The notes beneath the pieces were generated by a model. The model did no database searches. It was not told where the DNA came from and saw only the letters and a program-made list of their open reading frames with translations. The translations under genes were made by a program, and so were the position numbers. Positions 1 through 64,000 of a stretch of 64,000 nt of DNA are shown one piece after another. Source of the stretch: a virus (Duplodnaviria > Caudoviricetes); IMG/VR virus record IMGVR_UViG_3300020036_001753, positions 1 through 64,000 of that record. The stretch is one strand, 5' to 3'. Positions within the stretch are counted from its first letter, which is position 1, and every line of letters begins with the position of its first letter.

Positions 1-2049
1 AGTGATATACCTATTTTTACTGTAAATGCTGGCAATATTATTTTTAATGCAGGAGCAGAAATTCAACTTAACACTTTAGAAGGAGAATCTGTTCTTATTT
101 CTACTGCTGGATTAGGAATATATACTGATAGTATTTTCTTTGGTGGAGAAACGCTTGGGCTTCCTGCTAATCCTACGCCTCAAATGTTTTTAGTTCTTGA
201 TGATGCTGTTAATACAGGTTTATTAAGTGTTTCTACTGTTGCAGAAATGCAAACAGCTTTAGGATTAGATGCAGGGGCTTTAACTACTGGTCAGGTAGCT
301 TTTGGTAATGCTACAAGTGATGGTATTACAGGAGAAGCTGCTTTAGTATGGGATGCTTTAAATGATAGATTAAGTATAGGTATTTCAACTGGTACAGGAA
401 AATTAAACTTTCCAGACGCAGGAACAACTGCTGCTGATGGCATACAATTTGGTACTGGATTAGCTAATTTGTATAGATATACAGCTAATCAATTAGTAAC
501 AGATGGTAGTTTGATTATAGGAGAAAAAACAAGTTATCTCAATGGTGCTGGATTAGCTGTAAGAGGAAATGGAGGTGTAGGCAAAGTAGAAGTATATAGA
601 GCATCAGACAATACAACAGGGACTTATATTAACTCTTATAAAGCAAGAGGAACACAGTTAGTTCCGGTAGCTTTAAATACAAATGATGAAGTTGGGCTGT
701 CTCAATATTATGCTTACGATGGAACTGTTTATAATAGAGTTGGATTTCATGGATTCACTACATACGACGCTATAACTAAGCAAGCAAACTATATTATACA
801 GCCAAATACTGACGGGAGTGGTTCATTTAAATTAATCCCAAATGCTTCAATAATTAGTGCCCCTGGTTCATTGACAGGAAGTAATAATACTTCTGCATTT
901 ACTATAGGTCAAATTTGGAATACAAGTGGTAATCCTACTTTAATTAAGGCTACTGTTACTAATACTGCATCAGGGCCATCTGCGCTTTTAATGGATCTAC
1001 AAGTAGGTCTTACAAGTATGTTTAAAGTAGATAAAGCAGGAAATGTTGCTTATTTAAGAAGTACCACAATAGGTTCTTCCGCAAGTGCATTTGCTATGTT
1101 TCCTATAACAACTGTAAATGGTACTCCTGATAGTACTGGAACTAATTTTCAGCTTTCTTCCAGTACTACTACTCAAAGTGCTACTGCTGGTGCTTTTTCT
1201 ATATTTGGAAGTACTTTTGCACAGACAAGTGGTAATCAATATTTTAATTTGATTACTTCTTCTTTTGGTGCTGCTGCTGGTAGTGCAAGTTATAGACCTT
1301 TTGGTTTACTATATACTATAAATAATAGTGGTGCTCAATCAGGTACTGCAACTGGTATATTTGTAAATGCTACTGAAACTGCTCTTAATTCTATGACTCA
1401 CAACCTTATGGATTTACAAGTTGGTGGGTTTAGTCAATTTAAAGTTTCTAATGTGGGTTTTGGTACTTTTAGTGGTGGTTTAACTTTAAGTGGAACTTTT
1501 CAAACTTTATCTTCTGTTGCTAATGCAAGTTTTGCTGTAAGACATGGAAATGGTTTTCAAAATACAACAGATTACAGTTTAGGAGGTAGTGCAGGTATAA
1601 TGGGTAAAATTGCAATTGCTGGTAGTGCTTCTGGTACAGCTACAGCTAATTATAGTGCAGCAAGTTTTATAATATCTACACTAACAATGAATAGGAATAC
1701 ATCAGGTACTCATCCTATCTTTGCTAATGCAGCAATTAGACCTTTAACAATAAACACTGGTGCTGGTGCTTTAACTAATGCAGCTACAGTTTATATAGAA
1801 GGTCCAGCTACTGGTACTGGAATACCTGCTACTAATAATTATGCTTTATGGGTAGATAGCGGTGCATCACGATTTGACGGAGTTGTAAATTTAGCTGCGT
1901 ATACAGTAGGTACTTTACCCACAGGAACAAGAGGAGATAAAGCTTATGTTACAGATGCTCTTGCTCCTACTTATGGAGCAGCAGCAGTAGGTGGTGGAGC
2001 AGTAATAATTCCAGTTTTTCATAATGGTACAACTTGGATAACAGCATGA
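1..2049 (+). CDS. tail fibre / receptor-binding protein, 5'-truncated
   Basis: Frame is open from position 1 (the track starts at the internal Met at 184). G/T/S/A/N-rich beta-type sequence with two internal LMDLQVGxxSxFKVxxxG repeats and a fibre-type C-terminus (YTVGTLP...AYVTDA...GGGAVIIPVFHNGTTW). Confidence 0.75.
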   Translation, partial: SDIPIFTVNAGNIIFNAGAEIQLNTLEGESVLISTAGLGIYTDSIFFGGETLGLPANPTPQMFLVLDDAVNTGLLSVSTVAEMQTALGLDAGALTTGQVAFGNATSDGITGEAALVWDALNDRLSIGISTGTGKLNFPDAGTTAADGIQFGTGLANLYRYTANQLVTDGSLIIGEKTSYLNGAGLAVRGNGGVGKVEVYRASDNTTGTYINSYKARGTQLVPVALNTNDEVGLSQYYAYDGTVYNRVGFHGFTTYDAITKQANYIIQPNTDGSGSFKLIPNASIISAPGSLTGSNNTSAFTIGQIWNTSGNPTLIKATVTNTASGPSALLMDLQVGLTSMFKVDKAGNVAYLRSTTIGSSASAFAMFPITTVNGTPDSTGTNFQLSSSTTTQSATAGAFSIFGSTFAQTSGNQYFNLITSSFGAAAGSASYRPFGLLYTINNSGAQSGTATGIFVNATETALNSMTHNLMDLQVGGFSQFKVSNVGFGTFSGGLTLSGTFQTLSSVANASFAVRHGNGFQNTTDYSLGGSAGIMGKIAIAGSASGTATANYSAASFIISTLTMNRNTSGTHPIFANAAIRPLTINTGAGALTNAATVYIEGPATGTGIPATNNYALWVDSGASRFDGVVNLAAYTVGTLPTGTRGDKAYVTDALAPTYGAAAVGGGAVIIPVFHNGTTWITA

Positions 2050-2675
2050 TAAAATACTTATTAATAATATTATTGTTAGTTTCTTGTACTAAAGAAAGTT
2101 ATACTCCTATTGGAGATATAGCTAAAATAGAACAAGAAAGTAGGAGTCTTAGTACTATTACTTATTATGAAGGAGGTCATATAAGTAATCATGGGTATAT
2201 TACATATCCTATGAATGAATGGAGTTCTACTGTTGTATTTACTGAAAGTTGTAGATATGAGACTAATGATCCTCTTAATCAAGATGATTGGAATAAGTTA
2301 TTTGGAGTACGAAAGAGTGCTTTAAGTAATACTAAGAATGGCGCTTATTTAGTTTGGTGTTATGTACCTTATAGCATTATTGCTAGTGATACAATAGTAG
2401 ATAAGATTAGAATTGGTTGGTATCTTCATGATGATGATGGAGATTTTATACCAATGCCATTAAATCAAACTATTTATGTTAATCTTAATACACCTGTTTA
2501 TTTGTATCTTAAGAATTATTATAATAATTTTGTATATAATCTAAATGGTCAAAATATTCCTATTATGAAAGGTCTATATAATATAGACAACTTTAGTAAT
2601 GGTTGGCGGCTGAGTCCTAATTTTGGAGGACAAGAAGTTCCAGATCACAATGTAATAATAACTATTAATAACTAA
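2046..2675 (+). CDS. predicted lipoprotein (SPII signal), possible lectin-like fold
   Basis: ATG at 2046 overlaps the upstream TGA (ATGA). MIKYLLIILLLVS-C is a basic/hydrophobic signal ending in a lipobox Cys. Mature part is aromatic and beta-rich. Confidence 0.7.
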   Translation: MIKYLLIILLLVSCTKESYTPIGDIAKIEQESRSLSTITYYEGGHISNHGYITYPMNEWSSTVVFTESCRYETNDPLNQDDWNKLFGVRKSALSNTKNGAYLVWCYVPYSIIASDTIVDKIRIGWYLHDDDGDFIPMPLNQTIYVNLNTPVYLYLKNYYNNFVYNLNGQNIPIMKGLYNIDNFSNGWRLSPNFGGQEVPDHNVIITINN

Positions 2676-2679
2676 TATC

Positions 2680-4737
2680 ATGCAAGAGTTAATAAGAGAG
2701 GTAATTTCTCACGATTTATTAGAAAGATACATTAATGAATGGCTTAGTATAGTAAATACTACTCATAATTGGAAGCGATTACATCAAATCCTTATTAATA
2801 TGAATAATAGTATTGGAGTAGCTATGGGTACTGATACTAGTATTTATGCTAATAATGGTACTTTAACTGCTGCCCGTACTCTTAATGGAGGTGGAAACAA
2901 TCTTACATTTACTGGATTAAATAAATTTTTCCTTACTACTGCTGACAGCGTTTTTTTTACTTCTGGGTTAGATGTAACTACAGTTGCTGATGGAACTATT
3001 ATTTTAGAAGCACCTGTTATAAGACTTCTTCCTAATAGTGCAACTGGCGATCCTGCCGATGTTTGGACTAACGATGGTAATGGTAATGGAAGTTGGGCAC
3101 CAAGTAGTGGTGGAGGTCCTGGAGTTAATATTTATAATGGCAACGGTGTATTAACTTCTAATAGAACATTAGATGGAGATACTTACGAGTTATTATTTAC
3201 AAACTTAGCTAAGTTTACGCTTGATAATACTACTGAAGTTGTTGTAGATAGTCCTACTACTTCTTTTAATTCTACGGATTTTACGCTAACTGCAACTAAT
3301 CCTTATCTAGTTACTAGTTCTACAGCAGCTTCTTTAGAAGGAAGTCCTCTTTTGGCATTAGCTCCTGGAACAGGCAAGTTTGGTTTTGCTGCTTATGCGT
3401 TTCCTCCTACTTTGTCTATTGCCGATGATGGTAAAGTACTTCAATATGATCATGGTACTACTTCTTTTGTAATGGCTTCTGCCGGTGTTGATACTAATAT
3501 CTATACTACTAATGGTACGTTAACAGGAGCGAGAGTATTAACAGGAGCAACAAACCCACTTACTTTTACTGGATTAAGTACATTTACACTTAGTGCAGGA
3601 GCGTTATCTATTACTGCACTTACTGGAGCTACTACTTTTACTTCAGCAAGTACCTTTACTATTAATTCTTCACTTGATTTAACACTGAATGTAACTGGTG
3701 ACATTACTGTTACACAAGCACTAAATCATGATACTGCGCCTGATTCTATTGTAGCATTAACTGGTACGGGTACTGGTACTTTGTCTTATATTACTCCTGC
3801 CGAATTACTTACTGCAACTGGTGCTGTTACTAATAATATTTATGCTGGTAATGGTACATTAGCTTCCAATAGGACTGTAAGCGGCGGCGGATTGTACAGT
3901 ATAGCATTTAATAATACAACTGCTTCGACTTTTACAAGTAATGGTTTAACAACAATTGGTAGTATTGTTGAAATAGATCTATTGTCTCCCATTGTTGATA
4001 TTCAAACAGGAGCTTTAGGAGCAAGATTTACTTCAAGTGCTGTACAACTAAGACTTGGAAATCATTTTTCATCTCCTGCTGGTACATTAGTACAAGCTAC
4101 AGTTACCAATACAGGAGAAGTTAATTTTACTCCTTTTAAGTTTCCAACTTCTTTAGGAGCTGGTGATACTGGTAAAACTTTAATGTACGATCATGGTACT
4201 GGAACTTTTACAATGGGAACTGGTAGTAACTTTGCTACTGCCGATTTAAGTTTTACTGGTAATAGAACCCACGATCTTGATGGCTTTGATTTAATTATAC
4301 AGGATACTGTATCTGATAGTGCTGTTAGCTTTATTATGAATAGTGGGGACTTTTTAGTAACTGGTAACGGTATGAACATGGGTTTAAATAACTCAAATGG
4401 AGAAATGGCTTATATGCTATCTCATAACGTTTCTAATAAAAAAGAAGTAGTTAGAGCAGGGCAGATAGGAGGATTACCTGGAGGACTTACTAGAGGTGTT
4501 GAACTAGGATCATTTAGCGATGTAACTTCTCCCAATTTACCTGATGGAGGTACAGCATACTATGCTATGCGTTTTCATGAACAAGGAATAGAAATATATA
4601 GTGCTATTAGTGGAGATTCTATGAAGCTAAATATAGCTAAAGTTCCTAATTATGCAGACAATGCTGCTGCTTTATTCGCTGGATTAGTTGTAGGAGATGT
4701 TTATAGGACAGCCGGTGCATTAAAAATTGTTGTTTAA
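2680..4737 (+). CDS. tail fibre protein with internal repeats
   Basis: Five [NS]IYxxNGTLxxxRTLxG-like repeats and two FPxxLxxxDxGKxLxYDHGT repeats. C-terminus VPNYADNAAA..GL..GDVYRTAGALKIVV is typical of Bacteroidota phage fibres. Confidence 0.75.
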   Translation: MQELIREVISHDLLERYINEWLSIVNTTHNWKRLHQILINMNNSIGVAMGTDTSIYANNGTLTAARTLNGGGNNLTFTGLNKFFLTTADSVFFTSGLDVTTVADGTIILEAPVIRLLPNSATGDPADVWTNDGNGNGSWAPSSGGGPGVNIYNGNGVLTSNRTLDGDTYELLFTNLAKFTLDNTTEVVVDSPTTSFNSTDFTLTATNPYLVTSSTAASLEGSPLLALAPGTGKFGFAAYAFPPTLSIADDGKVLQYDHGTTSFVMASAGVDTNIYTTNGTLTGARVLTGATNPLTFTGLSTFTLSAGALSITALTGATTFTSASTFTINSSLDLTLNVTGDITVTQALNHDTAPDSIVALTGTGTGTLSYITPAELLTATGAVTNNIYAGNGTLASNRTVSGGGLYSIAFNNTTASTFTSNGLTTIGSIVEIDLLSPIVDIQTGALGARFTSSAVQLRLGNHFSSPAGTLVQATVTNTGEVNFTPFKFPTSLGAGDTGKTLMYDHGTGTFTMGTGSNFATADLSFTGNRTHDLDGFDLIIQDTVSDSAVSFIMNSGDFLVTGNGMNMGLNNSNGEMAYMLSHNVSNKKEVVRAGQIGGLPGGLTRGVELGSFSDVTSPNLPDGGTAYYAMRFHEQGIEIYSAISGDSMKLNIAKVPNYADNAAALFAGLVVGDVYRTAGALKIVV
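2839..4290 (+). repeat. degenerate protein-level repeats in tail fibre 2
   Basis: SIYANNGTLTAARTLNG, NIYNGNGVLTSNRTLDG, NIYTTNGTLTGARVLTG, NIYAGNGTLASNRTVSG and a degenerate NFATADLSFTGNRTHDLDG. Confidence 0.8.
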
Positions 4738-4767
4738 ATTATATCATAAAATCAAACAAAGTTTATT

Positions 4768-5097
4768 ATGTCAAACAGTAAAAATGTTGCACAAAACACA
4801 GCAGCAACCGAACAAGTACAAGCGCATCTTGAGTTTATTGGTAAAGAAGTTACTCCGGAAGGAATGTATTTACTTTACAATAGAATTTACAGTAATGGTG
4901 CGATAGATCGTTGTAGTAGCCAATTGTTTAAAACTCCGGTTGAATTTGAGGATTATGTTAAAAATATTACTACTCAAATGACGGATTTTAGAAAGAAACT
5001 TACTGCCGATTTTAAAGTTATCGAAGACAATTATCTTAAAAACTCTGATATAGTTTCGGCTAATATCAGAAAACTCACCGAAATTTTAAATGAATAA
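4768..5097 (+). CDS. hypothetical protein (tail module)
   Basis: 109-aa ORF co-oriented between fibre and ring genes, overlapping the next ORF. Confidence 0.7.
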   Translation: MSNSKNVAQNTAATEQVQAHLEFIGKEVTPEGMYLLYNRIYSNGAIDRCSSQLFKTPVEFEDYVKNITTQMTDFRKKLTADFKVIEDNYLKNSDIVSANIRKLTEILNE

Positions 5098-5752
5098 ACT
5101 TCTGACATTAGACCAAGCTGCCGATTATATTGCTTCTCGACTTAATCTTAAGTTAGATGTTATCGCTAAGCGTGAGTTAAAGTTTGGTATATTACAATGG
5201 AGATCAACTATTATTAGACGTGATTACGAACGTAATGGGGCTAGTCCTCATTACGTTCAAACGTTTATTACTGGTTTGGAAGTAGTTGATATTATGGATA
5301 ATTGTGCTATTGAATTTGGTTGTCCGGTATTGAGAACTACTACTAAAGTTCCTGTTCCTATAAGAACCAAGAATCATCCTTTTATGTATGTTGGTACTGC
5401 TGATTTTACGTTACCTTTTGGGTATAGTATTCCGGAAGTAATTAGCTTAACTAGTGCTGACAAATTTACTGCTGAAACTATCAAATATACTTACAGGGAT
5501 GGTTATATTTACGTCTTTAATAACTTACTTTTAGAATACGTTGGTATTAGGTCTGCCTTTGAAAATCCAGAAGAAGTTGTTACACTTTGTACAGATGCTT
5601 CTTGTTTTGATGTAGATGCAAAGTTTCCTTTGCCACTTGATATGCTCGAAGCCATCTATACTGGACTTTTACAAAAAGAATGGTCTTTACCTTCTCTAAC
5701 TGATAACGAAATCAAAATTGATAGTAACGCAAATAGGAATAACCAATTATGA
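5090..5752 (+). CDS. crAss-like tail ring/adaptor protein
   Basis: Position in the tail module. Ends KFTA...YTYRDGYIYVFN...IRSAFENPEEV...FPLPLDML, as in crAss-like ring proteins. Confidence 0.55.
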   Translation: MNKLLTLDQAADYIASRLNLKLDVIAKRELKFGILQWRSTIIRRDYERNGASPHYVQTFITGLEVVDIMDNCAIEFGCPVLRTTTKVPVPIRTKNHPFMYVGTADFTLPFGYSIPEVISLTSADKFTAETIKYTYRDGYIYVFNNLLLEYVGIRSAFENPEEVVTLCTDASCFDVDAKFPLPLDMLEAIYTGLLQKEWSLPSLTDNEIKIDSNANRNNQL

Positions 5753-6540
5753 AAGGAATAGTTTACGACTTTTATTGTTTCTTAACTAATAACTTACTTA
5801 AGGAACATACACAAAGAAAGATAGATTTTTCTAAATCAAGAGATTACTATTTAGAAAGATTGAAAGCTTATCCAATGATACTTGCGTTACTAAAATTTAC
5901 TGCTGAAGAACTTTATGAAAAATTTAATCAAATTCCTGAAATAGAAAAAGCTATTGGCAATGTTTCTATATTAAATAACAGAAATTATAATACAGTTGTT
6001 CCTATCTTGGAACAGCTGTATTTGCTTAAGGATAAGCTTCGTAATACTGAAAAACAAATAACTAAGCTAACTAAGTCGCAAATAGATAGTGCTACTTTCA
6101 ATAAAATCCTAAAAACTTATAATCAAATTTGCATTAATGCAGTTATTGAGGATAATTATCATCTTACTATTCCGTATCTTGGAAGAATATATATTATCCG
6201 TAAGACTGTAGCTTTGCGAAGGACTAAGACAGGAGAAATGATGGGGTCTATAAATTGGGATGCTAGCAACAAAGCTAAGAAAGCTTTGCTAGATAAAGGC
6301 TTGACTCCTTATAATAAAGAAACTGCTCCAGATGGAGAAAAATGGTTAGTATATAATACCGGTACAGAAAACTGCTGGTTTATGTGGGACAATAATAAAT
6401 GTACTACTGCTAACTATAAGGCTTACACATTTAGACCTAATGTAGGAGATAGTGATGCTTGTATTGTTAAAAAGCTACAAACTTATCGTAAAGAAAATCC
6501 TATTGGTCAACTTAAATATAAAGTAATAGCTAATGGATAA
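5749..6540 (+). CDS. crAss-like IHF/HU-related protein
   Basis: LTIPYLGRIYIIRK arm-like motif followed by INWxxS..WLVY..WFMW..YTFRP. Crassvirales carry IHF-like genes at this position. Confidence 0.5.
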   Translation: MKGIVYDFYCFLTNNLLKEHTQRKIDFSKSRDYYLERLKAYPMILALLKFTAEELYEKFNQIPEIEKAIGNVSILNNRNYNTVVPILEQLYLLKDKLRNTEKQITKLTKSQIDSATFNKILKTYNQICINAVIEDNYHLTIPYLGRIYIIRKTVALRRTKTGEMMGSINWDASNKAKKALLDKGLTPYNKETAPDGEKWLVYNTGTENCWFMWDNNKCTTANYKAYTFRPNVGDSDACIVKKLQTYRKENPIGQLKYKVIANG

Positions 6541-7159
6541 TATTAAACATACTACTGTAGATAGAGTTATTTCTAAAGTAGTCAGAGATTTTGGTATTTC
6601 TGATATATCTTGGAAAAGTGATGCTATTGAATGGATAGGTTATGCTTTGCTTGAAATAGGTACTTTCTTTGTATTTGAACCTTTAAGTAAAGAAGTACTT
6701 GTCGAAGATAATAAGTTCAAACTTGATATAGACGTTGAATGCTTACTCGGTATAGAGTACAATAATATATGGCTTAATTGTTTGAATAAGCCTAATGTAA
6801 TTAATCAGAATACTTCTAGCAAACATTACTATACTTTAAAGCCTAATTACGTTAATACTGATCTTAATAATGTTACTGTTAAAGTTCATTATCTTGGATT
6901 TTCTGTTGATTGTGATGGATTCCCTACCGTTCCTGATAATGTTCATGTTTTAGAAGCTCTTGCATGGAATGTAATGTATCATCTTCTTCTACAGGGATTT
7001 AAGCATCCTGTAATAACACTTGGCGATGCTAGTCAAGCTTGGACTAGAAAAAGAGATAACGCTATTAATGAAATGCTGTTTCCAAGACCTGATAGTTATG
7101 CTGCGGTTATGGCTGCTTGGGCTAGTAATTTTCCTAATTATCATATTCATTATCAATGA
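6533..7159 (+). CDS. tail tubular/ring protein (P22 gp4-like)
   Basis: DAIEWIGxALxxIG and DGFPxVPDN...EALxW motifs. Lies immediately upstream of the muzzle gene. Confidence 0.6.
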   Translation: MDNIKHTTVDRVISKVVRDFGISDISWKSDAIEWIGYALLEIGTFFVFEPLSKEVLVEDNKFKLDIDVECLLGIEYNNIWLNCLNKPNVINQNTSSKHYYTLKPNYVNTDLNNVTVKVHYLGFSVDCDGFPTVPDNVHVLEALAWNVMYHLLLQGFKHPVITLGDASQAWTRKRDNAINEMLFPRPDSYAAVMAAWASNFPNYHIHYQ

Positions 7160-10100
7160 GAATAACAGGAGGCTTATCAAAAGATGGTGCCCTTTCTAAT
7201 AGACCTAATGGTACTTTTAACTTTGCTCGTAATGTATTACCTAGCAAAGTAATGCACTCCCCTGTAAACGAGAATGGTATGGTTGAGTGTCCTGAAAGAG
7301 ATGGAATACTCATGGGAGTTGTAGTTACTGATCAATTTGATATTTATTTTTATACACAAGTTGGCAACGATACTACTGTACATGATGAAATTCGTTACGG
7401 TTCGACTTGTCCTAACTTTTTAACTTTAAAAGGTAACTTTAATTTTAGTGTAGCGCATCCAATAGAAGGTACATTTACTTATAATGCGAGAAATGAACTT
7501 ATTATAGTTTGGACTGACGATTATAATCCTGTTAGATATTTGAATATGGGTTGTCTTCCATTTGAAATAAATAATGATGGAACTCTTGTTAATCCAGATC
7601 AAAGCATTCTTCTTAATCTTTTTAGTTTTTTTACTTCTCCTAATTATAGCTTACAAGCACACGGTAATGATGGTCAATTAGTTACTGGAGTTTATTACTT
7701 TAGTGGAGCTTATCTTTTAAGTGATGGTGGAGTGACAAATGCTTGGGCGCTAAGTAATCCTATTTCTGTTAACGAAGACGATGTTGCAGAAGGTTTTGAT
7801 TTTTATGATGGAGCTGAGCCTGGCACTCTAACAGGAAAGTCTATTAATATGCAACTTACTGGAATAGATACGAATTATTCTAAGTTTGTTATATTAATTG
7901 TTAAAAAGATAGGCAATGTTATTACAGCTGTTAAAGCTTCTGAATATGATATTACAGGAGCTACGATGAATGTAGTTTATACAGGCGGTGATGAAACTGA
8001 TATTGCTTTGGAAGATGTATTAGTAGCATCTGCATATTACGATTTAGCAAAGACTGTAACTACATTAGATAACAAATTACATATTGGAAACTTAAGAGGA
8101 TTACCTGAATTTGATTATCAGACTTATGCTAATTATATTAAAATTGATTGGGTAAGAGAAGATGATATTAGTTTGACTCAAATTGCTAATTCCTATAAAG
8201 ACGAAATTAAAATCTTCGATAGTAAAGGATTTCAAGCTGGAGAAGTTTATGCATTTTATATTATATTTAGACTTAAAGCTGGAGGAGGATTTACTCAAGC
8301 TTTTCATATTCCTGGACCTTGTCATAGATATGTAGAGATTGATATTAATTCAGTATCTACTGCATTAACTTTGCAAGAGATAAACGATGATTATTCTTAT
8401 CTAATTGCGTTTCTTCCTGACTTTGCAGAACTTTTAGCTATTAATCCTAATTATAAGTTATACGAAGTTTATAATACTGCTACGTTCGTTACTCCTAATA
8501 GTGGTCTAATGGGTGTTGCTATTAATAATAACGAAGTTTATCCTGATGCAAGTTGTAGTGACGTTGCTTTTAACGATCATCCTTGCGGTACTACTTTAAG
8601 AGGAGAAAATGTTAGGCATCATAAGTTTCCTGATTTATATAGCTTACAGGTAAATGGTAATGATTTTATTACTCCTGATCCTGATAATATTTTAGCTAAC
8701 GATCCTATTCTTACATTATATCCTGATGGAGCTACAGGAGGAGATGTATATTTTGCTATTAATTCTAATACTAGTACAGGTGATTTAAACTTTACAAATA
8801 CTTTATATACAGCTACGCAACAAGAAAGGCTACATATTTATGCAGACTTTACAATAGCTTGTTTAGGCGATCCTCACGTTCTATTACAAATTATAAGAGC
8901 GAATGGAGATATAGAAATATTGCAAGAATATGATGGTTATTTGTTTGGTGGAAGTTTTTCTGTACAGTTTGATTTGTGGGTTGATTTTCAAATAGGAGAT
9001 AGTTTTGTGCTTGACATAGATGCTCCTAGTTATGGAAGTTATAGTCCTGGTATTTTTGATTATATTTATTTTGTACCTTTTAATACTGATAGATATATTA
9101 CTAATAGTAAGATACTCGGAATAAGTGTTCGTGATGTTTATATTCCAAGTAACTTACTGCCTTATATTGACGGTTGGGAAATTTGTTATGCGAAAAGAGA
9201 TAATACAAATAATTCTATATTAGGACAATCTTTAGTATATTTGAATGAACGTAAGCAGTTCAAATTTTATGACTTTAATATGCTAAAGTATAAACCTAAT
9301 AATGTTCCTACTTACATGAAGATGGAACTTACTATGAGTAATAGTAATACAGATTATATAGGTTTTGCTAATATTGTTCCTGATCTACATTTTAGACAAG
9401 TTATCGAAACACAATACATACCTTATGATGTAGCTACTAGCTTTATTGATAATGTTTCTAGAGAGGAGTTTTTTGGAGGAAAGTTTGTTAATGAAATATT
9501 CTCAGTTTACGAACCTATTACTCCTTTGTTTTTTCTTAATCTTCCTCTTGCTAATTTGATTATGTATAGATCTGATTATTATCAGAATTATAAGAATCAA
9601 AAATTGGCTAGAACTGGTATTAAAATTCCTGTAACGGATTCTGGTATTCAAGATACTGTACCTAAATTATACGGAGGTGATATTTTTATTTCAGCTTATG
9701 GTGCTTTAGTTAGTGAAGGAGAAGACGCACCTAATTTATATTGGGATGGAGAACAGGTATTACCTTATTATGCTTTTAACTACGGAACGTCTCAGATTTA
9801 TTTTAAGTTTGCAGTACCTCCTACAGAAGGAGATTACATTAAGTATTCTTTTAGTATTTGGTTTTTTGCTACAGAGTCAATAGCTAATCTTAATTTCAGA
9901 CATAGGGATGATTTGGATTTAAGTACAGAGTATTTTCCATTTACTGGAGATATTCCAAGAGTTATGAAAACTGTATCTATTCCTAATGATCCTGATCCAA
10001 TCTTAGTAGAATTTCCTTATGGTAAGCAAACTTATCTTTACAATAACGATTATAGTAGCGTTAACGATTTAAATACTTTAATTGTTTTTGCTTGTACAGT

Positions 10101-11349
10101 TCTTTGTAATGAGTATAATAATGACTATCCTTTTAGAGTAGCTACATCACAACCACAACAGATGGAAGGTGATTTTGGTTGGCATACTTTCTTAGTAAAT
10201 AATTACTATGATATGCCTAAAACTAAAGGAGAAGTTTGGAAACTAAATGTTTATAACAGAGTCCTTATTATCCATCTTGAGTATGCAACGTTCGTAGCTA
10301 GTATTAAAGATATTATCGCTACTAACGAGATAACTGCTTATTTAGGTACTGGCGAACTATTTGACAGATTGCCTGATGAATTGATTCCAGCCGATGGTGG
10401 GTATGCAGGTTGTCAAAGCCAATGGGCTACTGTTGTTTGTAAACATGGCGTTATATGGGCAGATGTAGATAGAGGTAGAGTGTTCCTATTTAATGGTAAA
10501 CTAGTAGAGCTTTCTAATGAAGCTATGCGTAGATTCTTCTTGGAAAATTTGCCATTCGGTTACAAAGATGATGATAATCCATTCTACTCTACAGGATTAA
10601 CCATGACTTACGATGACGATAATAATCGGTTTATCTTGGGTAAAATGGCTAGAACATTGAATGAGACTTTTGACGAGTATATTCCTGATCCTGCTGTAGT
10701 ATTTACTATATCGTATAGCTTTGATGAAACTGCTTGGTATAGTTTTCATGATTATTATCCTTCTTATATGTGGTATAATAGAGCCAAAGTAAGAAGCGTA
10801 GATAACATTAGAACTACTCCACCTACCAATAAGTCTTACAGACATAATGATCCTACTTCTAAGGGTAAGTTTTATAACGGTATCATTTATCCTTGTTATG
10901 TAGATGTTATTATAAATCCTAATAATGAGAAAGAGTTTATTTGGTCGTCATTGTATTGGAGAACTGAAATGGAAAATCTAGGTATTACTAGTAAGTATTA
11001 CGATAAGACGATTACTCAGATAATGATTTACAATATTCATCAGTGTACCGGATTAATTACTTTAGCAAATTATGATGCTTTGCCGGATAATGCTACTAAT
11101 AGAAGGACAGCAGAATACAAAACTACATTCAATCGTTTAAGAGATAAAGTTATAAATAGAGATACTTATATTTTGTCTCCATTAGGTGAGTTGAATACTT
11201 TAAATATTAATGTTAATAAGCTTTGGTTTAAATCGGCTAATCTTATAAGTTCTGTTATTGTTGTAAGACTTCAATATGATAATATAGAACAAAATGAGAT
11301 TATTTATAAAACGATTGAAGCTTTAGCACAACTATCAAATAGATTATGA
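7156..11349 (+). CDS. tail stabilisation / muzzle protein (P22 gp10-like)
   Basis: 1397 aa, beta-propeller-like. Has IIVWTDDYNPVRYLN, GVIWADVDRGRVFLF and WYSFHDYYP segments. Size and position match the crAss-like muzzle. Confidence 0.75.
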   Translation: MRITGGLSKDGALSNRPNGTFNFARNVLPSKVMHSPVNENGMVECPERDGILMGVVVTDQFDIYFYTQVGNDTTVHDEIRYGSTCPNFLTLKGNFNFSVAHPIEGTFTYNARNELIIVWTDDYNPVRYLNMGCLPFEINNDGTLVNPDQSILLNLFSFFTSPNYSLQAHGNDGQLVTGVYYFSGAYLLSDGGVTNAWALSNPISVNEDDVAEGFDFYDGAEPGTLTGKSINMQLTGIDTNYSKFVILIVKKIGNVITAVKASEYDITGATMNVVYTGGDETDIALEDVLVASAYYDLAKTVTTLDNKLHIGNLRGLPEFDYQTYANYIKIDWVREDDISLTQIANSYKDEIKIFDSKGFQAGEVYAFYIIFRLKAGGGFTQAFHIPGPCHRYVEIDINSVSTALTLQEINDDYSYLIAFLPDFAELLAINPNYKLYEVYNTATFVTPNSGLMGVAINNNEVYPDASCSDVAFNDHPCGTTLRGENVRHHKFPDLYSLQVNGNDFITPDPDNILANDPILTLYPDGATGGDVYFAINSNTSTGDLNFTNTLYTATQQERLHIYADFTIACLGDPHVLLQIIRANGDIEILQEYDGYLFGGSFSVQFDLWVDFQIGDSFVLDIDAPSYGSYSPGIFDYIYFVPFNTDRYITNSKILGISVRDVYIPSNLLPYIDGWEICYAKRDNTNNSILGQSLVYLNERKQFKFYDFNMLKYKPNNVPTYMKMELTMSNSNTDYIGFANIVPDLHFRQVIETQYIPYDVATSFIDNVSREEFFGGKFVNEIFSVYEPITPLFFLNLPLANLIMYRSDYYQNYKNQKLARTGIKIPVTDSGIQDTVPKLYGGDIFISAYGALVSEGEDAPNLYWDGEQVLPYYAFNYGTSQIYFKFAVPPTEGDYIKYSFSIWFFATESIANLNFRHRDDLDLSTEYFPFTGDIPRVMKTVSIPNDPDPILVEFPYGKQTYLYNNDYSSVNDLNTLIVFACTVLCNEYNNDYPFRVATSQPQQMEGDFGWHTFLVNNYYDMPKTKGEVWKLNVYNRVLIIHLEYATFVASIKDIIATNEITAYLGTGELFDRLPDELIPADGGYAGCQSQWATVVCKHGVIWADVDRGRVFLFNGKLVELSNEAMRRFFLENLPFGYKDDDNPFYSTGLTMTYDDDNNRFILGKMARTLNETFDEYIPDPAVVFTISYSFDETAWYSFHDYYPSYMWYNRAKVRSVDNIRTTPPTNKSYRHNDPTSKGKFYNGIIYPCYVDVIINPNNEKEFIWSSLYWRTEMENLGITSKYYDKTITQIMIYNIHQCTGLITLANYDALPDNATNRRTAEYKTTFNRLRDKVINRDTYILSPLGELNTLNINVNKLWFKSANLISSVIVVRLQYDNIEQNEIIYKTIEALAQLSNRL

Positions 11350-13130
11350 AAAGAAGAAAATATTCAGCAGGAGGAGCACTTCCTACAGATCTTATGTTAG
11401 CTTTAGCATCTGGTACTGATGCTCTTAATCAATCTAAATCAGGTAGAGTCAGTGGCGTAGCCTCTGGCTTTTCTGGTATAGCAAAAGGTGCAGCTGCTGG
11501 AGCGGCTTTAGGTCCTTATGGCGCTATTGCTGGTGGATTAATTGGCGGCATAACTGGAGTTATTAATGCCGAAAAGAATAATAGAGCTATTGATATTCAA
11601 GATAGGAATAGAAATTTGCTAACAAGAAAGTTGACAGAAGAAACTAATAGAGCTACGCTTAGTACTTATCCCACACAAGGTCTCGCTAATACTAATTATT
11701 ATGCAGCCGGAGGTCTACTCCCTGTAAGTAAGAATACGCAGTTGGTAGTAGGCGATACTCATGAAATGGATAGTGACGGAGATGGTCAAACTGGTGTACC
11801 AATTGGTTCTTCTGAAGTAGAAGGAGGTGAGTTTAAGAAAGGTAACAAAATTTATAGCAACCGCTTACTATCTTCTACAGGGAGAAGTTATGCGCAAGAA
11901 GCTTTGTTAGTTGCTACTACAAAAGAATATCAGAAATTAGAGAAGCTACGAGAAAAACATACAACAGCACTTGATAATCCTGCTATTCCTAAGTATGCTA
12001 AAAATACTTCACTTAGAACTTTACAAACTAATCCCGATCCTCTTGAACTGTTGTTTGAAGAACAGGAAGGTCTTAAAACTGCTATGGCTACTCCATCGAA
12101 ACAGATGGCGGATGGAGGTTATCTATTTGAAGACGATACAAACGCTTATTTATTTAAGGATAATCAATATTTAAAAGCTCCAATAGGTACTAATCCTTAT
12201 GATACAAGTTCCTGGGCAGCTTTTGAACCTGATGATAATTTTAGAAGTACTTACTTAGCTGAAGATAATACTCCGTATTTTACTAATAAAGGTTATAAAG
12301 AAGTACCTGATAACTTTAAAGGAATGTATAGTAGCAAGCCTGTATTTGATATAGCAGTACCTAATCAAGTAGGCGGACCACTTCCAAGTAATACGTTTTC
12401 TTATCCTTTAAATCCTGTTACTTCTAATACTCCAGGTAGAGATATTACGGCTAATATTAGAAGTTCTGCCGGAGCAACTAACGTTATGCCAGGAGAAAAG
12501 CCCGCCGGAAAAGATTGGTTAGGACAAGCTAATGCAGCTGCTGGAAAGCTTACACCTTACTTAGATAATATAGTCAATGCAGGATTAACAGCTAGAACTC
12601 CAGCTATTCCTGCACCTATTCTTACGCAAGCTCCTAGATTAAACACTAGAGTTGATATCAATGCAGAACTTGCAGATATAAACAGAACTACAGCTGCTCG
12701 TAACAAAACTATATTAGCTAATACTAAAGGTTCTGCTATTGCTCGATCTAATCTTGCTGCATTGTCTGCAAACGACATTGTCAATAAGAATAAGATTTAT
12801 GAGAATCAACGAAATCAAGAACGAGGTTTACAGAACCAACAAGCTGTAACAGATTATCAAGCTAGCTTAGCTAATGCAGGTTTGATAAATGATTACAATT
12901 ACAAAACAATGCTTAGAAAGGATGACATAGATAATCGAAAATCTGCTAACGTTGCTCAATTCGTTGAAGATAGGCAAATGGCAGAGTATCAGAAAAATAT
13001 GTCGGTACGAGATAAGCAAGCTTTAAGTTTAGTTTTATTGAAGTATGCTGATAGCGGAGTACTAAGTAGAGCTAAAATTAAACAGATACTAGAAGATATT
13101 GCCAATGGCAAACCTATTAATGAAATATAA
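11346..13130 (+). CDS. virion cargo/ejection protein with glycine zipper
   Basis: GIAKGAAAGAALGPYGAIAGGLIGG glycine zipper, EVEGGE motif, repeated [YM]xxGG motifs, Q/N-rich coiled C-terminus, no Cys. Confidence 0.65.
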   Translation: MKRRKYSAGGALPTDLMLALASGTDALNQSKSGRVSGVASGFSGIAKGAAAGAALGPYGAIAGGLIGGITGVINAEKNNRAIDIQDRNRNLLTRKLTEETNRATLSTYPTQGLANTNYYAAGGLLPVSKNTQLVVGDTHEMDSDGDGQTGVPIGSSEVEGGEFKKGNKIYSNRLLSSTGRSYAQEALLVATTKEYQKLEKLREKHTTALDNPAIPKYAKNTSLRTLQTNPDPLELLFEEQEGLKTAMATPSKQMADGGYLFEDDTNAYLFKDNQYLKAPIGTNPYDTSSWAAFEPDDNFRSTYLAEDNTPYFTNKGYKEVPDNFKGMYSSKPVFDIAVPNQVGGPLPSNTFSYPLNPVTSNTPGRDITANIRSSAGATNVMPGEKPAGKDWLGQANAAAGKLTPYLDNIVNAGLTARTPAIPAPILTQAPRLNTRVDINAELADINRTTAARNKTILANTKGSAIARSNLAALSANDIVNKNKIYENQRNQERGLQNQQAVTDYQASLANAGLINDYNYKTMLRKDDIDNRKSANVAQFVEDRQMAEYQKNMSVRDKQALSLVLLKYADSGVLSRAKIKQILEDIANGKPINEI

Positions 13131-13153
13131 CTATTCCTATTGGTTTTAATCAT

Positions 13154-13196
13154 ATCTTGTCTAATCAGGTACATCCTGATTCAGACAAGATTTTTT
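13154..13196 (+). terminator. intrinsic terminator-like hairpin
   Basis: atcttgtct-aatcagg / cctgatt-c-agacaagat: 16-bp stem with one bulge and a 5-nt loop, followed by a T run. Confidence 0.7.
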
Positions 13197-13225
13197 GTTA
13201 ATGTTCCTATTCTAAAATAGAAATT

Positions 13226-15748
13226 ATGGCAGTTTTATCACTCGGTCAGGGCAGTATTTTTAAGCCTTTGAACTATGCAGCACCGGCAGCAACTTACGTT
13301 GGTGCGCCCATTGAAGCAGTAGATGCTTTAGGAGAAGGTCTTGAGAAGAAGTATTACTCTAATTTAGCAAATGTAGAAAAGCTTAAAGCTACTATAGATC
13401 AATTTGTAGTTAGAGACGTTAATAATCCTATCGTCGATCAAGCTAAAGAAGGCTTAAATAAAGTCTTTAATAAATACGCAGAGACAGGAGATTACGAAAA
13501 TGCTACCAAAGATCTTATCACATATGCTAACGAATTATCTAATAATAAGCTTTTAACCGGAGCTTTAAGAGACAAAGCGCAATATGATGCTTGGAGAAAA
13601 GAGCTTGATGATCAGCTCAGCAAAACTGAAATATCAAAGGATACATATGATTACTATGTTACTAATGGCTTACAATCCAATAATAAAATGTTGGAGTATG
13701 ATAAGCCTACGGGATTATATGGTAATATGTTTAACTATGGAAAACCAGGAAAAGATCAAGCTAAAGATATACAACAACAAGTTGTAGAACTTGGTAAATC
13801 TTTTAAGGCTTCTACAGTTGATATGCCTTATACTATAAAAGATCCTAAAACTGGTAAGACAAGACAACTTGCTTATTTAGATTCTCGTAGTGGTGCACCT
13901 CCAGGTTACATTGATATTGCTACACAAGAGTTTATTTCTGAAGCAGAAGTAACGTCAGCTTTAACTTCGATGGTTGAAAATAATCCTATGTATAAATCAT
14001 ACATAGAAGATATGGCGAAAGTTAACTCATGGAAGCAACTGCAAGCACAAGGAAAACAAGAACCGGATTTAGCTTCGCTTTACTCTCCAGATAATCCTCA
14101 TTCTTTGTTTAAGAAACCTGAATGGGAAGCTTTCATGAAAGGACTTGAAGAATCTGGCAAAGATCCTGTTGCAGTTCTTAATGATCCTTTGATGATTAAA
14201 GCTCTTCACATTCTTGGTAATAAGAATAAAATTATTAGCGGATTCACTGAACCTGTAGCTAGTGCAGTTTCTTATGAGAAGATTAATCATGAGTATAAAG
14301 AAGATATACCATTTAGGTCTGCTTTAGAATTAAGAAATAATCTTGCTGCAATAGAGGCTAAAAAACGTGCTGATATTGAAGTTGAGAAGTTTAAAGCAGA
14401 TTATAACAAACCCGCAGACTTCTTAATCAGTAATCCAGGATTGGCTGTACAACCTAATTCTAATTATTCGATTGAAGATGTTAAAACTAATGTAAGTAAG
14501 CAGAAAACGCAATTAGCCCAAATGAAGGAAAGTCTTGCTGATGCTACTAGTCCTGAAAGTAAAGCTAAATTAGGTGAAGAAATTCGTTCATTGGAAGGAA
14601 GAATCGCTGCACAAGAAAGAGGTATTCAAGCTACGATTAATGTAGAATTAAATTCTCCTGAGAATGAAGCTTTATTGAAAGAAGCTTATGATCAATTTAG
14701 AAGAAAGAAAGCTATTTATTGGGATAGAAACAATGGAGATATTAATCAAATTAATTCTTTTAATGATTTTAAAGCTGCACTTCAAAGTAAAACTTTTAAG
14801 AATAATCCTTCAGAAGCTATTTCAAGTAATTATGCTATATCGTTTCAAGGTAATCGAAGTACTGTTCAAACTTATGAAAGTTTGCCTATGGAAAAGAAAA
14901 CTGCTTACCTTGAAAACTTTATGTACGAAACGCAAGCTAAGATCATTAAGAGCGCAAATAAAGCACAAAGATCTGCACCGACAGCTTTGTCAGGAGAGAC
15001 ATTGATGACGCCAAATAGAGGTGAAGCTAAATCAGGTATTTTAGTACAAGCAGGAGACGCAATGACAAGAGACCTTACAGCTAATCCTACTAGCTATTAT
15101 GTTAATTATGGAGGTATGTCAGTTCCTATTGAAAAATGGAAAGAATCTTTCAAAGGAATAGATAGAGCTAAAATAGAATTTGTAGTAACTCCAGCTTTAG
15201 CAGATCATTCAATCAATGGAGTAAACTTGCAAGCTAATAAAGTAACAGCTATTGATGCAGTTACTAAGAAACCGTTAGGAGAAACTTGGCTATATTCTAA
15301 CGATGGAGGTGGAGATGAAGCTTGGAGATTAGGTGTACAAATGATGCGAGAATTTGCTCCTGGAACTGTTGAACATAACAAAGCTGTAATGCTTGCCGCT
15401 AATGGTAAATATGGCAATGTTGTTGCTAGTGATCTATACAGGCAATCTAGTTACGTTACTGCTAAAAGTAAAGAGCCTTTTGTTTCAGATAGATTTAAGA
15501 TTGAAGGTAGAGATATCGAATTTGTTAAACTTCCCGTGTATGTAAGAGATGCGAATGGTCAAGAAATTCGAGATACTCGTTATCAAGCTAGAGCAGTTAA
15601 TCCTGATGGTAGTATTGCGTATATCGCAAATATGACTAAAATGGCGCAAGGTTTTCAAGCTGCCAATCCTGCCGAACAGACTTACTTCGAGTCTATTGAA
15701 GATATGAAAGCTGAACTTTTCAAACAACTTGGACAATATTACTTATGA
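13226..15748 (+). CDS. virion cargo/ejection protein
   Basis: 840 aa, helical, Cys-free. First gene of the giant-protein cluster. Confidence 0.6.
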   Translation: MAVLSLGQGSIFKPLNYAAPAATYVGAPIEAVDALGEGLEKKYYSNLANVEKLKATIDQFVVRDVNNPIVDQAKEGLNKVFNKYAETGDYENATKDLITYANELSNNKLLTGALRDKAQYDAWRKELDDQLSKTEISKDTYDYYVTNGLQSNNKMLEYDKPTGLYGNMFNYGKPGKDQAKDIQQQVVELGKSFKASTVDMPYTIKDPKTGKTRQLAYLDSRSGAPPGYIDIATQEFISEAEVTSALTSMVENNPMYKSYIEDMAKVNSWKQLQAQGKQEPDLASLYSPDNPHSLFKKPEWEAFMKGLEESGKDPVAVLNDPLMIKALHILGNKNKIISGFTEPVASAVSYEKINHEYKEDIPFRSALELRNNLAAIEAKKRADIEVEKFKADYNKPADFLISNPGLAVQPNSNYSIEDVKTNVSKQKTQLAQMKESLADATSPESKAKLGEEIRSLEGRIAAQERGIQATINVELNSPENEALLKEAYDQFRRKKAIYWDRNNGDINQINSFNDFKAALQSKTFKNNPSEAISSNYAISFQGNRSTVQTYESLPMEKKTAYLENFMYETQAKIIKSANKAQRSAPTALSGETLMTPNRGEAKSGILVQAGDAMTRDLTANPTSYYVNYGGMSVPIEKWKESFKGIDRAKIEFVVTPALADHSINGVNLQANKVTAIDAVTKKPLGETWLYSNDGGGDEAWRLGVQMMREFAPGTVEHNKAVMLAANGKYGNVVASDLYRQSSYVTAKSKEPFVSDRFKIEGRDIEFVKLPVYVRDANGQEIRDTRYQARAVNPDGSIAYIANMTKMAQGFQAANPAEQTYFESIEDMKAELFKQLGQYYL

Positions 15749-18700
15749 CTACTACTGATCCAAATGCTATTAATATACTTAGTCCAAAGGACAAGTCGTT
15801 TATAATACCTACTACGGAAGGAGATTATTATTCAGTCTATGGGGAGCAGCCTGCGGTTGTTCCTATGGATGTAAGTAGATATGAAAAGTTCTTTCCTAAT
15901 AAAAATGTGCAATTGCTTCCTGATATGGATAGATATCGGGCTAGTCAACAAAGTACTTGGGCGCAAGCTGGAGGATTTCTAATGCAATCTTTAATAGGCG
16001 AAGTTGTAGGAGGAACTATTAGTGGATTTGGTAATCTTTATGAAGGTGTTAAAGATTTAATTAATGTTGCTGATCCTAATTATGATTCTGACTTCAATAA
16101 TATTGTTGTAGAAATTGGACAATCTATTAAGGATTTTGGTAAGGATAAGTTTCCAATTTATAGAGAAAATCCTGGTAAAGCTTGGGATGTAGGAGATCCT
16201 GCATGGTGGGCTGAAAATGCTGTATCTATTGCTTCTACACTATCGTTACTCATTCCTGCTACAGGAACAGTTAAAGGTCTTGGTGCAATTGGTAAAGCTT
16301 TGGGCATTGCAGATAAAGCAAGCGAAGTTGCTCAATATTGGGGCAAAGTTGGTACTACTGCTGGACTTATGCGCCACATGGAAAACTACCAAGAGGCTTT
16401 AGAAGTAGTTAATACTACAAAACAAGAAGTTGGAGCTACTACAAATCAGATGTCTGATGAAGAATTTTTAGAATTTGCAAGTAATACTGAAGCAGGAAAA
16501 GAAATGATTGCTGATGGTAGAGATATTACTAGAGAAAACTATGCAAATTATGTAGGCTCTAAATCAGGATGGCATAGCTATAAAGTTAATGCTTCCAATA
16601 TTGTATTTGATCTTATTCAAACTGCTGGTATTTTTAAAGCTTTAAAAGGAAGAACAAGAACTGGTAATGCTGGTTTAAGTTCTGTTGCTATGGCAGAAGC
16701 TTCAGCTGTTGGCAAACCTTTAACAGGTTTAGCTAAGTATAGTACTAATTATAAGGGCGGTTTAATGATGCTTGGAGAAGCTGCTACAGAAGGTTTAGAA
16801 GAAGTTGTTAACTTTATTGGAGGAGAAGAAGGTAAAGTAGAAGGAAAACGTTTGATTGGTCAAGACCCTTTAGAAGATACTGAAGGAAGAATTGGAGCTT
16901 ATCTTAAGGAAGGTCATTTATGGGAACAATTCTTTTGGGGTGCAATAGGTGGTGGAGTTTTTGCAGGTATAGGTAGAGCAGCACAAAGCCGTACTACTAA
17001 AGAACTTGAAGGACAAAAACTTGCTGAAATTGAAAATCGTAAATCTCTTATCGAAGAACTTAACACTAAGTATAAAAGTGTAGAAGATCAATTAAAAGCA
17101 GGTACTATTACTAAAGCTAATGCAGATATGCAAATGTCTCAATTAGCAAGAACTATGGGGCATAGAATGGGCATATCTGCTGCAACAGCAGGTAACGTTG
17201 ATAGCCTGCTTAACATGATTAATAATCCTGATTACTTAGAACAATTTAAAGTAGATGCTAAAACTCCTGAACAAGCTGCAATAGCTAAAGCAGAAGTACT
17301 AGCTGAACTTACTGATAATATTTTAACTGCTGAAAAGATATACAAAGGTTATTATAATAAAGTTTGGGCAGAGCCTGTAAGCGAAAGAACTAAAGGACAG
17401 CTTGTTGCTATTCAAACTGATATTGCTCTAGACTTAGTAAGTAAGGAAAAAGAATTAACTAAGCTAAAAACTGATAATAGTACTAGACTTAATGAACACA
17501 AGTCTCTTACTCAATCTACAACTCCAACTGATACTTTTATTAGAGATGCTAAAGTAATTGCTTTGGCTAATATTGACGCTGCTGTAAAAGCTGGAGAAAT
17601 TCCTGAATCTCAAGTAGCTAGACTTTCTGAAGAATCTAAAAGACTTCAAGAAGAAATTGCAGAACTTGATGGTCGTATTGGCAATTCTAATAGAAAGTCT
17701 AGTTCATTGAATGAATTGGATAAAGCTTTAGCCGAAGATTTAATTTTAGAACAAATTACTTCTTCATTAGTTAATACTCAAAAAGATCAACTTCGTCAAG
17801 TTACTAAACCTGATGCAGCTAAAAAATTAGATAATAAAAACAAAGAAGAAGCCTTAGCCGTAGCCAAAGCTAAAGAACAATTGTACAAGGAAAGCATTAC
17901 AGCTGCTGTAGATGAAAGTGCGATAGATGAAGCATTTTTAACTACAGCTATTAAAACTCCAGGAACTAGTAAGGAGATGCAAGCTTTCTTGAAAGGAGAG
18001 TTAACTAGACTGCAAGAAATCAATAAGAATAAAGCAGCTGCTACTCCTAGTACACCAGCTCCTGCAACTGCAGCTAGTAGTGTTAATTTAAATAATATTC
18101 CTGATCCAGTAGAAGCTACTACAAAGCCTGAAGCAACTAAACCTAGTACAACTAAGCCGACAGAAGCTACTGCATTAGCAGTAATTGATCCTGCTAAAAG
18201 AGCTAGCTTTACTAAAAGAGTAGCAACTATTGTAAAAGATACTACTACTGGAAGAAACGCAGCAATAGATTCTTTTATAAAAGGATTATTAGATATGGCT
18301 CCTACGGAAGCTGCTGAACAAGCTTTACAGCCTGCTATTGATTATCTTAATTCTTTAAAGATAGTTAAAGAGACAGTTCCTGAAGTTGTTCCTGAGACTG
18401 TAGCAACTGCTCCTAAAGAAGATAAATCTATGCCTAAACCTGCATCCGAATTGACAGACGCAGAGTTAGCTGGTATAGTTGAAGCTCCTGCAATAACAAA
18501 TACAGAAAAAGAATTTATAGAAGCTGCTGATAAAATCCTTCCTAAAAATATGATAAATGCTAGAAACAATGGATGGAATCCTGTTACTGGTAAAAAAGAA
18601 GGCACTCAATATGAATTGACAAGATTGTATTTAGCTCAACTAGCTTCTGATAAATTTAATTCAATGTTAGAAGAACTAGATGCTTCTTTTAAAGAAAAAC

Positions 18701-21651
18701 AATTAAAAGCTAATGAAGCAATATCAGATCAAAAAATTCTTCAAGAAAATGAAGTTCTACCAAAAGCTACTGAAAATACTGAAGTGGAAAAAACAGCGAA
18801 ACAAAAGAACGCTAGTCCACAAAGTGCAAAAAAGGATGGAAATAAAGATGAACTGGCTGGGGTTCCGGAAAAGACAGTAAAGCCTAAGGCTCCTAGTAAA
18901 GCTAAAACAAAGAAAGTATCAGAAGAATTAGGAGGACTGCTTAATGAACTTAGAGATGAAATCAAGAAGCCTGATTTAGGTATTGCAGATAATAATAGGT
19001 TAACTGATTTAGTAGCAAGAATTATAGCTAAGTTAATAGAACTTGGTTATGTTGCTATTGAAGATATGTTAACTTATATTTATCGTAATATTCCTGATGT
19101 ATTCGACGCCGTGTTCCCTGTAGTTAAGACTGAGTATGTGAAAGCTGTTAATGCAGGTAATATTAATAGAATTATAACTGACGAGCAAATAGAAGCAATT
19201 ACCAAAGAATCTATAATTAACGATACTGTCGAGATTATAGATGCTAATGCTAATGCTTTCTTGTTAGACGCAATGATTATTTCTGATATGCCTGATGGTG
19301 GTATTGTGCCAATAGATACTAATAAAGGTATTTATCAAATTAAAGATAAGGCTACTGAAGAAAGAATTAATGCTATGCGTGATTTGAAAGTTGGAGATAT
19401 AGTTGAATTGTCTATTGATAGAAATTCTACTTTTCATCAAGAAAATTTGAATAATGCTGCAATAGTTATTACTATTAATGGAGTACGACTCGGCTACCTT
19501 AATACTATAGGGAGCATTGAAAAAGCTTTAGTTAAGTTCGGTGCAAATACCAAATTTGGTACTACTTTAAGAGCTAATTTAATTGCTACTAAGAAACTGC
19601 GTAACCTTGTTTATAATAGTAACAAACCTATAAATGTTAAGGTAGCTAGAAAAACTAGCGGTACTAAAATACAAGGAACTTTAAAAAATATAAAAGACGT
19701 TTTGCTAGATGGGTTTGAAATATACTTTGGTAATGATAGAGAAAACTCTGGTAAAAACACTGTTCCTGATCTTGAGCATGTAATTACCGGTAAAGTTTTT
19801 ACTAGAAATGCTGACGGATTATCTTATTACAATCATGATGCTGAATATGATACTGGAGCATTTTATGCATTAGTTGCTGGATGGAATAGTGATGGTACGA
19901 TAGCTACTCAAATTCCTTTAAGATTACGTATGAGTAACTTATCTAAAGAGGATGCTAAGAATACTTATAGCATTATTAGAGAAATACTTATGCTTGTTTA
20001 TAAAACTCCTAATATTGAATTAAATAATCAGGAGCTTTTAGACTTAAAAGATAAGCTATCTAATTATATATTGGTCAATAAAAATAATGTCAATACTGAT
20101 GGTAGTGTTCCTGTTCCTGGATTCAAAGTTCATAAAGATCGTATTGAGTTTCTAGCAATGGATAATAATGCTGATGGTAGACCTACATACGCTTTAGCTA
20201 CTATCTACTTTAATTATGATACAGGTATTCCAATGCTTACTCTTAATAAATGGCATGGAGGTACTAAGCGTTATGAGAATCAAGAAGCATTTAATAAAGC
20301 TTATGATCAAAAGCCTTATTTAACTACAACTATTGGCGGTACTGTTGGTAGAGATAGAATAGTTTCTTTATTGGAAACTAAGCTGTATAACGGATCAATA
20401 GCTAAACTAAGGTCAGGAGAACAATCTTTACAGGATTGGATTGATGCTGGAAGATTTCAAACAGATACTGGAGTTCTTTTGGATACTGAAGGTAATCCTG
20501 TTAGTAACTTCATGGCACAAAATCCTAAGAATACTAAGACTCAGGAAGGTAATTTAGTTATATCGTTGGAAACAACTCCAACAACTGTTTCTAAAAGAAA
20601 ATCTAAAGCTAAACCTAAAGCTAAAAAAGAAACAGTAGTTGAAGAGGAGGTTGCACAACCTGCGGTATTAGAGTCTGTTGCTACTAATATTACAGTCGAG
20701 CAAAGTGCATTGAAGGATAGAATCGAAGCTATTCAACCTTTAATTTCTCAAGATAAAACAAATTACTATATTGAAGGAGATGCTTATGAAAGAGTTTCTA
20801 ATGTAATTAAAGACTATTACGATCAACCTGGAAGTAGTTCTACTGATAACACTAGTGCAGGAACTAGAATAGATGAAGTAATTAGAGAGTTCTTTATTAG
20901 TGGTAAAAAAGAAACAAGCGTTCCAGGAATATCTGATAAAGTTTTAACGTATCTTTATAACGAATTAGAAGAAATTAATAATAGGATTGTTGCTGCTGGT
21001 AAAATAGTATTAGCTAGTAATGTTAAAGTGTTTCATAGAGATGGGTTAATTGCAGGAGAAATAGATTTACTTATCCTAAATCCTGATGGTACTGTAGAAA
21101 TTTATGATATTAAAACAAGTACTCGTAGTACAGTTTCTCCTGGTTATAAAAAATCTTCTGGTGCTTATATAAGCTACGCTAAGCATCATGCTATTCAGCA
21201 ATCTTTATATAAAGTTATATTTGAAAATCAGTACGGTACAGAAGTAAAAAGAATAGCAATATTACCTTTCCAAATTGAACTTGACCAAGCTGGTAATGTT
21301 ATTGATATAGTTAGAGAAGCTGGAATACCTTTAGTTTTTGATGAAGATGCTAACACTATTATTCAAAATAAGATAGCTAAACGAAACGGTACGGAAGTAA
21401 TAGAAGAAGATGGCTTCGATTTAAGTGAAGAAGAATTAGAGTTAGGGGAAGTTGAAGATAATACTCCTACTATAGCTGATTATGAAAGTAGTTTACAAAC
21501 TCTCGTTAATGGAGCTATAGAACAGATTAATAACGGAGAATATGATATAGTCATAAAATCTAGAGGGCTTAGTAAAGAAGCTATCTTAGATGAACTTAAT
21601 AATGTTGCTACTACAAAAGATTTTGCTCAAATATTAAAAAAACTTTGTTGA
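15745..21651 (+). CDS. giant ejected virion protein: N-terminal membrane helices, HIRAN-like module, C-terminal PD-(D/E)XK nuclease
   Basis: Hydrophobic Gly-rich helices at the N-terminus. LKVGDIVEL...NAAIVITINGVRLGYL is HIRAN-like. AGEIDLL...IYDIKT...HAIQQSLY is a RecB/Cas4-type nuclease signature. Confidence 0.7.
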   Translation: MTTTDPNAINILSPKDKSFIIPTTEGDYYSVYGEQPAVVPMDVSRYEKFFPNKNVQLLPDMDRYRASQQSTWAQAGGFLMQSLIGEVVGGTISGFGNLYEGVKDLINVADPNYDSDFNNIVVEIGQSIKDFGKDKFPIYRENPGKAWDVGDPAWWAENAVSIASTLSLLIPATGTVKGLGAIGKALGIADKASEVAQYWGKVGTTAGLMRHMENYQEALEVVNTTKQEVGATTNQMSDEEFLEFASNTEAGKEMIADGRDITRENYANYVGSKSGWHSYKVNASNIVFDLIQTAGIFKALKGRTRTGNAGLSSVAMAEASAVGKPLTGLAKYSTNYKGGLMMLGEAATEGLEEVVNFIGGEEGKVEGKRLIGQDPLEDTEGRIGAYLKEGHLWEQFFWGAIGGGVFAGIGRAAQSRTTKELEGQKLAEIENRKSLIEELNTKYKSVEDQLKAGTITKANADMQMSQLARTMGHRMGISAATAGNVDSLLNMINNPDYLEQFKVDAKTPEQAAIAKAEVLAELTDNILTAEKIYKGYYNKVWAEPVSERTKGQLVAIQTDIALDLVSKEKELTKLKTDNSTRLNEHKSLTQSTTPTDTFIRDAKVIALANIDAAVKAGEIPESQVARLSEESKRLQEEIAELDGRIGNSNRKSSSLNELDKALAEDLILEQITSSLVNTQKDQLRQVTKPDAAKKLDNKNKEEALAVAKAKEQLYKESITAAVDESAIDEAFLTTAIKTPGTSKEMQAFLKGELTRLQEINKNKAAATPSTPAPATAASSVNLNNIPDPVEATTKPEATKPSTTKPTEATALAVIDPAKRASFTKRVATIVKDTTTGRNAAIDSFIKGLLDMAPTEAAEQALQPAIDYLNSLKIVKETVPEVVPETVATAPKEDKSMPKPASELTDAELAGIVEAPAITNTEKEFIEAADKILPKNMINARNNGWNPVTGKKEGTQYELTRLYLAQLASDKFNSMLEELDASFKEKQLKANEAISDQKILQENEVLPKATENTEVEKTAKQKNASPQSAKKDGNKDELAGVPEKTVKPKAPSKAKTKKVSEELGGLLNELRDEIKKPDLGIADNNRLTDLVARIIAKLIELGYVAIEDMLTYIYRNIPDVFDAVFPVVKTEYVKAVNAGNINRIITDEQIEAITKESIINDTVEIIDANANAFLLDAMIISDMPDGGIVPIDTNKGIYQIKDKATEERINAMRDLKVGDIVELSIDRNSTFHQENLNNAAIVITINGVRLGYLNTIGSIEKALVKFGANTKFGTTLRANLIATKKLRNLVYNSNKPINVKVARKTSGTKIQGTLKNIKDVLLDGFEIYFGNDRENSGKNTVPDLEHVITGKVFTRNADGLSYYNHDAEYDTGAFYALVAGWNSDGTIATQIPLRLRMSNLSKEDAKNTYSIIREILMLVYKTPNIELNNQELLDLKDKLSNYILVNKNNVNTDGSVPVPGFKVHKDRIEFLAMDNNADGRPTYALATIYFNYDTGIPMLTLNKWHGGTKRYENQEAFNKAYDQKPYLTTTIGGTVGRDRIVSLLETKLYNGSIAKLRSGEQSLQDWIDAGRFQTDTGVLLDTEGNPVSNFMAQNPKNTKTQEGNLVISLETTPTTVSKRKSKAKPKAKKETVVEEEVAQPAVLESVATNITVEQSALKDRIEAIQPLISQDKTNYYIEGDAYERVSNVIKDYYDQPGSSSTDNTSAGTRIDEVIREFFISGKKETSVPGISDKVLTYLYNELEEINNRIVAAGKIVLASNVKVFHRDGLIAGEIDLLILNPDGTVEIYDIKTSTRSTVSPGYKKSSGAYISYAKHHAIQQSLYKVIFENQYGTEVKRIAILPFQIELDQAGNVIDIVREAGIPLVFDEDANTIIQNKIAKRNGTEVIEEDGFDLSEEELELGEVEDNTPTIADYESSLQTLVNGAIEQINNGEYDIVIKSRGLSKEAILDELNNVATTKDFAQILKKLC

Positions 21652-21652
21652 T

Positions 21653-24600
21653 ATGATAGCTTGTCCAAATAAGAACTTTAGAACTAATCCCGATCAGAAG
21701 TTATCTGATTGGGATTCCTTAGTTAATAATATAGGTGAAATACCTGCTTTAACTGCCTTTATAGAAAACAACTACAATATACCTGCTATGGGTACTCCAG
21801 TAGCTGTTGCTGATAATACTTTAGTAAACTTACAAAAAGCTGATGAAGATTATTCTTCTACAACAGCAGAAGAATTAAAAGCAACTATTAAAGAAGTAGC
21901 TATTCGTGCTGCTAATAGAATTGGTGGTACAGTCGATTTTTATTTTGATAAATACGAACCGATTAGAGGAAAGAATGCAGGTATGAAATCTTCTATCAAT
22001 CTGGCTAAAGCTAGATTAGATACTCCTATTCATGAAATTTTAGGACACCCTATTATCAAAGTTCTTAAACTTCTAAGTAAAGAACAAAGAACTAAATTTG
22101 TTTGGGATGAACATTATGCTGTTGTAATTACTCCTACAGAAGATAACTTATATTGGAGTTATACTGAAATAGGATTAACTAACAAAACGCAAGTAGAACC
22201 TGCAAATATACAGATTTTCGATTCTAAAGAAGAAGCAGAAACATATCATGATATTAGAAAGCGTAATTTTGAAAAAGAAATTATAACCCCAGCTAGAAAT
22301 AATCTTTATAATAATCTTCTTAAGGAACTTGAAACTGGAAGAGGTAAGGAAGTATTAGATAGAGTACAAAAAGATTATAATGATAAAGAAGATTATGTAG
22401 TAAATAAAGCTAATCTATTAAAACAACTTCAACATTATAGTGATAATATAATAGATATAAATAATATTGTCATTAATCGTGTTTTTAATAATGAAACTAA
22501 CACGTTTACTATAAAGTCAATATCATATAATGCTGTTTATGATATTGGTATGGGTAAAACAAGAGAAAGTGAGCATAGTTATAATATAACAAAAGATTCT
22601 TTTTCCGATAAACTTCTTGAGAAGGCTAAATACACTTTAGAAGAACAACAAGAAGAAGCTATTGTAGAACTTCTTGGTATGCTAACAGCTGAAAAGTTAG
22701 ATAAAATTAAAGATAGTAGCTTAATAGCTTTACTTAAAGAGTTATTAAAGACTATATCTGATTTTGTTAAAACTTTGATTACTGCTAAAGAAATAGTAGT
22801 AGAAGATTTACCGGAAGAACTTACTTTAGAAGATTTGGCTAATATCTTTGCATATTCAGAAAGTAAGATTATTTTACCTGGATATAAAGCAGAATACAAA
22901 ACTCCTGATGGTCAGGTATTTTCTACTAATGCAGAAGCACAAAGACATTTAACTAAGTTATTATATCAAGAGCCGCAGCTGATAGAAGAGGAAGAGGATC
23001 AAGATTATGTTTCTTCTATTACCTATTTTCATAAGAACAAGATTTATAGATTTAAAATTAATCCTTCTATAGGAACTGATCAACCCTTTAATGTTATATA
23101 TGGGCTTGATATTCGCACTAATGATAATGCTTGGTTTTTAGTAAGCGAAGATAACACGTTTTCTAGAAAATTAACAGAGGAAGAAGTAATTAACTATTAT
23201 AATAATGAACTTTATTCATCTAATAAAGACTTTAAACAAGGCCGATTTCTTAGTATTAACAAAGAACTAGAAGAAGGCTTAGCAATTATTGAAGCTTATA
23301 AAAAAGAAAATAATATTAAGTATAATCCTCAAGAAGCTTATAATAGAGATCAAGAGTTTATATCTGTTATGGGGGCTTATGGCGGAGTTGATATTGATAT
23401 ATTTATTGCAAATTTACAACAACATGTAATAGATCATGCTAAAGCTGGATCAAGATTCGATTTAAGTGTAACTACTGCAAAAAAGAATAGTAGCTATCGT
23501 AATATAAAAGGGCATTTTAAAGGAAATAGAATTATCATTAAATTCTATCCACAACCTGAAGATATTAATTGGGTATCAAATACTGATAATTATTCAGGTA
23601 GTGTAAGAAGAGAAGATATTCATGCAGCTGATGTCGTATCTACAAAACCTGGAGAAGTTGTTGGAGTTAGTTTTACTAAAAGTCCAAGTAAACAGAATCT
23701 TTATTCAATAAAACCTAGTATAGCTGAAGCTATTGATAATGTAGCAGGCTATACAGAATTAGCTGTACAAATTACTGAAAATAATCATAGAATAATTTAT
23801 GAATCTGATGTACCGTATGCTACTAAAAGGTTAATAGATAAATATAATCAATGGTTAGATACCAAGTATGGTAAGGTAAAAGAACTGCCAAAAAGTGATA
23901 TGACTACTTTAAAATATGAAGTATGGATTGATCCTCTTCAAGAATACATAGATAGTGGTTGGGATATTGAATTTATAAAACGTTTTGATACTCCAGAAGA
24001 AGCACAAGAATTTATATTAGAAGCTCAAGAAAGATATTCTGCAGGAGCTCTTTATATGAAAGAAGTTGCTAAACCTGCGGAAACAGCACAAAAAGAAGTA
24101 GTGTCTATTAAAGAAGTTACTGATAAGATGTTTCCTAATATTGTTAAACCTGATATTAGTCAATTATATGTTGAAGAAACTATGCTTGGTAATAATGCGA
24201 TTGATGAAAGTGGAAACTATATACAAGAATATGCTGTAATTACTAATGGTGGGCTAGAAACAGGATTTGTTTTTGCTACTATTGAAGCTGCACAAGCTCA
24301 AGTTGATGAGTTAAATAAAGGAGTAGAAAGTTCTAAATTTTATGAAGTTGAACAAAGAAATAGATTAGATATTAAATATGTATTTTTATCAGATAACAAA
24401 TTTATTAAAGAAGCAATAAACAAATTAGATTTGATAGATGGTTTTAAAACAGAACGAGAATTATTAAATAAAAGATTATTAGTAATAAATACAGCAATAG
24501 AATTTTATAATGATGAATTAAAAAATTCAAATAAGTATAATATTAATACTAATCGTCAGCTAGAAATTAACAAAAAGATAGCTGATTTAAAAGAAGCTGA

Positions 24601-27600
24601 ACTACGTTATCCAAGAGGACTTGTTACTAGTTCTGTTGTACCTGATGGAACTAGTATGGTTAATGATGGTACTATTGCATGGCAAAAAGTAGAAAGTACT
24701 GAAAATCCTAAGAAAGCAAAAGTAGAGGGCATTAACATCTTTACTAAATCTACTGATAAATTAGGTAGACAGCTGACTAATCCAAATTGGGGCGCTAAAG
24801 AAATAATGGATATTGAAGCAGTTTATAAAGCAAATGCTTCTCGAATAAAAGCTCCTCAATTAGATGCACAAGCTGCTTTAGTTTATGATAAAAATTTAAT
24901 GTATTCTTTGCAGGTTCAAAAGTTTAGAAATCATCCTGAATTAATAGAAGAGATTAATAAAAGAGGAGGATTAGATTTTATATTAGCTAGTAGCCATGAA
25001 ACAGGAGAAAAGAATAGTAGATGGACAGGCACAGGAATGGAGAGTAATTTTATTCAAGTTCTAGCTAAATCTTATGAAACTGTAGCTAAAGAACTTAATA
25101 AATTTATAGATAAATCAGCCGAACAGCAGATAACTAAACCAAGTAACTCTACTAAACCTGATGTAATATTACCTATAGGTACAAGTGGTAGTGGTAAATC
25201 TACGTGGATTAGTTCTATAAATAAAGATAATAAATTTGTTGTTATTTCTCCAGACGAAATGCGAGTTGAATTTACTGGAGATATGAATGACAAATCTAAA
25301 GATAAAGAAATTTATGAAGAAGCTGCTAAAAGAACTATACAAGCTATAAAAGATGGCAAGCAAGTTATATTTGATACAACCAATCTTACTAAAGATAAAA
25401 GACGTCCTTTTATTAATGCTATTAAAGCAGCATTGCCTAATGCTAATATTCAGTATAAATTAATGCCTTTAAATCCTGAATTAGCTAAACAAAGAATTAA
25501 GGCAGATATAGCAGCAGGTAAAAATAGAGCTAATGTACCTGATGCTACGATAGACAGACACGCTATTTCTTATGCAGAAATGTTAGAAGATATAAAATCA
25601 GAAGATATTTCTAACTATGACGATGTTGTTACAACAACGAATAATACTCCTATCGTAGATTCATTATCAGAAGATAAAAAAGCTCGTAAGAGTTCTAGGT
25701 ATAAAGGTATGGAGTCTTTACAAAGACAATTTACTTTAACTGATATTGAAATTTATGTTAATCATATATCGCTTAGAGCAATGCAATTTATTAATAAATT
25801 TGCAGATGTCACTAATGCTGACAAAATTGCTAATCCTGGTAAATACGATATTAAAGCTAATATATTAGTAGCTTTAAAAAAGCACACAAATTCTTTACTT
25901 CTACAGGGAGATAAGGAAGGTGCTACTGAAACTAAACGAATCGTTAATAACTTTGATGACTTTTGGAATCTTGCTGTAGAAGAAGTAGATCGTAAGTTAA
26001 ACTATGATATTAGTGATGAACAAATGCCTGCTAAATATGATGGTAATACTAAATTAACTAAAACTTGGGACGATGCAGCAGCATTTAGTATCTCTAGTAA
26101 AGAGTCATTTGATAAGGAAATTAAACGTATCATAATGACTACTCCTAAAGTAGCTAATACTGACTTTGCTTACAGAGGAGGAGAGTTTGTATATACTAAC
26201 GATGATGAAAGATTTTCTAGAGATAATAAAGCTAGGTTAATTACTGGACTTGATTTTAATACATTATACCCATTCATCTTATCACAAATGTCTGGACTTT
26301 CTACAGATCAGGAAATGATGGATAGATTGTATTATCTTAAAGATACAGAACCTAGTATGTTATTGCTATGGGATAAAATTTCTAAAGATCCTTTGCTTAG
26401 GAATAAATGGTTTGCTAACTTTAATAAAGCTTATTATCCTGCAAAATACTATAGGATTTCAGATACAGCAGGTAAACTGATTATAAGACGAGATACTGCT
26501 AATAAACAGTTTGTGCTTGCTGATACCTGGTCTAATCGGCTTAAAGTACTGATTACCTATTCAAACAACAACCCTGAAAAAACGGTGTTCTCTAAGGCAC
26601 TTTTAAGCGAAATTACGGCACTCATAAATTCAAAGGGGTCATTGGAAGATCGAATTAAAAACGTCGCTCTTGCCTATCAGAAAATAGGCATAGACTTAAA
26701 ATCTGACGTACTTAGTAAGATCGTAAATAACCCACTATTTTGGGCGGAAGCAGAAACGGCTGAAGAGTTTTTTGATAAAGAAATAGTACTTAATTTTAAG
26801 AAAATCGGTAATACTCTCTTTAATCAAAAAGAAATTAAGTTTAATGCTCAGGGTTATATTAATAAAGTAGCAGAGTATGCACAAGTTTATTATTATAATG
26901 TGATTGAATCTAGCTATTATACTGGCGGAGGAGAGTCGGTTTATTCTTACAATAAACCTAATTTTCTTACTAGATTTTTTAATAAGTTTACTAGATTAAA
27001 TAAGGTTGACAGTCTAGATGCTACTAAAGATAAGCAAGATATTCTGGATTTTATTAAGGAGTATATGCAAGATACTGGTATGATATTCAGTAATTGGGTA
27101 TATGAGAATGGTAGTAATAATACCTTTTTGAAAGTTCGTCAAGGTGAAAAGACTTTAGAGGAATTGACAATTGATGATCTTAATATCGAAGCTATTAAAA
27201 ACTTTGAGTTTAATTTACTTGATACAGTTAAACAAGAGAATAGTAATGTTGTTGTGGATTATTCTTCTATGAGTGGTGAAGATTGGAAGATGTTTACGTT
27301 ACTAGAATACTTGAATGGCGCAAAAGGATTTGCCAACATCCCTATATTGATACAGAGTGATAGTAGCAATATTTATACGCTGCAATTACCTAAGATTAGT
27401 ATATACGAAGCTGGTTCAGTTTTTACTGATAAAGGCATTAAGCGTAGCTCTAAGCTATTTAAAGCTGTAGAAAATACAGTTATTCAAGAAATAGCTAGAA
27501 TGCAAGTAGCTAAAAATTTGTTATTCGATGAAATTAAGAATGATGCTGGCGTAGTTATAGGCTTATCACCTAAGCAGTTTGATAATGCTATGCTTGCTTC

Positions 27601-30600
27601 TTTAGAACAAGGTTATCATTATGATACTTTAGGTAAAGATGGTCAACCTATTCTATTAGATTCTGCAGGATTTCCTACTGGAAGAGTATTTAAATTTCAG
27701 AATACTAATTATAGTTCTGCTACTGGAGAGATTATAAGTCTTAATAATTCTCCAGAGTTGTTTAGCTTTGGTATCTTTAGAAGAGATATGGTTAGAAATC
27801 TAATTATCAATGATCATATTGAAAGCTTTATTAATGATCTTGTTAAGTCTCATCTTAAGATTTATAAATCTTTTGAAGGCAATATAACTATAGCAGAGAA
27901 GGGTAAGAAAACAAAGTTGTTAAGTAGCTATTCTAATTACGCAGACTTTATAGCGGAGTTTGCTATCAATACTTATTTATCTAATGTAGAGCAGTCTAAT
28001 TGGATGTCTGGTCTTTTAGGACAATATAAGTCTTGGGTTGAAAGTAATAAGAGAGCTAAGCAATTAACTTCTCCTGCACAAACTGCTGGAACTGCTTATA
28101 GAGGAGTTACATATAAAGCTGCTGTTGTAGAAGATGCAAACCTAGCATCTTCCTATCTACAGGGAATAAAAGCCAGTTTGATTAGCAGTCTGAAAAATAA
28201 ATATCCTGGTTTAGTATACAGAGAGAAAACAAAAGCTAAACGTAATGCTTTAGAAATTGAAGTAGATAAGATTTTAAAAGCTTATAGCAGGACTACTGTT
28301 TCTGATGGACAATCATATATGACTTTGGATAGGCTTGAAAAAGTACTTAAGGATTTTGGAAGATGGAATAAGAAGTATGAGATGCTTTTTGCTAAAATTA
28401 AAGCTGGTGCAACCTTAACTGAAAATGATATTAGTTTATTACTTGTACCTATGAAACCTTATTACTATTACAAAAATGTAAATGGTAATACAAGTTCTGT
28501 AAGATCAACTCAAGTAAAGACAGCTATCATTCCTTTGATTCCTCAATTGATTAAAGGTACTGGTTTGGAAAGAGTTCTAGCTAACATGGAGAAAAATAGT
28601 GTTGATGAGATTTATTTTAAATCTGCGGTTAAAGTAGGCGGAACTTATACAAACAAGATACTTGATAATAAAGGAAATGTTCTTAAGAACTTTGATCTTA
28701 TTGCTGCTGATTATTACAACGAAGGATGGGGATTGCAATTAGATTTACCTCAACACTTGAAAGATCAGCAAAATAAGTTAGGGATACAGATAGCTAAGTT
28801 AATATTCAGTAACTTACCTGCTACAACACAATTTGCTGTAGGAAGTACTACCTATACTGGCGAGCAGTTATTTAAACTGTTTACAGATTTGCAAGAAGCC
28901 AATCTTAAGCAGGACTTAAATACTTTGCTAGAGGAACTTGGAGTATTCAGATTTGAGGAATTGTATGATGCTTTAGATAGTTTAAATACTGGTAGAGTAA
29001 GTGATCCTTCATTTGGATTTACTGATTATAATAAAGTTGCTGAGATTCTTAAAGATGAGATAATCAAACGTAATTTACCTTTGCATTATCTTAACTTTAT
29101 TGAATTAGATCCATTAGATAATACGTTTAAGATACCATTGTCTTTAGGATTTTTAGGTAACAAGTTTCAACAAATTCTTACAGCATTGTTTACTAATAGA
29201 ATAACAGATCAAAAGTTTCCTGGGGGTCACGTTGCTCTTATTAGTGATATTATGTTTACGCATATTGAAAATCCAACAGACTTAGGTATAGAATTTATTA
29301 GTACTGGAGAAAAAGGTAAGGAAGTTCAAGAGAGATTAAAATCCGGTAACTTTAGATTACAGCCTCCGATTATTGTAAATGAAACTACTTTGAAAGTAGA
29401 AGCTATTATGCCTGCTTGGAGTAAGAAGTTTTTTAAGAATGGTAATAGAGTATCTATTAACGAAATTCCTGAAGAGCTTAGGACTATGGTTGGTTATAGA
29501 ATTCCAACTGAAGAAAAGTATTCAATGGTAGTATTAGAAGTTATTGGATTTGCTCCTGAAGGTCTTGATACGTTTGCAATACTTCCTGGCGAATTAGTTA
29601 CTAAAACTGGTTGGGATTTTGATATTGATACATTGTATCTAATGCAAAAAACTTTCGATGTTAATCTGAAAGAATATAAATATACAACAGATAGAGATAA
29701 GTTGTTTAGACAATTTGTTATCAATAGAACTAATGTTAATATTTATAAAGATTTTGCAGAAGATAAGAAAGCTATTATCAAAGATTTTGCAGAATTTTAT
29801 GGAGTGCCTGCTGATAACTTAGGTGAAGTATTTGATTATCTTAATCAGCTTATCGCAGATGAAAAGGAACGTCAATCTTTACTTGATTGGATTGATAATT
29901 CAGATATTACAGCATTACGGTTCGATATTGAATATGTAAAAGCTATAGGACAAGAAATAGCAGAAGCAAAAGCACGTATTGCTACGACTGAAGAAATGTA
30001 TCGTGATGAATTTAATGCCTATACTACTGAGGAACTAAATAGTAAAGCTGCTCGGAATAATAGAATATTTGATATCTTCAAAGGTATCCTATCTTCTCCT
30101 GATATATACGCACAAGCTATGACACCTGGTGCATTTTCTGATATGGCTGATCTTAAAACTAAAGTTGAAAAGCTAATAGGAGATTCAGGTAGTCGTTATA
30201 ATCCTCATACTAGGGCTGGTCAAGATAGCTTTAGAGATAAGAATATTTCTGGAGTTATTCTTAAAGGTATTTCTGCTTCTATTAATGGAGCGTTGCCTAT
30301 ATTCCAGCAAACAGAGTCTCAATTTAGTGACGATTTAGCTTTCACTATAATAGAGAATGGCGAAACAAAAATATATAAAGCTATAGGTAAAAGAGATGAC
30401 GGCACTGTTTATGGTGAAAACGGTAATCTTATTACTAATGGTACTGCACAATTACTTGGTAATACTGTTGATATTGTTAAGGAAGGATTTCCCTATAATA
30501 TAAACGTGGAGACAGTTTATATATTTTCTGCAATGCTTATAACAGGTATTAGTATTGATTATGCTGGTACGTTTATACGTCAACCTATAGTAAATAAATA

Positions 30601-32431
30601 TGTTTCTACTGTTATCAATGATAAAACTCTGTTTGGTTCAAATAAATCTAATGCGTATTCTAAAGTAAAAAGAGAATATCAAACTAAGCTGTATCATTTA
30701 ATGGTATCGGAAGGACTTATTGATACTAAAGATGCTGTTAAGAGAAAACAACTAGTGCTAAACAAAGAAAAGAATAAATGGGAATGGTCTGCTAAACCTA
30801 TTTATTTACGTGAAGATGAATCTGCTATCTTAGAAGTTCCTGGTACAACTGCTTGGAGTGTAGAAGAACTAAATGATATGTTAGCAGTAGAGAATCCTTA
30901 TACAGTTTCTAAGCTATCTAATGCAGATAAAATTAAGTTTCTTAGAGAACAATTAGCTTTATTGGAAAGATACAGAGTTTATGAAAATACTGGACAAGCG
31001 TTACAATCTAATGTTAATCTTCTTGTTACAGATAAGATGGGAATCGGACCTAATATTAACGTTACTAGAGAATGGTCAGAACGTGTATCTGAAGAGATTA
31101 ATAATAGTTTAGATAATGATAGTGGAATTTTCACTAAAGATGGAGAAGCTTTGCTTAGTGCTATTTATAGTAATGAAGAATCTGCTTACGCTCCTTTAGC
31201 TAATTATGTAACTTATGGTAATGCTCCTGGTTATAATATACTTAGCAAGCTTTTCTTTACTACTAGTAATAACTTTAATAACTTTAAAGATATTCTTAAT
31301 ATAAAGAATGGAGATGCTCTAGTAGATAATTACTTATTGCAAGCGTTAGTAAGTATGATGCCTTATGCACAAGCTCTTAATACTCCGGAAATACTAGGTA
31401 TAAATAAAGAGTTTACGCCTGTATTTGATTTTACTTCGCAATCTATTGAAGAGTTTGATGCATTAAGTACTGCTAACAAATTGTTCTTAATTAAGAATAA
31501 CTTAACTACAGTGTTAGCTAAAGAAAGAGCGCATTTTCTTAACTTCTTAGAGCCAAACATCGACGCTAACGTTATTAAACGTAGAGGATTTCACTTTATC
31601 AATTTTAATAAGCCCAAGTCTACTGATAACATTGATGATACTATCATAATATCTTTTGAAAAGCTTATTAACTCTGATAATAAGTTCTTAGCTAATTTAG
31701 GTAAGAGTTTGGTTGACTATAACGTAGCTTTGTATGGATTGAATTTTGCTTCTAATTCTTGGAGTAATTATATACCTGCTACTTATTTGGTTAATACTAT
31801 GCAAGTTGATAAAGCTTTTAAGAATTACGAATTTAGATTGAATTCAGGAGAGACTTTAGTTTCTTATGATACTGATACTTTCTATAGAAATAATTGGGAT
31901 AATACTAATATTGTTCCTCAAGTTTATTCTAATTATGCTAAAGATGCAAGTGGAAGATACCTTATGGAAGAGGATGAATATGGGCAACCATTAGGTTATG
32001 AAGTTATTGATAATAAACCTGATTGGTCGGCAGCTAGTAATAGTAGTATATTACCTATTAGCAAGAAGAGATTAGCTAAAGAAGATAGCAAGATTAAAAG
32101 AGCAAAGTTCTTGTTAATATCTAAACTAGTTAAAGGTGAAAAAGTTACTACACTATTCAAACGGTATTTTACTGGAATACGTGAAATAGATAATATATAC
32201 GATACTAAAATAAGTAATGCTGTATATTATTATCCTATCGGAAAGCTTGGAGGTAAGTTAAAAAATACCGAATTTACAGCCAATTCAATGTACGCTGAAA
32301 ATAACGTTGCTTATCCAGCAGAAGTTTTTGAAAAGATGTTAGAACATAAATATTTAGGAAATACATTAACTCCTTCGGAAGCTAAAGCTATAATAGAAGC
32401 TGAACGTAACGAAGATAAATCTTGTAAATAG
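21653..32431 (+). CDS. virion RNA polymerase (crAss-like double-psi barrel) with accessory zincin, NADAR-like and P-loop kinase modules
   Basis: Catalytic DFDID at 29615-29629 in GWDFDIDTLY, preceded by GYRIPT and LPGELVTKTG. HEILGH at 22031. Walker A GTSGSGKST at 25178. Confidence 0.9.
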   Translation: MIACPNKNFRTNPDQKLSDWDSLVNNIGEIPALTAFIENNYNIPAMGTPVAVADNTLVNLQKADEDYSSTTAEELKATIKEVAIRAANRIGGTVDFYFDKYEPIRGKNAGMKSSINLAKARLDTPIHEILGHPIIKVLKLLSKEQRTKFVWDEHYAVVITPTEDNLYWSYTEIGLTNKTQVEPANIQIFDSKEEAETYHDIRKRNFEKEIITPARNNLYNNLLKELETGRGKEVLDRVQKDYNDKEDYVVNKANLLKQLQHYSDNIIDINNIVINRVFNNETNTFTIKSISYNAVYDIGMGKTRESEHSYNITKDSFSDKLLEKAKYTLEEQQEEAIVELLGMLTAEKLDKIKDSSLIALLKELLKTISDFVKTLITAKEIVVEDLPEELTLEDLANIFAYSESKIILPGYKAEYKTPDGQVFSTNAEAQRHLTKLLYQEPQLIEEEEDQDYVSSITYFHKNKIYRFKINPSIGTDQPFNVIYGLDIRTNDNAWFLVSEDNTFSRKLTEEEVINYYNNELYSSNKDFKQGRFLSINKELEEGLAIIEAYKKENNIKYNPQEAYNRDQEFISVMGAYGGVDIDIFIANLQQHVIDHAKAGSRFDLSVTTAKKNSSYRNIKGHFKGNRIIIKFYPQPEDINWVSNTDNYSGSVRREDIHAADVVSTKPGEVVGVSFTKSPSKQNLYSIKPSIAEAIDNVAGYTELAVQITENNHRIIYESDVPYATKRLIDKYNQWLDTKYGKVKELPKSDMTTLKYEVWIDPLQEYIDSGWDIEFIKRFDTPEEAQEFILEAQERYSAGALYMKEVAKPAETAQKEVVSIKEVTDKMFPNIVKPDISQLYVEETMLGNNAIDESGNYIQEYAVITNGGLETGFVFATIEAAQAQVDELNKGVESSKFYEVEQRNRLDIKYVFLSDNKFIKEAINKLDLIDGFKTERELLNKRLLVINTAIEFYNDELKNSNKYNINTNRQLEINKKIADLKEAELRYPRGLVTSSVVPDGTSMVNDGTIAWQKVESTENPKKAKVEGINIFTKSTDKLGRQLTNPNWGAKEIMDIEAVYKANASRIKAPQLDAQAALVYDKNLMYSLQVQKFRNHPELIEEINKRGGLDFILASSHETGEKNSRWTGTGMESNFIQVLAKSYETVAKELNKFIDKSAEQQITKPSNSTKPDVILPIGTSGSGKSTWISSINKDNKFVVISPDEMRVEFTGDMNDKSKDKEIYEEAAKRTIQAIKDGKQVIFDTTNLTKDKRRPFINAIKAALPNANIQYKLMPLNPELAKQRIKADIAAGKNRANVPDATIDRHAISYAEMLEDIKSEDISNYDDVVTTTNNTPIVDSLSEDKKARKSSRYKGMESLQRQFTLTDIEIYVNHISLRAMQFINKFADVTNADKIANPGKYDIKANILVALKKHTNSLLLQGDKEGATETKRIVNNFDDFWNLAVEEVDRKLNYDISDEQMPAKYDGNTKLTKTWDDAAAFSISSKESFDKEIKRIIMTTPKVANTDFAYRGGEFVYTNDDERFSRDNKARLITGLDFNTLYPFILSQMSGLSTDQEMMDRLYYLKDTEPSMLLLWDKISKDPLLRNKWFANFNKAYYPAKYYRISDTAGKLIIRRDTANKQFVLADTWSNRLKVLITYSNNNPEKTVFSKALLSEITALINSKGSLEDRIKNVALAYQKIGIDLKSDVLSKIVNNPLFWAEAETAEEFFDKEIVLNFKKIGNTLFNQKEIKFNAQGYINKVAEYAQVYYYNVIESSYYTGGGESVYSYNKPNFLTRFFNKFTRLNKVDSLDATKDKQDILDFIKEYMQDTGMIFSNWVYENGSNNTFLKVRQGEKTLEELTIDDLNIEAIKNFEFNLLDTVKQENSNVVVDYSSMSGEDWKMFTLLEYLNGAKGFANIPILIQSDSSNIYTLQLPKISIYEAGSVFTDKGIKRSSKLFKAVENTVIQEIARMQVAKNLLFDEIKNDAGVVIGLSPKQFDNAMLASLEQGYHYDTLGKDGQPILLDSAGFPTGRVFKFQNTNYSSATGEIISLNNSPELFSFGIFRRDMVRNLIINDHIESFINDLVKSHLKIYKSFEGNITIAEKGKKTKLLSSYSNYADFIAEFAINTYLSNVEQSNWMSGLLGQYKSWVESNKRAKQLTSPAQTAGTAYRGVTYKAAVVEDANLASSYLQGIKASLISSLKNKYPGLVYREKTKAKRNALEIEVDKILKAYSRTTVSDGQSYMTLDRLEKVLKDFGRWNKKYEMLFAKIKAGATLTENDISLLLVPMKPYYYYKNVNGNTSSVRSTQVKTAIIPLIPQLIKGTGLERVLANMEKNSVDEIYFKSAVKVGGTYTNKILDNKGNVLKNFDLIAADYYNEGWGLQLDLPQHLKDQQNKLGIQIAKLIFSNLPATTQFAVGSTTYTGEQLFKLFTDLQEANLKQDLNTLLEELGVFRFEELYDALDSLNTGRVSDPSFGFTDYNKVAEILKDEIIKRNLPLHYLNFIELDPLDNTFKIPLSLGFLGNKFQQILTALFTNRITDQKFPGGHVALISDIMFTHIENPTDLGIEFISTGEKGKEVQERLKSGNFRLQPPIIVNETTLKVEAIMPAWSKKFFKNGNRVSINEIPEELRTMVGYRIPTEEKYSMVVLEVIGFAPEGLDTFAILPGELVTKTGWDFDIDTLYLMQKTFDVNLKEYKYTTDRDKLFRQFVINRTNVNIYKDFAEDKKAIIKDFAEFYGVPADNLGEVFDYLNQLIADEKERQSLLDWIDNSDITALRFDIEYVKAIGQEIAEAKARIATTEEMYRDEFNAYTTEELNSKAARNNRIFDIFKGILSSPDIYAQAMTPGAFSDMADLKTKVEKLIGDSGSRYNPHTRAGQDSFRDKNISGVILKGISASINGALPIFQQTESQFSDDLAFTIIENGETKIYKAIGKRDDGTVYGENGNLITNGTAQLLGNTVDIVKEGFPYNINVETVYIFSAMLITGISIDYAGTFIRQPIVNKYVSTVINDKTLFGSNKSNAYSKVKREYQTKLYHLMVSEGLIDTKDAVKRKQLVLNKEKNKWEWSAKPIYLREDESAILEVPGTTAWSVEELNDMLAVENPYTVSKLSNADKIKFLREQLALLERYRVYENTGQALQSNVNLLVTDKMGIGPNINVTREWSERVSEEINNSLDNDSGIFTKDGEALLSAIYSNEESAYAPLANYVTYGNAPGYNILSKLFFTTSNNFNNFKDILNIKNGDALVDNYLLQALVSMMPYAQALNTPEILGINKEFTPVFDFTSQSIEEFDALSTANKLFLIKNNLTTVLAKERAHFLNFLEPNIDANVIKRRGFHFINFNKPKSTDNIDDTIIISFEKLINSDNKFLANLGKSLVDYNVALYGLNFASNSWSNYIPATYLVNTMQVDKAFKNYEFRLNSGETLVSYDTDTFYRNNWDNTNIVPQVYSNYAKDASGRYLMEEDEYGQPLGYEVIDNKPDWSAASNSSILPISKKRLAKEDSKIKRAKFLLISKLVKGEKVTTLFKRYFTGIREIDNIYDTKISNAVYYYPIGKLGGKLKNTEFTANSMYAENNVAYPAEVFEKMLEHKYLGNTLTPSEAKAIIEAERNEDKSCK

Positions 32432-32432
32432 T

Positions 32433-35400
32433 ATGATTTGTACTTTTAATGCACCAAACGGAGAAGCTTCAAATTTATATTCAGAAGTTAAAGATGCTTA
32501 TGGTTCTTTAGCAGCAGAAGCTACGTATGCTTTTGTTAGAACTCCTGAATTTAAAGAACGATATCCAGAAGCTTTATTTTCTTATCAAGGTGAACCTGAA
32601 TTTGGTTGGCTACTAACTAATAATTTAATTAGAAATTTTGCTGATCCTACACCTTTGGAAAGTAAAGTTTATCAAGATTTTACTAGATTAGCTGATATAT
32701 TTGAGGAGTATGTACCTAACCTATATCTTAGAGAAGATACCGAATTGAATGCAAGTGCGGAAATAGGTTATGACGCAAATAATGTTCCTTACATAGCTTT
32801 CAATCCTAATAGAATTGCAGCTGATAGTATTTTTCATGAATTTGGACACCTTTACGTAGATTTATTAGGATATACTAATCCTTTAATTCAGGCAGGTATT
32901 GATCAATTGAGAGGTACTACTCTTTGGAATAATATTCAAAGACTGTATCCTGATTTGAATGACGAACAACTTGGAAAAGAAGTATTAACTACTGCAATAG
33001 GAAACCAAAGCTTACTTCTACAGGGAGATAATAAAATTGTATTTATAATTAATCAGATACTTAGAAAGATTGCTGAACTATTAGGATTAGAAATAGACAT
33101 AGCGAAGAAACTAGCTTCTGAATTAATTACTGGTAACGTTGAAAAGAAACTTAGAGGAAAACTCTCCCTGTATAGACAACAACGACGTTTTGAATTGGTT
33201 AATGATGCTTTTATAACTAAGAAAAGTTTTTTGATTAAAGCTAGAAATTCACTTATCAAAAAGATAAATGATTTCTATTCGCATTTATCGGCAGCTGAAA
33301 AAGCTAAAGATATTAGTTATACTAAACTATCTACATTCAAGCAAATGCTGGATAATGCTATTGAGTCTAACGAGGATATTGGTATCTTAAATTTCATTAA
33401 GAATACTTATGAACTAGCAACTAGTCTTAATGCAAGATTAGATCAAATAGTTGATGGAACTTGGAGAGATGCTCGAACTGGAAGAACTGAAGTTACAGCT
33501 GAAGATATTCTTAATATTCAAAATTACAATAGTCTTTTTGGTTTAGCTACCGAATTGATTGAACTTGTAGAAACTGATCCTAGTTTGAAACTGCGTATTA
33601 GTATGTTAAAACTAGATAACGCTTTACAGGATATAGCAGCTAAACATATTAAGATAGCAAATCTTAGTAAACAACTTGGTATCAAGATTGGAAGTAAGCT
33701 ACTAAGAAAAAGCGGTGCAGGAATTAATAAAGAAGAAGCCTTACAAAGACAGAAGCTGGAAAGAGAATACAATCAAACAAATAAGGAAGAACGTAATGCC
33801 GCTAATACTCCTGGAAAGAAACGCAGATTTGCAGAGAAACGGACTAAGTGGGTGAATGAGCAATTGCCTAAGTCTGAAGATACTAGTTATTATGATTATA
33901 TTTTACAACAATCTAATAGAGATATATCTTATTTAGACAGATTGTTTGTAGATGCGGATAAGCTTAATGATGAATTAATAAATACAGTTAGTGAAATTCT
34001 TGATAAAGTCGATTACGAAACCATGACTGCTGTAAATAAAGAATACGATGCTTTAAATGCAGTATTCCTAGATTACAGTAAAAAACATCCCCAGGGAGAT
34101 CAATTTGAAAAGTATAAAGATTTGCTTGAAGATGAAGTTATTTATAAAGATGGCAAAATTGTAAAGACTGGTAAAAAGAATACTAAATTAGCTAGTAAAT
34201 ATTATTCAATATTTATTGCTGAACATAATAAGGCTTGGGAAAAGTATCATGAATTAGGTAATACTTTAGGTTACAAAAGTAAAGAAGCTAAAGCGGAGTA
34301 TAAAAAAGTATTAGTTTGGCGTAACGCTAACATGGTTAATAAAGGTACTAAAGCTGACCCAGTTTGGATTGCTAATGACAAATGGCTTAATCCTGCATAT
34401 GATGCTATTAAAGACGATCCTATGTATAAGTATCTTACTAATTCTCTTATTGAAGCTGATTTAAATTTGCCTACGGCAGCTAAACTAGTTCGTAGTAGAT
34501 ATGGAGTTAACTCATTTGAATTACCTTCAATTAAGAGAAGAGGTCTAGAAAAGGTTTATCGCGATGGATTGTTTTCTACTATCAAAGAGAAGTGGGATGC
34601 TTTTTGGACTAAGTCTGCTGAAGATGATACTGCTTATGGAACTACAGTAGTTGTAGATACTTTGAATGACGCTTTGTTAGTAACAACTAATGAAGCTGGA
34701 GTTGAGCAAAACTCAATTCCGATTCACTTTAGGCATACTATTTCCAAAGAAGATCAATCCTACGATCTGCCTAGTATAATCTTATTGAATTATCATATGG
34801 CATTGAATTATAAAAACAAAACTAATGTTCGATTTGATATAGAATTAATCAGAACTTTGGCTGCCGAAAGAGATGTAGTTAAAACTGATGTAGGATTCTT
34901 GAGAGGTTTGAAATATAAGCTTGATAGAGTGTTATACAGAAAGACAGCAGATAAGGAATCTGATAAGCCTGGAGAACAAATTCCATTAACAGAAAAAGGA
35001 GAATTTAGTAATGCTTTTGCAGCATTAGATTCTATGATCGAACATAGATTATATGGAATTAGTACTTTATCTAGTGTTCAAGTTAATAAGATAGTTAATG
35101 CTATTGCTGGATATACGGGTCATACGTTGTTAATGCTTAATTATTTATCAGCCGGAGCTAACTTAGCTACCGGTATGATGTATAATATGTTTAGAGTTTC
35201 TCCTAGATTTTATACTAGAGATAACTTTGCAAAAGCTCATGCTAAATACGTAGCTAATATTCATACCATAGTTGGAGATATTGGAAAGCGAGTTCCTACT
35301 AGTAAAGTTAATTTGTTAATAAGAAAATTTAATGCTTTTGGAGATTGGGAAGCGGTAGCAAAACAATTTGTTAATGATACTAGACTTAAACAGATGGCAG

Positions 35401-36419
35401 ATTTAGGAACAATGCACTTTATGAATCATAGTGCAGAGCATATGATACAGTCTATCTTAATGCTTTCTGTCCTAGATAACATTAAAGTTAAGAATAAAGA
35501 TGGATTATATATTACTGCATCTGGCGAAACTACTGACGATATAAATAAAGCGATGTCTTTAGACGAAGCTTATGATGTTATTGATGGAGATTTAGTATTA
35601 AAACCTGGTGTAGATTCATCTTCTTTTCAAGATAGTATTAATGATTCTGAAAGCTTTTCTAAAGATACAGAATTTTTAGTTAGTCGAATGATTAGGGAAT
35701 TAAATTCTCAAATACAGGGGCAGTACAGTCCTCAAAAGAAAGCTGAAATTCAGAGACATTGGTATGGAGTTTTAGTTATGTTATTGAGAAAATGGATGCC
35801 TGCTGGATTAAAGTATAGATGGAGAGGTGTTGAAAGTATGTTTAAAGATAAGGATAATCTATTGGAAGATGAAATTTTCTATGACAAAGCTTTAAACGAA
35901 ATTCAGGAAGGATACTACGTTACTACTGGTAGAATATTAACTACTTTGATAAGACACGGAAAGCAGATTAAATGGGAAATAGTAAAGCAAGAATGGAGTG
36001 AACTAACTGATGAGGAAAAAGCTAATGTTATTAGAACTGTTAAAGAATTTGTTACAGTTGTAACACTTTTAGCTATCGGAAGTATGTTTAAAGAGATGGG
36101 CGACGATGACGAAGGAAATGTAGGTTACTATTTGATAGCTTTTTATGCGCTAAGATTGCAACGGGAAATGATGACGTTTGTTAATCCTGCAGAATTTAGT
36201 TCTACAATTAGGACTCCAACCGTAGCTATTGCAATGTTAGATAGAGGTATAGCTTTACTTTGGCAAATGCTTCATCCTTTTGAAAGATATGAAACTGGTG
36301 CTAGAGATGGAGAGCTAAAGATAATTAAGAAGCTACAAGACTTTGTGCCGATTGCTAAGCAGATTGATAGAGAATTAGTAGAAGCAGTTAATTGGATGTA
36401 TAGTAAGCGGATTAGATAG
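32433..36419 (+). CDS. giant ejected virion protein with N-terminal zincin-like metallopeptidase
   Basis: HEFGH at 32835 with a downstream KEV third-ligand candidate, and hydrophobic C-terminal helices. Third member of the crAss-like giant-gene triad. Confidence 0.7.
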   Translation: MICTFNAPNGEASNLYSEVKDAYGSLAAEATYAFVRTPEFKERYPEALFSYQGEPEFGWLLTNNLIRNFADPTPLESKVYQDFTRLADIFEEYVPNLYLREDTELNASAEIGYDANNVPYIAFNPNRIAADSIFHEFGHLYVDLLGYTNPLIQAGIDQLRGTTLWNNIQRLYPDLNDEQLGKEVLTTAIGNQSLLLQGDNKIVFIINQILRKIAELLGLEIDIAKKLASELITGNVEKKLRGKLSLYRQQRRFELVNDAFITKKSFLIKARNSLIKKINDFYSHLSAAEKAKDISYTKLSTFKQMLDNAIESNEDIGILNFIKNTYELATSLNARLDQIVDGTWRDARTGRTEVTAEDILNIQNYNSLFGLATELIELVETDPSLKLRISMLKLDNALQDIAAKHIKIANLSKQLGIKIGSKLLRKSGAGINKEEALQRQKLEREYNQTNKEERNAANTPGKKRRFAEKRTKWVNEQLPKSEDTSYYDYILQQSNRDISYLDRLFVDADKLNDELINTVSEILDKVDYETMTAVNKEYDALNAVFLDYSKKHPQGDQFEKYKDLLEDEVIYKDGKIVKTGKKNTKLASKYYSIFIAEHNKAWEKYHELGNTLGYKSKEAKAEYKKVLVWRNANMVNKGTKADPVWIANDKWLNPAYDAIKDDPMYKYLTNSLIEADLNLPTAAKLVRSRYGVNSFELPSIKRRGLEKVYRDGLFSTIKEKWDAFWTKSAEDDTAYGTTVVVDTLNDALLVTTNEAGVEQNSIPIHFRHTISKEDQSYDLPSIILLNYHMALNYKNKTNVRFDIELIRTLAAERDVVKTDVGFLRGLKYKLDRVLYRKTADKESDKPGEQIPLTEKGEFSNAFAALDSMIEHRLYGISTLSSVQVNKIVNAIAGYTGHTLLMLNYLSAGANLATGMMYNMFRVSPRFYTRDNFAKAHAKYVANIHTIVGDIGKRVPTSKVNLLIRKFNAFGDWEAVAKQFVNDTRLKQMADLGTMHFMNHSAEHMIQSILMLSVLDNIKVKNKDGLYITASGETTDDINKAMSLDEAYDVIDGDLVLKPGVDSSSFQDSINDSESFSKDTEFLVSRMIRELNSQIQGQYSPQKKAEIQRHWYGVLVMLLRKWMPAGLKYRWRGVESMFKDKDNLLEDEIFYDKALNEIQEGYYVTTGRILTTLIRHGKQIKWEIVKQEWSELTDEEKANVIRTVKEFVTVVTLLAIGSMFKEMGDDDEGNVGYYLIAFYALRLQREMMTFVNPAEFSSTIRTPTVAIAMLDRGIALLWQMLHPFERYETGARDGELKIIKKLQDFVPIAKQIDRELVEAVNWMYSKRIR

Positions 36420-36543
36420 TAGAAAGCTGTACGAGCCGTATGTAGTTCCATTGTTGACTAACGTGTACGTACTCATGTCCAGGAACGCTATGTAATACTC
36501 ATGTTATTTGACCATCTTTTCAGGCTTATAGCATTGTTAAAGT

Positions 36544-36568
36544 AAAAAGTAACCCCAGCGGGGTTACT
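36544..36568 (-). terminator. intrinsic terminator at the convergence of the two arms
   Basis: agtaacccc-agc-ggggttact perfect 9-bp stem, followed by a T run on the - strand. Confidence 0.75.
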
Positions 36569-36577
36569 AGATTGTTC

Positions 36578-36874
36578 TTAAACAAAGTCTATAGGATTCC
36601 AGTAACAATTAAGATCATCATTTTTTACAGTTTCTTCAGCTTCCGTATTCTTTTGATGTTTATTATTACTGTTTAAATCTGTATTCAGTAGCAATAGTAT
36701 ATCTTGTCTATTACGGTATTGATCTTTAGCAATAGTTATTTCTATTGGAAGAACTTTACGAAGTTCCTCGAAAGGAATATCCGTTAAAAATTGTACTATT
36801 GACTTCTTTACGAGGCTTTCTAAAACATCAGCAGAAAGGTCCAAAGGTATGCCAGCTTGGTATTTATAGATCAT
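36578..36874 (-). CDS. hypothetical protein
   Basis: 98-aa ORF flanked by two terminator hairpins. Confidence 0.6.
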   Translation of the reverse strand: MIYKYQAGIPLDLSADVLESLVKKSIVQFLTDIPFEELRKVLPIEITIAKDQYRNRQDILLLLNTDLNSNNKHQKNTEAEETVKNDDLNCYWNPIDFV

Positions 36875-36891
36875 AGTTGTAAGAATTTAAT

Positions 36892-36922
36892 AAGGGATGC
36901 AGCAGTATTTGCTACATCCCTT
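36892..36922 (-). terminator. terminator-like hairpin
   Basis: Minus strand gggatgtagca-aatac-tgctgcatccc. The only non-Watson-Crick pair is G-U on the - strand. Confidence 0.6.
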
Positions 36923-36927
36923 TATTA

Positions 36928-37131
36928 TTAAACTTCAGTAATCATTACATAAAAGTAAACTATATCAACGATACTCATTCCTACTAAGTAATCTGTAGCA
37001 TATTTGATAACTGTTTTAATATTAACAGGCTTATCTAAATTTGCAAGTCTTTCCTTAGTAGCTTTGAATATCATATAGTTAGCTATTATCAGTAACCCTA
37101 CTGTTTTAAACAGAATCGAATGAAAAAGCAT
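36928..37131 (-). CDS. small two-TM membrane protein
   Basis: Two hydrophobic segments (VGLLIIANYMIF; YLVGMSIVDIVYFYVMI). Confidence 0.55.
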   Translation of the reverse strand: MLFHSILFKTVGLLIIANYMIFKATKERLANLDKPVNIKTVIKYATDYLVGMSIVDIVYFYVMITEV

Positions 37132-37657
37132 CTGCTAAATCTACTTTAGTGTAACCATAAGGCTTTAATACTTTGCCTGATACTCCATGTTTGAACATTG
37201 CTTTGTCTTCTACATGATGAATCGTTATAAAAGGTACATTAGGATATTGTTCTACAGTTTTATTATAAAACTCCGCATCTTCCAATTTAGACTTATCGAA
37301 AGCTTTTGTCATATTATTTTTGTGAACAATACGCCATCCTTTTACATAAGTTTCTTCAAATCCAAAAGCTAGCACACTTCCTTTTACAAAATATTCAAGA
37401 TCAATTAAAGCATCCAGGATTTCAACTATGTCATACGTGGCAGGTTTATCCTTATACTTAGGCTTTTCAATAGTAATAATTCGATCAACAAGATCATCAA
37501 TGTTACCTCCTGCGGCTTGATTCAATTCACATAATTCTTCTAAGATTGTATTAATCCTAAGATTAATAGTTTCTTTATCAAGAATTGATGGAAATTTCGG
37601 AACTTCTTGTCCGAATGTAGTCATAAACTCCTTTACATCTTGCAGTTCATTCACCAT
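37106..37657 (-). CDS. MazG-like / PRA-PH family NTP pyrophosphohydrolase
   Basis: EELCEL, EILDALIDLEY, VHKNNMTK and GKVLKP motifs. Confidence 0.8.
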   Translation of the reverse strand: MVNELQDVKEFMTTFGQEVPKFPSILDKETINLRINTILEELCELNQAAGGNIDDLVDRIITIEKPKYKDKPATYDIVEILDALIDLEYFVKGSVLAFGFEETYVKGWRIVHKNNMTKAFDKSKLEDAEFYNKTVEQYPNVPFITIHHVEDKAMFKHGVSGKVLKPYGYTKVDLADAFSFDSV

Positions 37658-37658
37658 T

Positions 37659-38657
37659 TTAATTCGATTTTAAGTTAAGTAAATAATCAATTGCAGTTTT
37701 AAATATAGTATGGTTAGCTCCGAGCATCATTGCCTTAAACTTACCAGCAAAGCTACGAGTAGGCTTTCTAAGATAAACTCCGGTAATAGCATTGAATACT
37801 TTATATGCTGTATAATCGGGAATGTCTCTTTGTCCAGGTCCAGAATGGTAATAAAGCTTTAATTCTCTAAGTAAATCCTTCTTGTTGTTTGAAAGCTTTT
37901 TCATAACAGCTTCCGGATTTAAAGTAAATGCAGCATAATCTTTCTCTAAAACTATTCTAAGAAACAGTTCTTCAATTTGAGGAACAGTAACTTGAATCTT
38001 TGTCAGTTTGTCAATAGTATCGGCTTCGGATGCAATCAAGCTAAGTAATCTCTTAAAATAAACTTGATAGGAATCCAATTTATGTACACTATTTTTAGTA
38101 TGACGTATTTTGATAATAGCATTGCTAAACAGTGTAGGTATTTGATTGGAGCAGCTAAGCCTAATTGGAAGCAAAATAATACTACTACTTACAATCTTTT
38201 TGTGACTTGAAATAATACACACATTGTACTTAATAGTATCAGTTTCTCCAGTAAGTGATATTCCAGCAGATTCTTCACGCAGTTGCAGTATAACAAAGTT
38301 TAAAGCTCCGTCATCAATAGAACCTCCATTAACTACGATAGCTCCTTGTTCTATTAAGTAAGTAGCAAACTCAAATACTTCATGATTTTGGTGTATGCCA
38401 TAATCTTCGCTAACAACTTCTAAAGGTTCACCATAAAAAGGCGCGCCACATTCTATCGAAAGTTTTTGTATAAAATAAAAACTATCTGAAGCTGAATCTG
38501 CGTTTCTATCAGCATAAGTACGATACCAAGCTTTGTTCATTACAACTTCAAAATCTAATCCAAAAGTTTTTAATATATCTTCCAGATTAGTAAGATGCTC
38601 ATGTTCAGGATTGTAAACAAATAGTTTACGAATTTCATTATCAGAAATATGATACAT
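37659..38657 (-). CDS. DUF932-family protein
   Basis: GLDFEV, YGIHQNHEVFEF, LPIRLSCSNQ, IRHTKN and YKVFNAIT motifs. Confidence 0.75.
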   Translation of the reverse strand: MYHISDNEIRKLFVYNPEHEHLTNLEDILKTFGLDFEVVMNKAWYRTYADRNADSASDSFYFIQKLSIECGAPFYGEPLEVVSEDYGIHQNHEVFEFATYLIEQGAIVVNGGSIDDGALNFVILQLREESAGISLTGETDTIKYNVCIISSHKKIVSSSIILLPIRLSCSNQIPTLFSNAIIKIRHTKNSVHKLDSYQVYFKRLLSLIASEADTIDKLTKIQVTVPQIEELFLRIVLEKDYAAFTLNPEAVMKKLSNNKKDLLRELKLYYHSGPGQRDIPDYTAYKVFNAITGVYLRKPTRSFAGKFKAMMLGANHTIFKTAIDYLLNLKSN

Positions 38658-38659
38658 TG

Positions 38660-39334
38660 TTATAGATTTAATGCATTAATAATAAAAGGAATTTTAACAG
38701 CCATAGTATATTCTACAGGGAACTCTATCATAGTTGTTTGCATTTTTAAGTGATTATCAACTACTTCATAAATAGTAGCATAAATATTTCCAAACTCTTG
38801 CCTAAGAATAATAACTCTATCTTCAGGACAATAATGTAAAATTATAGCTTTTAATTGTTCAGTATAATCAACTCTAAAATAACGGTCTTCTTCAGTAGCA
38901 TCTTCTTTTTCAATCAGATGATTCTCTGTTTTAATATGAATGATAGCGTCGTGTTCAAAAGTATCTTCTATACATCCATACAAATGTTTTCCAAAATCTA
39001 TTAGGAATAACAGACTAGAAAAAACATCTTCCATACTAATTCCAGGATTCAAGCTGGATTTAATTATCTTGTAAGCTCTATCTACAACTCCAAAAGTAGT
39101 ACGATATCTATACTTCGTATGTGCTTTAAAGTGTGTAGAATTTTTGCTATACTGAGTTAAATTCAGCTTATACTCTCCTGTTAAATTAGGATCAGCCTTC
39201 TTTAGTATTGGCGATGTAAAAAAGTTAATCAAAACTGCAACGCTATCGTTAATAGAATCTTCAAGTATTATCTTTGTCATAGGTAAAAAATAAACCGGCA
39301 CTACACTCATGGTAGTACCGGCGGAAATTAACAA
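38660..39334 (-). CDS. hypothetical protein
   Basis: Long co-oriented ORF. Start may be the Met at 39310. Confidence 0.65.
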   Translation of the reverse strand: MLISAGTTMSVVPVYFLPMTKIILEDSINDSVAVLINFFTSPILKKADPNLTGEYKLNLTQYSKNSTHFKAHTKYRYRTTFGVVDRAYKIIKSSLNPGISMEDVFSSLLFLIDFGKHLYGCIEDTFEHDAIIHIKTENHLIEKEDATEEDRYFRVDYTEQLKAIILHYCPEDRVIILRQEFGNIYATIYEVVDNHLKMQTTMIEFPVEYTMAVKIPFIINALNL

Positions 39335-39346
39335 AACAAAACGAAG

Positions 39347-39823
39347 TTAAATAAATACTATAAAAACATCAGCTTCAGCTTCTTTAGCTTTTTTGACTAC
39401 AGCAAGATTAGAATTAACAGAATAAAAATTACCTTTAATAAGATAAAAATCGCCAAAATATTTGTATTCTTTTCTTTTTGCAGCTTTTATACTAAGTTCT
39501 TCAAAAGCCTTAGTAGCTAAATTTAGTTCTTTCTGTAAAGCAGCTTGTTGGTCAAGCAGCTCTTGATTATCATTAATAATGTTTTGATTATAAATTTTAA
39601 GATTTGTTAATGTAGAAACAACGTCACTGTATTTACGTTTCAAATTAGCATAATCTTCCTTAAGTTTACCGAACTTCCCATACTCTTGGTCTAATACTGT
39701 GCGATACATAGCTACTTTATCTTTAAGAGTAGTATCTCTATTAATAAGCATAAGCTTAATGAAAATTCCTACCGAAATTAATAGCATGATTGCTATACAA
39801 ATCCATAATACTGTTGTTGTCAT
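39347..39823 (-). CDS. N-terminal TM plus coiled-coil protein
   Basis: VLWICIAIMLLISVGIFI anchor followed by heptad-rich sequence. Confidence 0.65.
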   Translation of the reverse strand: MTTTVLWICIAIMLLISVGIFIKLMLINRDTTLKDKVAMYRTVLDQEYGKFGKLKEDYANLKRKYSDVVSTLTNLKIYNQNIINDNQELLDQQAALQKELNLATKAFEELSIKAAKRKEYKYFGDFYLIKGNFYSVNSNLAVVKKAKEAEADVFIVFI

Positions 39824-39835
39824 CGTTTAAAAATT

Positions 39836-40447
39836 TTAATAAGTGCGTAAAGAAAATGTTGTGTTTCGTACAATACCTTCTGGAAGATCCTTATCTTTAT
39901 AAAGATCTTTCAGTAAACTTTTTGAAGGTTCGCTTTCTACTTTAATCTTAAAAGCTTTCTTTTCCTCCAATTTCTGCAAAGCTGCTATAAATTCTGTAAC
40001 CTCTTTCTTATCCTGTGTCCAGTTAAAAGATAGCGTTACTTTAGGTAACGTTGCCTCTGGAACAGGTCTCGTAGCTGAATAAGACTCGTATCTAACTGCT
40101 GTAACTGTTGTCATAGGTAACTTTAAAGAAGCTCCTCCTGCTTTTGTAGCAGTTCCGTAAGTTCTCGTTACTTCAATTATACGATCTTCCAGGTAATCAA
40201 TGAGTTTCTCTTTGCTAACTTTTTTAGCTTGTAAAGTTTTAATGCGTGCGTCGATAGCTTCTTGCTCTGCTTTCAAGTTCCCTTTAAAGTATAAGTAATG
40301 CTCTATCTTCGTTGCCATTTCGTCTTTATTAATATTAAGACGTTCTAGAAACTCTTCCGGTATATCACTTGAACCAGTATCAGTAAGATATTCTTCTAGT
40401 TCAAGCAATGTTTTTTCGTATTCGTATTCAATCTGTTTTAGATTCAT
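39836..40447 (-). CDS. Siphovirus Gp157-like protein
   Basis: KIEHYLYFKGNLKAEQEAIDARIKTLQAKKVSKEKLIDYL coiled coil and a C-terminal LPEGIV..TTFSLR. Start taken at MNLKQ. Confidence 0.7.
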   Translation of the reverse strand: MNLKQIEYEYEKTLLELEEYLTDTGSSDIPEEFLERLNINKDEMATKIEHYLYFKGNLKAEQEAIDARIKTLQAKKVSKEKLIDYLEDRIIEVTRTYGTATKAGGASLKLPMTTVTAVRYESYSATRPVPEATLPKVTLSFNWTQDKKEVTEFIAALQKLEEKKAFKIKVESEPSKSLLKDLYKDKDLPEGIVRNTTFSLRTY

Positions 40448-40628
40448 TAGCTTGATTATTTGTTTGATTAGAAGAATCTTCAACAACATCTACAAGTCCA
40501 CTACCTTTACAAGTAGGACAATTAGTCATTGTTTGTTCAAATTCATTTTCATTAACTTTTTTTTCTTCACCAAAAACTACACCAGTACCACTACAAAATA
40601 AACAAGTAACAGTTATTGTATTTCTCAT
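40428..40628 (-). CDS. small DnaJ-type zinc-finger protein
   Basis: CLFCSGTG and CPTCKGSG (CxxCxGxG twice). Confidence 0.75.
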   Translation of the reverse strand: MRNTITVTCLFCSGTGVVFGEEKKVNENEFEQTMTNCPTCKGSGLVDVVEDSSNQTNNQANESKTD

Positions 40629-40653
40629 TATTTAAAGTTTTATTAATAATAAT

Positions 40654-40684
40654 AAAAAGTAGCAGGAACCTAAGCCCCTGCTAC
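40654..40684 (-). terminator. intrinsic terminator
   Basis: Minus strand gtagcaggggc-ttag-gttcctgctac followed by TTTTT. Confidence 0.7.
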
Positions 40685-40696
40685 AGCGTTAAAAAT

Positions 40697-40876
40697 TTAG
40701 TCTTCGTACTCTACTTCGTCGTCATCATCGTATTCCTCATCGTCGTCATCATAATCTCCATCTTCGTCATCAAATACAACTTCGTCAGGATCAACTTCTG
40801 CCAATACAACTTCGGCATCAATAATTTCCTCATCGAGTTCTACTGCAAATTGATTAGAATTCAAATCATTAGTCAT
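40697..40876 (-). CDS. 59-aa hyperacidic protein (absent from the ORF track)
   Basis: Translated by hand as MTNDLNSNQFAVELDEEIIDAEVVLAEVDPDEVVFDDEDGDYDDDDEEYDDDDEVEYED*. Has an AT-rich TTTTAAA leader and its own downstream terminator. Confidence 0.8.
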   Translation of the reverse strand: MTNDLNSNQFAVELDEEIIDAEVVLAEVDPDEVVFDDEDGDYDDDDEEYDDDDEVEYED

Positions 40877-40908
40877 TGTAATAATAGTTTAAAAATTAAT
40901 TAATAAAA

Positions 40909-41166
40909 TTATCCTCTTTTAAGTAGTTCCAATCGTAAACGTTCCTCTTGAATTTTAATTTGCATATTTAGTAAAAATTCATCATAGCGAATCATTAAAC
41001 TAACAATATCGAAATCTAAAGGAACTATCATACCGTTTTGGCAATTTTCAGCCAATGTGTCTAAAGCATTCTGCAAGCTATTGAATATTATAACTTTTCC
41101 ACTTCCATCATCTTCAGTAACAATAGAAAGTTCTCCATTAAAATTGTCAATCTGTATAAATTGCAT
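40909..41166 (-). CDS. small protein, paralog of 41458-41733
   Basis: IQIDNFNG..DDGSG..IF..LQ.A.DTL.ENCQNG.xVPL is shared with the paralog. Confidence 0.75.
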   Translation of the reverse strand: MQFIQIDNFNGELSIVTEDDGSGKVIIFNSLQNALDTLAENCQNGMIVPLDFDIVSLMIRYDEFLLNMQIKIQEERLRLELLKRG

Positions 41167-41178
41167 TTCTTTTTAAGT

Positions 41179-41451
41179 TTATTTACGTTTATAAATGTGA
41201 TAAAATATATCATCTTTTGGTAATAGAATGTAGTTACCATCCTGAGCAAGCCACCAAACGTCAACGATTTCCTTAACACGCTTAGGAAAAGTTACATCTA
41301 ACAAAACATCTACCTTAATAATTAAGAAAACGTTTCTTTTTGATATTCTTCTCCATCTTCGGTTATAGGTAATCTTTTCCTTTTTACGGACATGTGGCTT
41401 ATTAGCACTCATAGTAATATAATACCCTGCTTTTTTATTAGAGCGACTCAT
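41179..41451 (-). CDS. small basic hypothetical protein
   Basis: 90 aa, K/R-rich, lies between the two paralogs. Confidence 0.6.
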   Translation of the reverse strand: MSRSNKKAGYYITMSANKPHVRKKEKITYNRRWRRISKRNVFLIIKVDVLLDVTFPKRVKEIVDVWWLAQDGNYILLPKDDIFYHIYKRK

Positions 41452-41457
41452 ATTTAA

Positions 41458-41733
41458 TTATATAAAAATAACATCATCATCTAAATTTAAAACATTAGCT
41501 ATCAAATCACCTATATGAGCTAAAGTTCCACTGGTTTCATAAGCATCATACATCTCTCCTATTAAATATGTACAATCTACTCCTAAAGGAACCACTATAC
41601 CATTTTGGCAATTTTCCTCTAAAGTATCTTGTGCCTCCTGTAAATTGTCAAAGATAAGAGGTTCACCACTTCCATCATCTTTTGTAATGATAAAAATATT
41701 ACCATTAAAATTATCAATTTGAATGTACTCCAT
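41458..41733 (-). CDS. small protein, paralog of 40909-41166
   Basis: Start at MEYIQ (41733) chosen by alignment and a shared leader (AAACTTAAAAAGAAA(A)TG). Confidence 0.75.
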   Translation of the reverse strand: MEYIQIDNFNGNIFIITKDDGSGEPLIFDNLQEAQDTLEENCQNGIVVPLGVDCTYLIGEMYDAYETSGTLAHIGDLIANVLNLDDDVIFI

Positions 41734-41831
41734 TTTCTTTTTAAGTTTTAGGTTTAATAATAATATCAATTAAATGACAAACACAATGCGCAGGTGGTAA
41801 TCCGCACCCAGAGCATAATACTAATTCAGGT

Positions 41832-42035
41832 TCAATCGCTACTTTCATCTTTTTGTTCTTTTTGTTTTTGTTTAATATGAAAAAGCATCATTGCACTAGA
41901 AGCTGCTAATACTTTTCTAAGTACAACTTCTTCATGTATTATAGAATTTTCTTTTAATTTAAACGCTTCTGCAGCCTCTTCAACTACATCAACGTTTCCC
42001 CATGCGGAGAACAGCTTAACTAACTTTAGTGCCAT
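41832..42035 (-). CDS. hypothetical protein
   Basis: 67-aa ORF overlapping the ung stop. Confidence 0.55.
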   Translation of the reverse strand: MALKLVKLFSAWGNVDVVEEAAEAFKLKENSIIHEEVVLRKVLAASSAMMLFHIKQKQKEQKDESSD

Positions 42036-42739
42036 TGTATAGGTTTTATTTTAAAACTTGTTAAATAATGATTAACACTATCAAATCCAATGAAATTCCA
42101 ATCTATTTCTCTATAAACAGCTGAAATTGGATGTGTATATTCGATAACAAAGTGTCTAGGATTTATAAAAGGTCTTAACGATCTAGCATCATTACCTAAT
42201 AATATCCAAGCCAATTTATCTTTTTGATTCAATCTTTCAAGTACAAACTGAACTAAAGCAGACCAACCAATTCTAGCATGAGAATTAGGTTGATTTTTTC
42301 TAACTGTTAAAGTTCTATTCATAAGTAAAACTCCTTGTTTTGCAAGGTATTCAAGACTAGCTTCGTATCTATTAATTCCAGTTACTTTATTAGTACTGAA
42401 TAACGCTTTTCTTAGCACTTGTAACGAAGGATTAATTTCACAACCTTCCTTTACTCCAAAGGCTAGTCCTGTAGCAGAGCCATTATGATAAGGATCTTGT
42501 CCTATAATAACGACTTTACAATCATTATAATCACAAAGCTTAAATGCTTTAAAAATATCCTTATTATCAGGATATATAGTGAACGATCTTCTTTCTTTCT
42601 CAACCAGTGCCATAGTACCTTGAATAGCTCTAAACACTATTTCAGGAACTTCCCAGCCTGGCATAAAGTTCTTATTAAATTTCTCTATAGCAGCCGTATA
42701 TTCTCTTAATAACGCTATCTGCTCTTGTACTGGCAACAT
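42026..42739 (-). CDS. ung: uracil-DNA glycosylase, family 1
   Basis: KVVIIGQDPYH, ATGLAF, INPSL, GVLLMNRTLTV and SHARIGW motifs. The HPSPLS loop appears as HPISAV. Confidence 0.92.
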   Translation of the reverse strand: MLPVQEQIALLREYTAAIEKFNKNFMPGWEVPEIVFRAIQGTMALVEKERRSFTIYPDNKDIFKAFKLCDYNDCKVVIIGQDPYHNGSATGLAFGVKEGCEINPSLQVLRKALFSTNKVTGINRYEASLEYLAKQGVLLMNRTLTVRKNQPNSHARIGWSALVQFVLERLNQKDKLAWILLGNDARSLRPFINPRHFVIEYTHPISAVYREIDWNFIGFDSVNHYLTSFKIKPIQWH

Positions 42740-42763
42740 GGTATTATAAATTTTGAATAGATG

Positions 42764-42795
42764 AAAAGATACAAAAAATTGTGGTAATAATCAAA
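42764..42795 (-). promoter_or_regulatory. Bacteroidota sigma-type promoter candidate upstream of ung
   Basis: Minus strand TTTG-N20-TATCTTTT, one mismatch from the TTTG-N19-21-TAnnTTTG consensus. Confidence 0.45.
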
Positions 42796-42852
42796 TACCT
42801 GATAAGGTAAAAAAGTTTTTTGAGGCTATTTGCAAATAGGTAAAATCGAATT

Positions 42853-43200
42853 TTATGAAACTTTATTGACAGGATATGCAACTGAATAAGCCGTTTTAGG
42901 TTCATCTATTTTTAACATCATAAACAGCATTGAATACATTCCCAAATCCATTGCGCTTTCAGCAATAGATTCATTATTAGGTATAGTACCTCTATTAAGT
43001 AAATTACCTAATCTGACAACCTCAGTTGCCATATGAACCATAGCTATCATTCCCGGTGTAGTTCCGCAAATTTCTGCCACTAATTTAAAGTTAGATAATA
43101 CATCATCATCTTGAGCATAATCCATACCTTTAGAAAGCATTATTTCGGAAAACTGATTTGAAAAGTCTTGAAAGACTTTAAGTTGTTCTTCTTTTGTCAT
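42853..43200 (-). CDS. DUF1599 / nucleotide-modification-associated all-alpha domain protein
   Basis: IMLSKGMDYA..DVLSNF, VRLGNL and ESIAESAMDLGMY motifs. Start taken at MTKEEQ. Confidence 0.6.
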   Translation of the reverse strand: MTKEEQLKVFQDFSNQFSEIMLSKGMDYAQDDDVLSNFKLVAEICGTTPGMIAMVHMATEVVRLGNLLNRGTIPNNESIAESAMDLGMYSMLFMMLKIDEPKTAYSVAYPVNKVS

Positions 43201-43224
43201 AACAATTTTAATTAAAAGATAAAT

Positions 43225-43258
43225 AAAAACGGGCATAAGAATAAATCCTTATACCCGC
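43225..43258 (-). terminator. intrinsic terminator
   Basis: Minus strand gcgggtataag-gatttatt-cttatgcccgt followed by TTTT. Confidence 0.7.
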
Positions 43259-43285
43259 TACCATAAACAAAAACCTATCTATTAC

Positions 43286-43990
43286 TCACTTGTTTTCAAA
43301 AAATTCTATAACTCGGTTAGCCATCGAGTCTTTCTGCATCTTTAAGTACTTGTCAAAATATGTCCAAACATCGTGACCTGCATGAATAACTGAATGCAAC
43401 TCTATATTAGGACTAGTAGAATAAGAAGATGCTCTAATCTCATAAATTGAGTTAGCCTCTGTCTTATAAAGTTTGCCAGTACTAGATAAAGCCATAGCAG
43501 AATCTTCAACTCCAGCTAAATCCATCTTATGAGCAAATCCGCCTTTATAGGGAGTAGAATTATCTTCTATTCCATTAAGCATCATAACTCTAGGAGGCTT
43601 AATCGAAGATCCTGCTATTTTGACTAAAGGTTTTACAAGCGTTCCAGCTACAGCAAAAACATTGAGATCGCCTAAGTTCTTCTTTGCAGCAATCGTAAGA
43701 GCAAATACTGCGCCGCTAGATACTCCAACAATGTTAACTTCAGCAAGAGTAGTAAGTTCTGCAATTTCTCGCTGAATTATCTCAATAACTTTAGTAACAT
43801 CTCGATCATAATTCCAACCTCCAGTTGGAGTATCAAAGTAAATGCCAATAAACTTATCTTGTTGCTTGGCAAACATTTTTGTAAATTTAGTAGCTTTGCC
43901 AGTTATTCCTGGAAAGCCTACTATAACCTTCTTTACATTATAATGGGAAGGCACTACTACTTCATAATGATATTCTACCATTTTAATCAA
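43286..43990 (-). CDS. alpha/beta-hydrolase (LpqC/PHB-depolymerase-like esterase)
   Basis: Nucleophile elbow GVSSG, MLNGIED..PYKGG and HAGHDVW form a Ser-Asp-His triad pattern. Confidence 0.75.
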   Translation of the reverse strand: MIKMVEYHYEVVVPSHYNVKKVIVGFPGITGKATKFTKMFAKQQDKFIGIYFDTPTGGWNYDRDVTKVIEIIQREIAELTTLAEVNIVGVSSGAVFALTIAAKKNLGDLNVFAVAGTLVKPLVKIAGSSIKPPRVMMLNGIEDNSTPYKGGFAHKMDLAGVEDSAMALSSTGKLYKTEANSIYEIRASSYSTSPNIELHSVIHAGHDVWTYFDKYLKMQKDSMANRVIEFFENK

Positions 43991-44186
43991 TAGGTTGTTC
44001 TACGTAAGTAGGTCGTGAATAAGGAACGCCATTAGCGTCGTGAGTAACTTTTACTAACTTAACAGCTTTGGTAGGCTTACCAGTAGTGCTGCTAGCTTGA
44101 TCGGCTTTTACAGAATCTTCTAAATCTTTTCCATTAATAATAGGAAAATTTCTGTTAAAATTACCAAAACGAATTTGATCTGCCAT
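43983..44186 (-). CDS. hypothetical protein
   Basis: 67-aa ORF with an AT-rich TTTTAAA leader. Confidence 0.6.
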   Translation of the reverse strand: MADQIRFGNFNRNFPIINGKDLEDSVKADQASSTTGKPTKAVKLVKVTHDANGVPYSRPTYVEQPID

Positions 44187-44213
44187 GATGTTTAAAATTT
44201 AATAATTAAATAA

Positions 44214-45293
44214 TTATTCATAATCTCTAATCGCTATACCAACAGCATGAGAAGGAACACCTTTATTGGTTCTATCGCGGTATTCTACCGTGAGTCTCTT
44301 ACCAATTAGTTTATACCTGTCTCTGTAAAGTTCTCTTCGATAACCTTCTGTACCTTTAATTACACATTCAAAAGTCTCTGTATTCAGATCATTTTTCAGT
44401 GTAAATAACGGTATTCCTGGATTATCTCTAGTATCGTTAATATCTACTATTACAAATTCACCGTCAAAAAGTTTCTTAAGTTTAAGAAGATCCTTTGTAC
44501 GTTTCATTTGATAAGTAGCATGAACATTGCGTATCATAATTCCTTCAAATCCTGTTTCAATTCTTTTCTCAAAATACATTTGAATACTATCTCTAGAATA
44601 GAGTAAAATACTAGGTACTCTAGCTAAAGAAGATTCATGAAAAAAGCTACTAGTCATTTTTAAAGTTTTAGCTCTTTCTAGCTGGTTAATATTATCTTTA
44701 TGATAATCATAAACAAAATATTGTAGCTGAGTACTAAAGATACTTGGTGTTTTGATATAAGAAATAATATCTTGTAAAGGTGTACCGTGAATATAAAGTT
44801 CTCCATCAAGAAAGTTACAATCCAGTTCATCAATTAATCTGCCAGCAGCATCAGCAATCAAAGGCAAATTAATAGCGTTACCTAATCTTGATTCTAATAT
44901 AGTAACGCCATTATCTTTGTAAGCAATACATCGCATACCATTGAGTTTAGGTTGTCCAATAACAGGATATACGATTTTATTTTCATAATCGAAGAATTGC
45001 TTAGCTAGCATAGGAGTTCTAAGCATTTTAGCAGCGTTTCTAGCAGATTCTACAGAGACTCTATAGCCTTCATTTTCTTTCTTTTCTGCCATAGCTTTAG
45101 CTTCTAATATTGCTTGTGCTCCTGCACTAGTTTCATTAGCTTTACCAATGTTTTTACCTTTAACTACTTTAGTATGAGTAACTTCTTGTCCTCCTAATTT
45201 AGAAGACGTTGTTGTTATCTTACCATCTTGTGTTTCAACTTTCCAGCGTCTAATATCACCGGAACTATCTTGCTTATAAAGTGTAAGAATCAT
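44214..45293 (-). CDS. ATP-dependent DNA ligase
   Basis: QPKLNGMRC (motif I), LDGELY, FEGIMIR and LLKLK motifs, plus an OB-fold C-terminus. Confidence 0.92.
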   Translation of the reverse strand: MILTLYKQDSSGDIRRWKVETQDGKITTTSSKLGGQEVTHTKVVKGKNIGKANETSAGAQAILEAKAMAEKKENEGYRVSVESARNAAKMLRTPMLAKQFFDYENKIVYPVIGQPKLNGMRCIAYKDNGVTILESRLGNAINLPLIADAAGRLIDELDCNFLDGELYIHGTPLQDIISYIKTPSIFSTQLQYFVYDYHKDNINQLERAKTLKMTSSFFHESSLARVPSILLYSRDSIQMYFEKRIETGFEGIMIRNVHATYQMKRTKDLLKLKKLFDGEFVIVDINDTRDNPGIPLFTLKNDLNTETFECVIKGTEGYRRELYRDRYKLIGKRLTVEYRDRTNKGVPSHAVGIAIRDYE

Positions 45294-46129
45294 CTGTTGT
45301 GAAATTTTTTATAAAATGAATTGTTAATGACAACATCTCTGTCATCGTGAAAAATATCAAATACAAGCTTTCTTTCTTCTACTGTTTCGGTAGGTACATA
45401 TAATCCTCCTTGCGGATCATGTGTTACGTAAAAAATATTATCGTCAGGAAGTTTAGGTTCGAAATACTTAATCTTAGTTTTAGTCTTTCTATCTAAAGTT
45501 CCAGTAGTACCTGAGCAAAGTAAATCCAAAAAGCATTTGCCATAAAGATAGCTATGATTTCCTAAATCCCACTTAGTTTTAGTAGAATCTGTAGCTTTAC
45601 TATTATCGCTAGCTTTTCTAGGACAATTGAAAACTGTAAGTCTAATTAAAACTGGATAATCAGTTAGAATAGGAATATCTTTCAGATATGGAACAAAACT
45701 TTCTTTTATAGCTGTAACTATCTTACTTCGATTAACCGGATGTAGTACGCCTGAATAAATGTCTTGAGCATTGATACGTTGAACTTTTTGCTTACCTTGT
45801 TTAGTTTCATTAAGAATAATTACTTGATTATCAGATGTAGCTAAAATAAGTTCACATCGTGTTAATATCGTATCTATTTTAGCTAAATACTTTTCTTCAG
45901 GTACAAAAGCTAAAACAACCTTATTCTTAACTCTTCCGTAGATAATACAATTAAGCTCTGCTAAATCGTGAATATCTTTAGTAGCGCCCAAAGATTTCCT
46001 AATCATTACAGGGAGCTTAGAAACGTCTATCTTCCTCCCTGTAATATGTAAGAACTTTGGGCGTACTTTATTACTTAGTACTACTTGCTCTATGTAATTT
46101 GGTATAATAATCCTCTGTAAATGCTTCAT
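45290..46129 (-). CDS. RusA-like resolvase candidate
   Basis: WDLGNH...GKCFLDLL...LPDDN resembles the RusA DxDN..K...D.L..DD pattern. Confidence 0.45.
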   Translation of the reverse strand: MKHLQRIIIPNYIEQVVLSNKVRPKFLHITGRKIDVSKLPVMIRKSLGATKDIHDLAELNCIIYGRVKNKVVLAFVPEEKYLAKIDTILTRCELILATSDNQVIILNETKQGKQKVQRINAQDIYSGVLHPVNRSKIVTAIKESFVPYLKDIPILTDYPVLIRLTVFNCPRKASDNSKATDSTKTKWDLGNHSYLYGKCFLDLLCSGTTGTLDRKTKTKIKYFEPKLPDDNIFYVTHDPQGGLYVPTETVEERKLVFDIFHDDRDVVINNSFYKKFHNR

Positions 46130-46536
46130 ATTATATTATAAAATAAACAGTAACAGGGTGCAGTATCTTTTACTCTATTTCCTGTCATCGAAATAAGATT
46201 ATTGACTTGAAATTGAATATTATCGCTATTTAAAGTTCTATTACCATAAGAACCTATACCTGGAATTATACCTTCATGATCTCTTCCAAGTTCTACTCTA
46301 GAATGAATAAATACTCTACCATTTTTACGTGGCGGAAACCATTGAGAAATTACTTTTAATGGCATCTTTCTTAAGTCTCCTACACCTATAGCTCTTTCAG
46401 GAGCTACGAATTCAAAATGTTGAGCATCTTCTGCCATAATAGGTATTCCACTATTTAGAAGCTCTACTATCGTTAAAGCTTCTTCTTTTGACATTAGCAC
46501 AAACATTGCTATTTTTTCTGATAACTTGATAATCAT
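46126..46536 (-). CDS. hypothetical protein
   Basis: 136-aa ORF coupled by ATGA-type overlaps. Confidence 0.65.
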   Translation of the reverse strand: MIIKLSEKIAMFVLMSKEEALTIVELLNSGIPIMAEDAQHFEFVAPERAIGVGDLRKMPLKVISQWFPPRKNGRVFIHSRVELGRDHEGIIPGIGSYGNRTLNSDNIQFQVNNLISMTGNRVKDTAPCYCLFYNII

Positions 46537-47636
46537 TGTGAATGGTTTACTGTTATAAAATCAATTAAATCGTTCTTGCTTTCTGGATATTCATCCATAA
46601 GTTCTAATAGTTCGTGTGTTTGTTCTAATCCAAATTTAGCTAAATAATCAGAAATATCTTTAGCTTCGTAGTTAATAGTATTGAGAATGCCATTGGTAAG
46701 AAAGTTTGGTTGAATACCATAACGCTTTCTCATAAAATTGCTAGTTTTTATACCAATATACTCAAAATCTAATAAAGACTTAATCTCTTTCCAATTTGTA
46801 GCTAAAGAAAAATGTTGTGTACTTGTAAGTGGGATACCTTCTGCGCAAAGCCCAATAGATTGCCTATTAAAATGTTTATGTAAAACAACAACATCTTTAT
46901 AAGCTTTTGTTACTCTTCCTAGTTTAGCAGGTTTAATTAAATGTGTTCCTTGTAGAGCATTTGTGTTTGTTAAAAATCTAAATCGAGATTTCCTTAATGG
47001 AAAGTAGATTTTCCATAAGCTGACATTATCTTGCATACCAAGCCAATAGGCATAAGCAGGATCTTTATCGTTATAATCATAAACTAATTGCTTATTTATA
47101 TAAAGATAGTAAACAGGGTAAACTAGATAAGCATTTTGAAGTTCTTCTAAATCAGTAATATAATACTGTTTCCAATAATCAGTATCTTTAATAACCCAAT
47201 TTCTAGGAGTTATATCAAATACAGATACAGACTTTTCTTTAATGTTTTTAGGTTTATTAGTATAATTTTCAGAGGTTTCGTTAATGTAATTTAGTAGCTT
47301 AAATTCTTTGGCTATTATTTCTAGTATTATATTAAAATCTACAGGATTAGAAGCACTTAATAAATTTTGGTATCCTACAACATCAAAACAATCTCCATGA
47401 AAATAGCCAGCAAAATCATTCATTTTTAGTCTACCATTTCTCCAATAAAATCCACAAGTAGGATTATTATCTGTTCGTAAAGGAGAACACATTAACAAAT
47501 TACTTTCAGTACAATTACTAATTTCTATTTCCGTAACAACACGATTTCCTTTAGAGAGAAACTTAGAAAAGATTTCTTCTTGATTGATATATTCTAATAT
47601 CAACGTTCTTGTTAATTTTTCTGTTATTCCGAACAT
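46533..47636 (-). CDS. DNA primase (crAss-like DnaG type)
   Basis: N-terminal CSPLRTDNNPTCGF..DF...GDCF zinc-binding domain, TKAYKDV TOPRIM-like motif and KDISDY. Confidence 0.8.
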   Translation of the reverse strand: MFGITEKLTRTLILEYINQEEIFSKFLSKGNRVVTEIEISNCTESNLLMCSPLRTDNNPTCGFYWRNGRLKMNDFAGYFHGDCFDVVGYQNLLSASNPVDFNIILEIIAKEFKLLNYINETSENYTNKPKNIKEKSVSVFDITPRNWVIKDTDYWKQYYITDLEELQNAYLVYPVYYLYINKQLVYDYNDKDPAYAYWLGMQDNVSLWKIYFPLRKSRFRFLTNTNALQGTHLIKPAKLGRVTKAYKDVVVLHKHFNRQSIGLCAEGIPLTSTQHFSLATNWKEIKSLLDFEYIGIKTSNFMRKRYGIQPNFLTNGILNTINYEAKDISDYLAKFGLEQTHELLELMDEYPESKNDLIDFITVNHSQ

Positions 47637-47652
47637 AAGATTATATATAATT

Positions 47653-47689
47653 AAAAAAGCCCTGCCACTAATAAAAAGGGCAAGGCTTT
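47653..47689 (-). terminator. intrinsic terminator
   Basis: Minus strand aaagccttgcc...ggcagggcttt followed by TTT, with one G-U pair. Confidence 0.65.
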
Positions 47690-47709
47690 GTACAAAAGAG
47701 AAATGTAAA

Positions 47710-48489
47710 CTATGAGTTCTTCAACCAGGGAAACGCGCCAGTAGTTCCTCCACTAGGCGTTACAGGATTATTAGGCAATCCGGTTGCAACAGGAGCAGCA
47801 GCAGGTGGCGGGATAAACTTGTCACGAGCCGTAACAGATAGGATACTGTTAATGTTAGGTCTAATTTGCTCAATAAAGTTAGGACTAGAAGGAAACTCTA
47901 ATCTATCTTTATCGTAAACAAGTTTGAATCTAACAGGAACATTCTCATAAATCTTAGCTCCATTTTTAGAAGTATTGAAAGCCATCGCAATTGCTTTCCA
48001 ATAATCTTCAAAATTGAGAAGCGGACTTCCATACAGTTTAGTAAGATTGGCTCCAGATAGCGCCATAGTAGCGGTTCCAGGCGCAAAAGCTTCCCAAATA
48101 TGTCCTATTGCAGTATTCGTTATCCGCAACATAGTATCATACTTGTTATTCTTATTCTTATCTACTTCTGTTTTAGTCTTTTCTGCTATCGAGTAGTAAT
48201 CCGCTATATGCGTATATGTACCTTCAGGATCAGTAAATTCAAATTTCAGTACCAAATTGATACTGTCATCTGTAACCTGTTCCGTTGTAGGTTCTTCACC
48301 GGTATTCAAAACTACTCCGTCAAGCAGTCTGTATTTTCTTTTGATTGACTTTACAGCCGAAACATTAGTAAGAAACCCAACACAAAATGGATCACTACGC
48401 TGTCCAGTTCTGTAAAGTTCATAATAGTCTGTAACGGGAAAAGGTACTGCCGCTACTAACCTATCAGTACTATTTAATCCAAAATCCAT
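47710..48489 (-). CDS. replication-cluster protein, possible ssDNA-binding protein
   Basis: Adjacent to the primase. Flexible P/A/T-rich tail ending AFPWLKNS. Confidence 0.4.
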   Translation of the reverse strand: MDFGLNSTDRLVAAVPFPVTDYYELYRTGQRSDPFCVGFLTNVSAVKSIKRKYRLLDGVVLNTGEEPTTEQVTDDSINLVLKFEFTDPEGTYTHIADYYSIAEKTKTEVDKNKNNKYDTMLRITNTAIGHIWEAFAPGTATMALSGANLTKLYGSPLLNFEDYWKAIAMAFNTSKNGAKIYENVPVRFKLVYDKDRLEFPSSPNFIEQIRPNINSILSVTARDKFIPPPAAAPVATGLPNNPVTPSGGTTGAFPWLKNS

Positions 48490-48515
48490 ATTATTGTTAT
48501 TATTGATGATAAATG

Positions 48516-48553
48516 AAAAAGTAATGGCTACCCCAAATTAATGGGGTAGCCAT
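48516..48553 (-). terminator. intrinsic terminator
   Basis: Perfect 12-bp stem atggctacccca-aattaa-tggggtagccat with a downstream T run on the - strand. Confidence 0.75.
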
Positions 48554-48567
48554 CAGAGACCGGCAAA

Positions 48568-49377
48568 TTAAATATTAAACGCACCATCCTCGTCATCAAG
48601 ACCGGGAAGGGTAAAACCTTTTGCAGCAGGAACTTCAGAGTTTGTAGCGGTTGCAGTGCTATTATCGTCATCATCATCATCATTAGTCGATGTGACAGGA
48701 TCAGTTACATACAAGAAATCTGTGCTGGAATCAGACAGTTCATCAAACGTAGCCAATCTTACATCACTACCGCCAATGGTAGGCTGAATAACAAGGAATT
48801 GAGCACCTACTGGGAAAACTACAGCCAAACTAGTAACAACACTAGGAACGCCATCTACAAGCACAAAGCCGTGAGCTTTTGTAGCTTTATAAGTAACGCG
48901 ACCTTCTTTGTTACCGCCGAGGTGATACCATGCAGCAGAGCTACTGAAAGCAGGACTCTTAGCATCTGACAAAATATTACCAACAACTGCATGATCTTTT
49001 TCATCACCAAGTTGCTCTTGAACCCAAGCAGTACGCTGAGCCTCATAAGCTGCACGTCTGTCACGACGAGTTGCAAGGTCACCGGAAGGCATAGGATTCT
49101 CATTCTGATAACGAGCTTCCAGAGCATCAGTTTTGTTAGTAATACCTTTGTAAATGGCGAATCCATTCATTCCCAAAGTAGAAAGATCTTTCACAACTAC
49201 CCTGTTACCAGGAACGAGGTTGATAAGTTGCATCGCAGCGGGAGTAATACCGATACTGCCAGGATTAATAGAACAATACACTTGAGCGTGTACGGTAGCA
49301 GAAGCACCTTTTTTTCCGGTTACTGTTGCAGCACCTGCTGCTGATAAAAATTCGTCTAAACTGAATACTTTTGACAT
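48568..49377 (-). CDS. replication-cluster protein with acidic C-terminal tail (SSB-like)
   Basis: C-terminus DDDDDD...GLDDEDGAFNI. Higher-GC, preferred-codon style and flanking terminators suggest high expression. Confidence 0.45.
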   Translation of the reverse strand: MSKVFSLDEFLSAAGAATVTGKKGASATVHAQVYCSINPGSIGITPAAMQLINLVPGNRVVVKDLSTLGMNGFAIYKGITNKTDALEARYQNENPMPSGDLATRRDRRAAYEAQRTAWVQEQLGDEKDHAVVGNILSDAKSPAFSSSAAWYHLGGNKEGRVTYKATKAHGFVLVDGVPSVVTSLAVVFPVGAQFLVIQPTIGGSDVRLATFDELSDSSTDFLYVTDPVTSTNDDDDDDNSTATATNSEVPAAKGFTLPGLDDEDGAFNI

Positions 49378-49416
49378 CTTTAAAACGTTTTAAAAAAATT
49401 AATAAAATAAAGTTAA

Positions 49417-50166
49417 CTATTCCAAAATTGTGAAGTCTCCGTCTTCTGTAACGGTTACATTAGCGTTATTGATTTCTGCTTCTTCAAGCAGATGTCTCAT
49501 GCCGCCTGTAATATCTGCGCCAATTTTTCTAGCACCGAATGTATAAGCCTTTGCATGAAAACAATTTTTAGGGTACTTTTTATAAGTATCTTTATTATCT
49601 AATCCTGCTTGTTTAGCATCAGCCCAACAGAACTGTCCTCTTTCAATCATAAGCTTACCGCCAATCCAACGTTCAAAACGTATAGTAGTACGATAATCAT
49701 AAGGTTTAGGCGCTCTGATAACTGTAATCTTACTAGTATCTAACAAATTTTGCTTATGTAGATGCTCTGCTATAGCAGCATTGTCAAATGCTTGGTAAAG
49801 ATCAGGATTTGCAGCAACATCGTCTTGTGTCACATACTGATTCTCATTGATATAGTACAGGTAAAGTGGCTTGTAATCCTCTTCGGTTTCGCTATATATA
49901 CCGCAAGACTGAATCAAGGCTCTAAACATATGACTATCAATAGAAACAACGCCATTAACAACAAAACAATGTGAAAGAGCGGGTATGAAAGATACTTTGG
50001 GATCAATAGCCCAAAGAGCTATCGACATTACTTCCTCGACGGAATTGAATCTGGTAATTGCTTTGTAAAAAGGTTCACAAAATCTTCTCAATTGTTCTAC
50101 ATCATCGTAGGCAATAAATTTTGCTACTTCTGTATTATCAATCTTTGCTAATTTGTTTTCTTCCAT
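49417..50166 (-). CDS. single-strand annealing protein (RecT/Erf-like)
   Basis: FVVNGVVSI, ADAKQAGL..KDTYKKYP..FHAKA..GARK..DITGG motifs. Confidence 0.7.
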   Translation of the reverse strand: MEENKLAKIDNTEVAKFIAYDDVEQLRRFCEPFYKAITRFNSVEEVMSIALWAIDPKVSFIPALSHCFVVNGVVSIDSHMFRALIQSCGIYSETEEDYKPLYLYYINENQYVTQDDVAANPDLYQAFDNAAIAEHLHKQNLLDTSKITVIRAPKPYDYRTTIRFERWIGGKLMIERGQFCWADAKQAGLDNKDTYKKYPKNCFHAKAYTFGARKIGADITGGMRHLLEEAEINNANVTVTEDGDFTILE

Positions 50167-50188
50167 GACATAAAGATACGTTAATTTT

Positions 50189-51319
50189 TTAATTTATTAA
50201 TGAGAATCCGTTATTATTATTTACTTCGAGTTCTCTAATCTTGCCTATACTTAGATCACTTGCCAGCCAGCTTTGTCCGGTTGTTCCAAACCTGGTCTTA
50301 ATCCAAGATAAATGCAGTACCGGCAAATATCGTTCCTCATGGGCTATTATGGTGGGTAACTCTAAAAGACCGTATTTTCCTATTCCCAAATAGGATGGAC
50401 AGTATAATAGAGCCACATAATCCGCACCCTGATAGATCATACCGCCCATGTAAATATCAGATTTAACAGGAAACTGTAGTTCTTTTACAGTCCTTCTCTT
50501 AATATCTTCTATTTCATTATTGAATTGCCCAAGATTGATGGTCATTAACTTATCATCGAGTTCTTCTTTCAAAGCTATTTGCTCTTTAATAAGCTCATTT
50601 TGTAACTCTAGATCATTCTTTTCATCATAGCGACTTACTAATAAAGTATGATCTAAAGTTGCTATTATTTTGTAAGGTTTTGGACCTCCTATTTTCTCAA
50701 TTTGATTAGCTACGTCAATTAGTGTGTTTCGTATCTGCATCCGGTTCATTCTTCCTTTTGTTGTTATAACTCTGTCATTTCGTGTTTTAATATAAGCTTC
50801 TCCTATTTTGGAGAAAATCTTAATTTCTTCGTCTGTTAGTCTGTTGTATATATTTGGTTTACTAATTACATTAGCACTCATAAGATAATCAAAGGAGTAT
50901 CCTCCGATCGTACAGATAGTTCTAATGTATTCATGAGTTCCAGCCATTTCTAAGCTAAAACTTACAATAATCGGTATAAAATTTAGATTAGCATTTAAAG
51001 CAGGTCTGTAAAGAGTATTACCAACTTCTTTAAATTCTCCTTTTGTTGTTAAATGAAGTATTAATTCATCACTAATTCCATCCATACTTATAACCATATC
51101 TTCAGTATCAGTAAAGTCGGTTTTAAGCATATTAAGAATAAACGATTTACCAGCACCAGAAGCTCCAGCTAAGAAATAAATATTCTTAAATCTAAAAGCT
51201 TTAAGAACTGCTCTATTAACAGTATCCCAACGACAAATTAAGCCGCCAGTACTATTTCTAGCTTCCTCTAGTTCCCTAATTGCAGCATTATGGTCGTTTT
51301 CTAAAGTTGTAAAGATCAT
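50189..51319 (-). CDS. DnaB-like replicative helicase (SF4)
   Basis: Walker A AGASGAGKS, FSLEM, TLDHTLL, LGQFNNEIE, QGADYV and KTRFG motifs. Confidence 0.85.
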   Translation of the reverse strand: MIFTTLENDHNAAIRELEEARNSTGGLICRWDTVNRAVLKAFRFKNIYFLAGASGAGKSFILNMLKTDFTDTEDMVISMDGISDELILHLTTKGEFKEVGNTLYRPALNANLNFIPIIVSFSLEMAGTHEYIRTICTIGGYSFDYLMSANVISKPNIYNRLTDEEIKIFSKIGEAYIKTRNDRVITTKGRMNRMQIRNTLIDVANQIEKIGGPKPYKIIATLDHTLLVSRYDEKNDLELQNELIKEQIALKEELDDKLMTINLGQFNNEIEDIKRRTVKELQFPVKSDIYMGGMIYQGADYVALLYCPSYLGIGKYGLLELPTIIAHEERYLPVLHLSWIKTRFGTTGQSWLASDLSIGKIRELEVNNNNGFSLIN

Positions 51320-51900
51320 TTGTTAATCATTTGATTAAAGTTAATAGTAGAAGGATCACTAGTATCTTTAAGTCTCATCTCTCTTATAGATTTATAAAAG
51401 TGACTAGACAAATAGTTAGTAATCTTCATATTAATTAAGTTATGTGCGATACCATACTTTAGATCAGCAAGCATTTCATTATGCTCACTAACGCTATTAG
51501 CTATCATAGTCACATAATCTTTTTTAATCTCCTGCCTATTACCAGATATTAACGGAATGTTAATATTGTTAATTCTAGTAAATGCAGGATAATTACAAAT
51601 GAACTCTTCACCTAAATCCATATTAGAGAAATGATTAGCAAACTTAGGCGTAACAGTATAACCTGCTGCTCCGCCTTTTTGTAACCAACCTCTCTGCACA
51701 AGCGAAGCTTTTTCAGCCTCGGTAATCATAATTCGTTTGCCATCTATATCTTTACCAAAATGCTTAATATAAGCACCTAGTAAATCAAAATGGCTTGTGT
51801 CAATGTACTCGGCTAGGTATAACAAATACAAGAGAAGAAATTCCTCTTGTGTTATACCTAGCTTGATTAGAAACGGAATGTACTGTTTTACGTCTATCAT
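51316..51900 (-). CDS. putative replication initiator / helicase loader
   Basis: Winged-helix-like N-terminus. Lies between the DnaB-like and SF2 helicase genes. Confidence 0.4.
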   Translation of the reverse strand: MIDVKQYIPFLIKLGITQEEFLLLYLLYLAEYIDTSHFDLLGAYIKHFGKDIDGKRIMITEAEKASLVQRGWLQKGGAAGYTVTPKFANHFSNMDLGEEFICNYPAFTRINNINIPLISGNRQEIKKDYVTMIANSVSEHNEMLADLKYGIAHNLINMKITNYLSSHFYKSIREMRLKDTSDPSTINFNQMINK

Positions 51901-53411
51901 AGTCCAAACTCAAATATTGGTTTATATTCATGAGCAACTTGCTCGATTTTACAAAAATAAACGTTAGCTCTATTGGTATCCTTTAAAGATCTTTGAAGAG
52001 CAAACTCTTCTAAAGTATTTCTACAATAAAGATATACAATTAGCGCCTTTTCTTTAGCACCTTTCCGTGTAGTTCTTCCTTTCCGTTGAATTAACTTATT
52101 AGGCGAAGAAGCCGCACCATTAATAATAGCTATTTCAATTTCAGGATCGTCGTGACCTTTGTTAAGAGCTTCCGAAGTGTTTAACCAACTAACTTCATTG
52201 TTAAAGTGATGTACTAACGTTAAAGCTCTTAGTGTAGCAGAACCATGCTTCTTAATAACACCTTTCTTAGTAGTATCGAATTTCTCTCCCTTTAATAATG
52301 ATAGATTGTTATTAGCATCTCGATACAACGGTCTTGAAGGTAGATTAGAATGATAAGATAACGCTATAAGCTTATTAGCTCTTTCATTGACAGTTTGCGT
52401 TATCCTGTCGCTGTAATCCGTGTTGTTACTGAATGTAATAAACTTCTTATCCTTATATTTATCATACAAGTATAAGATTTTATCCATCTTGTCCTCTGCA
52501 TTGTTTAGTAACTTTTTTCTACTTTGAATAGCTTTGTTTAGCTCTTTAGCATAACCAAGAACCTTATTAGGATTCCAGTTATCATCAGCAACTCTAGCCA
52601 TTTCAAGGTACTCATTACTAAACTCTTGAGGATTTCGTAAAGCGTATGGATATTTTGCATTCCATCCGTTATGACAAGCCCACTGAAAACAACATTCATA
52701 AGCTGAAATAACTTCGCCATCTTCAGTTTTAGCACCTCCTAGGCAATCGTAAGCATTCTTAAGATTACCATTAAACTTCTGTAAATAATTATCTACAGTT
52801 GTCGATAGTTCATCGTAAACTGCTCGTTCTTCTAACGTAAGATCAATCGAAACACAAAATATATTGTAAGGCGTTATCCAATTATTTTCCAAAGCCTCAC
52901 TCTCAAGTATCTCGTCTATTACAGGGAACTTTGCTAGAAATTCCTTATCTCTCTTTTGAGTATCTGTTGGATAAGCAGATAACCAAACTAGAAATCTAAA
53001 CTTTATTGCATTGCCATTCCAAAGTTCCTGTCTACGTAAAGAATAAAATTCATCAACTTCGTCTAGTACAAGTAGATCACAAGAATCGTATATGTTATTT
53101 ACGACAAAGTTTTGCGCTGTATCAATTCTAAAATTAGCTGTAGATTCAGGTAAAAAGTCATTAACTCCCTTGATCCAAGCTTCTTTTAGATTTGTTGTAG
53201 TAATTAACACTATAATCCTGATATTAGGATTTTTAACAAGCATAGGCTTACAGATGTAATTGAGTACAGTAAAAGTTTTGCCAAATCCTGTAGGATAGAC
53301 AAGACCTCCACGACCTCCAGCTTTATTCCAAGACATTGCACCTTCTTGCTGTCTTTTAGCTTTTGTTTCGTCTAGTATCATATCGAAGTTTATTTTGAAT
53401 GATAGTATCAC
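51897..53411 (-). CDS. SF2 (SNF2/Res-like) helicase
   Basis: YPTGFGKT, LVLDEVD, LNKGHDDP and QRKGRTTR motifs. Confidence 0.88.
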   Translation of the reverse strand: MILSFKINFDMILDETKAKRQQEGAMSWNKAGGRGGLVYPTGFGKTFTVLNYICKPMLVKNPNIRIIVLITTTNLKEAWIKGVNDFLPESTANFRIDTAQNFVVNNIYDSCDLLVLDEVDEFYSLRRQELWNGNAIKFRFLVWLSAYPTDTQKRDKEFLAKFPVIDEILESEALENNWITPYNIFCVSIDLTLEERAVYDELSTTVDNYLQKFNGNLKNAYDCLGGAKTEDGEVISAYECCFQWACHNGWNAKYPYALRNPQEFSNEYLEMARVADDNWNPNKVLGYAKELNKAIQSRKKLLNNAEDKMDKILYLYDKYKDKKFITFSNNTDYSDRITQTVNERANKLIALSYHSNLPSRPLYRDANNNLSLLKGEKFDTTKKGVIKKHGSATLRALTLVHHFNNEVSWLNTSEALNKGHDDPEIEIAIINGAASSPNKLIQRKGRTTRKGAKEKALIVYLYCRNTLEEFALQRSLKDTNRANVYFCKIEQVAHEYKPIFEFGL

Positions 53412-53619
53412 CTTGATCTTCTGCTATAATAATTATATTAGGTTCTTCTCTAACTAAATCTTGATTCCATCCTTGATCCATACAAATAGATATAATTTCT
53501 TCGCCAGTAAGAGAAGCTACCGCAGTTAAACCTTCTTTTGCATTTTCAGCTGAAATAACAAAAGAACTCGATCTTTCGATTAGTACCTTTTGTCTAATTG
53601 TTATTTTTACTTTTTCCAT
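53356..53619 (-). CDS. hypothetical protein
   Basis: 87-aa ORF overlapping the polA end and the helicase start. Confidence 0.5.
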   Translation of the reverse strand: MEKVKITIRQKVLIERSSSFVISAENAKEGLTAVASLTGEEIISICMDQGWNQDLVREEPNIIIIAEDQGDTIIQNKLRYDTRRNKS

Positions 53620-55829
53620 TTTTTATCAAGAACCGCTTCGGCTCCCATTTTATAATGTTTTAAATAAAGGTTCGCTGTTTCACACATGATATAAGTAACT
53701 AATTCCGCAAAGTTAAATCTACCAAATTGCTTAGTTAGTTCTTTATCGTTAACTTGCACTACTAGCTCGTCGTGCACTTGAAGTATCAACTTAGCGTCTA
53801 TGTTATTTAGCTTGAATGTCTTATATAAACGTACCATAGCTTCTTTAATCATTGAAGCTTGTGTACCTTGAATAAGACAGTTTCTGGCTGTTCCTTCAAC
53901 GTCAGTTTTATCACCATCTTTCAACTTGTATTCTCCTCTCTTATGCATAATGATAGGTGGAAACAGAATTATTTCTTTAGTCCTATCATTAAGAGTAAGA
54001 TAACCTTGCTCTAAAGCTAATTCGGCTTGAGATTCAACAAACCTAAAACTATCAGGAATAGTTTTCTTCATAGTATTTATTACTATGTAGCCTTCATCCT
54101 TATTAATCTTTAACGTCTTAGCGCATTTATTAGGAAACATACCATACAATGCACCAAACGTTATTGGTTTGAAGTCTGTTCGCATATCTTTATTAGTCTT
54201 TTTATCTATTATAAAAGACTCATAATGATTGTAATAATGCGCACCATAAGTATTTGCTTTAATAAGCAAATGCGCTCTAGGATTATCAAGTTGATCTTCA
54301 AATTCGTAATGATTTCTCCATACTCCTGCTACTAATCCTGCTCTATAAAGATAAATATTACGCCAACAAGTTTGAGCAATAGGGCTATGAGCATCATCAT
54401 TAATAACTGCCCATTGATACAGTTGTTCATCGTGTGCTTTATCGCAGATAATAGTAACTTCCGCTCCTGATAAATCTACAGTTAATAAGCTGTAACCTTC
54501 CGGAGCGATAACCATATCTCTATAGCGGCTTTCTCTTGGAATATTTTGACTGTTGATTTTATCTTTCTGATTCTTACCTCCTCCAGATTGAAATCTTCCA
54601 GTCTTAGCATTTTCAGTTCGATATAAAGTATGCAGTTTACCTGTATGCTTGTTAAGTTTTTCAAGTAAAGCTAGACCATAAGTAGATTCAAACTTTTCAA
54701 AACGACGATAAGCTATTAATTTCTTATAAATGTCAATACCTTCAATGTTAGGATTTTCTACAACCATCAGTTCAAGTTCTTTCTTATTGGTTGTAAATTT
54801 GCCATTCTTAGAAATTAACTTATTGTCTTTATCGTACTTAGGAACACTATATTGAGTACCTCTTTCAGTAACCATTGGTAAAGGCAAACCTATATGCGCA
54901 AACAGCTTAGTTATAGCTGTCGAACTATTAAGGTTAACCATTCCACTATTTACTTTCTTAGGTCTTTTCAAATCTTTGTTAGATATAGCTTCGCCAAATA
55001 AACCTAGTTGAGTAGGCATAGATGTAAAAGTTCTATTAACTTTCAATATAGGATTAATAGCATTTAGTTCAGATTTACTTAAATGTACTCTAGCATATTC
55101 TCTAACAGCCACGTCAAAAGCATTTGCTACCTCATGTTTTTGTTGTTTAAGATACTGATCATTAGCTTCAACTTGTTTTAAGTTAATAGTCAAACCTTCA
55201 TTCTCCATATCTCCGACAACTCTAATCAATTCAAATCCTATCTTTTCTAAATAGAACTTAAAGTTGTTTAGAATTGGTTCTTGGGCTTTCATTAACGGTA
55301 ATAAATACCGTATATCATTGAAAAGATAATCAATATGTCTTTTTTGAGGTATAAAGTTATTAGGATCGACTCCTATAAACTCTTTTCTATCATCTTTAGA
55401 TAACGTTACTTTAGGGTAATATCTATGTACAATAGCAGCTAAGTTCATAGGTAAACCAAATTCGCTAGAATCTCCTATTTGCATACCTTGATAAGCTTTT
55501 TGTTCAGCTATCATGATATCATAGAAAGTTCCAAAAGAAAACCCAAGCAAAGCTAATATACTGTAGTCATATTTGAGATTATGCCCGACTATTTTGTTAT
55601 TAGCAAAATCAAAATTATTGGGATTAATAAACTCTCTGTCTATTACTATGTAATCAGTATTACTAGAAAGTCCTAATAACAATATATCAGATCTAGAATC
55701 TAAACCGTTAGCTTCAATATCTAATCCGACTGTTTTATTAGCCGCTAGAAACTTTTGCACAATAGTAATATCTTCTGTACAGGTAGTTCCTTCCCAATTA
55801 TGTTTACGTCTAGTGATATAATGTTGCAT
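53607..55829 (-). CDS. polA: DNA polymerase family A with 3'-5' exonuclease
   Basis: Exonuclease motifs LDIEANG, GHNLKYD, YLFND. Motif A VDLSGAE, motif B RTDFKPITFGALYG (Phe at the 762-equivalent position), motif C QVHDELV. Confidence 0.95.
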   Translation of the reverse strand: MQHYITRRKHNWEGTTCTEDITIVQKFLAANKTVGLDIEANGLDSRSDILLLGLSSNTDYIVIDREFINPNNFDFANNKIVGHNLKYDYSILALLGFSFGTFYDIMIAEQKAYQGMQIGDSSEFGLPMNLAAIVHRYYPKVTLSKDDRKEFIGVDPNNFIPQKRHIDYLFNDIRYLLPLMKAQEPILNNFKFYLEKIGFELIRVVGDMENEGLTINLKQVEANDQYLKQQKHEVANAFDVAVREYARVHLSKSELNAINPILKVNRTFTSMPTQLGLFGEAISNKDLKRPKKVNSGMVNLNSSTAITKLFAHIGLPLPMVTERGTQYSVPKYDKDNKLISKNGKFTTNKKELELMVVENPNIEGIDIYKKLIAYRRFEKFESTYGLALLEKLNKHTGKLHTLYRTENAKTGRFQSGGGKNQKDKINSQNIPRESRYRDMVIAPEGYSLLTVDLSGAEVTIICDKAHDEQLYQWAVINDDAHSPIAQTCWRNIYLYRAGLVAGVWRNHYEFEDQLDNPRAHLLIKANTYGAHYYNHYESFIIDKKTNKDMRTDFKPITFGALYGMFPNKCAKTLKINKDEGYIVINTMKKTIPDSFRFVESQAELALEQGYLTLNDRTKEIILFPPIIMHKRGEYKLKDGDKTDVEGTARNCLIQGTQASMIKEAMVRLYKTFKLNNIDAKLILQVHDELVVQVNDKELTKQFGRFNFAELVTYIMCETANLYLKHYKMGAEAVLDKKWKK

Positions 55830-55840
55830 AGTAAGATATT

Positions 55841-55871
55841 AAAAAGGGATGCCACTTTATAGTGGCATCCC
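55841..55871 (-). terminator. intrinsic terminator
   Basis: Perfect 11-bp stem gggatgccact-ttat-agtggcatccc, followed by TTTTT on the - strand. Confidence 0.8.
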
Positions 55872-55900
55872 CTATATTAAACAAACATGAAATGGAAACA

Positions 55901-56422
55901 TTAGGCGAATATCAACGGATTGTCAATAGTTTCTTGAACGATTTTAGCTTTTGTTTCAAGTCCTTTCAACTCTCCGCGTTTAGCTGCAAGTTTGTCAAGA
56001 ATTTCTTGACGAGTAAAGCCAGGGTCATTACTATTTTCAGCATCATTTTTAAGATTAACTAAGTTAGTAATTGCAGCTTGCAGTACTTTGCGTCTTTCAT
56101 CTAAAGAGGTACGAGTAGCCAAAGCTTCTTTGTAGATATTAGCTTTTTTAGCTTGATACTCTACATAGGCAGATTTACGCATCGCCATAACTTTAACGTT
56201 ACCGTATTCAAGAGACTTCTTTGCAAGCTCAACGGATCTTCTGTTCTTATATTCAACAGGCTGTACTGTACAAGTACGACCATTACGAATAATAAGAATG
56301 AAGTTATCCTGGTCAGTATCAGTTGCAACATCAATTTTGGTATTAGCAACAGAACGTTGTTTAGCTACCTTAGCTTTAGCAACCTTTTCAACTTTTTTAG
56401 CATTTTGTTTTGCTTGGCTCAT
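55901..56422 (-). CDS. basic hypothetical protein with coiled-coil C-terminus
   Basis: K/A-rich N-terminus; ORF ends before a terminator. Confidence 0.7.
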   Translation of the reverse strand: MSQAKQNAKKVEKVAKAKVAKQRSVANTKIDVATDTDQDNFILIIRNGRTCTVQPVEYKNRRSVELAKKSLEYGNVKVMAMRKSAYVEYQAKKANIYKEALATRTSLDERRKVLQAAITNLVNLKNDAENSNDPGFTRQEILDKLAAKRGELKGLETKAKIVQETIDNPLIFA

Positions 56423-56424
56423 TT

Positions 56425-56790
56425 CTAATTTAATTTTAGCAGTGAATAATAGACAAATTTAGGTTTTTCTTCTATCGGAAGATCTTTAGTTTCCGGTGTA
56501 TCAGGTAAAAGCTTTTGCCTAGCATTAATGCCAGCGTAATCTCTGCCTTTACTTGAATGGAATATTGGAGCATTTGTACCTTTGGCAGTCATAAGACCTT
56601 TCTGAATCAGTAGCATACGGTTGTTCATAAGCTGTCTAACATTTTTAATAGCTCGCTTAACCTTAGCTTTAGGTACATAATTCCAGGTTACTAACCCCAT
56701 AGCTTCTTGTGCTAATGGAATAGTATCGTTGGTAGCTTTGAAAAACTGGATGTTACCAGATTCCAGATGTTTAACTCTGATGTAACTCAT
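56425..56790 (-). CDS. hypothetical protein
   Basis: 121-aa ORF with a TTTTAAA leader. Confidence 0.65.
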   Translation of the reverse strand: MSYIRVKHLESGNIQFFKATNDTIPLAQEAMGLVTWNYVPKAKVKRAIKNVRQLMNNRMLLIQKGLMTAKGTNAPIFHSSKGRDYAGINARQKLLPDTPETKDLPIEEKPKFVYYSLLKLN

Positions 56791-56822
56791 GTCTACAATT
56801 TATTTAAAAGATGAATAGATAG

Positions 56823-57014
56823 TTATTGATAACTGCACTTGCAGTTTGGTCCGTAATTCCAATACAAGTCTTTTTCAACTTGATTAGGTGTTTGATCTGT
56901 GTATCTATTAATATAAATGATTTCATCATTGTAATTAATAACACAATGAACAATGCGGTATTCTTTTTGGCATCCGCAAATCAGTAATAAAAGAAACAGT
57001 AATAAAGTTTTCAT
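56823..57014 (-). CDS. small predicted lipoprotein
   Basis: MKTLLLFLLLLICG-C-QKE signal ending in a lipobox-type Cys. Additional Cys residues in the mature part. Confidence 0.7.
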   Translation of the reverse strand: MKTLLLFLLLLICGCQKEYRIVHCVINYNDEIIYINRYTDQTPNQVEKDLYWNYGPNCKCSYQ

Positions 57015-57039
57015 AATAAATAATAAATTTAATGATAAA

Positions 57040-57116
57040 TGGTACTTCTGACAGGACTCGAACCTGTAACCTACGCTTTAGAGGAACGTCGCTCTATCCA
57101 ATTGAGCTACAGAAGT
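57040..57116 (-). tRNA. tRNA-Arg(UCU) with encoded CCA
   Basis: Acceptor ACTTCTG/CAGAAGT+ACCA, D-arm GCTC-AATTGGATA-GAGC (A20 Arg determinant), anticodon arm ACGTT-CCTCTAA-AGCGT, T-arm ACAGG-TTCGAGT-CCTGT. Confidence 0.92.
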
Positions 57117-57185
57117 TTAAAAGTGCCTCCTATTGGAGGGAAGTCGGAGACACTCAAAAATAAATAAAATAAACATGAAAAATAT

Positions 57186-57329
57186 CTACTCTTGTACTTC
57201 TTTATCTTCTCCTAGTAGCCATCCAATACTTAGTACAATTGCTAGCATAAATATATCGGATAGTTGTTGGTGAAACTGATGAAAAAACAGTATCAGTATG
57301 CCCACGATACACGTTACAGCTTTCATCAT
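57186..57329 (-). CDS. 47-aa two-TM membrane protein (absent from the ORF track)
   Basis: MMKAVTCIVGILILFFHQFHQQLSDIFMLAIVLSIGWLLGEDKEVQE*. Start overlaps the upstream stop (ATGA). Confidence 0.6.
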   Translation of the reverse strand: MMKAVTCIVGILILFFHQFHQQLSDIFMLAIVLSIGWLLGEDKEVQE

Positions 57330-57859
57330 AGTAAAGAGCGTCTTAGTTTTAAACCATTAGGATCAGTCCAGTAACCTCCTTCTTGGAAAGCTCTTAACCA
57401 ATCCTTGTGTTTGATATACCGTTTAATATAACGGTTAGCAGTCATAACTTTACCCCAATCATCAGCAGCTTCCAACAAGTTCGCATACTGTTTATACTTA
57501 GCATTTTTCCTTATCCCTCCTGTATTGTTATAACGATGAAAGACTTTAGAAGTACCATGAGCAGTTTCTGCAATAAAACATACTCTGGAAATACTTGTAG
57601 GAATACCATACTTAAGATAAATGTATTCAAAGATGATACTTGCATTAGCTACAGCTAAGGCTTTGCGATTACGATCTTTAGTTAGATCAATATCGGCACG
57701 CCCATAATTTCTGTATAGATCAGCAGCAGTCATAGATTTCAATTGTTGAGCAATCGAAGGCGCTTCCCAATCTTTACTATAAGTTACAACTGCTGTTGAC
57801 TTACTATTTGAAAGAAAGATCGGAAACATTAACAGTAAAATAAAGATTAACCTCTTCAT
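57326..57859 (-). CDS. GH73-like glucosaminidase/muramidase with signal peptide
   Basis: Hydrophobic N-terminus. YGIP....FIAETAHG (catalytic Glu), NNTGGIR, Y....EAADDW and GGYWTDP (YATDP-like). Confidence 0.75.
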   Translation of the reverse strand: MKRLIFILLLMFPIFLSNSKSTAVVTYSKDWEAPSIAQQLKSMTAADLYRNYGRADIDLTKDRNRKALAVANASIIFEYIYLKYGIPTSISRVCFIAETAHGTSKVFHRYNNTGGIRKNAKYKQYANLLEAADDWGKVMTANRYIKRYIKHKDWLRAFQEGGYWTDPNGLKLRRSLL

Positions 57860-57916
57860 TATAATTTGTTTTAGTGAAAAAATGAAACAAATGTACGGAA
57901 ACTCTATATACTATTC

Positions 57917-59416
57917 CTACATGAGCAGGTATATTTTGTCTTTCGCTCTACTTGTTGCTACGTATAGCAGCTTCCAGTATAGTAGATTAGCTAAGAAAGA
58001 ACGAGGATCGTAAGATAGAACTTTTCTAATATCAGTAACGTCAACAAATACATCATTGAAAGTACTACCTTGACTCTTATGTGTAGTTATTGAGAAAGCA
58101 TAATCCAAGTCCTTCTTAGGAAGGTTACGTGCTTCCACAAAATCTCCATTAGATAACGTTACTCCATTAGGATATTTCTTTTTAAAATCTACAAGAGTAA
58201 GATACCGATTTCTCCATTCCATAAAAGGTTTCCATTTCTGCCCGTTAAATCGAGCTTCTCTATGAAACTTTTCATGTACCATAAGGAACGTATCATAATT
58301 ATCTTCATGAACAATTAAAAGGTGTGGAGTATATTGCATTGTAGTAATATCCTGCATCTGGACTTTATAGCAATGAATACTGTCGTGAATAACTTCTCCT
58401 TTTGTAACTACCATATAGTCTGCACTATTAATAATTAATGGCAGCCTACCTTCAGATAATGTAGTGTAACTCATAAGTACGTCACCAATTTCAATAGCTT
58501 CATTGCTATTAGGAAATTTGTATTTGCGAAGGTATTCGTTATAATGACCTACACGATCATTCGTATAAGCTAAAATACGACTATTTTCGTCTGTAAGAAA
58601 TTGAGCTTCCAGCAACTTTGCGACAGTTTCACGATCTTCTTTGTCAACAATTTCGTAACCTTTATTGCCTACAGATATAGAACCTATAGCTAAGAGTTGC
58701 TCGAAATAGGTATCGCCAGTATAATCAAAATCAGTAAGATACTTGGGAGCAATTTCTCCAAAATCTGTCCTAATTTGTTGAACAGCTGCATAATCTCTGA
58801 ATAGCATAGCAATTTTTAATCGGATTGCTAACAACAATAACATAGATGGATTATCCACACCTTGCCTTACTACCTCAATCAGACGACTAGTATTTTCAAG
58901 ATCAAAGACAGGAGAGTATGCTACTTCTTCTTTAGGATTCTTACTAATAGGTGGAAGTTGATAATCATCCCCAACAAATAGTATCTTAGTTTTAGCACCA
59001 GTAGCTTCTCTGATAATAAGATCTAAAAGATCTTTATTAATCATAGAAGTTTCATCAATGATAACCAGTCGATATTCATCAATCTTAGGCGAAGCTATTT
59101 GTCTAAATTGAGGATTACGAGGATCGAAATCTTCAACATTAACGTCTTTACGTAATCCTAATAAAGCTTGTATCGTTAATGCTTGTAAACCTGTAGCGTG
59201 TCCTAAAACAGCTTTGGCTTTATGTGTTGGCGCTGATATGCAAAGATTATTCAACTGCTTAACAGATTTGATAATCTGTTTTACAGTTGTAGTTTTACCT
59301 GTACCTGCTGCACCTCTAAGTACATAGAATAACTCTTCACTATTCGACCAAGCAGCTATGTTAATAATAGCGTCTGCTTGTTCCGCATTCGGAACAATAT
59401 CCTGATAAGGATTCAT
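57917..59416 (-). CDS. Dda/RecD-like SF1B helicase
   Basis: GAAGTGKT, IIDETSMI, VGDDYQLPP and SITTHKSQGSTF motifs. Confidence 0.9.
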   Translation of the reverse strand: MNPYQDIVPNAEQADAIINIAAWSNSEELFYVLRGAAGTGKTTTVKQIIKSVKQLNNLCISAPTHKAKAVLGHATGLQALTIQALLGLRKDVNVEDFDPRNPQFRQIASPKIDEYRLVIIDETSMINKDLLDLIIREATGAKTKILFVGDDYQLPPISKNPKEEVAYSPVFDLENTSRLIEVVRQGVDNPSMLLLLAIRLKIAMLFRDYAAVQQIRTDFGEIAPKYLTDFDYTGDTYFEQLLAIGSISVGNKGYEIVDKEDRETVAKLLEAQFLTDENSRILAYTNDRVGHYNEYLRKYKFPNSNEAIEIGDVLMSYTTLSEGRLPLIINSADYMVVTKGEVIHDSIHCYKVQMQDITTMQYTPHLLIVHEDNYDTFLMVHEKFHREARFNGQKWKPFMEWRNRYLTLVDFKKKYPNGVTLSNGDFVEARNLPKKDLDYAFSITTHKSQGSTFNDVFVDVTDIRKVLSYDPRSFLANLLYWKLLYVATSRAKDKIYLLM

Positions 59417-59799
59417 ATATTATCGTAATTTAGTGCTGCTATAATTGCAGCTATGTGATTGTTAATGATTGTATCTTTTCGTTCTTCAATGCAAATATAT
59501 GGTATTTCGTCTACATTGAGAAAAAGCCAACCCTTAGCGGGCTGGTCTTCTTGGTTAATTATAGTAGGCCAAACAGTATAACCATTTGGTGTAGCTGCGA
59601 TAGCTAGATTCCTGAACTGAAGATAGTGTATAAATACACCTATCATCATTTCATCTCTTATGAAAGTAAATGAGGCTAAAGGAATATCGCTATACATAGT
59701 AGTAAGAAAACTTGCAAAAGCTTCTCTACTTTTTGGTAGTTTTCCTAGATGGCTTAGTAGTAACATCGAAAATAGCTGGTATTGGTAAACTCCAATCAA
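59413..59799 (-). CDS. hypothetical protein
   Basis: 128-aa ORF coupled to the helicase. The true start may lie downstream of 59799. Confidence 0.55.
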   Translation of the reverse strand: MIGVYQYQLFSMLLLSHLGKLPKSREAFASFLTTMYSDIPLASFTFIRDEMMIGVFIHYLQFRNLAIAATPNGYTVWPTIINQEDQPAKGWLFLNVDEIPYICIEERKDTIINNHIAAIIAALNYDNI

Positions 59800-60295
59800 G
59801 TTTTACTGTTATAAATATTTCATACAACAGTTCTAATGGAGTAGAATTTTGATTATATTTTTGCTCAATAAACCATTCTTCTAAAAGCTTTAGTTTTCTT
59901 TTAGCTTTAACTAAATCATATTTAGTAGCTTTGTCTTCAACTGCTGCAAGTCTATTGTCTATTATTCCTTTTTCAACAAGAGCTTCGGTAACTTGTTTAG
60001 CTAATTCAAACATTTGCGAATGATTTTGTTTTATAATATCAACTTGTTGTGAAACTCTATCTTCGGCAAGATCTAGTCTAACTCGCATTGCTTGAATAGC
60101 TTGTTCAGCATTCTCTTCATAATTGGCAATATAAATGTTACGTTTTTGCAGAACTTCTTCGACACTCTCTTTTTCTAGCTTAAGTAGCTCATTAGTGAAA
60201 TTGGCTATACGCAGTTTGCTGGATAACCTTACCATTAGTAATATTGTAAGTATAAAAGCTAATGATAAGATTACTATTAATGTAGATTCAATCAT
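59726..60295 (-). CDS. N-terminal TM plus coiled-coil protein
   Basis: LIVILSLAFILTILLMV anchor followed by heptads. Confidence 0.65.
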   Translation of the reverse strand: MIESTLIVILSLAFILTILLMVRLSSKLRIANFTNELLKLEKESVEEVLQKRNIYIANYEENAEQAIQAMRVRLDLAEDRVSQQVDIIKQNHSQMFELAKQVTEALVEKGIIDNRLAAVEDKATKYDLVKAKRKLKLLEEWFIEQKYNQNSTPLELLYEIFITVKLDWSLPIPAIFDVTTKPSRKTTKK

Positions 60296-60314
60296 TTTTA
60301 TTAGTATTATTAGC

Positions 60315-60385
60315 TCCCTATAGAGATAAGGTGACTATAAGTAAATTAATAGATTAGTAACGGCCCGTCCTTATCTCTACAGGGA
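60315..60385 (-). repeat. 17-bp inverted repeat with 37-nt spacer
   Basis: tccctatagagataagg (60315-60331) and ccttatctctacaggga (60369-60385). The single mismatch is G-U on the - strand. Confidence 0.75.
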
Positions 60386-60526
60386 ACTAAACATAATTAC
60401 ATATAGTAGAATTAATCATAGAATTAGTAGTAAAAGAATTACTAAGACTATATAATTTCTATATATAATTACGTTTAGTACCGCAGGAGTGTGCGCACGT
60501 GTAATACGATAAAATTATCAAATTTC

Positions 60527-60850
60527 CTAACGATCGAATTTTTTAAACATTGTTATATCTAACTTCTGCTTATAAATTAGCTTATTCAATTCAATAACTT
60601 TAATCTCTGTTTCGATATGTCTGGCAGTTTTAACTAAGAATGTATAACCTTCAATAGGCTTGGTTTTAAGAACTATATACTTATCTCCAAAAGAAGTAAG
60701 TAATTGCAATTCTTGATACCTTATCTTATCAGGTTTAATACTTATCTTAGTTCGTTTCTCAATTACTAAGGATAGAATAGTACTGATAGTAACATGAAGA
60801 CTATCAGCACCTATTCCTCCTAAGTGGTTGGCAGCTAAATCCCAAGTCAT
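60527..60850 (-). CDS. hypothetical protein
   Basis: 107-aa co-oriented ORF. Confidence 0.6.
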   Translation of the reverse strand: MTWDLAANHLGGIGADSLHVTISTILSLVIEKRTKISIKPDKIRYQELQLLTSFGDKYIVLKTKPIEGYTFLVKTARHIETEIKVIELNKLIYKQKLDITMFKKFDR

Positions 60851-61161
60851 AGTTTCTTCTTTTTAGAAAAGAAATCAGATATGGGTTTTCTTTCTTTAAA
60901 AGGTGGATCAACAATAATGCCTCCTTTAGCTAGTATAGCTTCCTCTTCTTTTGTAAGTTGCACTGTTGTAGGAACGCTAGAATCAAGAGCAGGAAACATA
61001 ATATCAATTTGCCGTAGTTCACTTACAATCTTAAAGGTTTCAACAGGATTTTGTCCTATTGTTTGTTCAAGATTATCTATGAGCTTTGTTTTAGCTTTAT
61101 TAGCTGTCGGATAGTCAATATTTTTGACTTTTTTATCTCCAAATAAATCAAAAAGACTCAT
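60847..61161 (-). CDS. hypothetical protein
   Basis: 104-aa co-oriented ORF. Confidence 0.6.
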   Translation of the reverse strand: MSLFDLFGDKKVKNIDYPTANKAKTKLIDNLEQTIGQNPVETFKIVSELRQIDIMFPALDSSVPTTVQLTKEEEAILAKGGIIVDPPFKERKPISDFFSKKKKL

Positions 61162-61169
61162 GGCTTTAG

Positions 61170-61724
61170 TTATTTTAATTGATTATACAATTGTTTCCAC
61201 TCTGCGATTTTATTCGATCTTGCATCAGGTTCGTCAGATGTAAATAAAGCTAAATGCGGAAGATGCGCAGCTCCTATTGGAATATCTATTACCTTTTTTA
61301 CATTAAACCGTTCTTCAATTAATCCATGCATCATGTATAGCTGCCTTTCTGCATCATAGATTTCTCCTGACCTTAAACTATTAATAGCGTATTCAAAACG
61401 AGAAATAACATCTAATTCTTTATCTACGCTTGTTAATATATGCAATCCATGAGTACCTATATTACGAAAAAATGAAGTAGGATTGTCTTGTAATAAGCTA
61501 GTTTCAAAATCTTCCTTATCTATATCCAAAAGATTTAATAAAGCGTTAGTTGCAGCACATCCAATACATTGTCGAGTTTCGTCTATAGCTAGGTAATATT
61601 TAAGATTTTCCTTAATCTTAGGCTTTTGCAAGCCTATAAGCATCCAGTAAATCAGTTGCTTAAGAGTTCTTATACTCCGTAGCTTTTTGATCAATTTAGT
61701 TTGTGGTAACTTCTGCATTGTCAA
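61170..61724 (-). CDS. CxGCAATN-family paralog (4th of 4 in transcription order)
   Basis: CIGCAATN, FEYAINSLR, MMH and WKQLYNQL. Confidence 0.8.
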   Translation of the reverse strand: MTMQKLPQTKLIKKLRSIRTLKQLIYWMLIGLQKPKIKENLKYYLAIDETRQCIGCAATNALLNLLDIDKEDFETSLLQDNPTSFFRNIGTHGLHILTSVDKELDVISRFEYAINSLRSGEIYDAERQLYMMHGLIEERFNVKKVIDIPIGAAHLPHLALFTSDEPDARSNKIAEWKQLYNQLK

Positions 61725-62304
61725 ATTTGATTAAATCGTTATATAATTTTTTCCAATTCTCAATCGCTTGCTGTTTGTAATAGTAGTCAGTAGTATCAGC
61801 ATCTACACCATAGAAACTAAGAGGTTCGTATCCGAGAAAATGTACGTGATCTGGCATATAGCTTTCTTCTGAAAATGTAGACTTTATAGCAAAGTGTTTA
61901 TCAATTATTTCGTGCATTTCTTTTAAATAAATAAAAGCTATTTGCCATTGTGTAGAACGTAAAGAATCTATACAAAGCTCAAACTTACTTATAGCCTTAC
62001 TAGTAGCTAAATCGTATCCAAGAACATGAGTAAATTGATATATAGTATTTCCTATAGTATCTAAATCTGCTCTACATTTCATAACTCGGTTAGTAAACTT
62101 CTTTTTACTTGTCTCTGTAATTGCTAGCATAGCATTAGTAGCGGCACAACCATAGCATTCATCTCTTTGAATACTAAAGAATGTTGCAAATTCTAAGTTA
62201 ATCGTAGGGTTATTAATTCCCTGAAGCATCCAATAAATCAGATGCTGCAACTTAGTTATAGCTGCAAGCTTTTTGATAAGCTTATTTGGTCTTTTCTTTT
62301 TCAT
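61696..62304 (-). CDS. CxGCAATN-family paralog (3rd of 4)
   Basis: CYGCAATN, FELCIDSLR, EMH and WKKLYNDL. Confidence 0.8.
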   Translation of the reverse strand: MKKKRPNKLIKKLAAITKLQHLIYWMLQGINNPTINLEFATFFSIQRDECYGCAATNAMLAITETSKKKFTNRVMKCRADLDTIGNTIYQFTHVLGYDLATSKAISKFELCIDSLRSTQWQIAFIYLKEMHEIIDKHFAIKSTFSEESYMPDHVHFLGYEPLSFYGVDADTTDYYYKQQAIENWKKLYNDLIKFDNAEVTTN

Positions 62305-62836
62305 CTGTTTGATTATTGTAAAGTGAATTGTAAATATTTTGCCATTTCTCTATTATAGCTGAATCAGCTGAGCCTAACCAAAGGTCTTGTTCAGCAAACT
62401 TATCAATTTCAGCTTGGCTATCTGCGATTAGCTTTAATGGTAAACCATATATATTTGCTATGCTATTGTGCATACATTGTAAATACATTAAGGCGCTCTC
62501 ATATCTAGTAGCTATTAAAGAATCAATTGCAACTTCAAATCTATCTACTATTGTAAAACTAGATTCGATGGCTGTAGCAATCATTAAGGTTTCTTCATAA
62601 CTAGGAACTCTTCTTGACGCATTTACTAAATTAGTAAATTGCTCTTTGTTACATAAATGTAATAGAGCGTTAGTCGCAGCGCAGCCAACACATTCGCCAT
62701 TTATATTAGCTAGAAAAGTGCGCATCTTAACTTTAATCTTAGGCTTTGTTAAACCAAGAAGCATAATGGCAACCATAGCCTGAAAGCTATCTATTTTGTA
62801 TAGCTTCCTAATTAACATTGGAACTTTCTTTTTCAT
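62282..62836 (-). CDS. CxGCAATN-family paralog (2nd of 4)
   Basis: CVGCAATN, FEVAIDSL, CMH and WQNIYNSL. Confidence 0.8.
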   Translation of the reverse strand: MKKKVPMLIRKLYKIDSFQAMVAIMLLGLTKPKIKVKMRTFLANINGECVGCAATNALLHLCNKEQFTNLVNASRRVPSYEETLMIATAIESSFTIVDRFEVAIDSLIATRYESALMYLQCMHNSIANIYGLPLKLIADSQAEIDKFAEQDLWLGSADSAIIEKWQNIYNSLYNNQTDEKEKTK

Positions 62837-62839
62837 TGC

Positions 62840-63382
62840 TTATTTATTTAATTGTTTTAATTGTTTACTTAAAGCTTTCCAAGCGTGAATACGACTCTCG
62901 TAATTAGCTGTACTTAAATGGTAGTAATCATTCGATAACTTATCTAAAATATCATCGGAAACAGTTATTCTTTTCAATTTGACTTTCCTAGTTTCATAAA
63001 CATTGATAATCTCTTGATGCATATGAAATAGATAAGCCGAACTTTGAGAAAAATCCCCTATCCTAAGCGCATTGACGGCGTATTCAAAATACGTTATGAC
63101 TTTAGTATTTGCATCTACAACTGAAGCTAGATGATGGAAGTCATCAGTTCCACTTATATTACGCATATATGAATTAACTTCTTCTTTGGTATAATCAGTT
63201 AATTCAAAAAGAGTATTAGTTGCAGCACATCCAACACACATATTGTCATAAAAGGCGCAGTAAACTCCCATATCTACAGCTAGCTTTGGGTTTTCTAAAC
63301 CTTTTATCATTATGTCAATAAGCTGTGGTATAGTTCTTATCTTTCGCAACTTTACTATTATCGGCGGTAATGCAGATTTCAT
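62840..63382 (-). CDS. CxGCAATN-family paralog (1st of 4)
   Basis: CVGCAATN, FEYAVNALR, HMH and WKALSKQL. Confidence 0.8.
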   Translation of the reverse strand: MKSALPPIIVKLRKIRTIPQLIDIMIKGLENPKLAVDMGVYCAFYDNMCVGCAATNTLFELTDYTKEEVNSYMRNISGTDDFHHLASVVDANTKVITYFEYAVNALRIGDFSQSSAYLFHMHQEIINVYETRKVKLKRITVSDDILDKLSNDYYHLSTANYESRIHAWKALSKQLKQLNK

Positions 63383-63792
63383 TGCTTAACGTTTTTTACT
63401 TTAATAAAAGATAGATTATTGTCTTCAATAAGCGGTTTTAATGCTTCCGGTATATCTTGTGTACCATAAGCATAGTAAAGATTATCAGTGACTGGAACTC
63501 GTTTCTTCAATTCAGAAACTAATGCTTTAAGATCAGTTATTTCAGCTTTTAAAAGCATTACTTCTTTATCGTGATCTGCAATTGCTATGTCAAGTAGCTT
63601 GTGGGCATCAGTTACTATACTTTGCAGTAGGCGTATCTTAGCTTTAAGACTGGTCATTATTTGCTTCTGTATCTCTTGCTTACGAGCAAATAAGATTCTA
63701 AGATAATCCAGTTTTTTCTCCGCTTCTAATAGCTTGGTGTAAGCTATGTTGAAGTTGTGGATGTACTGGATTAGTAATTTACTTTTTTTCAT
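63379..63792 (-). CDS. coiled-coil hypothetical early protein
   Basis: 137 aa, heptad-rich. First - strand gene after the C-free tract. Confidence 0.65.
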   Translation of the reverse strand: MKKSKLLIQYIHNFNIAYTKLLEAEKKLDYLRILFARKQEIQKQIMTSLKAKIRLLQSIVTDAHKLLDIAIADHDKEVMLLKAEITDLKALVSELKKRVPVTDNLYYAYGTQDIPEALKPLIEDNNLSFIKVKNVKQ

Positions 63793-63947
63793 GATAGAAG
63801 ATTATAGTATTATTAATAATAAAGAAGGTTGGGTTTTGAGAGGGGATAGGGATTGATAAGGATGAGAATAAAATTTGAGGGAAGGGAATTAGAAGATATA
63901 TTAATAATGAGATTGATAGAGTGGAGATTAATTGGAAAATAAGGTGT
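63791..63947. other. 157-nt tract with no C on the + strand (G-free on the - strand)
   Basis: Base-by-base inspection finds no C between C63790 and C63948. The tract contains five G3+ runs. Confidence 0.9.
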
Positions 63948-63989
63948 CGTAGAACCTGGCGCGCAAGCGCCAATCGCTCCACGAACACC
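63943..63989 (+). promoter_or_regulatory. GC-rich nested hairpin with GCAA loop
   Basis: tggcgc-GCAA-gcgcca (63957-63972), enclosed by ggtgt-cgt / acg-a-acacc. Confidence 0.55.
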
Positions 63990-64000
63990 TTTCACCAACT

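Follow-up and report, generated by a model that had tools for sequence, protein, structure and literature searches.

Gene content of the cargo block

The organization of the cargo block is summarized in Table 1, in which all positions refer to the window, i.e., the whole 64,000-nt stretch of phage DNA that was analysed. Three giant genes (A, B and D) are located downstream of the gene for a muzzle-like protein and two small cargo genes, and the outer two are homologous to phi14:2 gp67/crAss001 gp47 and phi14:2 gp65/crAss001 gp49, respectively. The middle gene encodes a two-barrel virion RNA polymerase of the gp66 type, whose residues 2098-2982 match chain A of PDB 6VR4 (phi14:2 gp66; phmmer against PDB, E 3.4e-31). 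At both giant-gene junctions of the window, A/B and B/D, stop and start codon are one base apart with a TGT on either side.

A megablast search of the phage collection with the region gave no match, and PHROGs yielded none for D, the muzzle protein, the N-terminal 1000 residues of B and two further Cys-free ORFs; the 594-aa protein has a weak PHROG match annotated as "internal virion protein". No IMG/VR relatives of D were found with its first 500 residues as query, and an alignment-based scan recovered seven.

Table 1. Genes, domains, motifs and cysteine codons of the cargo block
Feature	Position in window	Strand	Residues	Cys	Match or remark
Muzzle-like structural protein, 1397 aa	7156..11349	+		14	crAss001 gp44 position
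Two smaller Cys-free cargo proteins, 594 + 840 aa	11346..15748	+		0	crAss001 gp46/gp45 position
594-aa ORF	11346-13130	+		0	
840-aa ORF	13226-15748	+		0	
Protein A, 1968 aa	15745..21651	+		residue 1968 (TGT 21646-21648)	first link of the proposed chain; homologous to crAss001 gp47, E 4e-23
PD-(D/E)XK nuclease-like domain of A			1707-1935		Pfam PF12705, E 5e-5
Protein B, virion RNA polymerase, 3592 aa	21653..32431	+		residues 4 (TGT 21662-21664) and 3591 (TGT 32423-32425)	PDB 6VR4 match
HExxxH motif of B	22031..22048	+	127-132		within movable N-terminal module "N1" (~residues 1-830)
AAA_33/Zeta-toxin kinase-like insert of B			1161-1328		Pfam
Protein D, 1328 aa	32433..36419	+		residue 3 (TGT 32439-32441)	last link of the proposed chain; 28% identity to phi14:2 gp65, E 3e-82
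HExxH motif of D	32835-32849	+	135-139		

Cysteines are confined to the inner termini

Cysteine positions were counted for each ORF. The five cargo ORFs comprise 8322 residues with only four Cys, exactly the number given in the original prediction, and each of them is located at an inner terminus of A, B or D, namely, at the final residue of A, the fourth and penultimate residues of B and the third residue of D. Internal Cys in these three proteins, which had been named as a possible refutation, are absent on the computed count, and the positions in A and D bear out that the outer ends of the triad carry none. The two small cargo proteins, which lie upstream of the proposed chain, are outside the Cys-tipped set.

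The Cys share of A, B and D is 0.05-0.08% and that of the two small cargo proteins is 0%, versus a background of about 1.1%; in the remaining ORFs of the window it is ~1%. The neighbouring muzzle-like protein, with 14 Cys as originally estimated, provides an internal control for normal Cys content. Among the background ORFs of all loci, Cys is found within the first 10 residues in 7.6% and within the last 10 residues in 9.6%. The probability that four randomly placed Cys all fall within four residues of the four inner termini is about 3e-11.

Conservation of the terminal cysteines in Crassvirales

The conservation of the terminal Cys across Crassvirales triads had been proposed as a check of the prediction. 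Our comparison of 22 other crAss-like genomes from several families, comprising 30 tabulated junctions and two from locus L008, showed Cys on both sides of all 32 junctions, which are phylogenetically related, so that these counts are not independent. Their offsets range from -1 to -9 at the C-terminus and from position 3 to 7 at the N-terminus. All 101 homologs of A have Cys at the last or penultimate residue, and C3 of D is invariant in 12 homologs with a mean column identity of 41%. The terminal Cys are retained at 20-30% protein identity across Crassvirales. One example is phi14:2, in which Cys is restricted to the last residue of gp67, residue 3 and the penultimate residue of gp66 and residue 3 of gp65.

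The pattern is independent of the local gene arrangement. In crAss001 it is the same although gp47 is located on the opposite strand from gp50-gp49, and the pair is kept despite an intervening gene (L004), across 190 nt of intergenic sequence containing a hairpin (L007), with recoded stop codons (L015) and in a Cys-rich lineage (L006). The junction spacing ranges from a 1-nt overlap to large gaps, with Cys kept at separations of ~190-750 nt, and both TGT and TGC codons are in use. The C-terminal tails have a net acidic charge (mean -1.2, p = 0.001), the N-terminal tails a net basic one (+0.9, p = 0.002).

Cys was found at none of 108 N-termini of the A type and none of 53 C-termini of the D type, i.e., the outer ends, while 111 of 115 other C-termini have it; the four exceptions are last-in-chain or truncated proteins. 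Natural gene fusions document the loss of the residues at the joined ends: in a 4599-aa fusion of A and B the only Cys is the final residue, a fusion of B and D retains just the N-terminal Cys and a single internal one, and a fully fused protein of 5673 aa lacks terminal Cys. L010 has the D-type N-terminal motif at an internal position and without Cys, and its new N-terminus bears Cys. Because the residue is kept at non-adjacent genes, never occurs at outer ends and is lost on fusion, it tracks the polypeptide break and not the domain. The selection on the terminal Cys that the original prediction had postulated hence gains strong support from their conservation, their loss on fusion and their absence from the outer ends, and strong selection at the protein level is indicated by these sequence comparisons.

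Several apparent exceptions were resolved. The contig of P0013 is frameshifted and Cys is present at the true N-terminus; in a clade of 4121-4362-aa proteins the gene caller placed the start 26 codons too far upstream; P0133 is the last protein in its chain, and its upstream partner has Cys at -8. In L008, the polymerase has a break without Cys at the catalytic DFD motif, which is due to an intron-like insertion carrying an endonuclease and was rejected as a protein break. In the lone case without both Cys (L013), the nuclease segment is all that the upstream protein has in common with A.

A literature search combining cysteine or disulfide with crAss cargo found no paper that describes this pattern for Crassvirales, and the terminal Cys go unmentioned in the phi14:2 preprint and in the crAss001 atlas.

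Zincin-like motifs of the downstream partners

Zincin motifs had been predicted in both downstream partners. The claim holds for D, whose HExxH is conserved with invariant E136 and H139 and a nearly invariant H135, but the motif of B reads HExxxH, is one residue longer and thus not canonical. In the structure model of D (pLDDT only 67.6), strands at residues 98-123 precede a helix at 132-145, which places HExxH on a helix after a small beta-sheet. The similarity of this model to the catalytic domain of anthrax lethal factor is modest (Z about 6, rmsd 3.5-3.9, 121-125 residues; pLDDT 67.6). Foldseek gave no match at E <= 0.001 for the N-terminal model of D, the best hit being MATCAP at 7.6e-3, and Pfam revealed no zincin family match in D. 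The motif of B is conserved as HEIL[GA]H in the N1 modules of other phages and absent from polymerases without N1; the profile similarity between N1 and the zincin region of D is weak (hhalign probability 41%).

The related proposal that the zincins release the chain is weak because the polymerase motif is HExxxH, and this motif resides in a mobile module absent from many polymerases that do have an N-terminal Cys. Moreover, opening a disulfide would require only reduction and no protease.

A candidate end-to-end disulfide chain and its alternatives

The comparative sequence evidence and the analogy with cyanophage A4 (see below) suggest that the terminal Cys pairs probably form interchain disulfides in the virion, A-S-S-B-S-S-D, with a total of 6888 residues. 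Inside the virion, the C-terminal Cys of A would bond Cys4 of B, and the penultimate Cys of B would bond Cys3 of D. The resulting thread would be the functional equivalent of the single fused polyprotein encoded by some relatives. Such a tether may determine the ratio and order in which the cargo proteins are packed and pass through the tail, the near-terminal position of the Cys may keep the joint thin enough to thread, and the reducing host cytoplasm would open the bond, thereby freeing the polymerase and its partners. We infer the existence of the bond in crassviruses from comparative evidence, all of which it fits, and from the precedent in A4. Hosts such as Bacteroides are anaerobes with a reducing cytoplasm, which makes the timing and route of any oxidation a point against the proposed bond.

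Sequence alone is silent on which thiol meets which, and the Cys could instead bond other partners, as in A-A or D-D dimers, a pairing of A with D alongside a cyclised polymerase, or anchors to inner capsid or portal proteins that would keep the cargo in place. Each cargo protein is thought to be packaged in several copies and the structural proteins of crAss001 do use disulfides, yet we regard such pairings as unlikely, since they account neither for Cys on both sides of every break and never at outer ends, nor for the loss of both Cys on fusion, nor for the opposite charge of C- and N-terminal tails; the solved A4 case, moreover, joins C-terminus to N-terminus of consecutive proteins. Slightly less likely still is a role in metal binding, either with an ion bridging the tails or with a cysteine switch of the matrix-metalloproteinase type, in which the N-terminal Cys or the C-terminal Cys of the partner caps a zincin-like zinc ~130 residues downstream until ejection. 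The conserved HExxH of D at 135-139, the conserved HExxxH at a similar distance in the N1 module of B and the moderately confident residues 1-20 of the D model, which may pack on the domain, are compatible with it. However, a zinc site does not always accompany the terminal Cys, as a switch would demand: at least eight polymerases (Steigviridae and others) have an N-terminal Cys and no HE..H within 600 residues, and the D protein of L006 keeps Cys5 despite a degenerate motif. Furthermore, no conserved His, Asp or Glu is found beside the terminal Cys across the tabulated junction tails, and the A4 bond is a plain disulfide.

Other thiol chemistry at the chain ends appears improbable, be it a processing signal, a thioester-type ligation or an acylation that anchors the ejected proteins in a membrane. 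Ejected podophage proteins associate with membranes (PMC11445570), and a shared N-terminal cap that includes the N-terminal Cys is suggested by the alignment of residues 2-70 of the D model with residues 2-95 of 6VR4 (Z 6.1), but such chemistry explains neither the confinement to inner ends nor the loss on fusion, and the variable offsets (-1 to -9 and 3 to 7) argue against a precise enzymatic site. A Pfam scan of A, B and D revealed neither an intein nor any domain related to acyltransferases. A split intein with trans-splicing, whose halves of tens of residues would flank the catalytic Cys, was rejected, as only 1-9 residues separate the Cys from the chain ends and Pfam found no Hint/intein domain in the three proteins. 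Finally, TGT might be a nucleotide-level feature of coupled junctions, i.e., a reinitiation signal or promoter element without any role in the protein. Both junctions of the window, with their one-base spacing and flanking TGT, would conform to this, but it has virtually no chance of being correct and is refuted by the comparative data, since Cys is kept with genes on opposite strands, with another gene or ~190-750 nt in between, and with TGC codons. The terminal Cys pattern is neither an artefact of the gene junctions nor the result of chance.

Among the phages of the human gut, Crassvirales are the most abundant. A conserved end-to-end tether, if true, would account for the behaviour of separate genes as a single string, and it would bear on the packing, order and delivery of the five crass cargo proteins including the polymerase that starts the infection. 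With such a tether, crAss001 virions should yield a species near 694 kDa when left unreduced, and it would offer four single-residue targets for studying ejection order and polymerase activation. More tentatively, and with the odds slightly against it, the disulfide chain could reflect a general design rule of podophages, in which a giant ejected polyprotein that has been broken into separate genes is re-closed post-translationally by a terminal Cys-Cys staple into a thread of ~6900 residues, which would enter the cell as a single string and be parted by the reducing cytoplasm, with redox-timed release of the polymerase for the first transcription.

Comparison with known systems

The closest counterparts are the Crassvirales blocks phi14:2 gp67-gp66-gp65 and crAss001 gp47-gp50-gp49, which are homologous to that of the window, occupy the same place and have the same terminal-only Cys. 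Their proteins are all present in the virion and thought to be ejected. The polymerase of the window is larger (3592 aa versus 2180-2412 aa) and adds the N-terminal module and the kinase-like insert. According to the preprint, only the termini of gp66 are untraced in its crystal structure, the cargo has no ordered density in the crAss001 reconstruction (2023 atlas), and crAss001 virions contain intersubunit disulfides (PMC10172136).

Schitoviridae (N4 gp50, DEV gp71-gp73) likewise eject a giant polymerase and companions through a short tail and strongly suppress Cys (PMC11445570), which documents the Cys-free state of N4-type ejected proteins invoked in the original prediction; the cargo of the window shares this near-absence save for the four terminal Cys. 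The NTD, core and CTD of the N4 polymerase resemble beads on a string (PMC13434306). They form one polypeptide with zero Cys, whereas in crassviruses the string is divided over two or three genes, with Cys exactly at the breaks. According to the 2026 N4 paper, study is needed of how the three polymerase-associated proteins of crassviruses relate to the NTD-core-CTD string.

A structural precedent is provided by cyanopodophage A4 (A-4L), in which cryo-EM revealed that Cys1715 of gp27 (1717 aa) is disulfide-bonded to Cys5 of gp26 (PNAS 2025, PMC12002296). Our sequence check showed that these are the only Cys of both proteins, and the pair is kept in the A4 relatives Pf-WMP3, Pf-WMP4 and TR020. 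A4 thus resembles the crass block in having two consecutive giant ejection proteins with a single Cys each, joined by a virion disulfide, and a near-C-terminal Cys facing a Cys at position 3-7 in Cys-poor proteins is common to the window, A4 and the 32 crass junctions. Homology of A4 gp26, gp27 and gp28 to crass proteins was found neither by BLASTP (nothing at E <= 0.01, best E 0.15) nor by hmmsearch or hhalign (probability 0.8%). The precedent is an analogy, because the A4 proteins have no detectable homology to A, B or D. A4 differs in having one junction versus two in the crass block, its chain contains no RNA polymerase, and the bond staples a folded pentameric ring (pre-ejectosome), not a demonstrated thread. 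The A4 authors do not treat the disulfide as a general rule (PMC12002296). The proposed tether would link crassviruses to this one solved example, thereby suggesting a principle wider than either group.

A chemical parallel outside of phages is found in di-chain bacterial toxins. A single interchain disulfide is maintained during the unfolded passage through a membrane channel, and cytosolic reduction frees the chains. Their chains originate from a nicked single precursor and the bond spans a loop, whereas the disulfide chain proposed for crassviruses would join separate gene products end to end.

Cysteine content of the cargo proteins

Five consecutive ORFs on the plus strand directly follow a 1397-aa muzzle-like gene in the window, and they include the genes for the giant proteins A, B and D, whose relatives are gp67-gp66-gp65 of phi14:2 and gp47-gp50-gp49 of crAss001. 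Residues 2098-2982 of B match the crystal structure of the phi14:2 virion RNA polymerase gp66 (6VR4; E 3e-31), and a kinase-like insert is also present. D shares 28% identity with phi14:2 gp65 (E 3e-82), and a nuclease-like region is common to A and crAss001 gp47 (E 4e-23). Judged from this homology and from the gene order, which is that of phi14:2 and crAss001, the window is assigned to a distant crAss-like phage with A, B and D as its predicted polymerase-associated cargo. In crAss001, mass spectrometry has shown gp47, gp50 and gp49 to be present in virions, as are gp45 and gp46, and the ejection of all five is thought to proceed in a partly unfolded state (PMC10172136).

Translation of the five cargo ORFs matched the cysteine count of the original prediction exactly: the residue is absent from the 594-aa and 840-aa proteins and occurs in A, B and D only at the positions listed in the table. 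The muzzle-like protein harbors 14 cysteines, and the remaining ORFs of the window contain about 1%. The background frequency among 314 ORFs from all loci is 7.6% for a cysteine within the first ten residues and 9.6% within the last ten. At the window junctions, i.e. the breaks between consecutive chain proteins, stop and start are separated by one base and TGT flanks both sides.

Two plus-strand ORFs upstream of the muzzle gene (621 and 685 aa) are likewise devoid of cysteine; a PHROG match was found for neither, and both are candidates for additional internal or ejected proteins. In several Steigviridae, the gp45-type cargo protein contains two cysteines and no more, spaced 8-9 residues apart; its 840-aa counterpart in the window has none.

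Table. Positions of the chain genes and of associated features in the window and the compared loci
Feature	Locus	Position	Cysteines or motif
A, 1968-aa protein	window	15745-21651 (+)	one: final residue
B, 3592-aa virion RNA polymerase	window	21653-32431 (+)	two: residue 4 and penultimate residue
Motif in N1 module of B, residues 127-132	window	22031-22048	HExxxH
D, 1328-aa protein	window	32433-36419 (+)	one: residue 3
First ~70 residues of D	window	32433-32642
621-aa ORF	window	184-2049 (+)	0
685-aa ORF	window	2680-4737 (+)	0
gp45-type protein (g069)	L001		369/378
gp45-type protein (gp45)	L002		390/398
gp45-type protein	L008	31879-34842	351/359
gp45-type protein	L016	30217-32547	329/337
165-aa ferritin/rubrerythrin-like gene	L004	4251-4748
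Cysteine-rich chain proteins	L006	2623-25051	10, 26, 8
Spacer between A and B+D fusion	L007	9813-10079
Split polymerase gene, Bajarodcaudo virus 1	L008	9764-17947	none at split
Adjoining giants, 1982 and 4264 aa	L013	290-19104	0
Chain genes with in-frame stops (cr4_1)	L015	2786-21674	terminal cysteines present
gp28 counterpart, Pf-WMP3	L026	2310-5294	two: CxxC
gp28 counterpart, Pf-WMP4	L027	2548-5589	two: CxxC

Conservation of the terminal cysteines

An identical pattern is found in phi14:2 (~28% identity), where gp67 ends in its sole cysteine, the cysteines of gp66 are confined to residue 3 and the penultimate position, and that of gp65 is residue 3 alone. In crAss001, gp47 contains a sole cysteine three from the end and gp49 only Cys5; gp50 carries Cys5, an internal cysteine and another nine from the end. 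Protein searches recovered a last or penultimate cysteine in 101 of 101 A homologs and a cysteine at position 3-5, mostly the sole one, in 18 of 20 D homologs; the polymerase homologs gave a mixed picture that was resolved by mapping their domain architecture. The genomic context was read in 22 genomes besides the window, namely Steigviridae (L001, L002, L009, L014, L016), Suoliviridae (L010, L015), a p-crAssphage-like contig (L007), a Bajarodcaudo virus (L008) and 13 metagenomic lineages (L003-L006, L013, L017-L024). All 32 junctions examined in these genomes carry cysteines on both sides and none is one-sided, which bears out the conservation in homologs that the original prediction had put up for checking. 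The terminal cysteines thus represent an order-wide rule of the Crassvirales, of which no description was found in the literature searched. The two adjoining giants of L013 lack any cysteine, and this may be a lineage that has lost the tether on both sides; it is given little weight because its upstream protein has only the nuclease segment in common with A.

Cysteine position and chain architecture

The architecture of the chain is variable: some phages have A fused to B, others B to D, and in one 5673-aa protein all three are joined. The movable module N1, the first ~830 residues of the window polymerase, forms the N-terminal part of D-like proteins in other phages. The only cysteine of a 4599-aa A+B fusion is its last residue, and the only one of the next protein is residue 3. 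A B+D fusion has retained Cys5 and has no C-terminal cysteine, N1+D fusions harbor cysteine only at the new N-terminus, and the characteristic N-terminal motif of D-type proteins, which in L010 has an internal position, is without its cysteine there. In every case cysteine is located at polypeptide ends that face another chain member and is missing at fused junctions; it tracks the break and not the domain. The same is seen when 168 retrieved proteins are sorted by terminus type and cysteine is sought within the first or last ten residues: it is present in 0/108 A-type N-termini and 0/53 D-type C-termini, the outer ends of the chain, and in 111/115 other C-termini. The few exceptions turned out to be truncated, to stand last in their chain or to have a miscalled start.

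In Bajarodcaudo virus 1, a 243-aa endonuclease ORF interrupts the virion RNA polymerase gene precisely at the catalytic DFD motif. Against an intact homolog the halves align contiguously (3-1517 and 1518-2431), so the split has the look of an insertion of the group I intron type.

Properties of the protein termini

Over 30 junctions, net charge is negative in the 12 residues that lead up to the break (mean -1.2, p = 0.001) and positive in the 12 that follow it (+0.9, p = 0.002); the p-values are indicative only, as the junctions are related. The untraced gp66 termini in the crystal structure (preprint) fit with flexible, exposed tails. When residues 1-330 of D are modelled with AlphaFold (mean pLDDT 67.6), the first ~70 align with gp66 residues 2-95 in 6VR4 (Z 6.1, rmsd 2.7, 67 residues, 21% identity), and a clear sequence motif after the cysteine recurs at the N-terminus of several polymerases and N1 modules. 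Model and motif make a common small N-terminal cap domain headed by the cysteine likely.

Proposed disulfide tether and alternatives

The terminal cysteines probably pair in interchain disulfides and thereby link A, B and D head to tail. Such a tether would fix the order and stoichiometry of the three proteins for packing and threading, and cytoplasmic reduction would release them. Cryo-EM of crAss001 revealed disulfides between subunits, both within the portal-vertex protein and linking tail hub to ring proteins (PMC10172136); crassvirus particles from an anaerobic host therefore do hold such bonds. Other bonding partners, metal bridging or a cysteine switch, other thiol chemistry and a signal at the DNA level are, even taken together, rather unlikely. 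Zinc enters through the original prediction, which had placed zincin motifs downstream of both junctions as a possible means of releasing the chain. D does have a conserved HExxH (residues 135-139); its model has only a modest likeness to zincin folds, and no Pfam match was found. The motif of B is instead HExxxH, kept as HEIL[GA]H in all N1 modules examined; it aligns weakly with the HExxH of D and may have arisen from a zincin motif by insertion of one residue. The terminal cysteine is not tied to a zinc site, because polymerases without N1 still carry it at the N-terminus and it persists in a D protein whose motif is degenerate. Moreover, opening a disulfide requires no protease.

A DNA artefact was rejected as the cause, since the rule survives a wide range of changes in the underlying sequence. 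The terminal cysteines are kept where chain genes sit on opposite strands (e.g. crAss001 gp47 versus gp50-gp49), in L004 despite a ferritin/rubrerythrin-like gene between two cysteine-tipped chain genes, and across spacers of about 750 nt or of about 190 nt with a hairpin. The latter, strong hairpin lies in the p-crAssphage-like lineage L007, where the start assigned to the B+D fusion by gene callers precedes the probable true one by 26 codons, so that Cys3 is hidden. When translated with table 11, the two chain genes of L015 show 38 and 18 in-frame stops, a pattern that fits stop-codon recoding in late genes; their terminal cysteines are present all the same. The terminal cysteines are encoded by TGC as well as TGT. 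They are also retained in the cysteine-rich chain proteins of L006, where the general depletion is relaxed, which sets the terminal rule apart from it; this lineage may have a differing host or environment.

Comparison with known systems

In cyanopodophage A4, gp26 takes up the C-terminal helix of gp27, which a Cys1715-Cys5 disulfide keeps in place (PMC12002296). According to the A-4L genome sequence, these are the sole cysteines of gp27 (1717 residues) and gp26 (1114 residues), and the pair is retained in Pf-WMP3, Pf-WMP4 and TR020. Since sequence homology of the A-4L proteins to A, B or D was not found, A4 is regarded as an independent or very remote instance of the same design. The peptidase-bearing ejection protein gp28 of A-4L (L025) and its Pf-WMP3 and Pf-WMP4 counterparts have only two cysteines, a CxxC ~20 residues from the C-terminus, which the TR020 counterpart lacks. 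A4 is the sole example in which the bond itself has been seen. Suppression of cysteine in ejected proteins, as in the window, has been reported for Schitoviridae (PMC11445570); this suppression and the one terminal disulfide of A4 were already known.

Follow-up and report, generated by a model that had tools for sequence, protein, structure and literature searches.

The C-free tract of this phage genome (+ strand, 63791–63947) is the 3′ half of a bipartite, strand-polarised intercistronic element on the mRNA-sense (−) strand. In sense order, the element runs from a G-rich, C-poor arm through a GC hairpin with a U-run to 155 G-free, C-enriched nucleotides and an AUG. The same order, C-free then G-free, was found in eight or more other lineages without sequence similarity. 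The tract lies in a window of 64,000 nucleotides corresponding to bases 1–64000 of a single 90,846-bp contig; positions above 64000 are genome coordinates, which equal those of L001 plus 60000. As the initial annotation had reported, both the sequence and a script showed that C is absent from all 157 nt, with C at 63790 and 63948 on either side. C63790 is the complement of the G in the ATG at 63792..63790, so the run stops exactly at the start codon. The + strand composition of the tract is A65 G46 T46, and that of the − strand, in mRNA sense, is U65 A46 C46 G0. C accounts for 30% of the sense strand in the G-free part, about twice the block mean of 15%. Because C has doubled instead of disappearing, the total GC content is maintained even though the skew is complete.

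A run of this length had been judged vanishingly unlikely by chance. This judgment held, although C makes up 15.7% of the genome instead of the 14% assumed at the time: the per-site probability of 157 nt without C is 2.2e-12, and the 90,846-bp genome is expected to contain about 3e-8 runs of such length for any base. The runner-up among single-base-free runs in the whole genome is 55 nt, and the tract is the sole case genome-wide of a 100-nt window with at most two of G or C and at least 20 of the other. Five more assemblies, each from another sample (L003 and L096–L099), also carry it, with 0–6 substitutions, which excludes the assembly artefact that the initial annotation had named as a refutation. 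Candidate coding sequences in the tract were rejected: − strand ORFs of 61 and 69 aa begin within the hairpin and are of low complexity, and a 26-aa + strand ORF read by eye was without support. Rfam 15 covariance models gave no match at E ≤ 1 to genome positions 63000–67500 on either strand.

The genome is organized in two opposing blocks. The + strand block starts at 67295, passes the contig end, and continues to 36419; it includes proteins of 1968, 3592, and 1328 aa; the − strand block, which contains the replication genes, extends from 66774 to 36578. The tract lies about 3 kb inside this leftward block, where a gap of 228 nt separates an 82-aa ORF (64269..64021) from a 137-aa ORF (63379..63792, − strand); the tract takes up most of this gap. 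The 137-aa gene had been taken for the first − strand gene and the tract had been placed near the first-injected end of the genome. Neither assignment survived, as the block begins at about 66774 with six further − strand ORFs upstream of the tract, and the tract is inside the 90.8-kb contig, which has no terminal repeat. The 137-aa protein has no family match and is common to a species-level cluster alone; it shares no homology with the genes found 3′ of the element in relatives. Among other lineages, the nearest show 34–37% identity in the helicase. The helicase of this phage (57917–59416), which lies 4.4 kb downstream of the element, is 31% identical to crAssphage helicases, and in relatives a family A DNA polymerase is encoded directly 3′ of the helicase. 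By sequence, the source genome is a distant crAss-like phage. There were no matches in megablast of 56–64 kb against a phage collection, in tblastn of the 137-aa protein against phages, or in a search of viral contigs with the helicase as a single-protein query. PHROGs and Pfam searches with nine or ten flanking proteins returned matches for the helicase alone.

The initial annotation had also regarded the tract as the leader site of the early genes. Promoter-like cassettes were found at 65.4–66.8 kb instead: the 14-mer AAACAACCTACTGA occurs in four exact copies on the − strand (at 66796, 66047, 65619, and 65374, within 65361–66796), each a short distance 3′ of a GC-rich hairpin. No further copy with up to one mismatch was detected genome-wide, nor any with up to three mismatches in the element. 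These 14-mer-plus-hairpin cassettes are better candidates for early promoters than the tract. The Bacteroidota promoter pattern TTG-N17-23-TAnnTTTG has a single intergenic match, on the + strand at 67243–67273, 22 nt 5′ of the gene that opens the + strand block (67295). A host-type promoter of this pattern in or near the tract was considered and rejected, as none is present there.

We then delineated the parts of the element on the sense strand. The G-rich, C-poor 5′ arm (64054–63996, or 3996–4054 in L001) reaches into the window with positions 63996..64000 only and overlaps the final 34 nt of the 82-aa ORF; the sense strand is without C over 64038–63984. The inner hairpin (63948..63995) is terminator-like, with a GGCGC-UUGC-GCGCC core inside a second stem, a predicted energy of −21 kcal/mol, and UUAUUUU directly 3′ of it. 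It was absent from the output of a terminator consensus scan because its stem is bulged. Among six related elements whose sequences were read by eye, the U-run is present in just two. The G-free half starts with the 3′ arm of a long imperfect hairpin (63876..63947), which is predicted to pair with the G-rich arm. It continues into a C-rich core (63828..63890; 25 C in 63 nt, with CCC and CCCC runs) that is mostly unpaired in the predicted fold, except that 15 nt of the core (63876–63890) overlap the 3′ arm and include its outermost paired bases. The last segment (63793..63827) is the AT-rich, G-free translation-initiation region of the 137-aa gene, with a composition like that of other starts in this genome.

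In the predicted fold, the first ~72 G-free nucleotides pair with the G-rich arm to form a 179-nt hairpin of −64.8 kcal/mol. Arm-wise shuffles had a mean of −49.8 kcal/mol (z = −3.75), and none was equally stable in two runs of 300 and 200. The prediction leaves the distal ~83 nt single-stranded. The description of the tract as a G-less leader was borne out, in that it is non-coding, has the same sense strand as the genes on either side, and runs into a start codon; its description as unstructured applies to the distal ~83 nt and fails for the first ~72 nt. Two further structural candidates were rejected: a riboswitch-like alternative pairing between the G-rich arm and the distal tail was not significant, and strand-specific folding was not seen, as sense and antisense energies were without bias overall.

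Comparison of six strains indicates that the element is under purifying selection. Variable columns make up 19% of the 82-aa gene and 10% of the 137-aa gene, versus 3.7% of the 5′ arm plus hairpin and 4.5% of the G-free tract. A 99-nt stretch (64037–63939) is invariant in all six, as is the inner hairpin at 63948..63995. None of the seven substitutions in the tract creates a G; strain L099 has a CG insertion at −3, indicating that G is tolerated at that position. As a separate observation, the gene 3′ of the 137-aa gene (62840–63382) barely aligns across the strain loci L096–L099, with 55% variable columns, and its neighbors are 90% or more conserved in the same loci. This pattern suggests cassette swapping within a four-paralogue array (61170–63382).

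Scanning of the full genome and of relatives, as proposed in the initial annotation, yielded a single tract here and polarised counterparts in many crAss-like relatives. We examined the early regions of relatives on the helicase-sense strand. In L009, a C-free run (2007–2098) is followed by G-free runs at 2104–2190 and 2220–2302 and an ATG at 2301, and the C-free arm invades the upstream coding sequence, where 25 codons are without C. In L004, C-free 5842–5894 precedes G-free 5906–5999 and an ATG at 6011. L089 has a C-free run at 2644–2742, a G-free run at 2751–2932, and an ATG at 2931; at a second site, a stand-alone 83-nt G-free run (3560–3642) without a C-free partner leads to an ATG at 3641. 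In L090 and L091, a G-rich segment is followed by G-poor leaders reaching the ATG. As in the source genome, the G-free run ends at the G of the ATG in L009 (2220–2302) and at both L089 sites (2751–2932 and 3560–3642); in L004, L090, and L091, the sequence is G-free or G-poor up to 0–11 nt from the ATG. The same order was found in named phages. In cr127_1, positions 2956–3576 of NC_055886 hold 224 nt with one C followed by 397 nt with one G, in which the longest G-free run is 327 nt. In prototype crAssphage, whose copy lies at 1714–2373 of BK010471, the gp04–gp05 gap has a 204-nt segment containing 78 G and 3 C, then a G-free run at 1981–2050 and G-poor sequence up to gp05. In cr3_1, C-free 1969–2026 precedes G-free 2030–2096, and in cr11_1, a G-rich segment (4451–4700) precedes a G-poor one (4701–5050).

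Across 1.5 Mb of fetched loci, the C-free-to-G-free order occurred 11 times, seven of them in crAss-like early regions, and the reverse order once. About 70 unrelated helicase loci gave tandem repeats or giant-virus cases only. The element is absent from lineage L007, and the first 12 kb of phi14:2 have no significant base-free run. A 168-nt G-free run in L075, tried as an analogue, was rejected as a plain 9-mer tandem repeat. The genes 3′ of the element are non-homologous between lineages. A search of seven G-free leaders for a common motif found nothing above shuffled controls, composition alone being common to them, and we therefore dropped the candidates noticed by eye (a boxA-like CUCUUU, AUCUCCAC, CUCC, and a DnaA-like TTATCAATC). 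Complementarity between the arms moderately exceeds that expected from composition in the near clade (z from −1.6 to −3.75); there is no excess in crAssphage or cr127_1 (z about −0.2), where low-complexity arms pair anyway. Two of these loci have other features of their own. In L090, an 850-nt gene-free gap contains about six GCGCAGC-containing words (5650–6030) and words like ACCTACTAAG, which resemble the 14-mer of the source phage; this gap may represent a structured RNA made early or an array of promoters. In L089, ten copies of the 12-mer TTAAAATAATAG form the contig end upstream of the early genes and pass into further sequence without C, the whole covering positions 1–365; this region could represent a terminus of the genome or another polarised element.

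What the element does is a matter of weighing several readings. We tentatively favor the one in which the tract would be a structure-free, start-codon-free leader for Shine-Dalgarno-independent translation, with an insulating hairpin upstream. We infer that the tract is transcribed as such a leader and affects translation. G alone pairs with both C and U and is present in every usual start codon (AUG, GUG, and UUG), so a G-free spacer would offer neither stable structure nor a false start. In the proposed mechanism, leftward transcription would pass the stop of the 82-aa ORF and then produce the G-rich arm, the GC hairpin with its U-run, 155 G-free C/U-rich nucleotides, and the AUG. The ~180-nt hairpin might insulate, partly terminate, or stabilize the upstream message. 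The last ~83 bases, unable to fold, would serve as a bare landing strip presenting the AUG to ribosomes of a Bacteroidota-type host that initiate without Shine-Dalgarno, and the gene served would be the first after the small early genes.

Start regions across the genome are consistent with the leader reading. The mean base-free run before an ATG is 12.5 nt for G versus 5.3 nt for C; G amounts to 2–10% at −24..−4, and A to 46–59% at −15..−10. Such G-depleted, A-rich starts fit a host without Shine-Dalgarno use, and the tract is the extreme of this genome-wide trend. A hairpin and a U-run followed by a 24–40-nt G-free start region make up many of the intercistronic gaps in this genome, and the element is a larger, polarised form of this unit. 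Example gaps within 36578–60295 are 55830–55900, 48490–48567, 47637–47709, and 36875–36927. Hairpins of this kind, 24–40 nt before the ATG, are too close for a promoter and look like intercistronic attenuators or stabilizers, not operon ends. The tract itself is G-poor, predicted to be unstructured next to the start codon, and directly 5′ of it; intergenic NUG triplets are confined to 64008–63966, with none from 63965 to the ATG. That the leaders of the different lineages are alike in composition and not in motif fits a structural or compositional function. The exact stop of the G-free run at the ATG here and in L009 and L089, the low strain variation of the element, and the lack of G-creating substitutions also speak for a leader, as do the precedents for G-poor leaders given below.

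Several observations argue against a leader. The downstream genes are non-homologous and the element is single in a complete genome, which points to a positional rather than a gene-specific role, and the element does not precede obviously high-expression genes. The G-free runs of 182–327 nt in L089 and cr127_1 far exceed the requirements of a ribosome. Pairing alone would not demand so pure a C-free 5′ arm, which also invades coding sequence. The equal sense and antisense energies do not favor an RNA-specific structure, and G is tolerated at −3 in L099. The run up to the ATG could also arise where a C-rich element simply adjoins a normal G-poor start region.

We consider it rather unlikely that the element works at the DNA level, as a replication origin or as a loading zone for an ejected virion RNA polymerase or a 5′–3′ helicase. 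Under reverse complement the element is symmetric: on either side of the central GC hairpin, the strand running outward 5′–3′ is G-free, pyrimidine-rich, and unfoldable. Once the duplex opened or a cruciform extruded, these strands could be tracks for single-strand-binding protein, a 5′–3′ helicase, or a polymerase. Such a role is consistent with the 11:1 polarity and needs no excess complementarity in crAssphage or cr127_1. It is also consistent with the absence of strand bias in fold energy, with a C-free arm that overrides coding sequence, and with conservation above that of the flanking genes. As expected of an origin, the element is the single extreme-skew site in the 90.8-kb genome, non-coding and 5′ of the replication genes. 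Against this, no DnaA box with up to one mismatch was found in 63–68 kb, there are no clear iterons, the only repeat being one weak 21-nt pair with 76% identity, and the local skew (G-rich, then C-rich) is opposite to that of a skew-defined origin. The second L089 site, a G-free leader without a C-free partner that ends at an ATG, is best read as an RNA feature, and the hairpin-plus-14-mer cassettes, which are better early-promoter candidates, are absent from the element. In favor of a DNA-level role, single-stranded DNA is a good template and double-stranded DNA a poor one for gp66, the virion RNA polymerase of crAss-like phage, and its early promoters have no common motif (10.1101/2020.03.07.982082). 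In a further form of this reading, which we hold unlikely, Crassvirales early regions share an undescribed, composition-defined cis-element, made up of a C-free, purine-rich arm, a GC hairpin, and a G-free, pyrimidine-rich arm, that is the entry point for a motif-less virion RNA polymerase, an origin, or both. In prototype crAssphage (Carjivirus communis), the second predicted origin is placed some 2.6 kb along the forward strand (PMC10983915). This site is probably the gp04–gp05 gap that holds the crAssphage copy of the element, where a G-rich stretch likewise precedes a G-free, C-rich one. The published call is an Ori-Finder prediction with coverage support, and the paper does not describe a polarised element (PMC10983915); because the call rests on composition, it is not independent evidence.

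A Rho loading (rut) site, acting as a conditional terminator or attenuator at the boundary between early and middle genes with the G-rich arm masking part of it, is an unlikely alternative in our estimate. RNA of this make-up would be an ideal track for the host Rho hexamer to bind. Entry into the replication module would then need antitermination, translation, or a Rho-insensitive phage polymerase. A Rho site would explain why composition alone is recognized, why the element lies at a boundary, and why the tract has to be untranslated. The 155 nt have zero G, 30% C, and 40 YC dinucleotides, as expected of a C-rich, G-poor stretch of at least ~80 nt; no credible ORF runs through them, and their distal ~83 nt are unpaired by prediction. 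The composition is kept across lineages and the sequence is not, a hallmark of rut sites, and there is one element per genome, between small early genes and replication genes. The layout parallels lambda cro-nutR-tR1-cII, in which a small-gene stop, a hairpin, and C-rich, G-poor RNA precede the next ATG. However, the unpaired tails of several relatives have a modest C content (22–29%, versus about 20% expected from mere G removal), Rho termination would land within the downstream gene, the total exclusion of G surpasses known rut sites, and the sole host-type promoter found is on the opposite strand. We regard as very improbable a restriction-site-free zone, a G-quadruplex element, or a packaging signal. 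The five + strand G3+ runs of the initial annotation were all located (63831–33, 63842–45, 63849–51, 63879–81, and 63884–86), but the tract has no G-quadruplex motif with loops of 1–7 or even 1–12 nt, and C-free arms of relatives (e.g., L004 2829–3089) are without G-runs. Restriction sites with G and C on one strand are trivially impossible in the tract, and GATC, GGCC, CCGG, TCGA, ACGT, and GANTC have zero occurrences in 63701–64100; site avoidance nevertheless fails to explain why this spot alone is affected, as a 157-nt site-free stretch protects nothing while its flanks carry sites. Packaging is at odds with a tract that is away from the end of a contig lacking a terminal repeat. The AT-rich background is the sole point in favor of chance, an assembly artefact, or a mutational footprint of strand-specific deamination; given the minute expectation, six independent assemblies, the doubling of C, and the recurrence in other lineages, these have a negligible probability.

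Several known systems resemble the element in part. Start regions of Bacteroidota are reportedly Shine-Dalgarno-less, A-rich, G-poor, and unstructured, as Baez and colleagues are said to have described in 2019. The last ~35 nt of the tract are like any other start region of this genome, whereas ordinary G-free stretches span 20–40 nt and the tract has 155 nt, a C-rich middle, and a coupled G-rich arm. Known rut sites, such as lambda tR1 between cro and cII, likewise consist of C-rich, G-poor untranslated RNA beside a hairpin, are recognized by composition, and separate an early gene from those of the next temporal class. They tolerate some G and span about 80 nt, whereas here G is excluded for 90–327 nt and a C-free arm is present upstream. 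The omega leader of TMV is G-poor and CA-rich and acts without Shine-Dalgarno. C-rich ribosome-binding sites that work without Shine-Dalgarno have been selected in vitro (PMC3310771), and ACA or C-A-rich sequences are translational enhancers (PMC3879156). These leaders also lack G and are unfoldable, and, like omega, L009 and L090 have CA-rich tails; the known leaders are 20–70 nt long and have been tested, whereas the element is two to five times longer, bipartite, and known from sequence. Phage N4 virion RNA polymerase uses hairpin promoters (PMC4496689). Like those promoters, the element has a GC-rich hairpin, and it too is located in an early region, that of a phage injecting a giant RNA polymerase; but N4 promoters are short, conserved, and repeated, and the hairpin here is unique in the genome, where the only repeated early signal is AAACAACCTACTGA. 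The Cellulophaga crAss-like phage phi14:2 produces abundant early non-coding intergenic RNAs in the sense direction (10.1101/2020.03.07.982082). Both cases involve non-coding stretches in a crAss-like early region; unlike the first 12 kb of phi14:2, which have no significant base-free run, the source phage has a compact element of 228 nt. We found no published description of a polarised C-free/G-free element in the literature.

The odd tract thus belongs to a recurring architecture that can be recognized from composition alone in crAssphage, cr127_1, cr3_1, cr11_1, and several uncultured lineages. Its polarity there is constant, its place is always the early region, and it is under purifying selection. 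crAss-like phages are the commonest viruses of the human gut, and the element offers a short, concrete piece of DNA or RNA for three questions: where replication starts, how the polymerase finds the early genes, and how translation proceeds without Shine-Dalgarno. It also bears on annotation, as small reverse-strand ORFs called in such tracts are probably spurious. In cr127_1 (NC_055886, L092), four GenBank reverse-strand CDSs of 29–37 aa (gp04–gp07) lie in or just past the 327-nt tract (3228–3740), and are probably artefacts of the purine-rich opposite strand. In cr3_1 (NC_055874 reverse complement, L094), an apparently unannotated ORF encoding a hydrophobic protein of 48 aa (2294–2440) was seen by eye directly 3′ of the G-poor leader.
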